In this document: positions 1 through 64,000 of the stretch, piece after piece
Position numbering within the stretch: the stretch's first letter is position 1
Layout: the number at the start of each line of letters is the position of its first letter
Origin: an uncultured Bacteroidota bacterium
GTDB lineage: Bacteria; Bacteroidota; Ignavibacteria; Kryptoniales; JAKASW01
Reading direction: 5' to 3'
Length of the DNA stretch: 64,000 bases
NCBI GenBank assembly: GCA_963806435.1
Contig: CAWEBD010000113.1
Span: 3,520-67,519, forward strand
Notes under the pieces: generated by a model
Databases searched by the model: none
The model's input: the letters and a program-made list of their open reading frames with translations, nothing else
Told to the model about the DNA's origin: nothing
Position numbers and translations under genes: made by a program

Positions 1-784
1 GGCTTATTCCTAACCGGTATGCGAGCCAGAAGGTGATTTGATCATCCATTGCGTAACATTGCCGAATGCTCCAGGTCTTTTACAGCTCTATTATGACGAA
101 TTTGCTCCAGAACCGACCTGCACTACCATAAGTTGCTTCCGCTGTGCACCCAACTTGACCTGCACACACATTTCCAACATAGCGGAGAAAACGAAGAATA
201 CCAGGCGCACATTTATCCCGAACTCATAAAATGGTCCAACCCAGTGAGAAATTCCCAAACTGATTAATCCAGTGGCTCTGTTTCTCCTTTGCTTCCTTTC
301 TATCCTCGTTGTCTCATGCCTTTCCTGTCCCCGAGTCCGTTCTTTTAATACCTAATTGCGCCAGATAGTGACTACTTCTTGGAATGGATTAAGACGTGAT
401 GGATGCGCGCCAGAAAAAACAAATCCCACTAAACATTTTACCCATCCTGAGTTAGTTGAGATAAAGATTTGTTTCGCTTACGGCCTGAAAAACAGACACC
501 TCCCAATTACTTTCCCTGGCCATGCTCATCAGAATCTCAGCTTTCTCTTTTCTCATCAGTGTTCACAAAATATCATCCCTCCTCCGCTTAGCCATCGCCC
601 AACCTTCCTCTCGGGCGCACTTCCGATGGTAAGCATCTTTTGCATTAGAGCGCATCTTTTGAACAACCACTTAAAGAGTTAACACCTACACCTGCTCCAT
701 TTCCACCTTGATTGCCAGGAATATAGTTACTCCTTTTTCATTTGTCAAGTACCATCGCCATGTTTCTTGGTCGTTCTTACGGTT

Positions 785-1070
785 CATCCCTCCAAATCCA
801 GCTGTCTGTCCAGCGTCCTGTACTGTATCGCTTCAGCTATATGTTCCGGCATTATATCATCATTGCCGGAAAGGTCTGCTATGGTCCTCGCGATTTTCAG
901 TATCCTGTCGTAAGCCCTCGCGCTCAAACCAAGTTTCGTTATCGCCTGCTTCAACAGGTCTTCTCCAGCTTTGTCTGCCTGACAGAATTCTCTTATCTCC
1001 TTGCTCTGTCCGTCCGCACATGCGTGCGGCCGGATCGCTCCGCGACATGTCGGCGTTCTTGAAGAGCTCC
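785..1070 (-). pseudogene. comM 3' fragment A (last ~85 codons, MELFKNADM...QLDLEG*), interrupted by a 37-nt hairpin-containing insert
   Basis: Nucleotide and protein similarity to the 3' end of the full comM at 17781-18040. The frame is broken by the insert at 1009-1045. It lies 25 nt downstream of the fragment B stop codon. Confidence 0.8.
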
Positions 1071-1099
1071 ATTTGCTGAGTGGATTTATGAGAGTTCCC

Positions 1100-1590
1100 T
1101 TATCCCTCCAGGTATAACTGCCTGTCGAGACTGCGGTATTGTATCGCTTCCGCTATATGCTCCGGCATTATGTCATCGCTGCCGGCAAGGTCGGCAATTG
1201 TTCTAGCAACTTTAAGTATCCTGTCGTACGCACGTGCGCTCAATCCGAGTTTGGTTATCGCCTGCTTCAGCAAATCTTCTCCGGATTTGTCCGCCTGGCA
1301 GAACTCCCTTATCTCCCTGCTCTGCATATCCGCATTCTTGAAGAGTCCTTTCCGGCCTTTGAACCTTTCCCTCTGAATCTCACGAGCTTTCTTCACTCTC
1401 GATCTCACAGCAGAAGATGGCTCTCCCGATTTCTTGCTCGAGAGCTCGGCATACTTCACTGCCGGCACTTCGACGTGTATGTCGATCCTGTCGAGCAGCG
1501 GCCCGCTTATCTTTGACATGTACCTCTGTATCTGCATCTGGTTGCAGCTACAGGTCGCATTCGGATTGCCGTAGTTTCCACAGGGACATG
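1100..1590 (-). pseudogene. displaced comM 3' fragment B (about 163 codons, PCPCGNYG... to LYLEG*)
   Basis: The 201-aa ORF 1100-1705 matches ComM residues from [15 protein letters not shown] to the stop. Similarity to the full gene ends abruptly after CCACAGGGACATGG near 1590. There is no AAA+ N-terminal part. Confidence 0.85.
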
Positions 1591-1610
1591 GCTGCGTTGC
1601 CATTCTGGAT

Positions 1611-2042
1611 GTGCGATTAAGAGCCAAAAAGCCGGTTTCCAAAGCGTACCCGAAGGGGCTCAGAACTATCGGCGACCACACTAGGAAACGACGGCTGGAC
1701 CTCAAGATGACCCAAAATCAAGTGGCAGAAGTCCTCGCAGTAGACGAAACCACCGTATGGAATTGGGAAAGTAACAGAACTGAGCCGCTCACCAAACACC
1801 TGCCGGCCCTTATTTCCTTCCTTGGGTATATTCCTTTTGAACCCACAGGAGCATCCCTAGACGAAAGGCTTCTTGAGTATCGTAGGCGATCCGGCCTCAG
1901 TCAGAAAAAGCTTGCAAGGGCGATAGGAATCGACCCGTCTACATTGAGCAGACTGGAGAAAAACAACCCAAGATGTTTCAACAAGGTTGTCAAAATGGCA
2001 GCCGATTTCCTCTGCAGGGCCAATCCGGGAGAAGATCAATAA
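1611..2042 (+). CDS. XRE-family transcriptional regulator with two tandem HTH domains (GTG start)
   Basis: 143 aa. The first HTH is LRTIGDHTRKRRLDLKMTQNQVAEVLAVDETTVWNWESNRTEP and the second is LLEYRRRSGLSQKKLARAIGIDPSTLSRLEKNN. A paralogous copy lies at 8086-8517. Confidence 0.8.
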   Translation: MRLRAKKPVSKAYPKGLRTIGDHTRKRRLDLKMTQNQVAEVLAVDETTVWNWESNRTEPLTKHLPALISFLGYIPFEPTGASLDERLLEYRRRSGLSQKKLARAIGIDPSTLSRLEKNNPRCFNKVVKMAADFLCRANPGEDQ

Positions 2043-2101
2043 TTCAACCGAGTGCGCCTCCCACGGCGCAGTAAAAGTGGTGAAACAAACCGTTAGATTA
2101 G

Positions 2102-2131
2102 ATTCCCGCCACGAAGCTTCGTGGCGGGAAT
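2102..2131. terminator. perfect 30-nt palindrome ATTCCCGCCACGAAG/CTTCGTGGCGGGAAT downstream of the XRE gene
   Basis: Inverted repeat read directly from the sequence. A homologous hairpin follows the second XRE copy (8579-8604). Confidence 0.5.
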
Positions 2132-2163
2132 CGTGATAATCTTACAATGACTACTTGAGTAGA

Positions 2164-2188
2164 AGTCCGCCAAAGAACGCGGCGGACT
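2164..2188. terminator. hairpin AGTCCGCC-N9-GGCGGACT between convergent genes
   Basis: Inverted repeat between the XRE 3' end and the 3' end of the minus-strand gene 2207-5750. Confidence 0.45.
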
Positions 2189-2206
2189 CTCGCTCAAATG
2201 ATTCCA

Positions 2207-5200
2207 TCACTTGAGCAAAAGCATCTTCTTAGTAATGACATGATTTCCGGCGAACAGTCGGTAGAAGTACACTCCGCTTGCCAGACTTGAACCATTGAAG
2301 TTAACACTGTACCTACCAACCTGCTGGTCCTGATCGACAAGAGTCCTCACCTCCTGTCCCAGCACATCGTAGATCTTGAGGGTTACATGTGATTCCTTGG
2401 GGATCGTGTAGTCGATCACTGTCGTCGGGTTGAACGGGTTCGGGTAGTTCTGGCTGAGGACGAAGTCCTTAATCACCGTTATCGGTTCCAGCGAAAGCGA
2501 CTGGAGATTGTCAGATGCCGAGCTATCAACCTGGCTGTAACTGTTGATGAGCGCAAATTTCGGATCCGTCAGGTTCGAGCTTACGTCGATCTTTACCTTC
2601 ACGGTCCTGTTCGCGATGCCGTCGGTGCTGAGAAGATAGCTAGTCGGCTTGTACCCACCGGCATTGGATGCTTTTATCCTGATATTCTTAATCGTTCCCA
2701 CCAGCTTACCGGTAGAGTTGTCTATTACTTCCACGTTGTAATTGATATAGCCGGTGTCTCCCAATACCGAGATGGCCGCTGTGGAATCGGCAAACCCGCT
2801 GTATTCACTGAATATAATCCTGGAATTTGTGTTTACCTGGAACGGCTCGGTAACGAGGGACTTGTTCAGGTTTGAAAGACTGTCGTAGTCTGTGCTGTCC
2901 GAACAAGGGGCGAAGCCGATGCTCTGGCCATCCACGCTGAGGTTACGAAACGAATAGTAGAAGTTGAGGCTGTCGTAGCTTATCGTACCGCCTCTGCCGT
3001 AAGTCATCTTGACTGGAACACTTGCCACGGTATTGGCATTCCCGGCCGGACTGTTTCCCGCTCCGCTGATGCTCCCGGACGTCTCCAGGGGATATGGAGA
3101 GCTGCTCGGATTAAACGCGGAAGCATACATCGAGCTTGTGCTCGCCCCGTTACTGAGCTGCATATCCCTGCCCGTCGTGCTGAGCGTTATCATGCTTGAT
3201 GCGTTGTAGTTGCAGGCATAGGCGGTCCAGGAGTTCGATGCACTTGCCTGACTGAAAGCTATGTAGGGCGTGCTTCCGCCGTTCGGCAGATTAACCGATA
3301 CGGAGCTCTCGTTGTAATCTATCGTGTTATAATTCGAAGCTCCCGGCGCGGTGGAGAAGAGAGTGATATTCAGAGGCGGTCTGCCGAAGTTGTTTGCTAT
3401 CCAGCATACCCATGCGGTGCTGTTGGGTTCCTGCACAAGGGAAGGCTGATAGTTCGCGGGCCAGGCGCTGTTGGAAATTGTTATTGGAGTCGACTGGCCA
3501 AGTGTGTCCATCGTCGGGGTGTTTAAGGCAAGCTCGGCAAATCTTATTGTCGATGAACTGCCGCTTCCCTCCTGCCAGGCCACGTCTGCATATTCACCTG
3601 ACTGTGTCTTCGCCCCGTAAATTGAAGGTTTTGTAGAACTCGCATCTGTGTCCCACATGGAATATGCGGCCCCGTTTGATTGAAGCAGGCCGTTGAAAGT
3701 GCCGAAGAGATAATTTATTCCTGCCGTCTGGCTGCCGGAAGTGCTTTTCTTCTCGAATGCGATAAGCCAGAAGCCATTATACATCGCGAAGTCGGGATTT
3801 GCGTTCACTGAATACGAGTCAGAGCCTTCAGTGTAGATCGGGCCATCGGCATCCTGGATGTATGTGCTGCCAGAAGGAACAAACACGGCGTAATCTATTT
3901 GATAAGTTGATCCATATGGTTCCTGAAACACGACAATGACATCGCTGGATGACGGATCATAATCGAGAGACGGGCACTTGCTCCCATGGTCGGTGCCGTT
4001 CACAGGATTATAGTCGAGCGGCTCACCGTTGTTTGCGAGCGTCCAGGACGATCCCTGATTTGACGAATATTCCACCCAAACGTGACCATCGTCCGTATAG
4101 GCCTCGAACAGGTAACCGCTGGGAGTTTGTATCATCTTCCGCTGGCCGTTGTCGGAATAAGCCGAAGCATCCATCGAGTGCTGAAGCTCCTTGAGATTAG
4201 CAGACAGGCTTACATTGTCTGTCGGGTAATAGGTAACCGGATTAGAGTCACTCCCGAAGTTCCAGCCGGCAAATGCCCAGCCGCTGTTTTGCGGGACAGA
4301 TTGGAGAGTGATCGATGTTCCGAGATCAACCGGGATCGAGTTGCTCTGGCTGCCATTTATAAGATAGTAGGCTCCGCTGCCGCCGGCATCGATGTAGGTC
4401 GGGCCGGTGAGCGTGACGGTGGGCTGCTGGTTATAGCTTGCACAGTAAATATCTTCATTGGACCCGGATCTGAAATCTGTCCAGAGCGCATGGGCCTCGC
4501 CGCTGCCGCTTGACGTGACTCCAATATAGTCAGAAGTGAGACTGCCAACCGTTGGATTACTACTGACGGATGTCAACTTTACATCTTCACCGGTACCGTC
4601 TTGACCGACAAACGACTGGCCATCGTAAGACTGGGCAGAGTAGACATCAACCTCATCGTTGGCATTTTCTTGATAGTACAAAAGCGAGATATGTCCCGTC
4701 GAATTGATACTCAACCATGGAAAGAACTGGTTACCAGTCGTCGTCTGCGTTGCTACTTGCGGAGTGCTCCAACTGGTGATCTCCCTGGCTCCAGTCGTGT
4801 GTGTGAAGTAGATGTCCATGGTTCCGTTGTCTTCTTCCGTCCAGGCGACGTAGACTTCGCTGTTTTGAGGATCGACCGCGATTGTGGGGAAGGATGAGAC
4901 GCGAAGTTTGCCGATCAGCTGCTGATAATAGCCTGTGAAAGTTCTGACGGACTCGTCGCTGAAGTTATTGCCACCATCCGTCGACATTGCGACATCAATG
5001 TATGAAGTTCCACCAGTCGCATTCGAATCGTATGCTACGTAGACCGCGCCATTGGGGCCTACTGCCGGCACAGCACCAGTGATTAATTCGCTGTTATTCC
5101 CACTGATTATTTTCGACACCCATCCCCCGGATAGGTTGCTCTGGTCGATTGGAAAAGCGAAATAGACATGACTTCCGGATTTATTTGACAGAAGGTCCGT

Positions 5201-5750
5201 CCACGAAACGTACAGTTCTCCCAGCAGTTGAATCACCGCTGTTGTCCACTGCCATATAGGGCTTGTCTTCGAAATCGTTGGGGTTAACCGGGAAGGGGAC
5301 ACTCCAACTGAGGCCGTTATTGTCCGTGTATTCGATGTCCACCACACCGACCGAATAACCAGTTCCAAAGTAGTTGGAAGTTGTAATGTCCTTGTTCACA
5401 AAAGTATAGTACTCACGACCAGACGCGTCTATGGCGCATGAAGGATCGAAGCCGCCTTCATAAGATCCATTACTCGGATTAAGGCCGGATTGCAATATGC
5501 CCTGGTTGATCCATGAACTGCCGCCGTCGGTGGAAAACGCATATCCCGGCTGAGAGAAGCTGCCGTTGCTGAAATCGTTCCATGTTGCCATTAGAGTATC
5601 TGGCTTATTTGGATCCAGCGCTATCGATGTCTCGCTCTGGTCGCCGGAGCCAACGTCAACCGGAACGTTATTGAAAGTCTGTGCGTACCCGGCTGTGGAA
5701 ATAACCATGAGAATGCACAGCGTCATAAGACGGTTCTTTAGATACCTCAT
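2207..5750 (-). CDS. very large BNR/sialidase-like beta-propeller surface protein with a T9SS C-terminal sorting domain; reading frame broken near 5220
   Basis: ORFs 5181-5849 and 2207-5368 join as ...DNSGDSTAG/ELYVSWTDL if one base of a 3-nt run at 5220-5222 is removed. Signal peptide MRYLKNRLMTLCILMVISTAGYAQ starts at 5750. BNR-like motifs are present (FSTDGGSSW, MSTDGGNNF, SSNQGSSW). The C-terminus is NYPNPFNPTTVIDY...GVYFYRL. Confidence 0.75.
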
Positions 5751-5997
5751 TTTTCGTCCTTTCTCTAACTCTGTTTCTTGCAGATAGTTGTTCATGCATT
5801 CCCCCGAACGCTTGAGGTCCCGTCCACACCCCCCCAACCTTCTTGGCATATTATGTCCTTGGTCTCACTCTCCTTTTTGTGGCCTGTCTTGCGGAAGTCT
5901 GTTTTTCTTAATGTCCGATTTCTTTCTCTTTATTCTGAGCGTGCGAAACGCAATGATCGAAGTCTTGTTCCTCGGACTCGTTTGCCTGATCGAAAAA

Positions 5998-7236
5998 TCA
6001 TTTGACTACCAGGGTCAGGCTTTCGAATGGCTCCCACTTGAATCCGATACCGGATGTGTTACCACTACTAGGACCGACGATCTCCCCATTTGCCTCACTG
6101 AAATCAAATTGAAGGCCCAGATGATCCAAGAGGAAGGATGCGATGGTATCGTCTCCACTTATCGCATCTGTAAATATCAGTCCTTTAATAAGTCCATCGA
6201 GTCTCACACTACCTCCGAATGTCGTGTACGTCGGGATCTCTGGACCAGTTGCTGAACCGGCACGGAAGTAGAGGAATTGGCCGATCTGGACCTGCCATCC
6301 TTTTCCGATGCTGACGCCGCCGGTTGGCCTGCCCGCAAAAAGGTTGTCGAAGACGTTGAAACTGCCGAGCCCTTCATCGTACACACTTGTGTTAGTGCCG
6401 TTGAAGACGAGGGGCGCGTTGACTTGCCTGATCCATGTAAACGACAGCCAATTCCATCGATGGCCTGCCACGGATGTCTCCAGTCCGAATTGAAAATTCC
6501 AGCCGAGATCGCCTTCCCTAGGAAGACCCGGTAAACCACCGGGCGCGTAGTTTCCGAAATTTCTCTCCGAATAACCAAATGTCAGGTTGAGGATGGGTGT
6601 GGCACCAATAATAGAGCGCGTGAAACTTCCATCCGAATTCAGAATAATGTCCGCAACCGGTATCTGAAGTAGTGCTCCCCAATCAGGTGTATAAGTGGAT
6701 TTGTAGTAACCCCGGAACCGACCCGTTTCTTCTGTCGTTGCCCACTTGAAAGTATAGCCAAGGCCCAATTTTACAAAGTAGTCCACCCCTAGCGCGACTG
6801 TTACCCCGTTCGCAGCATCTGTCGTAACACTGTTCGCGAGGAGGGATTCCGCACCCCCGGAATATGCGTAATCGTAATTAGGATTAGAGTACCCAACTCC
6901 CAATCCAATTCTTACGGGAAACGTGTTCCATAAACTATGTAGGTCCATTCCGGCATTGACTGCGAACGCACCCAGCTGATTCGGGATCGTCGGCATGTAG
7001 CTGGCACCCAACATTCCGTGCAAGCTGAACAGCCCAAGCTCTGCCGGATTAGCGATAACTGCGAGGGCATTGTCAGACACAAAGGAAACTCCAGCCCCTC
7101 CCATGCCATTTGTCTCGGCAGATACCTGTGAGTAAAGTGAAACCTGAGAAGGATAAAGGGCGTTTTGAGCCCATCCCCTTCCGAGCGTACAAAAGACCGT
7201 TGTTAAAATAACAGCAGTTGTTCCTCTCAATCTCAT
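5998..7236 (-). CDS. outer-membrane beta-barrel protein, PorV/PorQ/FadL-like (tentative)
   Basis: Signal peptide MRLRGTTAVILTTVFCTLGRGWAQ preceded by GGGAGG. The N-terminal motif NGMGGAGVSFVSDNALAVIANPAELG is typical of this barrel family. The sequence shows an alternating beta-strand pattern and a C-terminal aromatic residue. Confidence 0.5.
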   Translation of the reverse strand: MRLRGTTAVILTTVFCTLGRGWAQNALYPSQVSLYSQVSAETNGMGGAGVSFVSDNALAVIANPAELGLFSLHGMLGASYMPTIPNQLGAFAVNAGMDLHSLWNTFPVRIGLGVGYSNPNYDYAYSGGAESLLANSVTTDAANGVTVALGVDYFVKLGLGYTFKWATTEETGRFRGYYKSTYTPDWGALLQIPVADIILNSDGSFTRSIIGATPILNLTFGYSERNFGNYAPGGLPGLPREGDLGWNFQFGLETSVAGHRWNWLSFTWIRQVNAPLVFNGTNTSVYDEGLGSFNVFDNLFAGRPTGGVSIGKGWQVQIGQFLYFRAGSATGPEIPTYTTFGGSVRLDGLIKGLIFTDAISGDDTIASFLLDHLGLQFDFSEANGEIVGPSSGNTSGIGFKWEPFESLTLVVK

Positions 7237-7518
7237 CTCCGTATCCTCCCTTTCCATTGAACCGCAATTCTGCGGGACTGTTTACATGGGGCGGTCCAGA
7301 CATTGCTCAAACGTCTCTGGACCGGTCGCCTAGTTTGTTATCGGTAAGCTAAGGGATACGGTGATACTCTTCCGTGTATATATATTTTTCTTCCGAATTC
7401 TTTTTCATCTTTCGCTCTCCTCTTTTCTCCCTTGGAACTAACGCTCCGTTTGCGTCATCGCTCCACGGCTTCGTCTGCGCAAAACTGAAAGGGCTGAGAC
7501 GTTACCGATGATGCTTGG

Positions 7519-7548
7519 ATTATATGCCCCCCCCCCTCAGAAAGTCAA
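7519..7548 (-). promoter_or_regulatory. sigma70-like promoter TTGACT-18 nt-TATAAT with a G10 tract in the spacer
   Basis: The minus strand reads CCTTGACTTTCTGAGGGGGGGGGGCATATAATCC. It lies 30 nt downstream of the comM' C stop and about 280 nt upstream of the gene starting at 7236. Confidence 0.45.
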
Positions 7549-7577
7549 GGCACTCGAAAGTTTCATTGTACTGTCTA

Positions 7578-8065
7578 TCATTCCAGATACAGCTGCCTGT
7601 CCAGCGTCCTGTACTGTATCGCCTCCGCTATATGTTCCGGCATTATGTCAGAACTTGCAGCGAGGTCCGCGATCGTCCTCGCAACTTTGAGAATCCTATC
7701 GTACGCCCTCGCGCTCAGTCCTAATTTCGTTATCGCCTGCTTCAGCAAGTCCTCTCCTCCCGCGTCGGGCTGACAGAACTCTCGTATCTCTTTACTTTGC
7801 ATATCTGCATTCTTAAAAAGTCCTTTTCTTCCTTTGAATCTTTCTCTCTGAATCTCTCTTGCCTTCTTCACTCTTGTTCTAACGGCTGAAGATGGCTCAC
7901 CAGATTTCTTGCTCGAAAGCTCGGCATACTTCACCGCCGGCACTTCAACATGTATATCTATCCTGTCGAGCAGCGGCCCGCTTATCTTCGACATGTACCT
8001 CTGTATCTGCATCTGGTTGCAGCTGCATGTCGCATTCGGGTTGCCGTAATTTCCACAGGGACACC
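7578..8065 (-). pseudogene. displaced comM 3' fragment C (about 163 codons)
   Basis: The 174-aa ORF 7578-8102 matches ComM from [16 protein letters not shown] to LYLE*. The junction position and flanking XRE sequence match those of fragment B. Confidence 0.85.
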
Positions 8066-8085
8066 CCTGCGTTGCCATTCTGGAT

Positions 8086-8517
8086 GTGCGATTAAGCGCC
8101 AAAAAGCCAGTTCCCAGGGCTTACCCGAAGGAGATCAGGACCATCGGTGACCATGTGAGGAGAAGACGCCTAGATCTGAAGATGACCCAAAAACAAGTGG
8201 CGGAAATCATCTCGGTGGACGAAAGCACCGTGTGGAATTGGGAAAGTAACAGAACTGAACCACTCATCAGGCATTTGCCGATTATATTTCTTTTCCTGGG
8301 GTACAGCCCCTTTAGTACGACCGGACAGTCCTTAGGGGAAAGGCTTCAGGACTACCGAAGGAAAACTGGCTTCAGCCGGAAAAAGGTCGCAAATGCGATT
8401 GGCACCGACCCAGGAACTTTGGGGAAGATTGAGAAAAACGACTCAGGATGCTCCCATAAGGTCATTAGAAAGGCAATCAATTTCCTGTCCAGAGCCGATT
8501 CGAGAAAAGATCAGTAG
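8086..8517 (+). CDS. XRE-family regulator with two tandem HTH domains (paralog of 1611-2042)
   Basis: 143 aa and collinear with the first copy. The start lies about 20 nt from the comM' junction. Confidence 0.8.
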   Translation: MRLSAKKPVPRAYPKEIRTIGDHVRRRRLDLKMTQKQVAEIISVDESTVWNWESNRTEPLIRHLPIIFLFLGYSPFSTTGQSLGERLQDYRRKTGFSRKKVANAIGTDPGTLGKIEKNDSGCSHKVIRKAINFLSRADSRKDQ

Positions 8518-8578
8518 TTCAACCGAATACCTCTCACCCGGTGGAGTAACAGTGGCGAAACTGGCCATTCGGTTAGCT

Positions 8579-8604
8579 TCCCGCCATGGAATCTCGTGGC
8601 GGGA
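8579..8604. terminator. hairpin TCCCGCCA-N10-TGGCGGGA downstream of XRE copy 2
   Basis: Inverted repeat homologous to the one at 2102-2131. Confidence 0.45.
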
Positions 8605-8630
8605 GACGGCCTGACGGCCCCAAGGATATC

Positions 8631-9299
8631 TTACTTCAGCATCATCATCTTCATCACCTTACTCCAGTTACCCGCCGCGATACGGTAGAAATACACTCCA
8701 GATGCAACCTGCTCTCCATCCCTGTTCAAGCCGTTCCATGTCACCTCGTTGTACCCGGCATTGTAGCTCCTATCCGCGATCTGCGCCACTTCCCTTCCGA
8801 GAACATCGTAAATCGTCAGCATCACATGCGATGTCTTCGGAAGCTCGAACGCTATCTTCGTCGATGGGTTAAACGGATTCGGGAAGTTGTTGTAAAGCTT
8901 ATAGTCCTTCGGGGCTCCCACCGATACTGTAATGTCTTTGGTCCAGAGCTGGCCATCACTTGAACTTATCACCGCAGAGAGTGTTGTGTCCTTTCCGACA
9001 GGAGCTTTATTATCAACGGAGAATGTGAATTCAGCGTCTCCCGTGCTTTTTGCCTGGATACTTTTCAGCAGTACCGTGTTCGACTTGAACTCAAGCCATG
9101 ACGGGAGGTTCGTGAAGATCACCGAGACATTCTTTGCATCGATGGACGAATTGTTCTCCACGCTCAGCGATACGGTATTTCCCTCAGATCCGAACGCGAT
9201 TTGCCACCTCTGGCCCGATGCATTGTCGGCTGTCTGGGCAACCACGCTTCCTGCCAGAAATGCGCTGAGTATCAATACTACCCTCATTTTCCCAAGCAT
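8631..9299 (-). CDS. small secreted protein with a T9SS C-terminal sorting domain
   Basis: Signal peptide MLGKMRVVLILSAFLAGSVVAQ, with GGAGG upstream. The C-terminus is NNFPNPFNPSTKIAF...GVYFYRI. Confidence 0.75.
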   Translation of the reverse strand: MLGKMRVVLILSAFLAGSVVAQTADNASGQRWQIAFGSEGNTVSLSVENNSSIDAKNVSVIFTNLPSWLEFKSNTVLLKSIQAKSTGDAEFTFSVDNKAPVGKDTTLSAVISSSDGQLWTKDITVSVGAPKDYKLYNNFPNPFNPSTKIAFELPKTSHVMLTIYDVLGREVAQIADRSYNAGYNEVTWNGLNRDGEQVASGVYFYRIAAGNWSKVMKMMMLK

Positions 9300-9682
9300 C
9301 TTTCTTTTACCTCCATATCTTCTTTATTCCTGCGCCAACATGTCACCCCTAAAGGGGTTCCACAGATTGGGGGAGGATTCCTTTCTACAAACATGTCGCG
9401 CCTACGGCGCTTCCATGTTCTCATACATGTGTTATTCCTCTGCAACTCACATGGCGTGCCTGCGGCACTTTATGCTTTCCCGTTATCTCATCTTCACAAC
9501 TTCCCATGTTTTCTCATCACACATCCTGCATCGTGAATCACGTTTCCACCACTAACGAGGTCTACGGATTGGATGGATTTCTACATCTAAAAATGGGTCG
9601 TGCCGACGGCGATTCCTGCTTCTGAATTTCTTACCTTCACAATTTCCCATGTTCTCTCATCACGTATCCTGCATCGTGAATC

Positions 9683-11185
9683 TTACCTCTTGTCCCTACG
9701 ACCTCCCCCATGTCCTTCGTTACTCCTCTCCGGCAGCCTGACTACCAGATATTCAGCATTGAACTTCAGCGACAGGTATCCCTGGCTCGTTATCATCGGT
9801 TCCTCCCCGCGCTTCACAAGCTTAGCGCTCAGGTTGTTCAGAAGCTCAACCTCCAGAACGAATATCTCCAGGTTCCTCCGCGCCACAACAGAGTCTCCGT
9901 GGTCAAGTGCTCGCTTGGCCATGTCCAGTCTTCTATCCAGTACTTCCACTATTCCATTATTCCAATCGTGGTCAAAGTTCCAATTCCTGTCTGGTCCCCA
10001 TTTCCCATAATTCCTGAATTCTCCTTCCTTGTACCAGTCATTCCCTCTCATCATCTCGTCGATGTCATGGCCACGGTCTCTATCGTCTCTAAGCCAGCCT
10101 TTTGCTACTGCCTGGTGCTTCAATGAGATGAGGGTGTCAAGCAAAGCATTTGTAGGTGTGACTACCGTATCACTGATTGCCACGGCCTGGTTGGTGGAGT
10201 CGTTGTAATAATAAAACATTTGCGGATAATTGGTGAATGTTAGGATCTTGCCACCCGAAGGAAGAGACAAACGCTGGGTAAGTTTGCCTGTCGACGCATC
10301 AAAAACATAAACAGTGCCGGGATATTCGTCGTACCCTTCGTGAGCCGCAGAATCGGTTATGATGGGAATCCGCCTGTTGAGAATAACGTGTTTCCCATCG
10401 GCAGATAAGTAACCATCCGCAATCCATGGAAATGCAAAAGGAGTATATACGAGCCCTTGATCTACATTGCAGACAACATATTTCTGGTTTTTATATCCTG
10501 CTGGTCTTTCATATTCAACCAGATCAAGACCGTTCTTAGCATCACTTATACCTGGCTCAAAAGCAAAACTCCCCAAGGACGTAACTTTCTTGTCTGGGAG
10601 TCTCTTATTTGCAATGATGTCCCAAGCACGAAAGACCAACCCGTTGGAATCTGAAATGGAAATGTAAGCTTTAGATTGATCTTGAGAGATACATATCGGT
10701 TCGTACGAATATAATTCTGTCAATGTGTCTATTGGTTGAAGCGTCGTATTATCGAATACAATGGTTTTCTGATAATAATCGGATGAACCTATGGACACAT
10801 AAAATCGGTTTGTCATTGGCGTGAATATTACTTGATAAACCCATGCATCTCTTTCAAAGAGGACGGTCCTCTTATTGGCATTATTCAGGTCTACCATAAC
10901 AACCTGGCTGCGATTTTGCAGAATTAACCTGCTCTGATCCGGCGAATCGAACATTTGTGTGATTCTGCCTGCATCCTTAAGAATCAACTCGGAAATTCCA
11001 TTTGTCAAATTTTGCCTGTATATGTCAACGCTATAACCGCCGCCAGTATAATTGGGGTCGTCAAGGTAGTAAAAGCGATACGGCTGCGAACGAGCGGTCC
11101 CTGCAACAAGAAGAACAATCGCCACCGCCGCCCAGTAAATCTTGCGGGAGTGAGATATGTCTCTATCCACAGGCAAAGTCTTCAT
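9683..11185 (-). CDS. secreted beta-propeller-like protein with a conserved ~165-aa helical C-terminal domain (paralog 2)
   Basis: N-terminal hydrophobic signal or anchor. The C-terminal third is nearly identical to that of the upstream paralog. The ATG at 11185 is preceded by AGAGGTGAG. Confidence 0.65.
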   Translation of the reverse strand: MKTLPVDRDISHSRKIYWAAVAIVLLVAGTARSQPYRFYYLDDPNYTGGGYSVDIYRQNLTNGISELILKDAGRITQMFDSPDQSRLILQNRSQVVMVDLNNANKRTVLFERDAWVYQVIFTPMTNRFYVSIGSSDYYQKTIVFDNTTLQPIDTLTELYSYEPICISQDQSKAYISISDSNGLVFRAWDIIANKRLPDKKVTSLGSFAFEPGISDAKNGLDLVEYERPAGYKNQKYVVCNVDQGLVYTPFAFPWIADGYLSADGKHVILNRRIPIITDSAAHEGYDEYPGTVYVFDASTGKLTQRLSLPSGGKILTFTNYPQMFYYYNDSTNQAVAISDTVVTPTNALLDTLISLKHQAVAKGWLRDDRDRGHDIDEMMRGNDWYKEGEFRNYGKWGPDRNWNFDHDWNNGIVEVLDRRLDMAKRALDHGDSVVARRNLEIFVLEVELLNNLSAKLVKRGEEPMITSQGYLSLKFNAEYLVVRLPERSNEGHGGGRRDKR

Positions 11186-11190
11186 ATATC

Positions 11191-12645
11191 TCACCTCTTG
11201 TCCCTGCGACCTCTTCCACTTCCTTCACTATGCCTCTCCGGCAACCTGTCTATCACATATTCGGCATTGAACTTCAACGACAGATATCCCTGGCTCGTTA
11301 TTACCGGCTCCTCTCCGCGCTTCAAAAGCTTAGTGCTCAGGTTGTTCAGAAGCTCCACCTCCATCACGAATATCTCCAGGTTCCTTCGGGCCGTAACTGA
11401 GTCCCCACGATCAAGCGCTCGCTTTGCCATGTCCAGTCTTCTATCGAGCACTTCCACTATTCCCTCATTCCAATCGTGATCGAACTTCCAGTCTTTCCCA
11501 ACTTCCCAGCTTCTGAACTTCTTAAATTCTCCTTCCTTATACCACTCGTTCCCTCTCATCATCTCGTCGATGTCGTGGCCGCGGTCCCTATTGTCTCTAA
11601 GCCAGCCTTTTGCCACGGCCTGGTGCTTTAAGGATATGAGCGTATCGATCAGAGCATTCGGCGGTGTGACTACAGTATCACTGATGGCAATCGCCTGGTT
11701 TGTAGAGTCGTTGTAGTAGTAGAGCATCCTGGGATAGTTGTCAAAGGTGAATATTTCCCCATTAGGAGGTAGAGTTAAGCGCTGCATGAATTCGCCCGTC
11801 GAAGCATCAAATACATAAACAATACCGGTATAGTACTCCCCACCAGCAAGAGCTGTATCATAATTTACTTGTTCAAGAATTGCGTACTTACCGTCCGAGG
11901 ACAAGTATCCTTTAGAACGCCACGGAAAAGCGATTGGACTAAAGGTAGTGTTTTTATCGACATCGCAAAGGACATATTCCACGCCGCTGAAGTCGTTCCT
12001 GGCATTATCTTCATAACTCACTAGAGCCAGACCGTCCTTGGCGTCGTTTAATATAACGAATGACTCGACGGGCACCATGGTACCACAACGCCGGGGCAAT
12101 TCACTTTCTTTACTACTGATGATATACCTTGAGAACAATATCCCTGTGGAATCCGGTTGAAAACGGTAGATGGTTTTATTGTCCTTGGAACAAAAAGGGT
12201 TATACTGAAAGCTTTCACCGATTGTATCGAGCGGTTGCATTGTCGAGCGATCAATGATAACTGTTTTTGTGCTATCCTGCTCGTCATCAAACGTAATGAA
12301 ATACCGGTTAGTTTGAGGTGAATCTTTTATCCCGTCAATTTCATTGACGCCGCTCAACAGTTCTCTCTCATGACGGGATGGATCGCTCACATCCATAGCA
12401 ACAAGTGAAAATCTAACCTGGAAGAATATCTCAGATTGGTTGGTGTTAGAAAATATTCTGCCATTAACCCGTCCTACATTCTTCGCAAATAGCGCATTGC
12501 TATTCGTGGATAAGTTGAGTCTATAAATATCTCCGCTATAGCCAGGCACATCGTAATCCGGATTATAGGCAAAGTAATAATAATAGGGCTGCGAATAAGC
12601 TATCGAACTAACGGCAAAAGCTAGTAACGCTATTCTTGTTATCAT
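11191..12645 (-). CDS. secreted beta-propeller-like protein with a conserved helical C-terminal domain (paralog 1)
   Basis: Signal peptide MITRIALLAFAVSSIAYSQ with GAGGAG upstream. It shares the C-terminus ...NYPRMLYYYNDSTNQAIAISDTVVTP...LDRRLDMAKRALD... with 9683-11185. Confidence 0.65.
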   Translation of the reverse strand: MITRIALLAFAVSSIAYSQPYYYYFAYNPDYDVPGYSGDIYRLNLSTNSNALFAKNVGRVNGRIFSNTNQSEIFFQVRFSLVAMDVSDPSRHERELLSGVNEIDGIKDSPQTNRYFITFDDEQDSTKTVIIDRSTMQPLDTIGESFQYNPFCSKDNKTIYRFQPDSTGILFSRYIISSKESELPRRCGTMVPVESFVILNDAKDGLALVSYEDNARNDFSGVEYVLCDVDKNTTFSPIAFPWRSKGYLSSDGKYAILEQVNYDTALAGGEYYTGIVYVFDASTGEFMQRLTLPPNGEIFTFDNYPRMLYYYNDSTNQAIAISDTVVTPPNALIDTLISLKHQAVAKGWLRDNRDRGHDIDEMMRGNEWYKEGEFKKFRSWEVGKDWKFDHDWNEGIVEVLDRRLDMAKRALDRGDSVTARRNLEIFVMEVELLNNLSTKLLKRGEEPVITSQGYLSLKFNAEYVIDRLPERHSEGSGRGRRDKR

Positions 12646-12668
12646 ATATAACTCCTCGCAAATTTTGA

Positions 12669-14833
12669 TTACCAATCGCTTGGTGGCCGGTTGCTCATCA
12701 CCTCATTATATATATTTATCGCAGGTCCACCGTAATCTCTTCCATAGCCACCTTTAGCTTTAGGCTTCCCCAGGTTGGGATCTTTTTGCCAACTCCCCCC
12801 ACCCCTGTTGGGATCGGCAGGCACCCAAATCCAATAATGATATCCATTATATAGTTGAAAGGCGTCCGTCAGGAATTCCTGTCTAGTAAAGTTTGTCGCA
12901 TAACGGTATGCACCACCTTTTCTTCTCACTTTCGAGGGATACTTTGTCGCGAGGTTTTCCTTCTTTGCGAAGCGAGACTGGCCTTCCTTTGCGTTCGCTT
13001 TCCAATCCCAGACCTCCTCATTGTTGTCCGGCGGGTCCAGCTGCATCAGACCATATCCATGCGGAGCACCGAATATAGGGAAACTCTTGTCGTCCCGGAA
13101 TTGCCTGAATCTGCTTTCCATATACGCAATAACCTGTTCTTCAACAGTGAGTAACGCCTTGACTGCCGTCCTGTCAGGATTGTCTCCCTTAATTACAAAT
13201 CCATGATTCACGGTTTTATCATAAACTTTTCCACTTGCTGTAGCTGTCACATCAAGCGTGATTTCATCTCCGCCCCGTATCATCTTGTCCCAATCAATTG
13301 GCCATGAACTTACATTTGAGTATTCCGCGGTCGTATTCCCATGAAAAGAATCGTCAAACTTCCTGCCGTCGGGACCTTCCCACTGCACTCGCAGATTCCA
13401 TTCGAAATTCACTGTGCCACCATTGTAATTCTCGAGTCGGGCTTGAGGTGTAATGTCCGGCATCTTCGGATCTTTGGTAATGTCTTTCTCGTCTTTAAGT
13501 TCATCGGTCGGGTACACCACTACCAATGTGGGAGAGCCCCCTTTCACAACCAATGTCCCTTTTCCGGTGAGAGTCGGCTTGTCGACGGCGTCGACGGTGA
13601 AGTTGATCGTCGCGTTCGTATCTGTCGGCGTGCCGTCGGCAGTGTAGTATACCAGTCCGGCGTTTGCATACCAAAACGGGACCTCCGTGCTATCCTCGGT
13701 TGCCGAAGTCAGCTTAACGGACTGCATGTTCCCTGCGACTTCCGGAGTGCCGGTCTCGAGCGCCGTGCCCGACACCTTATGAGCGTTCCTCCCCGGATGC
13801 TTTGCCTTCATGGCTGCGCTCGGAAGAAAATAGTAAAGATGACCGTACTGCGACGGCGATGTGTATATCTTCACATAACCGTCGTAATAGATGCTCTGGT
13901 TGTACGCATCCTCCGCATCTGCATATATCGTAGACGATGCCGAGTCTTCTATCGTGTCGGGCAACGGGTGAACGGCAAAGTGATCGAGTCCGGCAAAGAC
14001 CTCTGCCGAGTCAGTCTCGGTCATGCCGTTGCTTTCCGCTTCTACCGTCACCCAATCACCTGTAGAATCCGGAACGGCGCCGTGCGCGACAAGCGAGTAC
14101 TCGCCGATTTCATCCCCGAGCGTCGTTATGCTTGAACCCAAGTCCGTCACCATCCCTGTCTGAGGATCCTTTTTGTGGAACGATACAAACCTGCTTCCCG
14201 AAATGACCGTCAACGTGACCGGGTCGGTGTGCGGTGACCAGACCGTGTTGCTCGTATCGTAGACCGATGCGAGCGCCATCCCTGTCGAGTCGCCGGACAT
14301 GAACTCGTTCGTCCCGACCGAAAAAGAGAATTTCGACACATATGGGGTGGTGAATGTTGCTCCGTCTTCGAAATACCAGGCATAATGCCAATCGCCGACA
14401 TGTGCTGTCCCTGAACTGCTGTCGACCAGGGAATCGTCAAGGTATATATAGTAGCTGTAAGGGGCCTGTGAGGAATAGTTCCAATAAAGGGCAGGCAATA
14501 TTTGATATTGATTGGGTTTCAGTCCGTGTATTACGATCGTGATCGAACCTGACCCGGAGTAGACGTGGTATCGAATTCATAATTGCCGTCGTAGAGGTAT
14601 ACATTATGGATTTCCAGCTTGCCCGAATCCTGCGTGGTCCAATTGAACCGGACACGGAGCGTATGCGTGTTAACTGTAGCAATGCTTAACCGCTTCTGTT
14701 GCAGAGGGGATATGGAAACCGTCTCTTGAATGTGAACCTGCGCCATCGCGTGCATGAAAGTGACACAGACCATGAAACCCGAAGCTATCTACCAGGTAAC
14801 ACCCATCTGTCGAAGTTTTCTCCCGATACCCAT
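12669..14833 (-). pseudogene. secreted ~720-aa protein with a C-terminal lytic-transglycosylase (SLT/lysozyme-like) motif; in-frame TAG at codon 15 plus one frameshift
   Basis: The ATG at 14833 has AAGGAG 5 nt upstream. The predicted signal peptide is MGIGRKLRQMGVTW*IASGFMVCVTFMHAMA, with the TAG at 14789-14791. The frame changes between 14577 and 14531. The C-terminal motif is YMESRFRQF...GAPHGYGLMQLD. Confidence 0.6.
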
Positions 14834-15139
14834 ACTTCTCCTTCTCTTCCCTTGCTCCGCCAGCACTTATCTGTGTTTCCGCGGCGTTTTCCCTCCGCCG
14901 CACCCGGCATCTTTTTTCGAAGTTAATTCGCCACTCTTGGGAATCCAAATGATTTTTCTGAGGTGAGACCTGCGTCACACGCGCGTTGGTTCTTTTCGGC
15001 AGTTGGGAACTTCACATCGTATAAACCTACTGCTTCGTATGAGGCTGCTATACTTGTCGGCAGGCCCTAAGCCTCTTAAAGAGCAAATCGATTCCGAGTT
15101 TTCTTCGTCGCTTACCTCAAGACCGGCTCAAACGGCTCT

Positions 15140-15243
15140 ACCCCTCCAGGTACAGCTGCCTGTCCAGCGTCCTGTACTGTATAGCCTCGGCAATATGTTC
15201 CGGCATGATATCGCCGCTGCCGGGAAGGTCCGCTAGCGTTCCG
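15140..15243 (-). pseudogene. comM 3' fragment E (last ~33 codons)
   Basis: About 100 nt are similar to the extreme 3' end of comM (…[22 protein letters not shown]). Similarity is lost abruptly near 15243. Confidence 0.7.
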
Positions 15244-15448
15244 CCCAGGCTGAATTTCCGGTCCAATCGGCCCCACCAATGACTCTTTGCTTTGTCTGCG
15301 TGAGTCTAAAAAAGTTGGATTCGAGGGCGCCCGTGTTACTATTCTCAAGATGATCGCCGACGCGAAGAACAAGCCGCTGAAGACGATAATCAAGAGGAAA
15401 ATTCAGGGGGGCTGCTAGAGGCGCAGTCGGGAACTCAAAGGGAAGAAT

Positions 15449-15545
15449 CACACAGAGTGACACGGAGAAAAGACAGAGTTCCACAGAGAAGAAGGCTATT
15501 CTCGGTGTCTCTCTCTTTATTTCCTCCGTGGAACTCTGTGAAATA
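15449..15545. repeat. REP/MITE-like inverted-repeat element (CAGAGTTCCACAGAG ... CTCCGTGGAACTCTG)
   Basis: Inverted repeats at 15474-15488 and 15524-15538. The architecture is the same as the elements at 28933-29136 and 49930-50075. Confidence 0.5.
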
Positions 15546-15594
15546 TTGTTCAAGCTAGTTCCCAGGCACGTCTCTAAAAACGGATGATACCAGA

Positions 15595-15620
15595 AGAGTC
15601 CCGTCAAAAGACGGGACTCT
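15595..15620 (-). terminator. hairpin AGAGTCCCGTC-loop-GACGGGACTCT after the gene 15647-17020
   Basis: Inverted repeat about 27 nt downstream of the stop codon. There is no long U tract. Confidence 0.4.
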
Positions 15621-15646
15621 CTGTTAAACGGATATATACCGAGCTC

Positions 15647-17020
15647 TTATTTGATGAGCATTAATTTCTTCGTCTCAACGAAGTCTCCCGACTGCATCCT
15701 ATAGAAGTATACTCCGCTGGGAAGATTATGCCCGTTGAACACGACGGTTTTATCGCCGATGGCCTCATCTCGGTCGACGAGCGTGGCTACCTTCCTTCCA
15801 AGTATGTCATATACTGTTATCGTCACATGTGTAACAGGCGACCACGGTGAGGATACTTCGTACGGGATTGTAGTGGTCGCGTTGAACGGGTTCGGATAAT
15901 TTTGTCCAAGTTCAAGTGCAAAGAACGGAAATGCTACGTTCCACGCCTCATTCGAGACATGGCTCTCTACCCCATCGCTATCCACAGCACTTATCCAATA
16001 AGCGTATGCAAAACCGTTCTGAACTGTGCTATCAATGTATGCGGTCGTGCCGGCCGCCACCGAATCGATAACTGAGGCTCTGGCCAGATCACCGTACCCC
16101 CGGTCATACGGACCATCCCGATAAATTCGATACCTCTCCACGTTCGAACTCGAACTTGGCAGCCAGCCGAGCTTGATTTTCCGCGGAATATCTTCGCCAT
16201 TGTCGCAGTGTATCAGCTCGGGTATCCCCGGCGTCTCTCCAATGTCGATTTCATAGATCCTCGGTCCGCCGACCCCTGCCATATCGACAGCCCACAAGTA
16301 ACCTTTAGCTATCGCGAGTCCAGTTAACGGCCCCCTGAACGGAAGATCACTCCTCGGTAAATCCAACTCATAAAGAATATGACTGGCGGTGTCTATCTTG
16401 AATATGTATCCGTTATTGTCATCGCAATACCAGAGATTTCCCCGATGATAAACCAGACCGTTGATATTTCCCGTCGGCGGAGGAAAGGAATCTATCACGG
16501 CTCCATTATTGGGACTGGCTTTGTAAATCATACTCTTCTGTCCAGCAGGAGAAGCAAAACATACATTTGTACCATAGTACAAGTTTCTCCCGTCCCACGC
16601 TATCCCTGCCCAATAACAAGAGCCAACCGCTGGAACATAATTCAGGACCTGTCCGTCAGTAGACATACGAACTATACTGCAATCGTTATGGGTCGGATAA
16701 AGACTTCTGACCCAGAGGTTAGTTCCATCCCAAGCAATTCCGTCAGGACTTTCAGTCGGCGATGGAATTGAGTCAGTTACCTTGTGTGTCAATATGTCCA
16801 CCCTATAGACTCGCTGAGGCCCATAATCCAATGCTCGATTTGGAATCCAGAATGAGGTACCATCTGAACAGATACCGTCAGGCAGTGGAATCGGAATGAG
16901 GAAATTATCAACGACATTACCGATGCGAGAGGTTTGCGCCTCGGCTACCGTTGTAGTGATAAAACCGGAGACATTAAGGATCAACAATAGCCAATAAACG
17001 GATAGCTTTGCCAAATATTC
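15647..17020 (-). CDS. secreted beta-propeller (NHL/YncE-like) plus FN3-like protein with a T9SS C-terminal sorting domain
   Basis: Signal or anchor sequence MEYLAKLSVYWLLLILNVSGFITTTVAEAQ. The C-terminus is NYPNPFNATTTIPY...GVYFYRM. Confidence 0.75.
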   Translation of the reverse strand, partial: EYLAKLSVYWLLLILNVSGFITTTVAEAQTSRIGNVVDNFLIPIPLPDGICSDGTSFWIPNRALDYGPQRVYRVDILTHKVTDSIPSPTESPDGIAWDGTNLWVRSLYPTHNDCSIVRMSTDGQVLNYVPAVGSCYWAGIAWDGRNLYYGTNVCFASPAGQKSMIYKASPNNGAVIDSFPPPTGNINGLVYHRGNLWYCDDNNGYIFKIDTASHILYELDLPRSDLPFRGPLTGLAIAKGYLWAVDMAGVGGPRIYEIDIGETPGIPELIHCDNGEDIPRKIKLGWLPSSSSNVERYRIYRDGPYDRGYGDLARASVIDSVAAGTTAYIDSTVQNGFAYAYWISAVDSDGVESHVSNEAWNVAFPFFALELGQNYPNPFNATTTIPYEVSSPWSPVTHVTITVYDILGRKVATLVDRDEAIGDKTVVFNGHNLPSGVYFYRMQSGDFVETKKLMLIK

Positions 17021-17406
17021 CATTCTTAATGTGCGCTCGTAATACAAGACCGAATCGCCCGTTTGCAGCCTCACTTCACCTATCTCTCCTCGTCCTTCTA
17101 AAATCTCATTCTGTTCAAACTGAATTGGAGCAAAGAACAGCAGACCGGTCCACGGTCAGTGTCCACACTCTCGCTTTGATTTTGGGAACCCATTCCCCTT
17201 TGAGCACGACGTTCTCGCACTATTCCAGCCCTTCAATTTGTCCTGATCGATCTAACGACTGCTTCCAAGCCCCCTTTACTAGACGCAGCTCAAGTCTTGA
17301 TAACTAGACAGTCCCACGCAGAGGTCACTTCTTGTCCTACTAAAGAATCGTTCCCTTGAATTTGCATACCCGGTCCGCCAATCACCGGCCCTGAAACACC
17401 GCAGGC

Positions 17407-17436
17407 AAAATATCCCCCCCCCCATCATAAAGTCAA
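17407..17436 (-). promoter_or_regulatory. sigma70-like promoter TTGACT-18 nt-TATTTT with a G10 tract in the spacer
   Basis: The minus strand reads CTTGACTTTATGATGGGGGGGGGGATATTTTGCC. It is homologous to 7519-7548 and lies about 30 nt downstream of the comM' D stop. Confidence 0.4.
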
Positions 17437-17464
17437 GTCGTTGAAAGAAACTTCTTGGATGGTT

Positions 17465-17751
17465 TCATCCCTCCAGATATAATTGCCTATCCAGCGTCCT
17501 GTATTGTATCGCCTCCGCAATATGTTCCGGCATTATGTCTCTGTTACCGGAAAGATCAGCGATCGTTCTCGCGACTTTCAGTATCCTGTCGTACGCTCTC
17601 GCACTTAATCCGAGTTTTGTTATCGCCTGTTTCAACAAGTCTTCTCCAGATTTGTCCGCCTGACAGAACTCCCGTATCTCCTTGCTCTGTCCGTCCGCAC
17701 ATTTGTGCGGCCGGATCGCTGCGCGACATGTCCGCATTCCTGAATTGGTCC
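17465..17751 (-). pseudogene. comM 3' fragment D (last ~85 codons) with the same 37-nt insert as fragment A
   Basis: The 90-aa ORF ends ...[74 protein letters not shown]. The insert is at 17690-17726. The fragment lies 44 nt downstream of the intact comM stop. Confidence 0.8.
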
Positions 17752-17780
17752 ATTTGCCAAGTGATTCTGTGAAAGTCCCC

Positions 17781-19340
17781 TTATCCCTCCAGGTACAGCT
17801 GCCTGTCCAGCGTCCTGTACTGTATCGCCTCTGCTATATGTTCCGGCATGATATCGCCGTTGCCGGCAAGGTCAGCGATTGTCCTCGCAACCTTCAGTAT
17901 CCTATCGTAAGCCCTTGCGCTCAGCCCGAGTTTCGTTATCGCCTGTTTCAACAAATCTTCTCCAGCTTTGTCTGCCTGACAGAATTCTCTTATCTCCTTG
18001 CTCTGCATATCCGCGTTTTTGAAAAGGCCTTTCCGCCCTTTGAACCTTTCCCTCTGAATCTCTCGTGCCTTCTTCACTCTCGATCTCACCGCAGAAGACG
18101 CCTCGCCTGACTTCTTACTTGACAGCTCGGCATATTTCACTGCCGGCACTTCGACGTGTATATCTATCCTGTCGAGCAGCGGTCCGCTTATCTTCGACAT
18201 GTACCTCTGTATCTGCATCTGGTTGCAGCTGCATGTCGCATTCGGATTGCCGTAGTTTCCACAGGGACATGGGTTCATCGCGGCGAGAAGCATGAACATC
18301 GAAGGATAATCGATCGAAAGCTTGGTCCGGCTTATTGTCACATGCCCGTCCTCCATCGGCTGCCGGAGAACTTCCAGTACACTTCTGTCAAATTCCGGAA
18401 GTTCATCGAGGAACAGCACCCCGTGGTGCGCGAGTGAGATTTCCCCCGGCTTGGGAATGGTCCCGCCGCCTACCAGCGCGCTGTCCGAAATTGTATGATG
18501 CGGTGAGCGGAACGGCCGCGTCGCAACAAGTCCAGCGTCAGACGGCAGCAACCCCGCAACGGAATGTATCTTGGTGGTCTCCAATGCTTCTTCGAATGTC
18601 ATGTCCGGCAGAATAGTCGGGAGCCTTTTCGCAAGCATCGTCTTCCCGCTTCCCGGCGGACCTATCATGATTACGTTATGTCCACCCGCCGCCGCAACCT
18701 CGAGTGCGCGTTTCACATTCTCCTGACCTTTCACATCCGAGAAATCAAACTGATATGCCTGAGTCTGACCGAATAATTCCTCCTTGTCTACCCGAAAAGG
18801 TTCGAGGAGTTTGTATTCCCCGCCGAGGAGATGCACCGCCTCCAGGAGAGTCTCCACCGGATAAATGCTGACTCCCTCGACCATCGCGGCTTCCCTGGCG
18901 TTCCCTTTCGGAATGATCATCGCGGGTATTCCCCTGTCTCTCGCCTCCACAGCGATCGGCAGTACTCCGTGCACGGGTCTGACCGATGCGTCAAGCGCGA
19001 GCTCGCCCAGGACTATGAACTTACCGAGGTCGGTTTGATCTACCGCCCCGGAAGCGGCAAGTATGCCGACGGCAATCGGGAGGTCGAACGCGCTTCCCTC
19101 CTTCCTCACGTCGGCCGGAGCGAGGTTTATGACGATCTGGTGCCCCGGATACTTCAAATTCGAGTTTTTTATGGCCGTGAGCACCCGTTCGCGGCTTTCC
19201 TTGACCGCGTTATCCGGGAGTCCAACCATATACCACGCGAAAAGTCCCCCGCCGACATGCGTCTCGATCTCGACCATGAAGGCGTTGACGCCGTAAGTTG
19301 CCGCGCTCATAACATGCGAAAGCATCATGCCCCCCGACAT
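17781..19340 (-). CDS. comM: Mg-chelatase-like AAA+ protein ComM/YifB (intact)
   Basis: 519 aa with Walker [16 protein letters not shown], the zinc-ribbon-like motif [15 protein letters not shown] and a ChlI C-terminal domain. The true start may be a few codons downstream. Confidence 0.9.
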
Positions 19341-19783
19341 TTGTTTCCGACTATTACAGGCACGCCGGACGCTATCCGCCGCTGTCTGCGCTATATCTTA
19401 ATGAATGGGTTGGAAAAAGCAAAGGCTGTCGGCATCCGATGAATCGGACAGCTCTATCGGCAGAAAACCCTCCGGGTTTCGTGCTTCGTCAGCCGTTGAT
19501 TTGAATCGACGCCACTTCTAATTATGAATCGAAAAATGGATCCGAACGAGACCATGGGAAAGCTCAAAAGAAAAGAACAATGTCATTTCGAATACCGCTT
19601 TGCGGGATGAGAAATCTTCCATGGGAGACTACCAGTCCAAGTGTACGGGTCTCTCGCACAGGATTCCTCCGCTCGTCCGTCCGCCGTTCGCGCACAGACT
19701 CACCCGGTCGGAATGACTTTGGTGGTCTCGCGACAGACTCGAGTATAGACAGCCTCCCTAATGAACTGATCAGAGAGCGGATT

Positions 19784-21489
19784 CTATCCCTTTTCTATCT
19801 TCGCCCAGGTGTCGCGAAGCGTGACGGTCCGGTTGAACAAAAGACTGCCTGGCCTGGACTCGTCATCCACGCAGTAATAGCCGAGTCTCTCGAACTGGAA
19901 ACGGTCCTGCGGCTTGGCCTTCGCCAACCCCGGCTCGACCTTGCAACCTTTCACAACTTCCAGCGAATTGGGATTCAGGGAGGCTTTCCAGTTTTCGCCG
20001 CCCGGATCGGGGACATTGAAGAGCCTGTCGTAGACTCTCGCCTCTGCGTCCACGGCATGTTGCGCGGACACCCAGTGAATCGTCCCCTTCACCTTCCGCT
20101 GACTCGCGGGCGAACCGCTCTTCGTATCGGGATCGTACGTACACTTTAGTTCGGTAATGGCACCTGTTTTCGGATCCTTCACGACTCCGGTGCACTTGAT
20201 AATATACGCGTAGCGCAACCTCACCTCCGCGCCCGGCGAAAGTCTGAAATATTTCTTCGGTGGGTCCTCACGGAAGTCATCCTGTTCGATGTAGAGCACT
20301 TTCGAGAACGGTATCTTGCGCGTTCCCATCGACTCGTCTTCAGGATTGTTCACGGCTTCGAGCTCTTCCACCTGTCCGTCGGGATAATTCTCGATCACGA
20401 GTCTGACGGGGTGAAGCACGGCCATGACGCGCTGTGCGCGCTTGTTCAGGCCAGCCCTGAGACAGTCTTCGAGAACGGAAACATCAATTACGCTGTCGGC
20501 TTTCGAGACGCCGATACGGTCGGCGAAGAGCCTGATCGACTCGGGCGTGTATCCGCGCCGGCGGAGTCCAGAAATGGTCGGCATGCGAGGATCGTTCCAA
20601 CCGTTAACATGCCCTTCCTGGACGAGCTGGAGAAGCCTCCTCTTGCTCATCACCGTGTATGTCAGATTCAGCCGCGCGAACTCGATCTGTCGCGGATGGA
20701 AGATCCCGAGTTGTTCGACGAACCAGTAGTAGAGCGGCCTGTGGTCTTCGAACTCGAGAGTGCAGATCGAGTGCGTGATACCCTCTATCGAATCGGACTG
20801 ACCGTGAGCCCAGTCGTACATAGGATAAATACACCACGTGTCGCCGGTGCGGTGGTGAGTTGCGTGAAGGATCCGGTACATCACCGGGTCGCGCATGTTG
20901 ATGTTCGGCGATGACATGTCTACCTTCGCTCGTAATGTCTTTGAGCCGTCGGGGAACTCCCCCTTCTTCATCCTCTCGAAGAGGTCGAGGTTCTCCTCGA
21001 TCGGGCGGTTCCTGTATGGGCTGTCCTTGCCCGGTTCTGTAAGCGTTCCTCTGTGTTCCCTGATCTGGTCGGCATTTAAGTCGTCGACATATGCCTTTCC
21101 CTTCTTGATCAGTATGACCGCATAATCGTATACCTTCTCGAAGTAGTCGGAGGCGTAATACAACCTGTTCTCCCAATCGAATCCGAGCCAGCGTATGTCC
21201 TCCTGTATCGACTCGACATATTCAACGTCTTCCTTCGTTGGGTTCGTGTCGTCGAACCTGAGATTGCAGAGACCCTTGTAATCCTTCGCGGTACCGAAAT
21301 TCAGGCAGATGGATTTCGCGTGGCCGATATGGAGATAGCCGTTCGGCTCCGGGGGGAACCGCGTGTGAACAGTTTCGTATTTGCCGCTCTTGAGATCGTC
21401 GTCAACGATATCGCGTATGAAATTCCTTTTTTCGGGCGTCGCGCCTGCGGATTCCTCAGATGCCAATTTCTTATCTTCTTCCATGGATG

Positions 21490-21493
<4 letters not shown>
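19784..21493 (-). CDS. glnS: glutaminyl-tRNA synthetase
   Basis: 569 aa with [14 protein letters not shown] (HIGH) and VMSKRRL (KMSKS). Length and C-terminal region are GlnRS-like. Confidence 0.9.
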
Positions 21494-24358
<2,865 letters not shown>

Positions 24359-24360
24359 TT

Positions 24361-25905
24361 TTACCTCGCCCGCTGAAAATGGATCGTGACGGTGGTGCCT
24401 ACGCCGGCCTTCGTTTCAATATTGACCGCGGCGTCGTTCAGCTCGAACAACCGGTTGGAAATAGAGAGGCCCATCCCGGTTGCTCCCTCTTTCGTCGTGT
24501 AAAATGGTTCGATCGCGAGTTTCACGACGTCTTCATCCATGCCCACGCCCGTATCGGAAATGCGAAGTATGATCTCTCCGTCGGGGCCGCTATCCTCAAG
24601 CCTGAAAAGGAGTTTGCCGCCATTCGGCATCGCTTCGATCGCGTTCTCGACGATATTGAGGATACCGTGAAGTACCTGGGATTTGTCGGCAAATATCGTG
24701 TCATTCGTCTCCCCCCTTTCGATGGAGAGATTGATCCTTGACTTCTGGAGCGAGGTCTTCGCCAGCCCGGCAATCTCATTGAGGATGCTCCCGAGCCTGA
24801 TCGGGGATTTAGCGGGGGCCTGGGGCTGGGCGAAGTTCATCGTTTCCCTGATGACCTTCTCGATCGCATTGACGCCCTCGAGCGCGGGTTTGGTGAATTT
24901 CTTCTCGGCTGAATTTTCCTCCATGCTCCGTTCAAGATACTGGAGATTGACAGACACCACGTTCAGAGGATTCCTGATCTCATGCACCAGGCCGTGCGAG
25001 AGCCGGCCGAGCGCGCGCAGCTTGTCGAGCGCTATAAACCGCTCCAGCCACTCCTTGCGCCTCGTCACGTTCCTGAGAATTATGAGGTAAAGATTGTCGT
25101 CCGTACCGACAGGTGCGCCGCTTATATCCAGGACAATTCTCGAACTGCCGTGTTCATACGTACTCTCGAACTGGACCGATTCGCCCCGGCCAATCTTCTC
25201 AACGAGAAGTTCGCCGAACGGCTTCAGCTCATCGAGCTTCTTTTGCGAAATAACTTTGTCGGTCAACTTGAGGATTTTCCGGGCATGAATGTTCGATTCG
25301 GTGATTTCGTTCGTAAGCTGGTTAATCAGCAAAATCCCGTCATTGGCGGACGCGAACAGTTGCCTGTATTTTCTCCGCTCATGTTCAAGCTGGGTGTTCC
25401 TTTCGACCAGTCTACGGTTGACATTCTCCAGCTCCGACATTTTTGACTCGAGCCTGCGAAACAGGATGGCATTGTATCCCTTGAGGTATTCCCCCTCTTC
25501 GAGCGAAGCTGATTCTCCCGGGACGCTCTTCGGCGCGGCCTTGCGGTTACTGATATGATTCAGAGTGGAGAGGAGTTCGTCAGCGTTACCCGTCTTCCTG
25601 AGAACCTTGGTGGCCCCGACGCTCATGGCAAACTGTTCATCCGCATCCCCCACGTATTCCCCCGTCAAAATGACGACCGGCAGGTTCTTGTGAGTTTCAT
25701 CAGCCCGGATTGTTCTGCACAGAACAAACCCGTCCATACGGGGCATCAAGGCGTCAGAAATGACGGCGTCAAATCTGTTCGTACGAATCACATCCAACGC
25801 TTCGTAGCCGTCGGATGCGGTATCGACTGAATGCCCTTCGGCCTTAAGAATCTCCGACAGGGCGATACTATTTTCGGGTTCGTCGTCTACCAGTAAGATG
25901 TGCAT
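24361..25905 (-). CDS. sensor histidine kinase with an N-terminal receiver domain
   Basis: A receiver domain (MHILLVDDEP...), a coiled-coil/PAS-like middle region, the H-box LSHGLVHEIRNPLN and an HATPase region (DTGVGMD, GMGLSIS). Confidence 0.85.
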   Translation of the reverse strand: MHILLVDDEPENSIALSEILKAEGHSVDTASDGYEALDVIRTNRFDAVISDALMPRMDGFVLCRTIRADETHKNLPVVILTGEYVGDADEQFAMSVGATKVLRKTGNADELLSTLNHISNRKAAPKSVPGESASLEEGEYLKGYNAILFRRLESKMSELENVNRRLVERNTQLEHERRKYRQLFASANDGILLINQLTNEITESNIHARKILKLTDKVISQKKLDELKPFGELLVEKIGRGESVQFESTYEHGSSRIVLDISGAPVGTDDNLYLIILRNVTRRKEWLERFIALDKLRALGRLSHGLVHEIRNPLNVVSVNLQYLERSMEENSAEKKFTKPALEGVNAIEKVIRETMNFAQPQAPAKSPIRLGSILNEIAGLAKTSLQKSRINLSIERGETNDTIFADKSQVLHGILNIVENAIEAMPNGGKLLFRLEDSGPDGEIILRISDTGVGMDEDVVKLAIEPFYTTKEGATGMGLSISNRLFELNDAAVNIETKAGVGTTVTIHFQRAR

Positions 25906-26046
25906 TATTCAGCAAGCATTGACAAGTATTTTAACTAAACACGGCAAAAATTGCAATGAAGGTGGGAGGGACGAATCAAGGACCGGAAGCAACCCCGCGG
26001 CACTCTGCCCCACTAAACGATCACCGATCCCCCAACCGACCGGAGT

Positions 26047-27168
26047 TCACCGGCTGTCAAGAAAGTCTTTGACCAGTCGATTTACCTGCTCGAACTCGAT
26101 TAGAAACGCGTCATGTCCATGGACCGATTGGATTTCCGCGTAACGCGCGTTCGGAATCAATTCCGCAAGCCCACGTTGCTCGACGGCAGGATAGAGTTCG
26201 TCCGAATTGATGCCGACACAGATTGTTTTCGCCCGCACGGAAGACAGGACATCAACGAGGTTCCCACGGCCGCGCGCAACATCGTGCAGATCCATCGCCC
26301 GCGTGATGTATATGTACGTATTCGCGTCAAACCGCTCTACCAGCTTTACTCCCTGGTAATGAAGGTAGCTTTCCACCTGGAAAATGTTCTTCGGGTCGAA
26401 AAACTCCCTGCCGTCGCCGCCAAGCATCCTCTCTCTCTGAAACCTCATCGTAAATGATTCGGGACTCCTGTAGCTTATCATCGCGATCATCCTGGCAAGC
26501 GCAAGCCCGCGGGAAGGCTGACCCGAGGCGTAGTAATTGCCGTTCATGTACGCGGGGTCGTTTAGTATTGCCTGGCGCGCCACTTCGTTCAACCCGATGC
26601 CCCACGCGGTATGGCTGGCTCCTGTGGCGATCGGGACAGCCCGCTCGGCGAAGTCAGGATACATAATCATCCATTCGAGTACCTGCATCCCGCCCATCGA
26701 ACCGCCGATTACCAGCTGCAGTTTCTCCACGCCGAGCCATTCGAGCAGCCGCTTCTGAACCCGCACCATATCACGAATTGTTGTCGTCGGGAAAGAAGTC
26801 CCGTACTCCCGCATCGATACCGGGTTCATGGACGACGGGCCGGTAGTGCCGTAACAACCCGACAATATGTTCGAACAGACGATGAAGTACTTCGTGGTAT
26901 CGAGCGCTTTCCCGGGGCCTATGATTGCGTCCCACCAGCCGGGGACCTTATCCTCCTCCGAACTATAAGAGCCGGCGTGCGCGCTCCCGGTCAGCGCGTG
27001 GCAAACCAGTATGCCGTTGGTTCCCTCGCTGTTGAGTTCGCCGTACGTTTCAAACGCAACGTCAATCGGACCCAGCTTCGCGCCGGAATCGAAGTGAAAA
27101 GGCTCGGCTTCAGTGTAAAGCCGAACCTTCTGAGTTCTAATAATAGACTTCGATAGTGTCTCTATCAT
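26047..27168 (-). CDS. metX: homoserine O-acetyltransferase
   Basis: 373 aa alpha/beta hydrolase with GGSMGGMQ and typical MetX N-terminal blocks (ILVCHALTGSAH). Confidence 0.85.
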   Translation of the reverse strand: MIETLSKSIIRTQKVRLYTEAEPFHFDSGAKLGPIDVAFETYGELNSEGTNGILVCHALTGSAHAGSYSSEEDKVPGWWDAIIGPGKALDTTKYFIVCSNILSGCYGTTGPSSMNPVSMREYGTSFPTTTIRDMVRVQKRLLEWLGVEKLQLVIGGSMGGMQVLEWMIMYPDFAERAVPIATGASHTAWGIGLNEVARQAILNDPAYMNGNYYASGQPSRGLALARMIAMISYRSPESFTMRFQRERMLGGDGREFFDPKNIFQVESYLHYQGVKLVERFDANTYIYITRAMDLHDVARGRGNLVDVLSSVRAKTICVGINSDELYPAVEQRGLAELIPNARYAEIQSVHGHDAFLIEFEQVNRLVKDFLDSR

Positions 27169-27183
27169 GCCTTTCCTGTCATG

Positions 27184-28518
<1,335 letters not shown>

Positions 28519-28549
28519 CTATTTCTCCTCTTCTGATTTTTAGTTTTCC

Positions 28550-28744
28550 TTAAACGAAAAAACCTCCTCCTGCACTGAGAATGATGGCAAGAAGAGGTTC
28601 TGATTCTTGGCTCATCTTCCCCGTGCAGCCCTTCCTCGAACCATGGACGGGTACGGGCAGGAATTAGCACCGGACCCACGACACTTGTCGAGGCGGTTGC
28701 CAGGGTTTCGTTGGGCCTGATCCCTCCACCCTTCTTGATGAAAT
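28550..28744 (-). promoter_or_regulatory. SAM-I (S-box) riboswitch with an intrinsic terminator, leader of metY-metX
   Basis: The minus strand reads UCAUCAAGAAGGGUGGAGGGAUCAGGCCCAACGAAACCCUGGCAACC...GGUGCUAAUUCCUGC...GAAGAUGA, which matches the SAM-I core. It is followed by the stem AACCUCUUCUUGC/GCAGGAGGAGGUU and UUUUU. Confidence 0.8.
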
Positions 28745-28932
28745 GGAAAAACTCTTTAAAAGAACTTCTTTAATATACTAATCTGGAAATTAAAGTCAAG
28801 TATCAGGCCTGGGAATTTTTTTCCGGACTTAGTTTTCCTTTGCACCGAAGCCTGCGGCGGTTAAACACTGGAATTTAAATCAATAATGAAACCACCGATC
28901 CGGATTAATACGAATAGCACGAATGAAAAGAC

Positions 28933-29136
28933 CTGGTGTAGTGAACCACAAACGCCTTGGCTTTTTATTTCACGCAAAGTGCGCCAGGAATCGCAAAGCG
29001 CGCAAAGAGAGAATAATTTTTCATCAGCGATCTTTGCGATTGGTTGAAATCTTTGCGTACTCTGCGTGAAACAAATTCTTAGTGCTATAACTGAAAACTG
29101 GTTCAAAAGTAAAGAAGCGTCGGGGACACTACACTA
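28933..29136. repeat. MITE-like element with terminal inverted repeats CTGGTGTAGTGAACCAC / GTCGGGGACACTACACTA
   Basis: Homologous to 49930-50075. The internal inverted repeats are TCGCAAAGCGCGCAAAGAGA and TCTTTGCGTACTCTGCGTGA. Confidence 0.55.
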
Positions 29137-29312
29137 TTCGAATGGCCGAACAATACGAATTATGGGCGTTCTACTAGCGTTGTTCGTAAAATGCCGTTCC
29201 GCGGCGAGCTGATTTGAATTCGCCTGATTCGTGTCCATTGATTAGTCTTGTCGACTGTATCGTCTCCGAAAATAGCTGTGGCTTGACTGGACCGGATTGG
29301 CTATTTTCGTTC

Positions 29313-29786
29313 ATGAAACTTACAGCATACCTGTCTGGCGGAATGGAGTACGCGGACAACTACGGGGCAGATTGGCGAAGCGATCTTGAAACATGGTTGA
29401 AGGATAAACTGGCACACGATTGTTTCAATCCCGTGCGGGCAAGTGAAGTGTTTCTGGAAACGCGTTATCCCGGTGTGGACTTCCGCGTGTCAAAGCTCAA
29501 CGATTTCGAAAAGCACAGACAAATCGCGAAAGAGATTGTGCAGCTAGACTCGCGCGAGATAATTCTCCGCAGCGACTATGTGATCTGCTATTACGACGAT
29601 AGCGCTCAGCGCGGCGCCGGCACCAAAGGCGAGCTGACGATCGCGGCGCTGCTGGGCAAGCCGGTGTATTTTATCAGAGGAATGGATATCTCCGCCATCC
29701 CGAGCTGGGTGATCGGCTGCGCCGACGAAATTTTCGACAGCTTCGACGAGCTCAAAAAATTTCTCGGCAAAGAATACTCCCGGTGA
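29313..29786 (+). CDS. nucleoside 2-deoxyribosyltransferase-like protein
   Basis: 157 aa starting MKLTAYLSGGMEY. The pattern YLSGG...WR...NP...D...SD.VI....S.GT..E...A...GKPVY is typical of that fold. Confidence 0.55.
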   Translation: MKLTAYLSGGMEYADNYGADWRSDLETWLKDKLAHDCFNPVRASEVFLETRYPGVDFRVSKLNDFEKHRQIAKEIVQLDSREIILRSDYVICYYDDSAQRGAGTKGELTIAALLGKPVYFIRGMDISAIPSWVIGCADEIFDSFDELKKFLGKEYSR

Positions 29787-29789
29787 TCC

Positions 29790-32720
29790 TCACTTGAGGA
29801 CCACGATCTTCCTCACCTGAACATAATCCTGATTACCTGAAGCCGCCATCAACCTCACGAAGTAAACGCCGCTCGCGAGCCCGCTGCTCGACATAGAGAT
29901 TGGGTATGGCCCCCCCTTCGGATACGTCCCGTCGGCGAGGGTCCGGACTTTCTCACCGAGCACGTTGTAAACATCGATAGTGATTCTTGATTGCGCCTTC
30001 AATGCGAAGGAGACGACGGTGCTGGGGTTGAACGGGTTAGGATAGTTCTGGTATAGTTCGGCCAGAGTTGCCAATGTCGGAGGAGTCGTCCCCCCTCCGG
30101 TAATCCCGTTGATGAGTACCCTCGCGACAGCCACGGCCTTCTCCAGGTTCTGAAGCGTGTCGCCAGCCGCAAGGATGAATGAGAGCACCGTGTCAGAACC
30201 GGGCCCGATGGAGACTGGTCCACCGGAAACAACCATTGAAATGTCGCTCGGACCGGCGTGGTTGTCGGCAGTTCCACTCGAGAGTGCCTCCCATTTGTAC
30301 AGCTTCGAAAACCCGTTGTAGATGCCGTTGGAAGCGGCGTTGTCTATCGCCATGTAATTGGGTGACGCCCCCCCGATTAGAGCGCATCCCGTATAAGTCC
30401 TCGGAACTCTTGTCGTGTTGTAGGCGTAACCTAACTGGTAAGCACTGTCGTACGCAGCAATGTTGTTCTGGCCGCTCGGCCCAATGTCCCAGTCGAGAAA
30501 GAGCCCTGCATAGAAGTTGTTTATTCTTGCTGAATCAAGATTGTGAATCTTATACTGGAGCACGATGAAATTATCTGTTGAATCGCGATGGTACGCATAG
30601 GTATGAAGAGTCACCTGGATTCCGATCCTGTTTGACGTGGCGTTACTGTCATTAAACGTCAGGATCGATTCCTGGTCTGCAGTCTGCCCCGGCGATTGCA
30701 CGCTCACGAGACCCACCGGCTGAAAGTCGTTATCCTCTTCCGCGGCATTCGTCGTCGAATCCCGTGCTACATCGACGACCTGCGAAGCGGAAGTTCCCGC
30801 CATGAACGCGCCTTCGAACAGCAAACTATCGTTGTCCGGAAGGTAAATGAAGCCGTTTCCCTGCAAATTATTCGGGTAATCATTGAAACCTATATTCCCC
30901 TTCGCCGTCGCCGTCGTCGCAATATTGTTGATCTGCAGAGCTCTGAATGTCGGATTCAGGAGTACGGTAAATCCCTTGTAATCACTGTAGCTCCCGTCGT
31001 TGATTTCGACTACAAAAGTCGCGACATGACCGGCGGGAGTGCCGGAATTAACCTTGAAGCTCAGAGGGTTGCTACCCAGGTCATAAGTGCCGTCTGTGTG
31101 AAGCGAGCCTATTTGCTCCGTTCCATTCACGATCGTTACATACGGATCATTTGTCGTGAGAGTCAGGACCAGGTCGGATGTGGGGCTGAGCCAGTCGGTG
31201 GCTGTCCCCAGGACTCTCACCGTCTCTCCGTCTGTGAATACTCCGTCGTTGTTTCCGCCGATCGAATCGCTCAGTGTAATGCCGCTCAACTCGACGGCGG
31301 GCGAGGATACGGTAAGGGCCCTGTAAGCATTGACTCTTCCGAATCCGAGCATATGGACATAGCTCGTATTCAGATCGTCGATATTATCCGCGCTCACACG
31401 AACCTGTTCGAGTACTTGTTGTGGACTATAGTTTGGGTGTTCGCTTGCCACGAGTGCCGCCACGCCGGCCGCGCAGGGGGATGCCATTGAAGTTCCGCTG
31501 AGCGCTTCATACGAGTCAGTTCCGTATGTCGACCAAATCGCGAGGCCCGGCGCAGAGACTGAAACGTTATAACTGTAATTCGTGAAGTAAGTCGCGAGGT
31601 CACTCCGGTCTGTGGCAGCGACTGAAAGGACGTTGTCATAGTAGGCCGGTGTTTGAAATTCAGTGGAATGATCGTTTCCGGCGGCTGACACCACCAGCGC
31701 CCCCTTCGCAGTGGCATAATCAATGACGTCCTGTTCATATTGCGAATATCCGACCCCGCCCCAACTGCAATTGATGACGCGCGCGCCGTGGTCCGCGGCG
31801 TAAATTATTCCTTCGAATCCATAGACGACATACGGCTCGCCCGTGCTTGGATCAGTTAGATCCGCTTCGGTAACCTTCACGGCCATAATCCTGCAATGCG
31901 GCGCTACACCGGCAACGCCTATCCCGTTGTTTGCAACCGCAGCCACAATTCCTGCTACGTGAGTTCCGTGCTCATACGGCGGGGGAAAATCCTCCTCGGG
32001 GTTATCATCCGGTGTGGCACCTCCACTTCCCGTGCCCTTACCGCCAAAATCCCACCCGATGGAATCACCCGGATAATTTGTATCCGTTTGCCAGTTCGGA
32101 TTGTGCCAGATGTTCGCGTAAAGATCGGGATGCATCCAGTTGACTCCGGTATCGACAATTCCGACGACAACGCTCGAATCACCTTCGGTGATGTTCCATG
32201 CGTTGAACGCCTGTATTAACGACAGCGCGTATTGATCCGCGATGAGAGAATCGTTCGGCGTAAAATTCACGTCGCTCACCTTGTAGATATAGTGCGGCTC
32301 GGCATACTGCACGTTCGGGTTCATGCTGAGCGTCTTCGCCATCAGAGCAGGAGTTACAGTACTTGAGTAATGAACGATGAATATGTTGCTCAACGCTTGC
32401 GATGCCTTGTCAAGCTTCATATGCATTGTTTGCAGAAGCGCCTGCATCCCTGTAGGGTTTGCCTCGGTCACAATCTTCTTCTCAAGGCCTGGGACCTTGA
32501 ACAGTTCCTGAACCGACGGTGTGATTCCGGGCTTGAATTTCACGATGACCACACCGGGAAGGGCCAGTTTGTTGGGATCGATTGTCGACATGCTTCCGTG
32601 TATTCCCAGCGTGCCGGCGCCGCCTCTCACCGAAGCGTAAAGACTTGTTGTCTCCGCCGACACCAGCAGCACCACCGTGACCGCGATGAAGGCTTCTACC
32701 GAACCGAGTTTTAAGTTCAA
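29790..32720 (-). CDS. subtilisin-like S8 serine protease with a T9SS C-terminal sorting domain
   Basis: Catalytic motifs VGIVDTGV, HGTHVAGIVAA and SGTSMASPCAAG. The C-terminus is NYPNPFNPSTVVSF...GVYFVRL. Confidence 0.9.
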   Translation of the reverse strand: MNLKLGSVEAFIAVTVVLLVSAETTSLYASVRGGAGTLGIHGSMSTIDPNKLALPGVVIVKFKPGITPSVQELFKVPGLEKKIVTEANPTGMQALLQTMHMKLDKASQALSNIFIVHYSSTVTPALMAKTLSMNPNVQYAEPHYIYKVSDVNFTPNDSLIADQYALSLIQAFNAWNITEGDSSVVVGIVDTGVNWMHPDLYANIWHNPNWQTDTNYPGDSIGWDFGGKGTGSGGATPDDNPEEDFPPPYEHGTHVAGIVAAVANNGIGVAGVAPHCRIMAVKVTEADLTDPSTGEPYVVYGFEGIIYAADHGARVINCSWGGVGYSQYEQDVIDYATAKGALVVSAAGNDHSTEFQTPAYYDNVLSVAATDRSDLATYFTNYSYNVSVSAPGLAIWSTYGTDSYEALSGTSMASPCAAGVAALVASEHPNYSPQQVLEQVRVSADNIDDLNTSYVHMLGFGRVNAYRALTVSSPAVELSGITLSDSIGGNNDGVFTDGETVRVLGTATDWLSPTSDLVLTLTTNDPYVTIVNGTEQIGSLHTDGTYDLGSNPLSFKVNSGTPAGHVATFVVEINDGSYSDYKGFTVLLNPTFRALQINNIATTATAKGNIGFNDYPNNLQGNGFIYLPDNDSLLFEGAFMAGTSASQVVDVARDSTTNAAEEDNDFQPVGLVSVQSPGQTADQESILTFNDSNATSNRIGIQVTLHTYAYHRDSTDNFIVLQYKIHNLDSARINNFYAGLFLDWDIGPSGQNNIAAYDSAYQLGYAYNTTRVPRTYTGCALIGGASPNYMAIDNAASNGIYNGFSKLYKWEALSSGTADNHAGPSDISMVVSGGPVSIGPGSDTVLSFILAAGDTLQNLEKAVAVARVLINGITGGGTTPPTLATLAELYQNYPNPFNPSTVVSFALKAQSRITIDVYNVLGEKVRTLADGTYPKGGPYPISMSSSGLASGVYFVRLMAASGNQDYVQVRKIVVLK

Positions 32721-32864
32721 GAATTACTCCTTGTGCTATGTCAATCTAAAATCGCAGATTATACCAATCAACAAACAAAAAGGGCTGCAAGGTTCAACCC
32801 AATACAGCCCAAGTCAGATCGAAAATGTATTTGCGCGGCGTGGAGAAGCGCCGCGCCCAACAGC

Positions 32865-33824
32865 CTAAATAGATATTCCGAGACCTACCGTGACCGCGTT
32901 CATCGCGCCCATACTGTAATCTCCATTTATCATCAGAGGTCCGAGTCCCAGGTTCAAACCCACAAGCGCTCGGAACTTGTTCTTTCCCTTCAAAGAGAAA
33001 GAAACGGGGACCGCCTGCAGGCCCTGACCGGGATTGTAGGTGTAGCTCACGTCGACGCTGGAGCTCTCCATCTGGAGACCTCCGTAAAGGGTCAGGATGG
33101 CAAAGGTCTTGCTCACCTCAAGGTTAGCGGCAAATGTCGAGGCTTTCAAGATGTTTCCGCCGGATGAATCCTTCAACGTAAAATTCTGGAACCCGATCTG
33201 CACAGCGATGTCGACCGGAACAAGAGGGATGTACTGGCTGATGCTGTGTCTCACGGCAATTCCGAAAAGTTGTACCGAACCGTAATCTGACAGCGAGATT
33301 TTCGGAAGGAAGCGAACCAGTACATCGGTGCCGAAAATGCTCCCGATACCGATCTGGGGTATCGGTAAAGGCGCGATGCTTGTATTTACCAAACCTCCGA
33401 TCGTATTCATTGAATCAACCGGCACGAGGGGATTGTCAGGTGTAACGACAACTTTTCCCGGTTCTTTGCTCCCAAAAACTGTCGGAGCGTTTGTCACTGT
33501 ATAGGTAGCTGGTTGTTTACCGAACAATGGACTATACAGCGTGTCCTGATAAGTCATGCTGAACGATTTATCGGAGCTCGCCATGAGCGCGCCGCTCACC
33601 TGGACGCCGACGTAGAGGTGCAGTCCAAACGGAAGAATACCACTCATGCTCGCCGAGTGAAATAGCCCTGAATTCATATCAACACCGAAGGCGTTGACCA
33701 AGGGGGCCACATACGCTTGGCCGTACTGCGAACCCACCTGGCCTAGAGAGCCTCCCAGATCCTGTGCTCTCACGACACCCGCGAGGGCAAAAACTAGCAA
33801 AGCTGCGGATACTGCCTTTCGCAT
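32865..33824 (-). CDS. putative outer-membrane beta-barrel protein
   Basis: Signal peptide MRKAVSAALLVFALAGVVRAQ. The sequence is Gly/Ser-rich with an alternating pattern and ends ...VTVGLGISI. It lies directly upstream of the S8/T9SS cargo gene. Confidence 0.5.
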   Translation of the reverse strand: MRKAVSAALLVFALAGVVRAQDLGGSLGQVGSQYGQAYVAPLVNAFGVDMNSGLFHSASMSGILPFGLHLYVGVQVSGALMASSDKSFSMTYQDTLYSPLFGKQPATYTVTNAPTVFGSKEPGKVVVTPDNPLVPVDSMNTIGGLVNTSIAPLPIPQIGIGSIFGTDVLVRFLPKISLSDYGSVQLFGIAVRHSISQYIPLVPVDIAVQIGFQNFTLKDSSGGNILKASTFAANLEVSKTFAILTLYGGLQMESSSVDVSYTYNPGQGLQAVPVSFSLKGKNKFRALVGLNLGLGPLMINGDYSMGAMNAVTVGLGISI

Positions 33825-33904
33825 CTTACCTCCTGATTTTTTGACAATTTAGTCTGTCTCCTGAAGAAGCAATGTGCCATATATCAATGTAAGAAGACGC
33901 CAAA

Positions 33905-34546
33905 TCATCGCTTTAAGGCCTCATTCAGGCGCTTCGTTACTTCCTTAATTTCACCAATGCCATCGACTTCAACAAGCAATTTCTTTCGCGCGTAAAAGTC
34001 CTTCACGGGCTTAGTCTGATTCAGGTAGACATCAAATCTTCTCAGAATGGTCTCTTCTTTGTCATCGTCCCTCTGATATAGTTCTCCGCCGCACTTCGGG
34101 CACCTGGAGTCTTCCACCTTATCGACCGATAAATTGAATATCGCCCCGCAGTTCCTGCAGACGCGTCTCGAAGTCAGCCTTCGCAGGAGAACATCCCTGT
34201 CGACTTCCATACTCACCACTTTATTCACCGCGATGCCCGCCCTCTCGAACACTTTGTCCAGCGCCTCAGCCTGGGGAAGAGTCCTTGGAAATCCGTCGAG
34301 AATAAAACCGTTCTTCGCATCGGGCTCCTTCAGCCTGTCCTGGATAATCCCGATCACGACGTCATCGGGCACAAGTTCTCCCCTGTCCATAAATGTCCTG
34401 GCCTTCTTTCCGAGCTCGGTACCATTGGCGATAGCCGCCCTCAATATGTCGCCCGACGCAATGTGCACGATGCCGAGTTCGCCTGATAGAATTTTTGCCT
34501 GTGTTCCCTTCCCGACTCCGGGAGGTCCGAATAAAATTACTCTCAT
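33905..34546 (-). CDS. adk: adenylate kinase
   Basis: P-loop GPPGVGKGTQ and the zinc lid CRNCG...CPKCG. Confidence 0.9.
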   Translation of the reverse strand: MRVILFGPPGVGKGTQAKILSGELGIVHIASGDILRAAIANGTELGKKARTFMDRGELVPDDVVIGIIQDRLKEPDAKNGFILDGFPRTLPQAEALDKVFERAGIAVNKVVSMEVDRDVLLRRLTSRRVCRNCGAIFNLSVDKVEDSRCPKCGGELYQRDDDKEETILRRFDVYLNQTKPVKDFYARKKLLVEVDGIGEIKEVTKRLNEALKR

Positions 34547-35688
34547 AGTTTCACCGTAGATTTTTTGTTTGCGCGAATGTTTTTCGCCGCAAGCTGGCCG
34601 CATGCGCCGTCGATGTCTTCGCCCGAATTTGAACGGACAAAGACCGTGACTCCATTTTCGCGGAGCCTGTCGGCAAATTCTTCCATACGGTTGCTCGGCC
34701 TGAGTTTGAGCGCTACGGGATCAACCTGCAAGCCAAGCTTGCCGAGATGATCCAGTGGGTGGTAGCGCAGAAGATTTATCTTAAGTGGGATCTCACGCGA
34801 GAGTTTCACCAGCCGCGCGATATCCGCATCGTTATCGTTCAGACCGTCGAAGAGAATATATTCAAATGTAATCCTATCGCGCCTCAAGCGGTGGAATTCC
34901 TTTACCGCCGGGATGAGCTGCGCCAGGTTGTGCTTCCTGTTTATCGGCATGAGCAAGGTCCTGACCTCTTCGTCGAGGCTGTGAAGCGAGATTGCCAGCC
35001 TGAATTTGACCGGCTCCCTCGCGATCACCGGTATCTTGTCCGCTATGCCGGCCGTGGACACGGTGATCGCCTTCGCTCTAATGTTGATGGCATTATCGTC
35101 TGTCAGGATCCTGATGGCGCCCGAAACCGCCTCGTGATTCAGCAGCGGCTCCCCCATCCCCATGAAGACGACGTTCGTAACACGCTTCTTAGCATAACGC
35201 TGCGCTATGAACACCTGCGCGATAATCTCACCCGGCGTCAGGTTACGCGTAAACTTCATAGCACCCGTAGCGCAAAACTTGCAGTCTAGCGGACATCCGA
35301 CCTGCGTGGAAACGCAGACCGTCTCCCTCAGGGAGCCTTCGTCCTCCGGCGATTTTTCCCGCGGGATCAGGACCGTCTCGATTTTATACCCATCCGCGAA
35401 CTGGAGCAGAAGCTTCAGTGTGCCATCCGTCGGGGACTCTTCCGCGCTTATCACATCGGGATATCTTATCTCCGCGACTTCTGCCAGCCTCGACCGAAGA
35501 GATTTGGTAAAACCGGTGATCGGAGCAAAATCTTCTATATGGCGCTTGTAAATCCACGTGAATATCTGTTTCCCGCGGTACGGTGCCTCTCCGATTTCAC
35601 GGAAGAAGTCTTTCAACTCGGCTTCCGACTTGCCGAGCAGGTTGACCTTCCCGTCCTTCCGCCCGGAAGTTTTCTCCCCTTCTATCAT
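34543..35688 (-). CDS. rlmN: 23S rRNA/tRNA adenine-C2 methyltransferase RlmN (radical SAM)
   Basis: Contains CPLDCKFCATG and MGMGEPL, with RlmN/Cfr-family collinearity. Confidence 0.85.
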   Translation of the reverse strand: MIEGEKTSGRKDGKVNLLGKSEAELKDFFREIGEAPYRGKQIFTWIYKRHIEDFAPITGFTKSLRSRLAEVAEIRYPDVISAEESPTDGTLKLLLQFADGYKIETVLIPREKSPEDEGSLRETVCVSTQVGCPLDCKFCATGAMKFTRNLTPGEIIAQVFIAQRYAKKRVTNVVFMGMGEPLLNHEAVSGAIRILTDDNAINIRAKAITVSTAGIADKIPVIAREPVKFRLAISLHSLDEEVRTLLMPINRKHNLAQLIPAVKEFHRLRRDRITFEYILFDGLNDNDADIARLVKLSREIPLKINLLRYHPLDHLGKLGLQVDPVALKLRPSNRMEEFADRLRENGVTVFVRSNSGEDIDGACGQLAAKNIRANKKSTVKL

Positions 35689-36632
35689 AAAGGCAACTTC
35701 ACTCCAACGTTCTGTTCCAACGCGCGTCGATAGACTATCCGGGCCAGCGCGACATCCCACGGCCCGATTCCCTGAGATTTGAACAGCGTTATTTCGCCGT
35801 CGGTCTTTCTTGAGGCCGCGCCGCTGAACAGATCGCCGAATTCGTATATGTCGCTCCAGTGAAGCTTCCCTTTTTCCAGAAGGGGGAGAAAATCACCACA
35901 TTCCTTCTCCCCCTGTTCGCGGCTGTCTATCACGATGACATCTGCGCGGCGGACTGCCGACTCGTCAAGTTCACGCTTGACAAGCGTGTTCCCTCCGGCG
36001 GCGTTGATATGGCACCCTTCTTTAAGCATCTCTCCGAACAACACCGGGGAGTCGGCACTTGTCACGGTAGTGACGACGTCGCAGCCTGCAGCATCTGAGA
36101 CGTCCTTCACGGCCTCGAGACCGGGCTTGCAAAGCCTCTGCATCTTTTCGCAAAACGCCTTCGCATGGCTGTAATTTCTGCTGAAAACTTTCACGGATCC
36201 GAACGATCGAACGGCGAGCGCCGCGGTCAATTGCGATTCAGCCTGGTAGCCCGAGCCTATCAAACCGAGTGTGGTTGCTTTCGGACGGGCGAGGATTCTG
36301 GTCGCCGCGCCGCTCGCGGCACCGGTCCTCAGCTGGCCGAGTTTGTCGGCTTCGATAATCGCCAGAGGGTCGCCGGTTTGGCTGTCGAACAGGTGGACGA
36401 AGAATCTGACCTTCCCTTTGAAGCTTGTGTAGGCCTTGTACCCGAATACTCCTTCCTTCTCCATGGAAGCGGGCATCAGATGGAGGAACCCGCCGCTCAT
36501 GCGAAGTCTCGTCCTCGGAACAAATATGGTTTCCCCCGCAGACATCGACCGACCCACATCCTCTACGGCGGCAATCGCGTCGTTTATGTTCACGAGCCGT
36601 GCGACTTCATCTTCCGTGATGTAAATTGTCAT
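35685..36632 (-). CDS. ornithine cyclodeaminase/mu-crystallin family protein
   Basis: 315 aa with the Rossmann motif GLIGSGYQAES and family-typical N-terminal blocks. Confidence 0.7.
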   Translation of the reverse strand: MTIYITEDEVARLVNINDAIAAVEDVGRSMSAGETIFVPRTRLRMSGGFLHLMPASMEKEGVFGYKAYTSFKGKVRFFVHLFDSQTGDPLAIIEADKLGQLRTGAASGAATRILARPKATTLGLIGSGYQAESQLTAALAVRSFGSVKVFSRNYSHAKAFCEKMQRLCKPGLEAVKDVSDAAGCDVVTTVTSADSPVLFGEMLKEGCHINAAGGNTLVKRELDESAVRRADVIVIDSREQGEKECGDFLPLLEKGKLHWSDIYEFGDLFSGAASRKTDGEITLFKSQGIGPWDVALARIVYRRALEQNVGVKLPL

Positions 36633-37612
36633 TTCGCGCTCAGGCTTTTTGCTATGGCTTTTCCGTGTTCCCTGCCGTTCTCTATGAATATCTTGTTGCA
36701 GTCGTAGCCGGCTACTATCGAACCGGCGACGTAAAGCCCTTCGATGTTTGTCTCAAACGAGTCGGGATTATGACCTGGGATGCCGGTCTTTTCGTCGATT
36801 TCGATGCCGAGGTCCCTGAGGAAATTCACATCCGGATGATAGCCGGTCAACGCGTAGACGAAATCGCACTCGATTTCCTCCCTCTTTCCATCCACCTCGG
36901 CAACGACTTTGTCGGAAAGAATTTCAGCGACTTCGCATTTGAACCGGGCGTTTATCTCTCCGTTCTTCACCCTGTTTTCTATATCGGGGAGCATCCAGTA
37001 TTTAACGTTTTTTCCGAACCACTCTTTCCTGTATAGCAACGTCACGTTTACGCCATGCCTGTACAGGTCGAGGGCAGCCTCAACGGCGCTGTTCTTTCCG
37101 CCGATCACGACTACCTTCTGGCCGAAATGCAGGCCGGGTTCCCGAAAGTAGTGCGATACGTTGGGAAGATTCTCACCAGTCACGTTGAGCATGTTGGGTT
37201 GATCATAGAAGCCTGTCGCGACTATCACCTTATCGGCCTCAAGAAAACTGCACCGCGAAGAAGCCTCGTTCTTTATTTCCAACTGGAAGTGGCTCGTCCC
37301 GTTGGATGATTTCCTCACGGACATTACCCGGGAGTTACCGCGGAATTCAATCCCGTGAGCTTTGGCCACACGCGAGTAATATTGCACGGCTTCGACGCGC
37401 GTCGGGTGTGAAGACGTCGCTATAAACGGTACATCTCCTACCTCGAGGACTTCCAGCGTCGAAAAGAAGACCATGCTTGTCGGGAAATGCTGTATCGAGT
37501 TCACGATCGACCCTTTGTCGACGAGGAGCACGGAAAGGGCGCGTTTCTTAGCCTCGACTGCCGCGGACAGCCCCGCAGGCCCGCCGCCGATTACTATCAC
37601 ATTATATTTCAT
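36629..37612 (-). CDS. ypdA: YpdA-like FAD-dependent disulfide reductase (putative bacillithiol disulfide reductase)
   Basis: Starts MKYNVIVIGGGPAGLSAA. A second dinucleotide motif is VVVIGGKNSAVEAA. Length and blocks are YpdA-like. Confidence 0.65.
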   Translation of the reverse strand: MKYNVIVIGGGPAGLSAAVEAKKRALSVLLVDKGSIVNSIQHFPTSMVFFSTLEVLEVGDVPFIATSSHPTRVEAVQYYSRVAKAHGIEFRGNSRVMSVRKSSNGTSHFQLEIKNEASSRCSFLEADKVIVATGFYDQPNMLNVTGENLPNVSHYFREPGLHFGQKVVVIGGKNSAVEAALDLYRHGVNVTLLYRKEWFGKNVKYWMLPDIENRVKNGEINARFKCEVAEILSDKVVAEVDGKREEIECDFVYALTGYHPDVNFLRDLGIEIDEKTGIPGHNPDSFETNIEGLYVAGSIVAGYDCNKIFIENGREHGKAIAKSLSAK

Positions 37613-37887
37613 CTGTTAGTTCACTTTATTTGGAATTAGGTTCTTGAGATTAATAGTCCGGTACTCCCTGCGAGTCATCGCTTCCGGAAATTCAGCTGCC
37701 GCCATATTCTTGATTGGTGTTGGTTGGTGTAATGCATCTCTTCCAAGGGAGTCGTTTCGCGACAATTCGGTTGTGAGATGTCTCTTATGAAGAAATTTCA
37801 TTTTAAAGATTGGATCCGAACCCACACCGGAACTGGTTGGCGGTACAACGCCGGTCGACTCAGATCTCGGACCGGCCATAATTCTGT

Positions 37888-37958
37888 TGAGCTGAAGGTG
37901 GGATTTGAACCCACGACCTGCGGTTTACGAAACCGCTGCTCTACCGCTGAGCTACTTC
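37888..37958 (-). repeat. attR: 71-bp copy of tRNA-Thr lacking the first 3 nt of the acceptor stem
   Basis: Identical by eye to 49303-49373. The 5' GCT is replaced by ATG, so no acceptor stem can form. Confidence 0.85.
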
Positions 37959-38219
37959 CATTTGCGGGATTCTGCTTCGACTGTACAGAAAAGTGGTAAG
38001 GAAAACTCCGAGATGAATGCCAATAAAAAGGAAAAGCCCAAGCGGTGAAACTCTCAGGCCGTGCCAGCCGTGGAAGTCCGCCCAGGCTTATCCGAAAACT
38101 CTTTTTTGAACTTGGCACGTTCGAGGGTTTCATGGTACTTCAATGTAGTGTCCCAGGATAGGCGTGTCAAGTGCGAACGCCGCGTGAGTGCCTGTGCAAG
38201 ATTTGGTGCCAACAAGAAA

Positions 38220-39245
38220 TCAGGTCGGCGCATCATAGTTAATCCGGATCGGGTTGCCCTTCGAAAGGGCCAGATAAGTGCTTCTAATTTCATACGAGTA
38301 CCACTTTTGATATTCCATCATTCTCTCTGGGACCAGCCCCCTGATGACAGTCTGAATCAACTCAAGTCCTATTGTAACCGCAAAGAAGCTCAGCGCCTGG
38401 GCCTCAGTCGGAAGCCGTAACTGAAGAACGGCCGCCTTATCTCCCCTTGCCGCAATTTTCCCCTGAATAATGTCCATTCCATGCGCCGCAGTGGACCATT
38501 GTCTATAGAGTATGTTGTAGAGAGCGGAGCAACCCACGTGCTCAGCAAGGCTCTCAATAGTCCTTGGACCGCCATATAACGAGTGCCATGCGGGAAAGCC
38601 CGATGTCTCTTTTTTTCGTCTGTGAAACTCGGAATTCGCGCCTCGATATTCCGGTTCTTTTAAAAGACTCTCCATGTTCGTGATAGCATCTATGATAAGC
38701 GAATGGGGTGCCGAAAACGAAATATTTCCGACAAGTTGGTCTTTCCGAATTTTCTCCTTGAATTTTCTCCCATCTTCAGATTCGAAATTTAGTTTCCTGT
38801 ATTTCCTCAGTCTGTCATGGACATAGGTTACCATGAATGCCATGGCTCGTCGGGTTCTGTCCGACTCAAGTATGTATTTGACCGCGAAGAGGCTTTCGAG
38901 AGCCCCCCTTAATATTAGCCTGCACGGATCCACGCAGGAACTGCGAATATTGATAGATGATGAATCAAGTAATTCCAGAATGTGTCTCATGGAAAGTGTA
39001 ACTGGTGCGGTTTCATCGCCGCTTGTTTCGGACATCATCTCCCATTCGAGGACGTGTGTTCCAAAATTCACGGTCTCGGTTATCAGGTCAGCGAAGATTC
39101 CAAGCGTCTTCAAGACCTCTGCGTTGTCTGGCGTGTACTGGACCGCCGGCGTTGTAGGCATACAAGAGACCCTCCTCACTGCTATCGTCGTCCTAAGATT
39201 GGAAAAATAATCCAGATTTACAATTGTGTCGACAGGATTATCCAC
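38220..39245 (-). CDS. hypothetical protein (island cargo at the att-distal end)
   Basis: 341-aa ORF; an alternative start is M29 at 39161. I recognise no motif. Confidence 0.55.
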   Translation of the reverse strand: MDNPVDTIVNLDYFSNLRTTIAVRRVSCMPTTPAVQYTPDNAEVLKTLGIFADLITETVNFGTHVLEWEMMSETSGDETAPVTLSMRHILELLDSSSINIRSSCVDPCRLILRGALESLFAVKYILESDRTRRAMAFMVTYVHDRLRKYRKLNFESEDGRKFKEKIRKDQLVGNISFSAPHSLIIDAITNMESLLKEPEYRGANSEFHRRKKETSGFPAWHSLYGGPRTIESLAEHVGCSALYNILYRQWSTAAHGMDIIQGKIAARGDKAAVLQLRLPTEAQALSFFAVTIGLELIQTVIRGLVPERMMEYQKWYSYEIRSTYLALSKGNPIRINYDAPT

Positions 39246-39341
39246 CCCCGGTCCGACTGATTACGAGGGTTCCTCCTTATCTATTCCCTTTTCGACTTGG
39301 TATACTACTCACCCCCGGAGTTGCTTTTCTGATATCGATGG

Positions 39342-41654
39342 TCACTTCCTCGTCCGTCCCGTTCCATTCAAAGCCGGAGCTCCTCCCTTCTCAACTCTGC
39401 CATTGATAGAGAACGTTACGCTTGTCGTGTCGTCCAGCCACAATGTATGTTCACCGATTTGCAGGTCGCTTCCAGCTGGCCCAATTCCGAGTCCTCCACC
39501 ATGCCTCTTCATGATATCAGCAACGACTCCACCCTTTCCACCCGTTTCCATCTGCGCTCCGGGATAGGGTGTTCCCGCTCCTCCTTTGTCTGGATACATC
39601 ACCTCGTTGAATATCTCCCACATTCGCTTTACCGAATCGTCAAACATCGATGTCAATAAGGCCCCGTCACCAACCATCACGTTCTGAGCCTTCTGCCATT
39701 TTACCTGCATGTCCAGGAAACTTTCCTGTATCTTCTTTGCCGAATCTGCGGCCGACGCAAACAACTCCGCGGCCTTCGTCTCTCCTGGCGTTACCTTATT
39801 ATTTAGGTCACTCAATGGGACCCCCGCGATCTCACTCAGCGTCTTGTTCCATTCCCCATTGGTTCCGACGGATGCACCCGTGAGCTTCTTCAAATCCGTG
39901 GCGCTTATGTTCGTCAGCCGTCCAATCATCTTCTGTGAGATATCGGGATTAAGGTCACTGTTAAGAAGCATACTCGGCAGCGCCATGTATCTCATGTTAC
40001 GATTCGGCAAAAAGCTCAGGAGATCCGATAGATTCCCTTTTCCAAAGACTCCCTGTTTCATCCTGAACATGGTCGCAAACGGATCAGTCCTCTCACCTCT
40101 CCGTGCAGCCCCTCTTGTGAACGCTCCAAAGAGTAGTGCGTTCTCTGCCTCTCCCTGCGGTGTGACAAGTCGATTGAATGCCTGTAGCGTTTGTTGTCCC
40201 TCGGGTGTGGCGATATTGCCGTAGGTCGAATTGCCCGGATAGAGCCAGGCCGGAAGATTCATGGCGAACCCCGTGGCTTCCCCCACTCTTCCGGGTCCCA
40301 CGTATCTTGCTGCTTGCTGTCCAATTCCAAGAAGTGCCGGTATCAGCTCCTGGTAGCCCGGCAATCCGATTTTCTTTCTCAGGTTCTCCAGTGCCCGCGC
40401 TTCGCCTCCCATCTTGGCTCCCGTCAACCTTCCGAACTTCTCGAGCGTTATTCCCTCGCCCATTGAGAGTCTGTCTCGAACCATTACGCGGATTGCATTA
40501 CGAATCTCATCAGTATCGAACCTTCCTCGCGCTCCGATCAAGCCCTCAGCGTACTGGACCTGCTGGACACTCGGCAAGGCACTTCCTGCCGATTGCCCGA
40601 ACAATTTCTCCATCGTCTCCGGCGCAACCCTCCATCCCATCCGGCCGGCCGCATGGTACGTCGACGCCTGCAGCTGCTCCAAAGCCTGCTCGTTTCTCCC
40701 GGCCCAGCCCCACATTGAACTGAATACCTGGAGCTTTTTCTGTGCCGGAATGTTCTCGAAGTTTGCAATCGTATCTCCGATTCCACCTGCCACTTCTCCG
40801 CCGAGGTACGAAGCAAAGAAGGCAAGTTCTGGATGTCCAAGTGCAGCCGCAATAAGTGGACCTCCGATCGATCCGATCGCTCTTCCCGTTCCTCCGTAGG
40901 CCAGCGTCCGCTGTGCCATTTCTCGCTGGATAAGCGAGCTCATCATTCCCTGTGGTGAATTCAGGTCAAACATTGTCTGAGAAACCCTCTGATACTGCGC
41001 GTAAGTCTTCGCGAATCCGATAGCCATATTTGCCACCGAAGCCACATAAGAGATCCGAACAGCCGATTGTTTGATTCCGTCTCCAACCTTCTTGTTAAAC
41101 TCATCGATGCTTACTTTGAACTTGTCTGTCGTTCGCTCGAATATTCCGGGTAGGCTTTCCACCAGGTCTACGAGTTCCAATCCCGTTTGGCCTTTTCTTC
41201 CTCCAAGTCCCTTGAATCCCGTCCGGAGATTCTCAGCCATCTTCGCTTCGTCCCATGGCCCCATCGTCTTGCCGAACGTCTTCCAGCCTTCCCTGCCCAG
41301 CTGACCCAAGACGGTATTGAGTTTACGAGCCTCGGCTTTCATCTCCTCTGGATTCAACCCGCCAGTCTGTAAGTTGCGAAAGATGCTCTGTGCCCGTTTA
41401 TATGTCGGAGTTTTCTCGATTTGCTCGAGCGCCTTCAATGCTGATTCTGAATACAGTTTGTAATTCTGGTAGAGCCTTCCAGCGTCCCCTTTGGTTCCAA
41501 TCATACCTCCCTCGAGAATCTTTCCCGCCTCCCGACTGATTTCCTGACGCACATCTCCCATAATATCAGCCTTTGCCCTGTCGACGTTGACCTTCTTCAG
41601 CCTTAACTCGATATCTGCTCTAACCTGGTTGTTTGTCATATCGTTTCCTTTCAA
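39342..41654 (-). CDS. 770-aa glycine/alanine-rich protein with a central hydrophobic segment (tape-measure-like composition; function unknown)
   Basis: Its ATGA start overlaps the helicase stop. The hydrophobic stretch is AIGSIGGPLIAAALGHPELAFFASYLGGEVAGGIGD, and the N-terminus is predicted helical. Confidence 0.6.
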   Translation of the reverse strand: MKGNDMTNNQVRADIELRLKKVNVDRAKADIMGDVRQEISREAGKILEGGMIGTKGDAGRLYQNYKLYSESALKALEQIEKTPTYKRAQSIFRNLQTGGLNPEEMKAEARKLNTVLGQLGREGWKTFGKTMGPWDEAKMAENLRTGFKGLGGRKGQTGLELVDLVESLPGIFERTTDKFKVSIDEFNKKVGDGIKQSAVRISYVASVANMAIGFAKTYAQYQRVSQTMFDLNSPQGMMSSLIQREMAQRTLAYGGTGRAIGSIGGPLIAAALGHPELAFFASYLGGEVAGGIGDTIANFENIPAQKKLQVFSSMWGWAGRNEQALEQLQASTYHAAGRMGWRVAPETMEKLFGQSAGSALPSVQQVQYAEGLIGARGRFDTDEIRNAIRVMVRDRLSMGEGITLEKFGRLTGAKMGGEARALENLRKKIGLPGYQELIPALLGIGQQAARYVGPGRVGEATGFAMNLPAWLYPGNSTYGNIATPEGQQTLQAFNRLVTPQGEAENALLFGAFTRGAARRGERTDPFATMFRMKQGVFGKGNLSDLLSFLPNRNMRYMALPSMLLNSDLNPDISQKMIGRLTNISATDLKKLTGASVGTNGEWNKTLSEIAGVPLSDLNNKVTPGETKAAELFASAADSAKKIQESFLDMQVKWQKAQNVMVGDGALLTSMFDDSVKRMWEIFNEVMYPDKGGAGTPYPGAQMETGGKGGVVADIMKRHGGGLGIGPAGSDLQIGEHTLWLDDTTSVTFSINGRVEKGGAPALNGTGRTRK

Positions 41655-43114
41655 AAGGGAGCCTTCCCCAATTCTTCTGCCTCAGCGTGGCCAACTGAAC
41701 AGCCGGCCGTCTCCGCTTCATCTGTTGGTTTCGACTGTTCCATCTCGGCGTCAGACAGCATCGGGCCGTTTCCGAAATATGCGCCCCGATTGCCGTGGAA
41801 GGGAAGCTCGATAGAGATCCCGCTTTCCCCGTCACCCTGCTTCGCGATCTGCAGGGTTGCCTTTCGTTCTTCTGCCTGTCCGAAAGTGGAATCCGGCATC
41901 GGATTGCTGAGAAGCAGGATAGTCCTCGCGTCGTAGCTTATCATCCCTGAGTCTCGCATCTGTCCGAGGTGGGGCTGCGTGAAGTTCTCAGCCTCTTTGT
42001 TCAGCGCGCTGACTGTAAGAATGACAATCTCAAGTCTGATTGCAAGCTGCGTGAGCTTCCACGAGTAGTGCGCGATTTCCCGCTCCCGGTTCTGGAATCG
42101 TTCCCCTGGGTTGGGTGCAATTTTGCTCAAGTGGTCCACAACGACGAATCTTGCCCCCCGGTCACGGCTAAGCTTTTCGATTCGCAAACAGAGTTCGGTT
42201 ATTGTCAAATCGGGAGTACAATCGAAAAATATCCTCCCCTGCCTTTGTCGAAATTCCTGTAGAGCACTGGCATAACGATGGGCGTCCGTTGGCGTATCAA
42301 AGAATGCGTGTGGATTTCGGATCTGGTGAATTGGGAGATGGGCCAACTGTGCCAGCGTCCTCGTCACCATACGTACCTTCGACATTTCAAGACTGAAATC
42401 CGCAACGGGGACTTGCCGGGAGATATTCAAAAGCATCTGGAGGGCGAGACTACTTTTTCCTGTCCCGGTATTTCCAGCGAGAACGACAGCATCCGCGAGT
42501 TGAAAGCCTCCACCTAACAGCTTATCCAGCTCGTTGAATCCAGTCTTGAGCGTTCCGATCTCGCCTCGGTTCATCCGGTCGACGTGATCAAGATAGATCT
42601 CCAGGCTCTGTTCAGCATCCGTGACAGATTTTGATTGCCTACGAAATCTCAGAAGCTGTTCCAGCAGGTCTCGTTGTTCATCGGCTATCTGAAACGGATC
42701 GCTCTGGCCACCATAACACTGCTGAATACTCCGGCTATTTCTTTCGATGATGGTTCTCAGCAAATATTTCTCAGCGACAATCTGCGAATGAGCTTCTACG
42801 TTCGCTGTCGACACCACTGAATTCACAAGCTCGTTCAGATACGCTGATCCGCCGATTTCCTCAAGGTCGCTCCTCTTTCTCAGCGCCTCCCTGGTCGTGA
42901 TAACGTCTACAGTCTGGCCAGAGTCGTGCAACTCAAGTATGGCTGCAAAAACCTTCTCGTTGGCTCTCGAATAGAACGCTGAAGGCTGTAAAAGTTCGCG
43001 GACTACTGGAAGGCTATTTGTCGGGTCCAGCAACAAAGAACCAAGAACAGATTTCTCGGCCTCTACATCCTGCGGTGGGATCCGCCCATCTGTTTCAATG
43101 TCTGAGCTCATCAT
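41651..43114 (-). CDS. DnaB-type replicative helicase
   Basis: The N-terminal DnaB domain includes PPQDVEAEKSVLGSLLLDP. Walker A is GNTGTGKSS. The start at 43114 is preceded by AAGGAG. Confidence 0.85.
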   Translation of the reverse strand: MMSSDIETDGRIPPQDVEAEKSVLGSLLLDPTNSLPVVRELLQPSAFYSRANEKVFAAILELHDSGQTVDVITTREALRKRSDLEEIGGSAYLNELVNSVVSTANVEAHSQIVAEKYLLRTIIERNSRSIQQCYGGQSDPFQIADEQRDLLEQLLRFRRQSKSVTDAEQSLEIYLDHVDRMNRGEIGTLKTGFNELDKLLGGGFQLADAVVLAGNTGTGKSSLALQMLLNISRQVPVADFSLEMSKVRMVTRTLAQLAHLPIHQIRNPHAFFDTPTDAHRYASALQEFRQRQGRIFFDCTPDLTITELCLRIEKLSRDRGARFVVVDHLSKIAPNPGERFQNREREIAHYSWKLTQLAIRLEIVILTVSALNKEAENFTQPHLGQMRDSGMISYDARTILLLSNPMPDSTFGQAEERKATLQIAKQGDGESGISIELPFHGNRGAYFGNGPMLSDAEMEQSKPTDEAETAGCSVGHAEAEELGKAPF

Positions 43115-43587
43115 CCCACTCCTTTCTTGAGTAACCCAAGTCTCCGGCACTCCGCCAGCGCGTCCTTGTGCCCGCGATATCTTACGGTCTCAGTCCCGGG
43201 GATAACCGTGAACGCTGTGGACGGTTCGAATCGTCGCCCGATTAGCTCACGGGCCAGGTTCCGGTGAAGGTCCTGCTCCGTCATTGGCTCGTCTTCGACA
43301 GCGCCGAGGAGATACTCACGGAATCTCTCAGCTTTGCCGTAAAAATTATTCGCCTGAACCCTGAACTGCTTTTCTTTCGACATGCCATTCCCCGAGTACC
43401 GATCAATGCAAGCCAGTAGTTCCTCCTTGGAGAACTCAGAAAGTCTTTTTGTGATTGAGCGGATCGCGTCCGCCCTTGCCCCGGCTCTCACCTTTTCCGA
43501 ATAGTGCGCGTAAATCTCAGCAGCGACTTTATCTACACCAGTGCTGTCGGTCTCTTTTCTATATTCTATATTCTTATTCTGTGTCAC
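43111..43587 (-). CDS. phage-type replication protein, C-terminal module-like
   Basis: 158 aa with a GTG start. The block EELLACIDRYSGNGMSKEKQFRVQANNFYGKAERFREYL resembles the conserved phage replication-protein C-terminus. Confidence 0.5.
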   Translation of the reverse strand: MTQNKNIEYRKETDSTGVDKVAAEIYAHYSEKVRAGARADAIRSITKRLSEFSKEELLACIDRYSGNGMSKEKQFRVQANNFYGKAERFREYLLGAVEDEPMTEQDLHRNLARELIGRRFEPSTAFTVIPGTETVRYRGHKDALAECRRLGLLKKGVG

Positions 43588-43667
43588 CTGGCTGTCACCT
43601 GGCTGTCACCTGGCTGTTCCTTTGCTGTCACTTCCGCTGTTATTTCCGGTGTTACTTTTGTTGTCAC
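43583..43667. repeat. iteron-like array: 3 exact GTCACCTGGCT repeats followed by about 4 degenerate 11-12-nt units
   Basis: Read directly from the sequence: GTCACCTGGCT three times, then GTTCCTTTGCT, GTCACTTCCGCT, GTTATTTCCGGT and GTTACTTTTGTT. Confidence 0.6.
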
Positions 43668-44018
43668 ACTTTCATCGGCTTGGGCCTCATTTCTTTGATA
43701 AACACCCCAGTTTTTCACGGTTATTACCGTCCACTTGTTGTTACTTTTGGTGTCAATGTTATGTGTCCTTTTCAGTGTCACGATTCCTTTCCAAAACGTG
43801 GACGGTTTCAATCCACATTCAGCGGCACCCGCGAAGCGTCCCGTCACAAATGAGCCGGCCTCGATTTGCACTTCCCTTCCGTCGATCACAGTCTTTGTAG
43901 GGAATGGATTGGCTCGAAGTAAACACCAGCTCCAGATTCTCCACAATGTCTTTGAATGCCAAACCGAGCTATCGAGGCTCCGAGCGTAAAGTTTGATCCA
44001 TCTTCCGTTTCCACTCAT
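43584..44018 (-). CDS. replisome-organizer/DnaD-like N-terminal domain protein
   Basis: The block WIKLYARSLDSSVWHSKTLWRIWSWCLLRANPFPTKTVIDGREVQIEAGSFVTGRFAGAAECGLKPSTFWKGIVTL is typical of phage replication-organizer winged-helix domains. Confidence 0.55.
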   Translation of the reverse strand: MSGNGRWIKLYARSLDSSVWHSKTLWRIWSWCLLRANPFPTKTVIDGREVQIEAGSFVTGRFAGAAECGLKPSTFWKGIVTLKRTHNIDTKSNNKWTVITVKNWGVYQRNEAQADESVTTKVTPEITAEVTAKEQPGDSQVTAR

Positions 44019-44287
44019 AACCCGTCTCCCTCTCCGCCGATCGACTCAACTAATTCAGATAGGTCGGAACCACTGGATCGCAACTCGAGAGCCTCCGTGC
44101 AGATACCGTGGACCTCAATCAAACTTTCAACTGACGTAGACAACAGATCCAGTAACCGACGTTTCAGCTTGCCTTCTTCGCTGTCGGTTATCACAGCGAC
44201 ACCTAATCCGCGGTATTGGGCATCCACAGCGGGAACGAGCTCGCCCACCTTGGTCTGTAACTCGGGTAAAACTTCAAGGAATCTCAT
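44015..44287 (-). CDS. hypothetical protein
   Basis: About 90 aa starting MRFLEVL. It has ATGA overlaps with both neighbouring ORFs. Confidence 0.45.
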   Translation of the reverse strand: MRFLEVLPELQTKVGELVPAVDAQYRGLGVAVITDSEEGKLKRRLLDLLSTSVESLIEVHGICTEALELRSSGSDLSELVESIGGEGDGL

Positions 44288-44706
44288 GGCCGCACCTCCG
44301 ATCCAAACAAGGAACCCTGCACGGGATAGCCAACAGGCGCGGACTTCTTGTCCTCTCCGCAAATTATGCTCAAGGGAAGAATCACCTGTGACTCAGCGTT
44401 ATTTTGATAATGCCTCCAGAACGTACCCTGAGTCATCCAGGTGTCTCGACTGACACGACGTATCTCCTTGCGGTCTGGATGCTTAATTGTGATCTCGATG
44501 TAGGTGTACCGGAAATGCTGGCTGTCTTTCAGTAGAGTTGAGTTCAATCCGTAGCCCGCGACCGCGAAGTGAAAGTGACGGGATTCGTCCCGGTAGATCC
44601 GGAGTGTGTCTCGAGTGATTGTGCCCAGCAAGCGTTCCCCCTGCCGGGATGTCAAAAAGATGTTCAGACCTCTGCTACTTGGCCTGACCGTAATTGGATT
44701 GCTCAT
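44284..44706 (-). CDS. hypothetical protein, first gene of the coupled operon
   Basis: 140 aa starting MSNPITV, preceded by GGAGAGGG. Confidence 0.5.
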   Translation of the reverse strand: MSNPITVRPSSRGLNIFLTSRQGERLLGTITRDTLRIYRDESRHFHFAVAGYGLNSTLLKDSQHFRYTYIEITIKHPDRKEIRRVSRDTWMTQGTFWRHYQNNAESQVILPLSIICGEDKKSAPVGYPVQGSLFGSEVRP

Positions 44707-45007
44707 ATCCGTTCCCTCTCCTATCCATATCAAAATAAGTGCGGCCGGGGAAATGAGCGTTGATAGGTTTGATAGGAGCCGGCCGCATCAAAATCTTTGT
44801 TGTTTCGTGTACCCCGGGATTGCTCATATCCGTTTCCTCTCCTATCAAAAGTAAGATGGACCCGTGTTCTGGTGGGGTGGGGTCTAATTTACCGAAGCAA
44901 CCAGCCGTTGCAACATGCTACTTCGTCGCAAATTGCAACTACGGATAGATAAAACAGGGACTAAGTGATTCTTGGAAGAAGGCTTAACCTTGCATAGTGG
45001 TACAGCT

Positions 45008-45466
45008 TCAGATGCCGGAAGGCGGCCAGATAAACAGACAAGCTCCCCACACGAAAACCAGCAGCAAGATACTCCACAGCTTTCGTCGGTCGGTGGAGCA
45101 TCGATATACAGCGTAAAGCAAGACTTGAGACTCCACGCCCAGCGCGATAAAACTTCTCATGAACGGGACCAGGAGAATTGAAGTTACGCAGGCAATCCAC
45201 AGCCACCCCGGAAGAGAAACCTTCTTCGCTGGTGTAGGCCGGAATAGTTCTCCGAAATCGAAGTGGTGATAATTGTTCTGCTGGAAGAAGGTAAGTTGCT
45301 GCTCAACTTTCTCGGGAGTCTCGCGGTAAAGTTGAAACGTTCTTCGAGATGGAACAGCGCAAAGCGGAGATCCGCAATTCGGGCAATGATTCCAGTCGGG
45401 CTGAATGTCGCGTCCACAAACGTAACAGCTCGCGGACCGAGTCTTCTTGATCTCCATGCCATTCAA
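45008..45466 (-). CDS. zinc-ribbon membrane protein
   Basis: Contains CYVCGRDIQPDWNHCPNCG followed by two hydrophobic segments. Confidence 0.55.
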   Translation of the reverse strand: MNGMEIKKTRSASCYVCGRDIQPDWNHCPNCGSPLCAVPSRRTFQLYRETPEKVEQQLTFFQQNNYHHFDFGELFRPTPAKKVSLPGWLWIACVTSILLVPFMRSFIALGVESQVLLYAVYRCSTDRRKLWSILLLVFVWGACLFIWPPSGI

Positions 45467-45484
45467 TCCTCGAATGCCTCCTCT

Positions 45485-46111
45485 CTAAAACTTGACGCCG
45501 AAAGGGCTCGTCCGTCGCATCTTTTGAGCAATCTGGATATCCAGCAGGTCCTTCAACGGTTTCGCATCTTTGAGGAGTATCTCAACCTTCACGATATCCT
45601 CACGATACGTTTCCCCATTGTGTTTCCGGATCAGCACCTTGCTGTCGGTACGCCACCTATTTATGTCTGCCGGATACGTGTCGGTCTTATTGAGGAATCC
45701 TGTTTGCGCATCCAGGTAGTCGAATCGCGGAACAATTCTCTCAGCGAAGGCACGCCTGTCAAAGCTTCCCGGTGGATGAAAATCTCCAAGAGGTGTTCCG
45801 TACGCGATATCAATCTCGCACAGTCCATTATCAATAAAGGTGCATCCAAAATTCAGCGGGCAGCTATCGTGAACAGTTGTTGCACGCACTACTTGAAGCG
45901 TGTGTTCACTAAGTCTTCCATCCATTTTGACAATCAATTCCGAATTATAACTGACCGTCATTGCCGAGATGGTGTCGGATGCGAATAAGAGTTTTGCTTG
46001 GTCGACTGTCATTCCCCATTTCAGACTGTCGAAACCAGCATCAAACCTGCCCCCATCTTGAGCGTTACAGACCGAGAAGAGCAGCAGCAATACTACAAAA
46101 CACTTCTTCAT
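45485..46111 (-). CDS. secreted hypothetical protein
   Basis: Signal peptide MKKCFVVLLLLFSVCNAQ, with AAGGAGG upstream. Confidence 0.6.
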   Translation of the reverse strand: MKKCFVVLLLLFSVCNAQDGGRFDAGFDSLKWGMTVDQAKLLFASDTISAMTVSYNSELIVKMDGRLSEHTLQVVRATTVHDSCPLNFGCTFIDNGLCEIDIAYGTPLGDFHPPGSFDRRAFAERIVPRFDYLDAQTGFLNKTDTYPADINRWRTDSKVLIRKHNGETYREDIVKVEILLKDAKPLKDLLDIQIAQKMRRTSPFGVKF

Positions 46112-46244
46112 AACGGTTCCTCCTTTTTGCGGGAATGACGGGGAGCCTTTTTCAGAGCCTTCCGATCCGCCACCACAACTGCGGAGCCCTGCAGAAAAGT
46201 CAACAGCATCAGAGTTCTCCTTTGCCGTTCCTGCCGCCCCTCCC

Positions 46245-46655
46245 TCATTCAGCAGCGGCCAGATGTGCCCTGATACCTTCTACGCATCTCTCGTGGTCTT
46301 TGCTGAGAGCGAAATTTCCCTGGCTCTGCGATCCCATCTTTGCCCTGATACCAACTTCAACAATGGTCTTTCCATCTGATCGAGATTTGACCTGTATCGG
46401 GTAGAAATTCCCGTAGCTCAACAGGCCCGCTCCCTGACCTAAAACAATTCGTCGGCTCCCCTTCTCGTTGGTGTCGATGGCGTATCCATTGTACCGGGCA
46501 AACTCTAATACCGTGTCGAATGCTTTGTCCATCGACAGACTCGTGATGATTGGAGTCAACCGAGCCGAGTCGGAGACCTGAACCCGTGACCCTTTCTTGC
46601 TTACAGCAATTATCAGGATTATAACGGTGACGATAACGGGAATTAGAAAATCCAT
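46245..46655 (-). CDS. membrane-anchored hypothetical protein
   Basis: N-terminal transmembrane segment MDFLIPVIVTVIILIIAV, with GAAGGAG upstream. Confidence 0.55.
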   Translation of the reverse strand: MDFLIPVIVTVIILIIAVSKKGSRVQVSDSARLTPIITSLSMDKAFDTVLEFARYNGYAIDTNEKGSRRIVLGQGAGLLSYGNFYPIQVKSRSDGKTIVEVGIRAKMGSQSQGNFALSKDHERCVEGIRAHLAAAE

Positions 46656-47658
46656 TCACGACTCCTTCTTCCTGACTTGAAACAAGTTAACATCCTCAAC
46701 CTTCTGAATACAGCACCTGCGACTCCCTAACCATCCCTTTGTTTTGCGTAAAAATCCTACCCCCTTTTTACAGCATTGAATGGAAACGGGAAGCAGAAAA
46801 CAGGCTGAACAAACAGAAAGTAACTCCGCACGTCTCGATGTGTCGGGGGAACGGGACTCCCGTACTGCGCAAGGGTATCCTTTCTTTTGCGGGGATGACG
46901 GGGGGCCTTTTTTACGGGCCCTCCGGTCTCCAGTGGTTGACCGCGGGACCATACCGAAAAGCCAACGGCATCGGACTTGTTCTGTGCTGTACCAGGGTAA
47001 CATAATGGTGATTCTCTCTGCATGCCTTCGCTTGTTTCAATCTGCATTCACTGATTTTGAGAATCGGTAATTTCGCCTATTGATTCTGGTCCGTTTTCGC
47101 TTGCTGTGCCACTTTGTCATTTCCGATTTTCGGGAGACGCACGAACCATGCCAGAACCCGCGATTCGTCAGCACCGACAACCGGATATGAAAAACTTTTC
47201 AGCGACATGAAGTCAACTTGGTTTCTCATCAACGAGTTGCACGTACCGATCAAGAGGGCCGCCTAACGAAGTCCATTAAGTGCGTCCTGTTAGGTTCTGT
47301 AACTCAATGAAGCGGCACTGCTTCTGCGCGTTGATTCGCATGCAGAGGATGATAAGTACACCACAGTACAAGGGCCTGAAGCGCTTCGTCGGGCCAACCG
47401 GTTTCCTTTCCCTCCTGCGCGTCGCTGGCACCGCGTGGCTTCGTGTATCTGATTCCGCTTCTCGTTGGACCGTGGAACAGGTAACCCGGGAGATGGGAGT
47501 GCTTCCTCGTTTGAGCGTTTCCTGTTTCTTGGGTTTCCCCGTTGTTTCCACGTGAGTTTCCTTTGCTGCTTCACGCACTCCGGAAGAAGCCGTGTCCAGG
47601 TGAAGAGGGGTCAGCGAAGACCCCTCTCGCAACGGTTACTTCGGTTGAGCTGGTCAGC

Positions 47659-47898
47659 TCAGAGCAAATCCGCGAAACTCATTTCCATTCGGGCCTTGCA
47701 TTGCTGTACCTTATCCAGCACGTCCGCTGTAATCACACGTAAGCCGTCGACGTCCTCTCTTGTCGGACCAGAGCCGTGTAACCCATCTTGCCGATACGAT
47801 TCAATCAACCTTTCACATACCTGCACACGTTTCTCAATGAAGCACATTTCACCTGCGAGGTCCTCAAGGTCCAGAATCGTTGTTGGGTTGTCACTCAT
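47659..47898 (-). CDS. small hypothetical protein
   Basis: 79 aa starting MSDNPTTIL, with AGGAGG about 10 nt upstream. Confidence 0.5.
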   Translation of the reverse strand: MSDNPTTILDLEDLAGEMCFIEKRVQVCERLIESYRQDGLHGSGPTREDVDGLRVITADVLDKVQQCKARMEMSFADLL

Positions 47899-48159
47899 GA
47901 TTTTATTACCTCCTGACATTTCCAGCGTGATTATTTCGGATTCCGTGAATGCTGGTCTCCACGGATCCGCTGTGAAATCGGGATCGGGGTGCAGAGAAGT
48001 ACCCTCACCCGAAACTTATTTGATGGCGAACCTCCCTGACGCCTTAGAATTAATTTTAGACGGCATACCCTCAGCGTCTTCAAGAGAAGATAACGCTGTA
48101 CCATGACGAGTGATAGAGAAAAAAACATCGTAACCGTTCGTTTCAATTCGCTTCTTCAT

Positions 48160-49176
48160 TTAGTTGCTCGGTTCCAGAAGTCTCTCGACCGTAGCTGCAA
48201 GATTGTCGTTTGTCAAGTGAGCATATATCTGGGTTGTCGTCGGCGTAGAGTGGCCCAAGAGTCGCTGCACCTGGAAAAGACTCACCCCCTGCATTACGAG
48301 CCATGACGCAAAAGAGTGTCTCAGGCTGTGAAAATGTAGGTCCTCGTTCAACTTCGCTTTCTTCACATACTTCTTGAACCGTTTGCTCAGCTTCGTCGGA
48401 TCGACCGGAACACCGTCCAAAGTGAACACAAATTCATTCGCGCTCTTGTCTCTCCTCTTCTCCAATACTTCCAGCGCCAACTTGTTCAGCGGGATCGAAC
48501 GAACCCTCTTTGATTTCGTGACATGCTCCCTATTTCCCAGCGTCATCCTGCATCCCTTTAAATCGACCTCATCCCATCTCAGGTTGATTATCTCCCCCTG
48601 TCGGCAACCAGTATTGGCGGCAAAGATTACAAGCTCTCTTATCTCCTCGTTGTCGATCGCGGTCAGCAGCACCTGGAACTCTTCCCGGCTCAGGAACAGC
48701 GGTAGCTTTTCCGGTATTCTTATCCTGCCGATTCCCTTGCAAGGATTCTCGGTTAACTGACCATCTCTCAGCGCCTTGTTAAATGCCGAATTGAGATTGA
48801 TGTAATCCTTCCGTGCGGCATAAGCTGATGATTCCCGGATCCGATCAGCGAAGTATCGGTCGAGCTCCCTCGTTGCAATCTCAGACAGCGGTACGTCTGC
48901 GAACCACTTTTCCAGCATGCGGAAGGTAACCCGGAAAGCTCTTGTAGTTTTCTCTGTGTGAACGGTCTCCGAATACTCAAGATACTGTTCGACAAAAGCC
49001 TTCAGCGAAATCGGTGCGCTCTCTTCTTTCTTTCGCAGCTTCATTTGCTGGTCAAACGTGCGAAGGAATTCAAGCGCCTCCTGTTTGAACTTTTTGTGGG
49101 TTGAGATTCTTCTTGGTTTCCCTCCATCTTTGGAGTACTCCAAGTAGTAAATGCCATTTCTCTTGAACAGATACAT
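48160..49176 (-). CDS. tyrosine site-specific integrase
   Basis: 338 aa starting MYLFKRNGIYYLEY. The catalytic region is ...TGCRQGE...HSLRHSFASWL...LLGHSTPTTTQIYAHL. The longer ORF to 49329 runs into the tRNA. Confidence 0.9.
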   Translation of the reverse strand: MYLFKRNGIYYLEYSKDGGKPRRISTHKKFKQEALEFLRTFDQQMKLRKKEESAPISLKAFVEQYLEYSETVHTEKTTRAFRVTFRMLEKWFADVPLSEIATRELDRYFADRIRESSAYAARKDYINLNSAFNKALRDGQLTENPCKGIGRIRIPEKLPLFLSREEFQVLLTAIDNEEIRELVIFAANTGCRQGEIINLRWDEVDLKGCRMTLGNREHVTKSKRVRSIPLNKLALEVLEKRRDKSANEFVFTLDGVPVDPTKLSKRFKKYVKKAKLNEDLHFHSLRHSFASWLVMQGVSLFQVQRLLGHSTPTTTQIYAHLTNDNLAATVERLLEPSN

Positions 49177-49304
49177 GGAACCTCTGCGGGTTGAGGCATT
49201 CTCCCCGAGTTCTCGCTGTACAGGTCGCTGTACAGGAAAACGCATTGCTGTGCTGAAGAAACCGGCCGATGTGTACATGGAAGGCTTGGACTGGTGAGAA
49301 TTTG

Positions 49305-49376
49305 AGCTGAAGGTGGGATTTGAACCCACGACCTGCGGTTTACGAAACCGCTGCTCTACCGCTGAGCTACTTCAGC
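49305..49376 (-). tRNA. tRNA-Thr (anticodon CGU), intact; attL
   Basis: A 72-nt cloverleaf: GCTGAAG TA GCTC AGCGGTA GAGC A GCGGT TTCGTAA ACCGC AGGTC GTGGG TTCAAAT CCCAC CTTCAGC T. Confidence 0.9.
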
Positions 49377-49689
49377 AAGAGACAATTTGGAGCCTTTTCG
49401 AAACTCATCGCAGATTTGTCAAATCATGATACAGTTTACCGAAAGGCACGCTCTAAAGATCTTGTCAAAATTCGAAAGGAACATCTGAACGTGATAAATT
49501 CGCTAAGAAATCCGAGAAAAACAAGGTTGGAATAGGTCCAAAACGCCTTGCTCGCGCGAAAACGGTTCCTATTTCTTTAATCCAACTGACTGGTTCTCGC
49601 CTCGCTGAGACTCACTGCTACGGCAAAGCGAACCAGAGGTGCGGATAAGGCTGTGAAGTCGAAACAGATTTCGCTCTGAAGACGGTTAA

Positions 49690-49933
49690 TCGTGGTGAGT
49701 GGGATCGTGGTGGGACTGTTCACTTGAGGACACTAAAGGGGGAGAGTGTCAAAGAACTGATGAGGCGTGAACAGAGGACGAAAAAAGGTAGGAAGGCTTA
49801 CCTGAAGAACAAGGAGACGGTGGAGCCTTTGTTTGAAAAGCTAAAGCAAGTAGGAGGTGTTCGATAATTTCACTTAAGAGGATTGGAGAAAGCGAGAGCC
49901 GAAGCCCGGCAAATCCGCCTCATAACTAACTAG
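49690..49933 (+). pseudogene. remnant of an IS1182/IS5-type DDE transposase C-terminus
   Basis: Translates to ...RTKKGRKAYLKNKETVEPLFEKLKQVGGVR*FHLRGLEKARAEARQIRLITN*, which resembles the conserved TVEPVFG...FRRFLLRGLEKV block. It has an internal stop and no N-terminal part. Confidence 0.6.
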
Positions 49934-50075
49934 TGTAGTGTCCGACAAAGGCACCTTCTTTTTATATCAGACAAAGTACGCCAAGAATCGCAAAGCACGC
50001 AGAGAAAGAATAGATTGTCCTCAGCGAGCTTTGCGATTGGTTGAAATCTTTGCGTCCTTTGCGTGAAACAAATCC
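49930..50075. repeat. second copy of the MITE-like element (left inverted repeat CTAGTGTAGTGTCCGAC; right end degenerate)
   Basis: Collinear with 28933-29085. Confidence 0.5.
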
Positions 50076-50225
50076 TTAAAGGCTTAACACTTATGGACAA
50101 AATCAATTTTCAGTCGATCCGTGTCTGCCGACTCAGGTTTTCTTTCTGTGACTCTCATAGCGCGGAGTTCGTTCCTTCTCCCCGCTTGCGGCGTCTTCAG
50201 CCTTGTCAAAGTCCGGTCACATACT

Positions 50226-51254
50226 TCAGCGGCGGTTGATAGTCTCAGCGACACTAACGATGCGTCCTGTTTCCGCGGACTCGAGCATCGCCTCAACCAC
50301 CGCGAGATTTCTTAGCCCTGATTGTCCGTCGACTTCAGGAGTCTGGCTGGTCAAGACGCAATCGGCAAACTCTTCTATTTCCGCAAAATAGCTTTCCCCG
50401 TCAAGTTTCTCCGCCGCAGACAGTGTCTCGGTTTCTATTTTCCCCGCTTGACGCTTCTCAACGAGGATACTATTGTCACCGCAAGTTATTTTCGCATTCG
50501 TGCCGGAGACCACGATAGCGTAAGTGGATGTTGAGACGTAATCGGATTGTATCGCCCCGATGACTCCGTTTTCGAAGCTGAGCGTTGCCGCCACGCTGTC
50601 CGTCACACTCTCCCCTTTCTTGTTCCTCATGAACGCCGACCGCTGGACACAGGTGACCAAACCGATAGGACCGATCAGATACTGCAGGGTATCGACGAAG
50701 TGTATCCCGAGTTGAGTCATCGGCAGGAGCTGACATTTTTCCTTCTGTTTCTTCCATTCGGGGACATCTTTGGTAAGACCAAAGTCGAACGACATATTCG
50801 CGTAAACACTTACTATTTCACCCAGCTCTCCCGACTCTATGAATCTCTTGGCTTCCCGGAACGATCTCCTCTTTCTTGTATTGTGCCCAACCTGGAGAAT
50901 TTTGCCTGCCCTGGCAGCCGCTTCCACAATTAGCCGCCCCTCGCGCACATTTGTAGCTAAGGGTTTCTCGATAAAGACGTGTTTCCCTGCATCGAAGGCT
51001 TTGACAGCCTGGTCGAGGTGTACAAAGTTGGGCGTTATTAGAGCAACCGCGTCCAGCTCCGGATCTGCCAACAAGACGTCGTAACTCGTTTCGGCTCTGC
51101 AACCCGTTTCGGACGCGACTTTCAGACTGGCTTGTGAATCGATATCGTAACACGACCTGAGTACAAGCTTATCACTCGCCCTTATCATTCTGAGAATTGT
51201 CCGGCCGTGGTTCGCTACCCCGACGAGCGCAATGTTAAGTTTTGATTTATTCAT
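50226..51254 (-). CDS. Gfo/Idh/MocA-family oxidoreductase
   Basis: N-terminal Rossmann motif LNIALVGVANHG, with the family-typical EKPLA block. Confidence 0.8.
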   Translation of the reverse strand: MNKSKLNIALVGVANHGRTILRMIRASDKLVLRSCYDIDSQASLKVASETGCRAETSYDVLLADPELDAVALITPNFVHLDQAVKAFDAGKHVFIEKPLATNVREGRLIVEAAARAGKILQVGHNTRKRRSFREAKRFIESGELGEIVSVYANMSFDFGLTKDVPEWKKQKEKCQLLPMTQLGIHFVDTLQYLIGPIGLVTCVQRSAFMRNKKGESVTDSVAATLSFENGVIGAIQSDYVSTSTYAIVVSGTNAKITCGDNSILVEKRQAGKIETETLSAAEKLDGESYFAEIEEFADCVLTSQTPEVDGQSGLRNLAVVEAMLESAETGRIVSVAETINRR

Positions 51255-52726
51255 TTCCCTTTTTCTCCGTCCACCTTCACTTCTTCTACCGCTTGCTTTT
51301 CCTTATTCGCCATCAGAGACTCTTTATATATTTTGGTGTATACTGGATCCCTCGGCACACATCCCGTCGCAAACTGTCCCAGCTCGTTATTCTTGGAGCG
51401 CATCAGATCCGTGCAAAAACTCGCGCCGTAACAAACCTTGCTACTTTTCAATTCGATTCCGTTCAGAATATCTCTTGCGTAGTTTGGATATGCTATGGCT
51501 CCGCGGCCGATTCCCACGATCTTCACTCTCCCTCTTCTGATGTTGGATTCACCGGCGTTAATGAAGAATTTCTGAAGCCAGCTATACCCGGTCCCAACAA
51601 TAGGTAGATTTGGGAAGGCTTCCTGGATTTTTCCTGTAATCCTGAAATGACGTTCCACGCCGACGAGCGGATGTTCTGGCGAGTGATAGCCGTCGACCGG
51701 CGGGCGATCGAAAGGCCGCCCGATGTGCATGTTGTAGTAAGGACTTCCGAGGGAAACATTAAGGAGCTCGACGCCAGATTCTGTCAGCATCTTGACAAAA
51801 GGCAACACCTCCGAAAGATCTTCCTGTAAAGGGTTAAACTTATCGATGCCGAAGCTGTATTCGTATGGTATCTCGTAGCGCGCAGGCGTTCCAATTTTCG
51901 TTTCCGGATCCTCGGCAAAAGGGATCCCATCGAACGCGTTTATACGGGAGCCCACGATTATTCGGCTTCCGACAGCATCTTTTATCTTCGCCAGAACGTT
52001 ACGGATAAACCGCGTCCTGTTCTCAAAACTTCCTCCGTATTTACCTGGTCGCACCCTTGCGCCAAGAAGGGCATTCAGAAGATACGTGTGACACTGTTTG
52101 ATATCCACGAAATCGAACCCAATAGCGGCGGCTTTTTTCACCGCGTCGGCATAGACATCTTCCAGCCTCTCAAGATAATCATCCGAGAGAACTGGGTAAT
52201 CCGCCGCTACCCTGATCCCGCGGCTCTTGTCGGCATAAGTCATGCTGTCGACTTGTGGATGGTGATACGCGATGAGTGGTTTTGGGTAACTATAACGCCC
52301 CGAGTGCGTCAGCTGTATGCCGACCATAAGATCGTCATCCCTACCGAACACCTCCCGGTGTTTGCTCCGGGTTCCATTGAGAAGTCTGCTGAAGTCGGAC
52401 ATGGTTTTATCATTCAACAACAACTGCCGGGGATTAGCCCTTCCCTCAGGCACGATCGCGGTTGCTTCTCCCCAAATAAGTTTCGCACCTCCCTCTCCAA
52501 ACCGTTCCCACCTGCGATATGTAAGTTCGTCAGGCCGCCCGTCGAGCGTTCCGTCACATCCTTCCATCGGGTGAATTGCAAGGGAGTTGCCTATCGTTTT
52601 GGTCCCGATACGGACGGGTTTAGAGATCGCTTCCAGCTTTTCCTCAAAAGTTACGTCGACTCCAATCGTTTCAACTTCGTGTCTGAGCTCGTCCAGGGTT
52701 TTGTATGAAAAGTGCTTTTCGGTCAT
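51251..52726 (-). CDS. NADH:flavin oxidoreductase (Old Yellow Enzyme-like TIM barrel)
   Basis: 491 aa with blocks NSLAIHPMEG, QLTHSGR and FDFVDIKQCHTYLL. Confidence 0.7.
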   Translation of the reverse strand: MTEKHFSYKTLDELRHEVETIGVDVTFEEKLEAISKPVRIGTKTIGNSLAIHPMEGCDGTLDGRPDELTYRRWERFGEGGAKLIWGEATAIVPEGRANPRQLLLNDKTMSDFSRLLNGTRSKHREVFGRDDDLMVGIQLTHSGRYSYPKPLIAYHHPQVDSMTYADKSRGIRVAADYPVLSDDYLERLEDVYADAVKKAAAIGFDFVDIKQCHTYLLNALLGARVRPGKYGGSFENRTRFIRNVLAKIKDAVGSRIIVGSRINAFDGIPFAEDPETKIGTPARYEIPYEYSFGIDKFNPLQEDLSEVLPFVKMLTESGVELLNVSLGSPYYNMHIGRPFDRPPVDGYHSPEHPLVGVERHFRITGKIQEAFPNLPIVGTGYSWLQKFFINAGESNIRRGRVKIVGIGRGAIAYPNYARDILNGIELKSSKVCYGASFCTDLMRSKNNELGQFATGCVPRDPVYTKIYKESLMANKEKQAVEEVKVDGEKGK

Positions 52727-52785
52727 TTTATCCCTTTGTTATCCTTTAATAAATCGGTGACTCAAGAAAGATGTCTGTCACCACG

Positions 52786-53589
52786 TTACGTTCCCTTAAA
52801 TTCCGACAGCAAGGTACGGAGAACATCAACGTTTCGCTTCGATTTCTCGACCAGCGGCAGGCTATGCGTTTCGATGGTCACATGCTCTACGAGCCGATCC
52901 TCAAGAAGTGCACGCAACTGTCCCCGCCAGTTTATAAGCCCTTCGCCGACAGGAACACATTCGACCAGCGCTCCCTTACGTGTATCTTTCACGTGAACAT
53001 TGGCAACGAACTCCTTAATAGCGGCATAGCCGTCAGGGAATGGTTCTTCGTCCAAACCAAACGCATTGCACGGATCCCAATTAGCCCGCAGAGCCGGGGA
53101 CGAGATTTCACTTAGAATACTGGCGGTGTTGGTTCCCGTGTCGCACCAGAAGCCAGGTTCATTTTCTATAAGTAGTGTCATTCCGGCCTTTGAGGCTTTC
53201 TCAGTGGCTTCCCCGAGATAATCGATTACCATTTTGAGATTCTCCGACGGCTCGCCAGAATTCCGTTGGAAACCGAATACGATTAATTTCCTTGTTCCAA
53301 ACATCTCGGCCACCCTGATCGTGTCCGGCAGCAGAACATCGAGCTGATGCCGAATCTCCGCTTCATTCGAAACCGGCATTTTGAACATGCCGGGTGACAG
53401 CGCAGATATCTCTACTCCTTCGGAGCGAATACAATCCAGAATTTCCTGAATTTCGCGACCCTCCACGTTCGGTACCCGACCGGTTTTCAGTGTTCGGATC
53501 TCGTATTTGGTTATTCCCCATGATATTCCATAATTGAGAGCCTCCCGGAACCCGGGAGCGATCTCATCGCTGACAATTCCTAAATCCAT
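52786..53589 (-). CDS. sugar phosphate isomerase/epimerase (xylose-isomerase-like TIM barrel)
   Basis: 267 aa with the family-typical blocks LLIENEPG and ANVHVKD. Confidence 0.7.
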   Translation of the reverse strand: MDLGIVSDEIAPGFREALNYGISWGITKYEIRTLKTGRVPNVEGREIQEILDCIRSEGVEISALSPGMFKMPVSNEAEIRHQLDVLLPDTIRVAEMFGTRKLIVFGFQRNSGEPSENLKMVIDYLGEATEKASKAGMTLLIENEPGFWCDTGTNTASILSEISSPALRANWDPCNAFGLDEEPFPDGYAAIKEFVANVHVKDTRKGALVECVPVGEGLINWRGQLRALLEDRLVEHVTIETHSLPLVEKSKRNVDVLRTLLSEFKGT

Positions 53590-53644
53590 TGACTTCCTTC
53601 GGGGATGGGATAATGATCTGTTGTGACTGTGGCAAATATTTCGG

Positions 53645-54424
53645 TTACTTGCTGCCGTCGTAGCCGATTAGTTTGGAAATATCGGCTCCTATCTTAATGA
53701 GGCCTTCAATAAGAGACTTGACTTGTTTCTTGTTACTCCTGGCGACATCGGGATGAATGGCTGTCATCAAGGAACCGACAATTCTACCGTGATGGTCTCT
53801 GATGCCTACCGCAAGGGCAAAAAGGTCTGTCTTGTAATCACCGTTGGCAACCGCATAGCCCAGTTTGCGCACTTCGGCCAGCTTTTCGACCAACGCGCGT
53901 TTGGTCGTGATAGTTTTCGACGTGAATTTCGTGAGGCCCTTTCTGCGAACAATCTCGTCCAACTGTGCCCCCGAAAACTCGGCTATGATGGCTAGCCCGC
54001 TCGCGGTACAGTGTACCGGAGAGCGCAGGCCAAGTCTCGTTACTATTCGCCAGATGTCGGGCGTATCGGCCCGATCGACCAGTATTACCTCGTAGTCGTC
54101 AAGGATTGCAAGATAGAAGCTGTGGCCTGTCTCAGCCGCTAATCTGACAAGATATGGGTGGACCAGACTCTTAAGGTCCACTCTGTCAAGGACCGCGCTT
54201 CCCCATTCAACGAGCTTCATACCAAGGCTAAAGGTCTGCCTCTCGGGATCTTCAACGACGAGCTGGTGATGAAGAAGCGTCGTGATGATGCGGAACAATG
54301 AGCTTTTAGGAATGCCGGTCTCGACAGTAAGCTGCGCGAGAGAGGCGCCCCTCTGGTGTTTAATCAGCGCTTGCAACACCTGAACAGTCCTATCGACTGC
54401 AGGTACGGTGTAATTGGGCGACAT
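53645..54424 (-). CDS. IclR-family transcriptional regulator
   Basis: An N-terminal winged HTH (AVDRTVQVLQALIKHQRGASLAQLTVETGIPKSSLFRIITTL) plus a C-terminal IclR effector domain. Confidence 0.85.
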   Translation of the reverse strand: MSPNYTVPAVDRTVQVLQALIKHQRGASLAQLTVETGIPKSSLFRIITTLLHHQLVVEDPERQTFSLGMKLVEWGSAVLDRVDLKSLVHPYLVRLAAETGHSFYLAILDDYEVILVDRADTPDIWRIVTRLGLRSPVHCTASGLAIIAEFSGAQLDEIVRRKGLTKFTSKTITTKRALVEKLAEVRKLGYAVANGDYKTDLFALAVGIRDHHGRIVGSLMTAIHPDVARSNKKQVKSLIEGLIKIGADISKLIGYDGSK

Positions 54425-54531
54425 TATTTATTCACCTTCCTTCGGAAATAGTACCTTCCAAGATATCAACGACCTACAAAGCAATTCCCTGCTTGGACGC
54501 GGTAGGTATTCCTGCGCGTCATAAGCATCGG

Positions 54532-55734
54532 TTATTTTTCTTCAAGATCATCTATCTTAATACCCTTGGGGCGCGCCGTCTTCAGCACGGTCTCAGGGTA
54601 AGATACCACTCTGTTGTAATGCTCCTGGTCACCCTTAGTCAGCTCTTCAACCCATCGCTTTCCAATCTGGACATGCGTGACTTCATCCATCAAAATGAAC
54701 TCTATCAGCCTCGCGGATTCTTCGTCTCCGGTTGCGCGAGCTGTTTCGATCCAATTACTCATGTGCTTGCACGCCTCGCTCTCAAAAGTCATGTTCGAAA
54801 TTGCGAGTCGCTCGAGTGGATCCGGACGGTTTACATCTACCTCCCACCCCCAGTAATTTACTGGATACTGACCGGTGTTTCCACCGAATTCTTTCAATCT
54901 GCGTATTTGTGCCTCCGCGTGGCGCGATTCATCCCACGCCTGCTTGGCGAGTTGTGTCTTCATTTCCCATGGAAGATCTGGAAACTCGGCGAGCATTCTG
55001 CCGAGCCTTTCAATGCTGCAGAGCTCGCCATCGATCAGGTCATGAAGTAACCTTCTCTTCCCCTCGATGTTGTCAAAGCTGTTATTCTTCTCTGAATATG
55101 AATCGGCGTCTTCGACAATCTTCCAACTCGCCGGCCTGACCGGATGCTTGCTGTAGGGAAAAGACTTTTTGAACGGCGTCCCCGGATCATCCGACGCCAT
55201 GAAGCCTCCCGATGCTGCAAGCTTTGCCTTGAGCGCCTGCTTCGTGTTTTCATCCAGTATCCTGCCGTGCGGATCAAGCTCCGCAATTGCGCTATTGGCC
55301 CAGCTGATTCGTGCGTAGTCGTCGCTTACAATTCTCCTCAATATCTCCTCCGACGCCTTATCCTCCGGTACCGACGTGCGATCAAGCTGTTCCCGGATAA
55401 CATCAACAACCAATGACCGAATAAGGACATCGACAGTATACAGTTTGACGACTGTCTGATCAGCAGAACGCCAGATGTCCTCCAGGTAAGAGATGAACTT
55501 CTTGTTAGGGTAAGCCACCTGTCGATTGTCGGTCCTGGCACCGAGATAGGTGAGCCTCTGTTTGAGCAGATCGGAGTGAACGGCATCCGAATGCAGCTGC
55601 CTTCCGGATTGTATCTTAATTTCGACTTCAGGCAGCGATTGGACCCATCCTCCCATAATTTCTAAAATCTGATTCTTTATGAATCGATAGTGTTTAAACC
55701 TATCGATTACCTCCTCCTTCGATAAGTACTTCAT
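54532..55734 (-). CDS. ferritin-like (DUF455-type) domain protein, tentative
   Basis: 400 aa. The pairs DESRHAEAQ and EACKHM/DEVTHVQ suggest a di-iron four-helix bundle. Confidence 0.45.
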   Translation of the reverse strand: MKYLSKEEVIDRFKHYRFIKNQILEIMGGWVQSLPEVEIKIQSGRQLHSDAVHSDLLKQRLTYLGARTDNRQVAYPNKKFISYLEDIWRSADQTVVKLYTVDVLIRSLVVDVIREQLDRTSVPEDKASEEILRRIVSDDYARISWANSAIAELDPHGRILDENTKQALKAKLAASGGFMASDDPGTPFKKSFPYSKHPVRPASWKIVEDADSYSEKNNSFDNIEGKRRLLHDLIDGELCSIERLGRMLAEFPDLPWEMKTQLAKQAWDESRHAEAQIRRLKEFGGNTGQYPVNYWGWEVDVNRPDPLERLAISNMTFESEACKHMSNWIETARATGDEESARLIEFILMDEVTHVQIGKRWVEELTKGDQEHYNRVVSYPETVLKTARPKGIKIDDLEEK

Positions 55735-55745
55735 AATCTCCTCCT

Positions 55746-58442
55746 CTAGATGTTAATTTTCAGCGTTACGATGGAATGCGCGCCGGCGTTGAACTGCATC
55801 CCATGATTCTCCTCCTTCAAACGTGACGTCTCTTCCTCCTCAAGATTCGCCACACTCACGGACTTAAATGGAACACTAGTAGTTAGCTCCCCGCGTTGAG
55901 GAATGCTGCCTATGTTGCAACATCGAAATATCAGGCCATTACCATCCTCAGATTCCTTCAAAGCGCTGAATGCGAGTCCCTTCCCTCCGAGCTCGAAGAA
56001 AGAAGCTTTTCGTTGAACGTCAACATCATGTTTCCTGCTGACATTCATTACAGGACTATTGTATTCTTCGGCCAGACGATTTATCTCGTCGAAGTCCTGA
56101 GTCGGCCGGTGGACCAGGATGCTGTACTCAAATGTCTGCGGCCCCAGGCACTGCGCGCCGGGTGTCTCGTTTTTCCATCCGGCATCCCCGCCGGGACGCG
56201 TCTTCAGGTTCGAGCTGGAAAGGTTTCCGACTGACCTCAGCAGCGTCAAAGCCAGAGTTCCCAGTTCGTCAAGTTGCAGCTCATATTCCGGCAGTCCCTT
56301 TGTGAAGACCGTGACGGCCCGGCCGCCTTCCTGAACTGTGACAAACCTTTGAAGTATTTCCAGATTTTGCGGAAGCTCGTACGGAAAACCAGTCATGTCG
56401 TACTTCCGATGTTTGCGTTTCACGACGCAGAACTGGGAATCCGCGTAGGATATGTCGGTTTGGATTCCGCTCTTGAAAACGGCTCTCAAGCGGTGATCGC
56501 GTGCGTTGTTGACGACCCGGGTCTTTACGTCAACCCTTCTTGAATCACAGGCCAGATAAACCGTGGTTTTCAAATCGAAATCGACCAAATCTCCGCTCCG
56601 CTCGCGAGTATCTTTGTTGATCCCGGCCGGCAACTTCATCGGTATGGTTATCTCAATCGCACCACGAAGCGGCCCGCGCTCCACTACGCGGACGGTGGGC
56701 CTGGAATTCACCGAATCGACGACCACACTTTTATCGGGAGGACAGTAGGTATACTCATCTCCGATGTCACCGGAGTCTTCGAACCTGTTCAAACCGCCGT
56801 AAACTTCGCCGGTAGCTTTGTCGGTGATCGGAATCGTTCCATCAGCGCCGGCCTTGACGATCACGAAATCATTTTCCATGAAATTGTCGCCAACCTTAAG
56901 ACCGGTTTCAAAATGTCCTGTTGATTCCGCCCTCTCTATAGAGTACCCTTTGTAGCCAAGCGCCGGAAGATCATCCGCCAATACCAGGAGCTTCCATTTG
57001 TCGACTTTTGTCTGATGGGGATAAGAGTACTTGGCATAAGTTATACCAAAATCGTCCGTACGATCGACCAACTGGAACGGCATCTCCCGGCCGTCCGGAC
57101 CCACCAACCTGAGCCCTTTGGTGCGAGGAGCATCGGGATAGATTTTGACATCGGGGTTTACTCCAATGATGACGTCCTTTATGAAGAACTCGACGTCGGA
57201 CTCTACAACCCCGCTTCTTTTGTAAGGAAGGAGGTTGAACAGGAACAAATGCTTGTCGTCTTTATACTGCGCTCCGTCGTAAGGTATAAGGTCATTCACG
57301 ATTTGTATCGACGTCCTCCTGGCAATCTCTTGGACTTTGGCATACCGCACCATGGTCTCCTCGTAGACGCTGTCGATGCTCGATCCGCAGATAACGTCGT
57401 GATCCTGCGATTGAAGGACGTATTTCCAGGCGTGTTTTATCAGCCCCGATCTGCTTCTCTTTCCCGATGCGACCGCGATCGCGTTCAACGGTTCCAGCAG
57501 ATGCTCCAGCTTGTTCTGGCAATCGTAGTTAGCCTGCTTGACGTACATTCGGCTCGATGCGGTTCCACCGATAACGGCGAAAGCATGCCTGATCCCGAAT
57601 CTCATCTCTCCTTCCACAACCGGCAGCGTATCCATTTTGACTTCCGCCTTCAGCCTCGACATGTAGTCCCCAAGGTTTGTGAGGCGGACATTAACACCGA
57701 GTTTTTCGGAAATCATCTTTGCAGCTTTTGTGACATTCGGATCCGACCAGTGGTGATCGCCGCCGTTCAACACAAGTCTCTGCGAGGTTTGCGCTCTTGG
57801 ATCAATCTCCTCTCTCAAACGCTGGAACCTACCAGGGATATCGTCGTCCTTGTCCGAACCAAAATACCCGAAGCTGTAGCCGTCTTTCGGCAGATGCTCC
57901 ATCAAAACCGTTGTCCCGTCGGGGGACCGCCAACGGTACTCGGATGATTCCTGACCGGGTTCACCTCCGAAACCGCGGTAGACAACAGCGAAGTCAATAT
58001 TGAACCCTTTCATAATCTGCGGCATTTGCGCGATGTGACCGAACTGATCGGGGACGTATCCCACCATCATCGGCTCTCCAAGTTCCCGCGCGAATGCGAG
58101 GCCGTAAAGTAAGTTTCTAATATGTGATTCCCCACTCGGAAGGAACTGATCGACTAGAACATACCACGGACCGATGATAAACTTCTTTCTCCTTATATTC
58201 TCCTTGAATCGATCGAGCATTTCCGGCCTTACCTCGAGGTAGTCCAGAACCATCGCCATCTGCCCGTCGAAGAGGAACGAGTTGAATGCGGGATCCTTAT
58301 CAATTCTGTCAAATAATTCGTCCACCATATCCACCAACCACGTCCGGTATTCCTCAAAACCGAGGTACCATTCCCTGTCCCAGTGGGCATGTGTAACGAT
58401 ATTGTATGTTGGCTCAGAGCTCATAGAATTCTTTTCTTTCAT
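55746..58442 (-). CDS. glycoside hydrolase family 38 (alpha-mannosidase / mannosylglycerate hydrolase-like)
   Basis: N-terminal THAHWDREWY, plus GPWYVLVDQFLPSGES and GGDH. 898 aa. Confidence 0.8.
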   Translation of the reverse strand: MKEKNSMSSEPTYNIVTHAHWDREWYLGFEEYRTWLVDMVDELFDRIDKDPAFNSFLFDGQMAMVLDYLEVRPEMLDRFKENIRRKKFIIGPWYVLVDQFLPSGESHIRNLLYGLAFARELGEPMMVGYVPDQFGHIAQMPQIMKGFNIDFAVVYRGFGGEPGQESSEYRWRSPDGTTVLMEHLPKDGYSFGYFGSDKDDDIPGRFQRLREEIDPRAQTSQRLVLNGGDHHWSDPNVTKAAKMISEKLGVNVRLTNLGDYMSRLKAEVKMDTLPVVEGEMRFGIRHAFAVIGGTASSRMYVKQANYDCQNKLEHLLEPLNAIAVASGKRSRSGLIKHAWKYVLQSQDHDVICGSSIDSVYEETMVRYAKVQEIARRTSIQIVNDLIPYDGAQYKDDKHLFLFNLLPYKRSGVVESDVEFFIKDVIIGVNPDVKIYPDAPRTKGLRLVGPDGREMPFQLVDRTDDFGITYAKYSYPHQTKVDKWKLLVLADDLPALGYKGYSIERAESTGHFETGLKVGDNFMENDFVIVKAGADGTIPITDKATGEVYGGLNRFEDSGDIGDEYTYCPPDKSVVVDSVNSRPTVRVVERGPLRGAIEITIPMKLPAGINKDTRERSGDLVDFDLKTTVYLACDSRRVDVKTRVVNNARDHRLRAVFKSGIQTDISYADSQFCVVKRKHRKYDMTGFPYELPQNLEILQRFVTVQEGGRAVTVFTKGLPEYELQLDELGTLALTLLRSVGNLSSSNLKTRPGGDAGWKNETPGAQCLGPQTFEYSILVHRPTQDFDEINRLAEEYNSPVMNVSRKHDVDVQRKASFFELGGKGLAFSALKESEDGNGLIFRCCNIGSIPQRGELTTSVPFKSVSVANLEEEETSRLKEENHGMQFNAGAHSIVTLKINI

Positions 58443-58484
58443 ATGTTCATGTTTCGAATGCGGTTATAGATAATGCTGTTTTAC

Positions 58485-60086
58485 TCACGAAGGCAATCGG
58501 GTACCGCTCAGGATCCCTTCCATATTCTTCCCAAGTATCCTGACCTTATCGTTCTCGGAAATCCTGGAGTATGCAACCCAGCCGAGCTGGGGTGAGGCAT
58601 CACGCATTGGCTGGTCGGTACCGAAGAGGATTTTCTCCCCACCCACCTTCTCCGTCATGAACTCTATGACTCCGTCGGTCACATCCGTGAATGTCAGTTC
58701 AAGGTAGACGTTCTCATGCATCTTCGCCAATTCACTGACCTCCGAAGCATGCTTAAAGTTCATGCCCGAGTGGGCAAGGAGCAATCTTAAGTTCGGGTAT
58801 CTCACGGCAATTTCCTCCGCTTCCGAAACAAAATGGTCAGACGGGTGAAGGAGAACGAACAATTTGTGACGGTCTCCAAACGAAAAAAGTGGATGCCATT
58901 TCTGACTATTGTAGGGTATTTCATTTCGAGGGTAATACGGCTTGATTCCCAGGAACCGCCTCTTAAGATACCAGTGGTTTAACAACTGCTCCCAATCCTT
59001 AACAAAAGTCGGATCGAAGGCACCGTATCCGACGAAGTGGTCCGGGTACCTGGTCATCGCGTCAAATGTCGCTTCATTTCCCCTGTCATGGTCGAGCCAC
59101 AGCCCAAGCCATTCACTGACACATGTCTTGCGAATACCCAGCCTCCCGTCACCCTTCACCATGTCGTCCGCCCCGGAGAAGAGAATCGGCGAATATGCCA
59201 CGTGTTCTCCCTCGGGCACAATATGCGCATGGGCATCGATAACATTGAATTCGCTGAGCGGCTTGCCTGACTTTACAGCGACCAGGATTCTGTCGCCTTT
59301 CTCGTTGTCCACTTCGCTATCGGGAATGGGGACTTTGAGGAGCTCTGCAAGATTGACACCGGCTATTAGCCGTCTTTCGTCTTCTTTGATGTCCGCGTAA
59401 TCAAGGAACATGCGTGCGGCGCCGATACTCATTACAGGAAACTGGGTTCCGAAGATCAGGCGTTTCGCTCCGAAATGATGGACGAAGAATTCGAACCCCC
59501 TATTCACCTGCTGAGAAGAGAACTCAAGCATTATGTTCGCGTGCTTCTTCATCAGGAAGAATACTTCCCGCATTCCGTCCCATCTTGAACCCTGCAGGAC
59601 TATCCTGAGTTTCGGGTGGGCAGAGCACACTCTGTCCAAATCCTCTATCGATGCCTGGTTGAAGCTCGGGACAAAACGTCGACCTCCCTCGATGAAAAGG
59701 GGGATCTCCCGGCGTTCCAGGTTATCGAAGATCTTCCCGCATGTAAAATCGTCGAACCCGTACATTTGGGTTTTCGGATATAACCTGACGGCCCTTATGT
59801 CGTGTTTGTCCAGGTATTTCTCAACCGGGGGGAATTCACCGAGATCGTCCGGCCTCATGACGAAGCACGGCACGAAGTTCTTCCTCCCGCCGATCTCCTT
59901 CAGCAGTAATTCATTCCCCACCACGGGGTCATATTCTCGCGACAGGGTATGCGTCAGCAGCGCGCCATGGATTCCACAACGCCGCATTTCGGAGGCTATA
60001 TCGTCAACGCTGTGGATGTAGTTCTGCAATTCGCCCATTCTTTTACCGGCGAATGCGAAACTGTCGAAATAACGTATCCCGCTCAT
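58485..60086 (-). CDS. amidohydrolase-fold protein (two tandem metal-dependent hydrolase domains)
   Basis: 533 aa. The second half starts VIDAHAHIVPEG, and the first half has similar TIM-barrel hydrolase blocks. Confidence 0.55.
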   Translation of the reverse strand: MSGIRYFDSFAFAGKRMGELQNYIHSVDDIASEMRRCGIHGALLTHTLSREYDPVVGNELLLKEIGGRKNFVPCFVMRPDDLGEFPPVEKYLDKHDIRAVRLYPKTQMYGFDDFTCGKIFDNLERREIPLFIEGGRRFVPSFNQASIEDLDRVCSAHPKLRIVLQGSRWDGMREVFFLMKKHANIMLEFSSQQVNRGFEFFVHHFGAKRLIFGTQFPVMSIGAARMFLDYADIKEDERRLIAGVNLAELLKVPIPDSEVDNEKGDRILVAVKSGKPLSEFNVIDAHAHIVPEGEHVAYSPILFSGADDMVKGDGRLGIRKTCVSEWLGLWLDHDRGNEATFDAMTRYPDHFVGYGAFDPTFVKDWEQLLNHWYLKRRFLGIKPYYPRNEIPYNSQKWHPLFSFGDRHKLFVLLHPSDHFVSEAEEIAVRYPNLRLLLAHSGMNFKHASEVSELAKMHENVYLELTFTDVTDGVIEFMTEKVGGEKILFGTDQPMRDASPQLGWVAYSRISENDKVRILGKNMEGILSGTRLPS

Positions 60087-60096
60087 AGTATCGGCT

Positions 60097-61302
60097 TCAA
60101 TTTTTCAGACACCTTTTCAAAGCTCGCTCGAACTTCCCGAGCGTCTCATCTATATCGGCTTCCTTGTGCGAGAAAGAAATGAACCACCTGTCATAAACAA
60201 ACACGTGTTCCTTGAGGAGTTCCCTGTTGAGCTCAACCTGGAGCTTCCTGTTCTTCTGACTATCAGGATAATTGAAAAGGCAATAGGACGCGACCGGGAA
60301 TCCGCCGACTTTGACTTCAACCCCCACGCGTTTTGCTATCTCTGAGAACCCGGCCATCAGGCGCTTCCCCATCCTGTGGATGTGCTCGTGTACCTTATTC
60401 TCTTCCATAACCTTCAGGGTGGCAATTGCCGCTGCGATCGAAAGAGTCTCCCCTGCATAAGTTGCCGTCAGGACAAAATCGTTCAGCTTCCCCATCAACT
60501 CCCGCTTTCCTCCATACGCTGACAGCGGGAAGCCATTTGCGATTGCCTTCGCAAAGGACGTAAGGTCGGGCCGGACACCGAAATATTCCTGCGCACCGCC
60601 GATCGAAAGCCGGAACCCTGTCAGGACTTCATCGAAAATGAGTATCATTCCATATTCATCGGCAAGCCTTCTCACCGCCCTGGGATAGTCTCCGGATATG
60701 TCCTCATTGAAATCGTATGGCGCGCAGAGTATGCAGCTGATATTAGACGCGTCTCGCTTCAGTATCTTTTCCAATCCCTCGACGTCGCCATATCTGACTT
60801 CGTAAACATAGTCGGCGAGGAACTTTGGAACACCGTTTCCCTCAATTCCTGTGGAGAACCAATCGTGATACCCGTTGTATCCGCATCGGATTATCTTATC
60901 CTTTCCGGTGTAAGCTCTCGCTATGCGCACGTTGCTCGCGTTCGCATCTACGCCGTTCTTTCCATATCGGACCATTTCCACCGAGGGTACTATACGGCAG
61001 ATGGTTTCGGCCAGCTCGATCTCCACGGGGCTCGCCATGCTGAATAGAACGCCCTTCTCCAGCTGTGCTCTCACTGCTTCGTCAACCGCCGGATATCCGT
61101 AACCCAGGATCACCGGGCCGAGCGCAAGGCGGTAATCGATGTATTCGTCTCCGTCAACGTCGCGGAACCGGCATCCCTTCGCGCTCTCAATGAAGAACGG
61201 CATCTCACCGGCATAATCGAGGATAGGCCTCTTGGCGTTGGTTTGGGTTCCCCAGGGAATATGCCTGAGAGCCCGATTTAGCAAATCTTCAGACACTGTC
61301 AC
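60097..61302 (-). CDS. class-III aminotransferase (glutamate-1-semialdehyde aminomutase-like)
   Basis: Contains DVDGDEYIDY, FDEVLTGFR and SFAKAIANGFP (PLP-lysine region). Confidence 0.75.
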   Translation of the reverse strand: MTVSEDLLNRALRHIPWGTQTNAKRPILDYAGEMPFFIESAKGCRFRDVDGDEYIDYRLALGPVILGYGYPAVDEAVRAQLEKGVLFSMASPVEIELAETICRIVPSVEMVRYGKNGVDANASNVRIARAYTGKDKIIRCGYNGYHDWFSTGIEGNGVPKFLADYVYEVRYGDVEGLEKILKRDASNISCILCAPYDFNEDISGDYPRAVRRLADEYGMILIFDEVLTGFRLSIGGAQEYFGVRPDLTSFAKAIANGFPLSAYGGKRELMGKLNDFVLTATYAGETLSIAAAIATLKVMEENKVHEHIHRMGKRLMAGFSEIAKRVGVEVKVGGFPVASYCLFNYPDSQKNRKLQVELNRELLKEHVFVYDRWFISFSHKEADIDETLGKFERALKRCLKN

Positions 61303-61333
61303 TGCGATTATTCTCCTCCCTCTTGATTTACAA

Positions 61334-62341
61334 TTAATGGATCATAACCGACCAAACCTGAGCTCCATCCAGGAAAAGGTACTTCCAGGTCTTCCCGCCG
61401 TCCACGCTCTTAAACACGCCGCCGGGTATCGTGGCAACATAAATATCCTGCGGATTTTCAGGATCGACTGCTATTCCATGAAGCGTTTTTTCTGTAAGGC
61501 CTGATGAGAATGTCTGCCATGTTTTGCCGCCGTCGGTCGATTTCATGAAGCCCGTATCGTAACCGCCAGCATACATGACATTCTCATCGTGTGGGTCGAA
61601 CCCAACCGTGTAGATCGCAAGCGTATCGATACCGCCTCCCGCCTGGCTCCAGGTCTTTCCGCCATCACGTGAGGTGAAGATACCGGCATTTTCAGTCCCG
61701 GCAATCATCAACTTGGGGTTTGTTGAGTTCGTCGCGAGGTCGCGTAAGCCCTTCCCTTTGAGGGCAAAAAGTTTCCACGACTCCGCGCCATTCGTGCTCA
61801 TATATATACCGTTCTCGGTTCCGATCAGGATTCTGTCCGGGTTCGCCTTGTCTATGATGATAGGCCCGATGAACGTGGAGGACGTAGTCCCGGTTTGTTT
61901 CGGACTGATCCCGTTGTTTTTCTTGCTCCAGGTCCAACCGGCATCGTTAGATTTGAAGACTCCATATGGTGTCGCTATATACAGGATGTTATGATTTCCC
62001 GGGTCGATCACCAGCTGACTAACTTCGGTCTCATGCCAATCAGTCATGATCCGCCATGTTTCGCCGGCATCAGTTGATTTCAGCACGCCGTTGCCTGCCG
62101 CTAAATACATGATCTTTCCGTCCGAACCCGGGTCAATCGTGAGTGAGTAGGCAATGATATTGGTCCACCCAATGTGCTCCCATTTATCACCGCCATCGGT
62201 CGTATAGAAGACCCCGGCTGGTGGATTAAGGCCACCTACAACCATCTTTTGATACAAGTGAACCACTACATATACTCTCTTCTGGCCGGCAAATGTGACC
62301 GCTGCCGAAAGGAGTACGAAGACTAACAATCTTTTAAGCAT
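61334..62341 (-). CDS. secreted BNR-repeat beta-propeller (Ycf48/sortilin-like)
   Basis: A signal peptide and seven SxDxGxxW-type repeats (TDGGDKW, TDAGETW, NDAGWTW, TNGAESW, RDGGKTW, TDGGKTW, VDGGKTW). Confidence 0.7.
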   Translation of the reverse strand: MLKRLLVFVLLSAAVTFAGQKRVYVVVHLYQKMVVGGLNPPAGVFYTTDGGDKWEHIGWTNIIAYSLTIDPGSDGKIMYLAAGNGVLKSTDAGETWRIMTDWHETEVSQLVIDPGNHNILYIATPYGVFKSNDAGWTWSKKNNGISPKQTGTTSSTFIGPIIIDKANPDRILIGTENGIYMSTNGAESWKLFALKGKGLRDLATNSTNPKLMIAGTENAGIFTSRDGGKTWSQAGGGIDTLAIYTVGFDPHDENVMYAGGYDTGFMKSTDGGKTWQTFSSGLTEKTLHGIAVDPENPQDIYVATIPGGVFKSVDGGKTWKYLFLDGAQVWSVMIH

Positions 62342-62370
62342 ATTTACCCTTCGAATCTTAGTGATGAGAT

Positions 62371-64000
62371 TTATTTAACAGTCTGCTGAGTTGCAGTGAA
62401 ATTGTTGAAGTCCAACGTCCGTACGGTATTCCCGTAGGTAATCTTGAGCACACGGCTGTTAACGGCAGAATGGAGATACTTGCTGTCGAACAGCGGATAG
62501 TTTAGGATAATCTTCTTGCCATTCAACTCCCTATCGTTTGAGTAGCGGAAATACAGCCGGTCACCGTTGATCGTGCCGTATTTCACACTGATCTTCTTGC
62601 TGTCGAAAACCACTTTCGTCTTCTTAACCAGTCTCATAAAATTCTCGAAGCTCCCATACTCTGTGGACGATCCCGCCTGCAGCACACAGCCATTGGCGGT
62701 CGAAAAGCTCCTCAGTCTCAGATCTATCGAATGTCTGTCGAGTGTTTCGATGCCGAACGAGCCTTCATCGCCGCCAAGCAACTGGAGAGAGGCGGTGTCT
62801 TTCTCAAGGAAGTATTTCTGGAGCGGATAGTACGCGAAATATGCGCTGTCCATCCTTCCGAAGATCCACCCGCTTTCACTGACGATGAATTGATCCAGGG
62901 TCAGCGGGAAGAAAGCATCGATTTCATGCCACAGCTCCGTAGGATTCAAATCGAGATCGTACAAATCTATGAGCGTGTTGCGATACTGGAATGTCCGCTC
63001 GTGGGGCGAACTCGAGGACCACTTGTCAACGTCGCCGTAGTAGCCGTGTGAATGGGCCACGAAGCCGTAGACTGGCAGGGCCTCCTCGGGAAAGAACAAC
63101 CCCAGCTCCTTCGGCGACCTGTAGGGATTGAGAGCGAAGACCGTGTTGTACGGCCGCCGTGTGGCGAAGGTGATATCCCATACGTGTTCTTGAATAGGCT
63201 GAAGTATTCCGCCCTGCGCGCTGCCCAGACAGTAGTACTTTGTCATGTAGGTGTACTTGTATACCGGCGGCGTTCTCTCGGGGCCATACCTGATGACGAA
63301 CCTTACCCTTTTCCTTTGCCTGGATACATAGGGCTCGGAGCGGTCCGTGGCGATGTCGTGAATGATGGCAGGAAGCCTAAAACTGCTCAACGCCGGAAAG
63401 ATGACCGAAATCGCCTCGCGGATCCTCGGGTTGAACTCGGTGTTGCCGAAGTAGAGGTATCCGAATATTCTCGATTGCGCCATCTGGGGATTTACCGCGA
63501 TGTAAGGATAATCTCTGCTGTGTGCGCCGCAATAGCAGCCGTCAAGATTCTCTATACCGTAGTCCGCGAACATGTACTCCAACATCATCTCCGCCTTCTT
63601 TCGCATGAGAGGATCTTTCGCAAACTGGTAGAGGAGCACCAGCGGATCTACGTACGTGATGAAGTATGTCGGCGAGTTGAATTCGCCCTGACCCAGGGAA
63701 GTAGTCAACGAAATCCAGTGATCGATATAATCCTCGGATTCCTTCAGTGTTTCTTCGGAGCTCTTGCCGTTCGACCAGCGTGGGACGTTCCACTCCTGAG
63801 CGGCAAGATACCATCCTGTGTAATACTGGAGCCAGTGATTTTCTGTGTCGCCGCGGTAAATAGTTGATGTCTCCAGATTGTCTCTAACCTTGTCGCCGAA
63901 ACCCGGTGGGAGGGAGTTCCTGCCGAACAGGTATGTTCCCATGAGTTCATAGATGTAGAACATACTTCCTACCGAGTGTGTCATCAGGGTGTCGAGCGCG
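62371..64000 (-). CDS. hypothetical protein, 5' end probably beyond the window
   Basis: The ORF is open to position 64000 upstream of the first Met at 63984. I recognise no motif with confidence. Confidence 0.6.
   Translation of the reverse strand, partial: ALDTLMTHSVGSMFYIYELMGTYLFGRNSLPPGFGDKVRDNLETSTIYRGDTENHWLQYYTGWYLAAQEWNVPRWSNGKSSEETLKESEDYIDHWISLTTSLGQGEFNSPTYFITYVDPLVLLYQFAKDPLMRKKAEMMLEYMFADYGIENLDGCYCGAHSRDYPYIAVNPQMAQSRIFGYLYFGNTEFNPRIREAISVIFPALSSFRLPAIIHDIATDRSEPYVSRQRKRVRFVIRYGPERTPPVYKYTYMTKYYCLGSAQGGILQPIQEHVWDITFATRRPYNTVFALNPYRSPKELGLFFPEEALPVYGFVAHSHGYYGDVDKWSSSSPHERTFQYRNTLIDLYDLDLNPTELWHEIDAFFPLTLDQFIVSESGWIFGRMDSAYFAYYPLQKYFLEKDTASLQLLGGDEGSFGIETLDRHSIDLRLRSFSTANGCVLQAGSSTEYGSFENFMRLVKKTKVVFDSKKISVKYGTINGDRLYFRYSNDRELNGKKIILNYPLFDSKYLHSAVNSRVLKITYGNTVRTLDFNNFTATQQTVK

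Follow-up and report, generated by a model that had tools for sequence, protein, structure and literature searches.

Organisation of the comM locus

The window, i.e. the whole stretch of 64,000 nucleotides that was analysed from an uncultured Bacteroidota bacterium, contains an intact comM gene and, downstream of it, two islands of cargo genes that each end in an XRE regulator gene and a further copy of the comM 3' end. In the reading direction of comM, the features are the following:

17781..19340 (-), comM, intact, 519 aa (ORF; Pfam ChlI, Mg_chelatase and Mg_chelatase_C); codons 1-353 resident, 3' part (copy A) apparently imported from about 120 nt past the att core
17465..17780 (-), spacer of 28 nt, conserved linker and short comM 3' fragment (17465-17751; comM codons ~434-520, with a 37-nt insertion after codon 441)
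17407..17436 (-), predicted sigma-70-like promoter with a G10 tract (17414-17423), reading into the island 2 cargo
8631..17074 (-), island 2 cargo (Pfam Por_Secre_tail, tblastn, repeats)
15647..17074 and 8631..9299, T9SS-tail proteins of island 2
15138-15263, degraded comM 3' relic inside island 2 (tblastn)
12669..14498, 609-aa protein of island 2
9683..11194 and 11191..12675, paralogs of island 2
8086..8517 (+), XRE2, double-HTH CI/C2-like regulator at the distal end of island 2
7578-8065 (-), comM 3' copy B, codons 358 to stop, displaced former comM end
7519..7548 (-), predicted sigma-70-like promoter (TTGACT-18-TATAAT) with a G10 tract (7527-7536), reading into the island 1 cargo
2207..7257 (-), island 1 cargo
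5998..7257, 419-aa protein of island 1
5181..5849, 222-aa protein of island 1
2207..5368, 1053-aa T9SS-tail protein of island 1
2101-2132, 32-nt perfect palindrome after XRE1
1611..2042 (+), XRE1 (Pfam)
1100-1590 (-), comM 3' copy C, the most distal copy
720..1099 (-), spacer and linker with a short comM 3' fragment (785-1070), followed by a promoter-like site (748 to 720)

Copies B and C are direct repeats of the last ~490 nt of comM, and with copy A they make up the three ends in direct orientation, accompanied by shorter pieces, that a sequence-only reading of this DNA had already described. Positions 783-1591 and 17464-18272 share 85.7% identity and represent a duplicated 809-nt module of one long and one short comM piece, the second copy of which consists of copy C and 720..1099. 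The short pieces begin near codon 434 and have the 37-nt insertion in common. The short fragment within 17465..17780 is what remains of an older, second junction, and copy C is presumably the oldest displaced comM end.

When all comM copies were compared by the Nei-Gojobori method, dN/dS ranged from 0.02 to 0.06 and dS from 0.9 to 1.4, and the compared part of each copy was free of frameshifts and stops. The same reading had proposed this check, and the values, far from the 1 of neutrality, support an evolution of the copies as working coding sequence in different lineages.

The GC3 of the island 2 cargo (0.49-0.63) was lower than that of the core genes (0.67-0.71). XRE1 and XRE2 are homologous 143-aa double-HTH proteins (64% amino acid identity) with a dN/dS of 0.13-0.38, which indicates purifying selection; XRE2 was assigned from two Pfam HTH_3 domains and from matches to PHROG repressor families and P22 C2. 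XRE may act as a repressor or as a directionality factor, or as neither of the two. The predicted promoters of the two islands are homologous to each other, and homologous promoter regions were found downstream of copy B and of both short comM fragments, in DNA that looks native. The gene of the 1053-aa protein shares 81-86% nucleotide identity with the XRE-adjoining cargo of L002 and L011, and L002 and L010-L012 have cassettes built in the same way around other cargo.

The XRE-comM' junctions and the att site set

Similarity to comM ends at an identical nucleotide in copies B and C, at CCACAGGGACA (8053-8063 and 1578-1588, respectively; 18259-18269 inside comM itself), and past this junction both copies run into the homologous XRE genes, as had been noted before. 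The comM' boundary and the adjacent half-site also adjoin XRE homologs in L002, L004 (Planctomycetes), L006, L011 and L013-L019, the boundary lying at codon 354 across those loci and at codon 358 in L016. The half-site carries 1-2 substitutions in L013 and L016, and the comM' start of L013 (Aminicenantaceae) is degraded, with codon 363 as the first matched one; the central CA is invariant across the attR loci compared. This nucleotide-exact conservation across phyla supports the XRE-comM' boundary as a site-specific recombination junction, which had been suspected from the window alone.

The relative L020 has the same gene order as the window (comM, glnS, gltX, ntrC-like, HK, metX, metY), and its comM is interrupted at residue 352 by the gene (10001..11533) of a large serine recombinase (LSR) with Resolvase and Recombinase domains. 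The LSR end of this element abuts comM truncated at the same nucleotides, i.e. the attL, and the element also encodes a TrwB-like ATPase, a DUF932 protein and a PDDEXK nuclease, while no virion genes were found in 10 kb of L020 nor in L003 and L004. An LSR with the same two domains is present in L003, which contains two tandem elements with the attP between them: the LSR gene is followed by a palindrome, AATGGCAACGCA-N10-TGCGTTGCCATT (12-N10-12, with a central CA), and then by the XRE gene. The comparison of the comM locus in related genomes, which the earlier reading had called for, thus revealed a polymorphic site (L002 and L010-L012 versus L020).

The sites of the set are:

18245..18292 (no strand), attB inside comM, GGGACA followed by TGGGTTCATCGCGGCGAGAAGCAT; aligned with attL of L020, attP of L003 and attR of the window
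8040..8085 (no strand), attR of island 2; comM-derived half, CA at 8062-8063, half-site TGCGTTGCCATT at 8068-8079
1565..1610 (no strand), attR of island 1; CA at 1587-1588, half-site at 1593-1604
attR sequence in the window (two occurrences), GGGACA followed by CCCCTGCGTTGCCATT
attL sequence of L020, ACCTCA followed by CGGATTCATAGCAGCGAGAAGCAT
attP sequence of L003, TCCTCA followed by TCCCTGCGTTGCCATT

All four types of site align on the central CA, and the hybrid junctions have only a short core in common. The central CA of attB (18268-18269, + strand) corresponds to the TG in the Cys codon that comes first in NPCPCG. Both attR element half-sites of the window are perfect, and at least 10 further loci, in other phyla, have an attR as well. 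Judging by this alignment, both XRE-comM' junctions appear to be attR sites of an LSR system that cuts the first Cys codon of NPCPCG; they had been taken for attP at first, a role that falls to the palindrome between LSR and XRE in L003.

The LSR family comprises 1741 proteins (~1,700 clusters) at E<=1e-20. In 104 of the 120 closest LSR clusters the C-terminal tail reads into antisense comM (..AAMNP); the CA/NGG at the junction predicts R, T, M or K at this position, and 97 of 99 tails have one of these residues. Target specificity for the comM codon thus appears to be common to the family, and its complete elements appear to split comM, as in L020. The system had been described as recombinase-less, whereas a large LSR family dedicated to this very codon exists. 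The idea that the element restores comM holds for the islands of the window, which leave the gene intact, but not for the complete element of L020, which disrupts it. In a single ORF, P0202, an LSR is fused to a comM 3' end that has the same orientation; it fits the scheme proposed below only as a variant of flipped polarity.

Recombinase searches and the identity block

Within 1-18.3 kb, Pfam agreed with the earlier statement that integrase (recombinase), transposase and relaxase genes are missing, and tblastn with the LSR family and the element-body proteins as queries gave no relic across the whole 64 kb, so that a recombinase gene beside the att site, as in an LSR integrative element, is absent from the window. 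Its sole recombinase gene is a tyrosine integrase (48160..49329), which belongs to a separate tRNA-Thr element ~30 kb from the comM islands.

At positions 12-124 past the junction, copies A, B and C are 94-97% identical, compared to 80-85% beyond. A like, lineage-specific pattern was observed between L002 and L010 (92.7%), and identity between lineages is 83-87%. The GC3 of the block in copy A is core-like (0.69 for the first 125 nt past the junction), versus 0.61 for the remainder and 0.67 for the 5' part of comM. Such a near-identical block of ~110 nt points to homologous recombination; hitch-hiking of the islands alongside a complete element is an alternative, and the block could also stem from gene conversion after LSR-made breaks and not from integration crossovers.

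Origin of the islands

We consider it probable that the region is the footprint of widespread LSR/XRE-ended elements in comM, with the islands as LSR-less derivatives that lie behind imported comM ends. Elements of this family would carry the LSR at one end and the XRE regulator at the other, and target the first Cys codon of ..NPCPCG... Both islands would be non-autonomous, having kept cargo, XRE and attR and lost the LSR end, the place of which would have been taken by the comM 3' end and the downstream DNA of an earlier host. Because a foreign comM 3' end stands ahead of each island, the reading frame of comM continues uninterrupted and its former end is displaced downstream, and the earlier view of two successive islands that each keep comM intact in this way is supported. 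Since neither attP x attB nor attL x attR recombination can duplicate the comM 3' end, the founding step would not be an LSR reaction; the route that we prefer is an aberrant excision, similar to that in specialised transduction, that would have taken attR together with the adjoining comM 3' DNA and lost the LSR. Insertion of the islands, as well as later gain, loss and reshuffling, may have proceeded by RecA-type recombination in the ~110-nt block past the att core. In addition, a complete element that lands in attB could carry islands along in cis (accretion, by attL x distal attR); no complete element adjoins the islands in the window, and accretion was not observed there.

The islands may instead be immobile relics of two LSR insertions, after which comM was repaired from the intact copy of a relative, through homology on the comM 5' side and illegitimate joining inside the element, with deletion of the LSR end and with cargo, XRE and attR left stranded. 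Known processes suffice for this account, which covers the LSR loss, the intactness of comM, the foreign origin of the 3' ends and the native look of the DNA downstream, and the degraded relic at 15138-15263 does show decay; moreover, natural transformation depends on the competence gene comM, so that its repair would restore transformation. We nevertheless find it unlikely, given that a rare event would have had to happen two or more times at this locus and also, with other cargo, in the L002/L011 lineage, that the XRE genes and att half-sites are without decay, and that the identity block implies continuing exchange between the copies.

Even less likely, in our view, is mobilisation in trans, an updated form of the model from the sequence-only reading, where circles made of comM', cargo and XRE would recombine their attR-type site with the comM attB by means of an LSR provided in trans and replace the resident 3' end. 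This fits the architecture exactly, including the perfectly kept attR half-sites and CA core, the purifying selection on XRE, the recurrence of the cassette with other cargo in L002 and L010-L012, and P0202, where the LSR lies immediately before a comM 3' end, the layout expected of a gene-restoring element. However, the productive LSR reactions (phiC31, Bxb1, A118) are only attP x attB and, with a directionality factor, attL x attR, and attR x attB is not productive by this established biochemistry; the ~110-nt intragenomic block and its sharp end are left unexplained, and the complete element of L020 does not restore comM. That the islands are working satellites, i.e. circles with comM' beside XRE that enter when the LSR recombines attB with an attR-type site, perhaps with XRE as the licensing factor, seems to us very unlikely, and to our knowledge no such exchange has been described for serine integrases. 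If satellites were nonetheless at work, the last 167 comM codons would be swapped for the island's own copy, and comM would work much like an integron, capturing genes of T9SS surface proteins with phase-variable expression (G10 promoter) while being spared itself.

A purely local origin, in which the comM 3' region was duplicated in tandem and then diverged in place without any mobile element, would suit the single orientation of the direct repeats. This account has next to no chance of being correct and is refuted by the junction that is nucleotide-identical in other phyla and by a dN/dS of about 0.03 at a dS of about 1 in copies that cannot all function in place, and it also disagrees with the LSR attL of L020 and the lower GC3 of the cargo relative to core genes.

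Insertion into comM normally knocks the gene out. If the islands are LSR-less derivatives of LSR/XRE-ended elements, as we favour, this lineage has repeatedly recovered a whole comM and still kept the cargo of the elements, so that cargo can persist after its integrase is gone, at no cost to the host. In a survey, an 'ATP-dependent protease' gene was targeted by 12.4% of site-specific LSRs; we infer that this gene is comM, which probably ranks with the genes that serine integrases target most often. The cross-phylum set of attP, attB, attL and attR for a very large LSR family is potentially useful as an integrase tool.

Comparison with known systems

An integron was rejected, as there is no IntI gene and no inverted repeat >=40 nt in 1-21 kb; folding of the linker was no better than that of shuffled sequences. 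AbaR/Tn6022 islands in the comM of Acinetobacter are Tn7-like, with tns genes and a 5-bp target duplication. They resemble the present system in the comM hotspot and in the disruption of comM by complete elements, but a Tn7-like origin was rejected because the window has no tns genes and its repeats measure 100-490 nt, not 5 bp; the match of the XRE proteins to the TnsD profile was weak and HTH-only (E=0.007).

In the icd gene of E. coli, phage 21 and e14 supply a diverged, mostly synonymous replacement 3' end and displace the old one, which keeps the target gene functional as in the window. Those elements are autonomous, use a tyrosine integrase and carry the replacement end within attP, whereas the attP of the LSR family is without comM sequence; this type was rejected on that ground and because the only tyrosine integrase of the window lies on the tRNA-Thr element.

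In staphylococci, SCC elements insert by an LSR-type recombinase (Ccr) at the 3' end of the conserved gene rlmH (orfX), which stays intact. The islands share with SCC and pseudo-SCC (ψSCC) the LSR-type site-specific insertion, the intact target gene and the tandem recombinase-less units. The SCC repeat is about 15-20 nt long and lies at the very end of rlmH, so that no real surrogate coding sequence is needed, while the comM site lies 167 codons before the stop; furthermore, comM is interrupted by complete elements, and the islands bring a substitute coding stretch of ~490 nt with them. Some units in SCC arrays lack a recombinase and are bounded by target repeats (10.1101/336396; PMC7029136). 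With comM and not rlmH as the target, the locus is SCC-like in its working but not a member of SCC/ψSCC.

Cis-mobilizable elements (CIMEs) have no recombination or transfer genes, are bounded by att sites, accrete beside an ICE and can leave together with it (PMC5704250, PMC7563491). The islands of the window likewise have no such genes and lie between attB and attR or between two attR sites of the LSR family. Streptococcal CIMEs depend on tyrosine integrases and short repeats of the fda 3' end, in contrast to the LSR-family sites found here; the left boundary of the islands is an attB inside an intact gene and not an attL, and no complete element adjoins them in the window.

Phage WO sr1WO of Wolbachia has an LSR at one end and HTH_XRE genes at the other, and integrates into the host Mg-chelatase (comM/YifB-type) gene, with gene halves on both sides (PMC9203015). 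LSR, terminal XRE and Mg-chelatase target are all found in our family, and the likeness is one of layout and target. The gene stays split by sr1WO, which is a full prophage, whereas the window has only LSR-less islands and an intact comM, and the elements of the relatives carry the TrwB-like ATPase, DUF932 and PDDEXK nuclease genes, with no virion genes seen. A search of a phage collection with the LSR as query gave best matches of <30% identity (~29%), with no WO phage among the best 25 of 353. The sequence-only reading could match the arrangement to no described system; sr1WO, CIMEs and ψSCC are its precedents, and the locus in the window is a variant of the known LSR elements in Mg-chelatase/comM, CIMEs and ψSCC arrays.

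The comM gene and its additional 3' ends

The sequence-only reading described the locus accurately with regard to the comM copies, the boundary shared by two of them, the XRE regulator genes and the lack of any recombinase, by Pfam, in the islands. We found one intact comM, with its 3' end repeated directly in long and shorter versions:

17781-19340, minus strand: comM, 519 aa, with ChlI, Mg_chelatase and Mg_chelatase_C domains; its last ~490 nt are copy A
7578-8065: copy B, a direct repeat of the last ~490 nt of comM
1100-1590: copy C, a second direct repeat of the same ~490 nt
17465-17751, 785-1070 and 15138-15263: shorter pieces of the comM 3' end
8086-8517 and 1611-2042: homologous XRE genes, XRE2 of island 2 (comM-proximal) and XRE1 of island 1 (distal); 143 aa, double-HTH, 64% identical

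Similarity to comM ended at the identical nucleotide in copies B and C, and the XRE start codon followed ~20 nt further on. All pairwise comparisons of the comM copies gave a dN/dS of 0.02-0.06 and a dS of 0.9-1.4, and no frameshifts were present in the compared parts. Judging from these substitution patterns, the high dS together with the very low dN/dS means that the 3' ends would, until recently, have functioned as gene ends in separate lineages.

Long and short fragments also occurred as a pair in a duplicated 809-nt module (783-1591 and 17464-18272, 85.7% identical). The short pieces begin around codon 434. After codon 441 they have in common a 37-nt insertion with a CCGCAC-N4-GTGCGG hairpin inside and GCGGAC direct repeats on either side (1018-1099 and 17705-17780). 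The last 45 nt of the linker were 91% identical between the two modules, beside synonymous sites that were near saturation, which suggests a second type of junction near codon 434; a second recombination system may act on comM at this linker. A structured RNA or attC-like site was rejected for the linker and hairpin, with folding z-scores of only -0.3 to -0.8. We also set aside the displaced comM fragment (comM') as a stand-alone 'MATQ..CPCG' protein, such as a ComM inhibitor: two of the fetched loci (L014 and L015) have AAG for the ATG, and 'MATQ' is the half-site read in the comM frame; in this lineage the idea is conceivable, yet nothing calls for it.

Beyond the last short fragment, the region 1-784 held no credible ORF on either strand, and 1-790 had no Rfam match. 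A strong promoter-like site (748 to 720) was directed into this region, where a gene may have decayed or an RNA not yet described may be encoded. Rfam identified in the whole window only two tRNAs and one SAM riboswitch (28609-28744), the latter upstream of O-acetylhomoserine sulfhydrylase and homoserine O-acetyltransferase genes (27184-28518 and 26047-27168).

Organisation and content of the islands

Read along comM, the array consisted of the comM 5' part, attB, copy A, a short fragment, a promoter, cargo 2, XRE2, attR and copy B, followed by a promoter, cargo 1, XRE1, attR, copy C, a short fragment and a promoter. The cargo comprised proteins with T9SS (secretion system) tails and other secreted-looking proteins. 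By Pfam, recombinases, transposases and relaxases were absent from the islands, and the whole window contained no trace of a large serine recombinase (LSR) or of an element body. Each island retained the XRE end of the element, with both attR half-sites perfect and an XRE dN/dS of 0.13-0.38, while the position of the LSR end was taken by a comM 3' end. The DNA past the island comM 3' ends resembled the native comM downstream region; homologous sigma-70-like promoters lay behind copy B and both short fragments, and copy A with its short fragment was homologous to the module of copy C. Island DNA had a lower GC3 (0.49-0.63) than the core genes (0.67-0.71). The same cassette architecture, with different cargo and order, was present in four close relatives (L002 and L010-L012), and a further locus (L020) had a complete element and a split comM.

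Within island 2, tandem paralogs of 503 and 494 aa (9680-12675) shared ~650 nt at 80% identity in their 3' ends, and a 54-nt repeat, 89% identical, lay directly downstream of the first paralog (9486-9682). Only two homopolymers of 8 nt or longer occurred in the 64-kb window, both of them G10 tracts on the comM strand (7527-7536 and 17414-17423). Each was inside the spacer of a sigma-70-like promoter located directly downstream of a comM 3' copy and directed into the cargo (TTGACT-18-TATAAT, 7548 to 7519; a weaker one, 17436 to 17407). From their placement, these tracts resemble phase-variation switches acting by strand slippage on surface proteins.

The only recombinase of the window belonged to a separate integrative element of ~11.4 kb:

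37889-37961 and 49304-49376: tRNA-Thr(CGT) genes; the element (37889-49376) lies between them
39342-41654: tape-measure-like protein, 770 aa
41651-43150: DnaB-like helicase
48160-49329: tyrosine integrase, abutting the second tRNA-Thr

Since this integrase is flanked by two tRNA-Thr copies and is part of its own element, we discarded it as the missing recombinase of the islands.

The XRE/comM' junction in other phyla

The XRE protein search returned 1221 homologs at E<=1e-10, and in most fetched loci the XRE homolog was head-to-head with a comM 3' fragment. These included the close relatives L002 and L010-L012, a Planctomycetes MAG (L004), an Aminicenantaceae MAG (L013) and the loci L006 and L014-L019. 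According to tblastn alignment, the comM' fragment started at codon 354 across loci and at codon 358 in L016; in L013 it was degraded at the start, giving codon 363 as the first match. Core genes adjoined the far side of the fragment, and the cargo on the XRE side differed among loci (kinases, TonB receptor, mer and czc operons, T9SS proteins). The motif (C/T)TGCGTTGCC(A/T)TT always separated the comM homology from the XRE start; L013 and L016 deviated from it by single substitutions, and positions 5-6 of the 10 nt ahead of it were invariably CA. We rejected a half-site that is a mere XRE operator, as it would leave unexplained both the matching attL and the end of comM homology exactly 10 nt away in every phylum.

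A second XRE of L016 had no comM fragment. In another locus (L009, 100-170), two XRE-type genes were head-to-head around an imperfect palindrome, GGCAAAATCGCCACGCA-N10-TGCGTTGCCATTCTG, with no comM or LSR sequence between them. Finally, the XRE had no match in IMG/VR, PLSDB plasmids or GenBank phages, nor the attP palindrome in viral contigs; the XRE/LSR elements are without representation in those three collections.

The LSR family and its att sites

In L003, a locus with an LSR gene, the motif was half of a perfect palindrome, AATGGCAACGCA-TCCTCATCCC-TGCGTTGCCATT, placed between the LSR gene 3' end and the XRE gene, the arrangement expected of an attP. With an E-value cutoff of 1e-20, a search with this LSR recovered 1741 proteins sharing 59-77% identity with it, in Ignavibacteria, Planctomycetes, Chloroflexi, Acidobacteria, Armatimonadetes, Deltaproteobacteria and other groups. 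Their C-terminal tails extend beyond the att core into flanking DNA, and we analysed them in the best 120 clusters of the 1741 proteins. In 5 of these 120 clusters the tail read ..ATQPH plus 12 further residues, corresponding to the antisense comM strand of the window in one frame, and in 99 it read ..N(F/L)x(D/G)S.., antisense comM in another frame. In the latter frame, residue x is predicted from A-N-G, with N complementary to position 3 of the Pro codon in ..MNP..; x was R, T, M or K in 97 of the 99 tails. Another three tails among the best 120 clusters were attP read-throughs into the second half-site or the XRE. One tail of the 120, in P0202 (1927-nt JGI contig), belonged to a single ORF in which the LSR C-terminus and a complete comM 3' end share one direction and the half-site is separated from the CPCG codons by ~13 additional nt; all the other junctions seen have the reverse orientation.

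The complete element of L020 lay in a region that on its comM side is syntenic with the window (comM, glnS, gltX, NtrC-like regulator, histidine kinase, metX, metY), with 72% nucleotide identity to it. Its comM was cut off at residue 352, converging on the LSR, and the genes behind the LSR encoded a TrwB-like ATPase, DUF932, a PDDEXK nuclease, SymE and ankyrin.

Site types aligned at the att core junction (slash), all from the junction alignment.
attB, window, plus strand: GGGACA/TGGGTTCATCGCGGCGAGAAGCAT
attL, L020: ACCTCA/CGGATTCATAGCAGCGAGAAGCAT
attR, window copy B: GGGACA/CCCCTGCGTTGCCATT
attP, L003: TCCTCA/TCCCTGCGTTGCCATT

Based on these aligned junctions, all four site types of one putative serine-integrase system are documented, with the predicted crossover at CA, which corresponds to TG in the first Cys codon. 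The alignment thus indicates that complete elements split comM and that the XRE/comM' junctions of the window are attR sites. We consider it very likely that the window junctions are LSR attR sites and the islands LSR-less derivatives.

Where LSR and XRE abut as attP (L003 9053-10450), the LSR frame continues across the palindrome and on into the XRE with no stop in two LSR records from independent contigs (P0121 and P0164); a third, P0128, has a stop. An LSR-XRE fusion protein confined to the excised form is conceivable, but we set it aside as unsupported, given this stop and the differing frames; the reading-frame continuity is probably incidental. L003 also carried a second, unrelated LSR gene (15454-17005), overlapping the tRNA-Glu 3' end on the opposite strand and adjoining an element with a TrwB-like ATPase and a DNA methyltransferase.

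Possible origin and movement of the islands

Serine integrases such as those of phiC31, Bxb1 and A118 are known to carry out attP x attB reactions and, with a directionality factor, attL x attR reactions. An element is thereby inserted or excised cleanly, or elements come to lie in tandem around an attP, an arrangement seemingly present in L003. None of these combinations (intramolecular, intermolecular or between sister chromosomes) duplicates the comM 3' end, which rejects an origin of the islands by LSR only. Therefore, the first unit of comM 3' end, cargo, XRE and attR must have been made by a non-LSR event.

A clue to this founding step was the identity pattern of the long copies. At positions 12-124 past the core, copies A, B and C were 94-97% identical, with identical runs of 35-62 nt, and beyond position 125 identity went down to 80-85%. 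The L002 and L010 copies had a like pattern with their own lineage-specific version of this block (92.7%), and between lineages the block was no more similar than the remainder. In copy A the block had a core-like GC3, and in L010 an internal deletion of the comM fragment begins where the block ends.

For the founding step we favour an aberrant excision, as in the formation of specialised transducing phages, in which attR would leave together with the neighbouring comM 3' end and the DNA downstream of it, and the LSR end would be lost. The resulting molecule would insert via a single homologous crossover within the conserved block. One comM would then be intact, built of the resident block and the imported remainder, and a second copy, truncated at its 5' end, would lie behind the island. 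Later block-to-block recombination could delete, re-create and reshuffle islands. We tentatively regard homologous recombination in the block as the main route, at somewhat short of an even chance. Accretion, in which a complete element enters attB and carries islands along, is a less probable alternative: attL would flank such an element on one side, with several attR sites further down; excision at a distal attR would also take the islands, and later excision at the proximal attR would leave them in place and restore comM. That the islands are fixed relics is a still less probable explanation.

Comparison with known systems

Replacement gene ends are carried by tyrosine-integrase elements, e.g. 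phage 21/e14 in icd. The name 'ATP-dependent protease' is an annotation often given to ComM/YifB. In a survey of LSRs, homologs of a gene so annotated were targeted by 12.4% of the site-specific LSRs (10.1101/2021.11.05.467528), and we infer that this target is comM. The nearest described complete element is phage WO sr1WO, which has its LSR and its HTH_XRE regulators at opposite ends, targets the Wolbachia Mg-chelatase gene and leaves gene halves on both sides (PMC9203015). Recombinase-less accreting islands have been described as cis-mobilizable elements (CIMEs) beside streptococcal ICEs (PMC5704250, PMC7563491) and as pseudo-SCC (ψSCC) in SCC composite islands at rlmH (10.1101/336396, PMC7029136). 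As far as we know, what is undescribed is an LSR family with an attP without target sequence, whose complete members split the gene and whose integrase-less descendants each bring 167 codons of replacement coding sequence and are stacked in tandem with the gene whole. Only this combination seems undescribed; the finding is not a new kind of system, and we thus place the locus among the known kinds.

Follow-up and report, generated by a model that had tools for sequence, protein, structure and literature searches.

In host-adapted pathogens such as Neisseria, Haemophilus and Treponema, homopolymers in promoter spacers are a textbook means of switching genes. To our knowledge, free-living, uncultured environmental phyla offer hardly any documented cases. 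In the porA promoter of N. meningitidis, a poly-G tract lies between the −35 and −10 elements (van der Ende et al. 1995, as presented in PMC5084427 and PMC7864442). The T. pallidum gene tp0126 also has poly-G between its −35 and −10 boxes, with an optimum at 17-nt spacing. In the same species the tprL tract ranges from G7 to G11 within isolates, and promoter poly-G of 7 to 11, which varies within isolates, alters reporter output (PMC7864442).

Here we describe two promoters with a G10 spacer tract in an uncultured soil member of the Kryptoniota. The window, by which we mean the whole 64-kb stretch of DNA that was analysed, encodes an intact ComM protein that is 95% identical to that of a Candidatus Kryptoniota MAG; its closest ComM relatives come from Kryptoniota MAGs or from MAGs labelled 'Bacteroidetes bacterium'. 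Both promoters lie on the minus strand. Promoter C (7548–7519) reads TTGACT-TTCTGA-G10-CA-TATAAT, with the −35 hexamer at 7543–7548, the G10 tract at 7527–7536 and the −10 hexamer at 7519–7524. Promoter D (17436–17407) reads TTGACT-TTATGAT-G10-A-TATTTT, with the same elements at 17431–17436, 17414–17423 and 17407–17412. The spacer is 18 nt in each. Site A (720–748, minus strand), 3' of comM' fragment A, is promoter-like (TTGACA-17-TATATT) and has no G tract. All three sites had been picked out in a sequence-only reading of the window, and on re-reading they proved to be exactly as described there. A consensus scan of positions 1–20000 ranked C and A as the top two promoter-like sites, each matching at 11 of 12 positions. 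The −35 hexamer of promoter C begins 29 nt past the TGA stop (7580–7578) of comM' fragment C, and at C as well as at D a comM-derived reading frame ends about 30 nt upstream. As homologous copies of a single module, TTGACTTT.TGA.G10.ATA, the two promoters represent one origin, not two independent events.

The two tracts stand out from the surrounding DNA. In a homopolymer census of the 64-kb window, G/C runs reach a maximum length of 7 with the exception of the two G10 runs, and the observed count of G9 words was reached in 4 of 100 dinucleotide-preserving shuffles. No further G/C run of 8 or more was found in approximately 224 kb of sequence fetched without a promoter or leader pattern (the window plus L001–L010, L020, L021, L023 and L034). 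All other runs of this length are in loci fetched by promoter or leader pattern, and there again they lie within promoter spacers. At both C and D a homopolymer long enough for a contingency promoter (at least about 8) is thus placed between the two hexamers.

We propose that the G10 promoters are slipped-strand contingency switches, of the kind that sets volume, and give this reading a probability of roughly 0.55. Slippage becomes frequent in runs much shorter than G10, and we know of no bacterium studied in which a pure G10 run is not prone to slip. The runs would slip in replication, producing cells with G9, G10 and G11 in one population. Each change of the tract would move the −35/−10 spacing to 17, 18 or 19 nt, resulting in heritable and reversible differences in promoter strength, and expression would be expected to track tract length. 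Promoter C would drive a leader with an upstream ORF, a PorV-like barrel gene and the gene for a BNR-like T9SS protein; promoter D would drive the gene for a T9SS-secreted, propeller-like protein. The proposal builds on four things demonstrated below or above: the architecture, the promoter type of the lineage, the T9SS cargo, and the polymorphism of tract and spacer among homologous loci.

That the promoters face T9SS cargo, as the sequence-only reading had it, is borne out by type A sorting domains encoded behind both C and D. The first gene after promoter C (5998–7236, minus strand) encodes a PorV-like outer-membrane beta-barrel, so named from NCBIfam and AlphaFold. A Pfam search of the product gave no match, and the NCBIfam family PorV_fam matches its N-terminal part weakly (E 1e-4). 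The AlphaFold model (14 homologues) is a beta-barrel of modest confidence (pLDDT 64, pTM 0.67). Its best PDB matches are the PorV chains 8gl6_F and 6h3i_F of T9SS translocon structures (TM 0.45–0.52), followed by FadL-family barrels. On the strength of this model 'PorV-like' seems a reasonable description, short of proven membership of the family. The second gene after promoter C (2207–5849, minus strand) encodes a BNR-like T9SS substrate, identified by Por_Secre_tail/TIGR04183. One extra base near 5214 splits it into ORFs of 222 and 1053 aa; in L166, an otherwise identical contig, the gene is intact (1108 aa). The extra base is not at a homopolymer and could reflect either faulty assembly or a genuine pseudogene variant. 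After promoter D comes the gene for a propeller-like protein with a C-terminal T9SS type A sorting domain (15647–17020, minus strand), for which an exact-protein look-up at the chosen start codon returned no record. Family searches of the large ORFs at 8.6–14.5 kb gave either no match or T9SS tails only. Also on the minus strand, 9683–11194 and 11191–12675 are neighbouring paralogues that encode 503 and 494 aa; their 3' ends are 85% identical, and a 609-aa gene lies upstream of the pair; all three proteins have signal-peptide-like starts and gave no Pfam or NCBIfam match.

Relatives have the same promoter, with a leader of approximately 285 nt and a PorV-like gene, at about 15 loci, most of which are not near comM. 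The order of the module there is promoter, ∼285-nt leader, barrel protein of ∼410 aa and large T9SS substrate. Upstream DNA is unrelated between loci; similarity sets in sharply near the −35 box and extends across the −10 box and on into the leader. In three related MAGs, a promoter-pattern scan found the same promoter on contigs without comM. The link to comM 3' ends made by the sequence-only reading therefore stands in part: sites C and D do adjoin comM' ends, but relatives have this combination of promoter, leader and operon elsewhere in the genome.

How these loci were collected matters for what follows. Tract-unbiased loci were searched by the conserved leader block and by homologues of the first gene, and every clade match from these searches has TTGACT and a −10 box. 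TTGACT stands at all related loci recovered, and with three exceptions these came from fetch patterns that left it unspecified; the loci so fetched are the protein-fetched L167–L169 and the leader-anchored ones. The −10 box is TATAAT in most, and TACTTT or TATATT in three.

The hexamers are conserved, but tract length varies between G6 and G11 and spacer length between 15 and 20 nt, with a modal spacer of 18 nt, and every length change falls in or beside the G run. The window and L166 have TTCTGA-G10-CA (18 nt), L112 has TTCTGAA-G10-CA (19 nt), L115 and L121 have TTCTGAA-G9-CA (18 nt), L114 has TTCTGA-G8-CA (16 nt) and L118 has TTGTGA-G7-CA (15 nt). The spacer is TTCAGAGAC-G7-CA in L136 and TTCAGAGAC-G6-ACA in L153 (18 nt each), TTCTGA-G6TGGACA in L138 (18 nt) and TCATAAAT-G7-CA in L150 (17 nt). 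L167, L205 and two copies in L186 share TTGTAAT-G7-CA (16 nt); L168 carries TTATGGA-G10-CA and L169 TTTTGA-G11-CA (19 nt each). Contigs linked to comM' show G11 in run X5 (two contigs) and G10 in runs X1 and X4. Homologues of the D-type gene vary in the same manner: L106 has TTGTGAA-G9-CA (18 nt) and L081 has TTGTGA-G7AG4-CA (20 nt). Contigs from X22, at about 93% identity, and from X24, at full identity, have G10 in the D-type promoter, and a more distant homologue of the D gene, L172, has a promoter-like site without the tract. One genome, SKS5.bin54, contains at least five such promoters, with differing tract lengths. A tract fixed across relatives would have spoken against a switch, and the tract is not fixed; within one population, too, its length would be expected to vary under the switch model.

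Copies of the module also occur close together. In L186 (MAS4.bin38), identical copies of the G7 promoter and leader lie at 2662–2685 and 4645–4668, 1983 nt apart, and a third is located on a different contig, L205. The sequences point to a recent duplication of the module within one genome.

When metagenomes were scanned for C-type promoters irrespective of the spacer, L121 was the sole related contig. In two promoter-pattern genome scans, which included unrelated phyla, match counts were about those expected by chance for 18 specified bases and carry no conclusion by themselves, and a match in an unrelated phylum is meaningful only where a long tract is followed directly by a −10 box. A Thermodesulfobacteriota MAG, OZ220467.1, encodes a set of at least 13 paralogous lipoproteins that contain collagen-like GXY repeats, and each of the genes follows a poly-G promoter, TTGACTTT[GA]TGA-G12-14-TAAACT or TAAAAT (L082, L086–L088, L090, L094, L096, L098, L102, L108, L113, L117 and L120). 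The exact G12–14 lengths are uncertain, since the assembly may be long-read. From its sequence this set looks like a large poly-G-promoter family of surface proteins in a distant phylum.

Could the G-rich spacer instead be a fixed part of a real promoter? It might be bound by a protein, or it might be stiff, under-twisted DNA that is best at 18 nt, with lengths drifting slowly between genomes. This is possible, if doubtful, and several observations speak for it. The modal spacing, 18 nt instead of the canonical 17, occurs in at least seven loci and is built from differing mixes of G and other bases. In L138 (G6TGGA) and L153 (G6A), G's are replaced by substitution and the spacer still measures 18 nt. 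The sequence-only reading had asked whether relatives vary only in tract length, and in this respect they do not; substitutions of this type show selection on spacing or on G-richness rather than slippage. A G-rich spacer may work best at 18 nt because of the low twist of G tracts. Moreover, near-identical copies always agree in tract length when low-depth Logan consensus contigs are compared: the window and L166 (both G10), L114 and the contigs of runs X7, X9 and X10 (all G8), L115 and L121 (both G9), and four L167-type copies (all G7). Each island also carries an XRE-family regulator that might bind such a site.

Against a fixed spacer, the hexamers are perfectly conserved even where 15, 16, 19 or 20 nt separate them, a range that a spacing-dependent element should not tolerate. 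The spacer conserves no binding motif other than the run itself. In addition, the proneness of pure G10 to slip is intrinsic, a matter of general knowledge for which T. pallidum provides an example (PMC7864442). Judged from sequence, intact hexamers set 15, 19 or 20 nt apart look like the off-states of contingency promoters and would be unexpected for an ordinary promoter under purifying selection. We therefore favour slipped-strand switching over a fixed spacer.

The switch presupposes that the hexamers are functional, and the promoter type of the lineage bears on this directly. The sequence-only reading had recognized that the hexamers would be irrelevant if the housekeeping sigma factor used a Bacteroidota-type TAnnTTTG consensus. 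In 192 kb of the Kryptoniota clade (the window plus L001–L010), 29 kb of which is intergenic and 162 kb coding, TTGAC[AT]-N16-18-TAnnnT has 11 matches between genes and three within them, a density 20-fold higher between genes. By contrast, the Bacteroidota −7 element TAnnTTTG has an intergenic/coding density ratio of 1.15 and the bipartite motif TTTG-N17-21-TAnnTTTG has no match in the same 192 kb. With the one unenriched and the other absent, a Bacteroidota-type consensus is not what this clade displays, and the hexamers keep their relevance. Promoter-like sites of the clade that have no G tract, including those directly after comM in L001 and L010, have spacers of 17 nt (16 nt in one). Both G10 promoters are thus one base longer than the local norm, and the loss of one G would bring them to it, as the sequence-only reading had anticipated for a 17-nt optimum.

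The hexamers at C and D thus belong to the promoter type of the clade, and from their sequence we infer that they are the working promoter of the downstream genes. A search for the locus in transcriptome runs gave no match. A different reading is that transcription arises from comM read-through or from a promoter of an unrecognised type, the G run then being part of the transcript or of an island-end element. Such a reading could draw on the unusually long leaders (about 285 and 385 nt) and on the position of both sites only about 30 nt past a comM-derived frame. It is improbable, because the module in relatives is not behind comM and its conservation begins at the −35 box, because the match to the consensus is 11/12 and the motif class is strongly intergenic in the lineage, and because the recombination breakpoint of the island is about 520 nt away from the promoter site.

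Hardly credible is an origin of the G10 runs in sequencing or assembly, for example as poly-G from two-colour Illumina chemistry: three low-depth Logan contigs do stop at or beside the D tract (X2 at 17399, X21 at 17415 and X24 at 17427), but the tract sits between conserved flanks in L166, X1, X4, X5 and X22 and in MAGs from several projects, and we rejected an artefact since independent assemblies and studies share the flanked tract. The Logan contig L166, an independent assembly, is identical to the window through the promoter C tract, and contigs of other metagenomes also carry the tract. The contig breaks at the D tract are compatible with heterogeneity, and equally with poor coverage.

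Between promoter C and the PorV-like gene lies a conserved leader of approximately 285 nt (7237–7518, minus strand, delimited by alignments), which is highly conserved in at least 11 loci. An Rfam search of the first 1–20 kb of the window, the leader included, gave no match. The first hairpin of the leader (alignment columns 13–52) has compensatory changes and is the only hairpin that does; beyond it, variation is too low to judge structure. Folding of the alignment gave a weak covariation term, and we therefore claim no RNA structure beyond the first hairpin.

The leader contains an upstream ORF of 19 codons (7349–7408, minus strand), recognized by comparison of leaders: MKKNSEEKYIYTEEYHRIP, with stop TAG and the Shine-Dalgarno sequence AGAGGAGAG. 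Homologous ORFs are present in L114, L167, L168, L169, L150, L121 and L136, and third-position changes keep the peptide. The consensus is M.K.SEEK..YTE[ER]YHRIP followed by a stop, mostly at 19 codons and with a strong Shine-Dalgarno sequence. Of the 14 loci examined, 6 keep a frame of 19 residues with HRIP-TAG at its end (the window, its duplicate L166, L114, L167, L168 and L169), again with third-position changes. A Pro-stop end of this kind resembles that of regulatory arrest peptides such as TnaC. From promoter D to its gene the leader is approximately 385 nt. A terminator-like hairpin within it (GACCG..CGGTC plus a T-rich tail, 17143–17157, minus strand) could, by its sequence, be an attenuator. 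The long leader and the upstream ORF show that further layers of control exist.

Elements of large serine recombinases are known inside genes, as A118 in comK of Listeria and SPbeta in spsM of Bacillus. The setting of promoters C and D at comM appears to be of a related kind. Intact comM (17781–19340, minus strand; assigned from its domain and comparison with homologues) has a breakpoint core at 18256–18269, and the window contains six copies of the comM 3' end. One of them, comM' fragment C (7578–8063, minus strand), is a displaced 3' end that begins exactly at the island breakpoint, and fragments B and C begin at one and the same nucleotide. A 14-mer spanning the breakpoint, TGTCCCTGTGGAAA, has three copies, at 18256–18269 in intact comM, at 8050–8063 and at 1575–1588. 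Immediately upstream of both B and C, on the opposite strand, is a 143-aa XRE-family HTH gene. One of these genes (8086–8517, plus strand) forms the far end of a 10.2-kb island and abuts fragment C; the other (1611–2042, plus strand) forms the far end of a 6.5-kb island and abuts fragment B.

Related contigs repeat this arrangement. In L001, a 5.8-kb island is closed by the same HTH/comM' junction. In L023, the break in comM falls on exactly this breakpoint nucleotide, and right there lies a gene (7032–8564) for a 510-aa large serine recombinase with Resolvase, Recombinase and zinc-ribbon domains. In L021 (7074–7250), the HTH end is joined to comM in inverted orientation. Inside the islands of the window, no recombinase or integrase gene was found.

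The simplest reading of these sequences is that the window holds two stacked islands, from about 18266 to 8061 (10.2 kb) and from 8060 to 1586 (6.5 kb). Circular elements would integrate at AACCCATGT|CCCTGTGG within comM. Each would supply its own comM 3' end, leaving comM intact, and behind it a promoter, the cargo genes and the HTH gene; with each integration the older comM 3' end would be displaced downstream. The promoters would be the first functional element behind each island's copy of comM, which explains why they lie just downstream of comM 3' ends.

Smaller features of the islands deserve mention. A sixth comM 3' remnant of 95 nt (15139–15233), 93% identical to the intact end, lies within the 10.2-kb island and suggests that this island may itself be composite. 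The short comM' fragments D and A are interrupted, at 17683–17719 and 1002–1038 (minus strand), by 37 inserted nucleotides that include an imperfect hairpin (TCCGGCCGCAC....GTGCGGACGGA), and the same insertion is present in one comM' fragment of L006 (7610–7650). The pair of full comM and D and the pair of B and A have an identical spacing of 316 nt.

One may go further and see the poly-G promoter, the 19-codon HRIP-stop ORF and the leader as a portable, three-layer cassette for operons of a PorV-like shuttle and its T9SS cargo, spread on recombinase-less islands that a large serine recombinase stacks in comM. This extension is speculative and, taken as a whole, rather unlikely. If it holds, an uncultured soil phylum would have an array of independently switchable surface modules.

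If the tracts switch, soil and sediment populations of Kryptoniota would consist of cells displaying different T9SS surface modules, possibly as a defence against phages or grazers or as bet-hedging on substrates. A single consensus MAG would then misreport which genes are on, and poly-G promoters would be an easy metagenome marker for surface contingency genes. A literature search for phase variation in Kryptoniota found nothing, an absence that is no proof. What is new here is the lineage, the environmental setting and the tie to T9SS modules on stacked islands; the mechanism is unsurprising.

Indeed, it is plausible that the mechanism is of the same class as that of porA and tp0126 and not new in kind. 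The Kryptoniota promoters have in common with this class the length and position of the tract, polymorphism between related loci, and surface or secreted cargo. The islands can be compared with A118 and SPbeta. Like these, they have an exact breakpoint within a conserved gene, comM, and in L023 a large serine recombinase gene lies at that breakpoint. Unlike them, the islands of the window bring a replacement comM 3' end, stack in tandem and have no recombinase gene of their own.

As far as porA is described in the sources cited at the outset, the G tract there also makes up most of a sigma-70-type spacer ahead of an outer-membrane protein gene, and its length sets the spacing around a 17-nt optimum. 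Whereas switching and graded expression of porA are proven within clones by that account, the variation described here is known from polymorphism between genomes, the host is an uncultured environmental member of the Kryptoniota and the modal spacing is 18 nt. The likeness to Treponema tp0126 and tprE/G/J/L lies in poly-G within or next to the promoters of putative outer-membrane protein genes, in the presence of several such promoters per genome and in overlapping tract lengths (PMC7864442). Heterogeneity within isolates and effects on reporters were measured in Treponema (PMC7864442), whereas the Kryptoniota case is known from sequence comparison. Unlike its Treponema counterparts, the Kryptoniota promoter is followed by a conserved leader with an upstream ORF.
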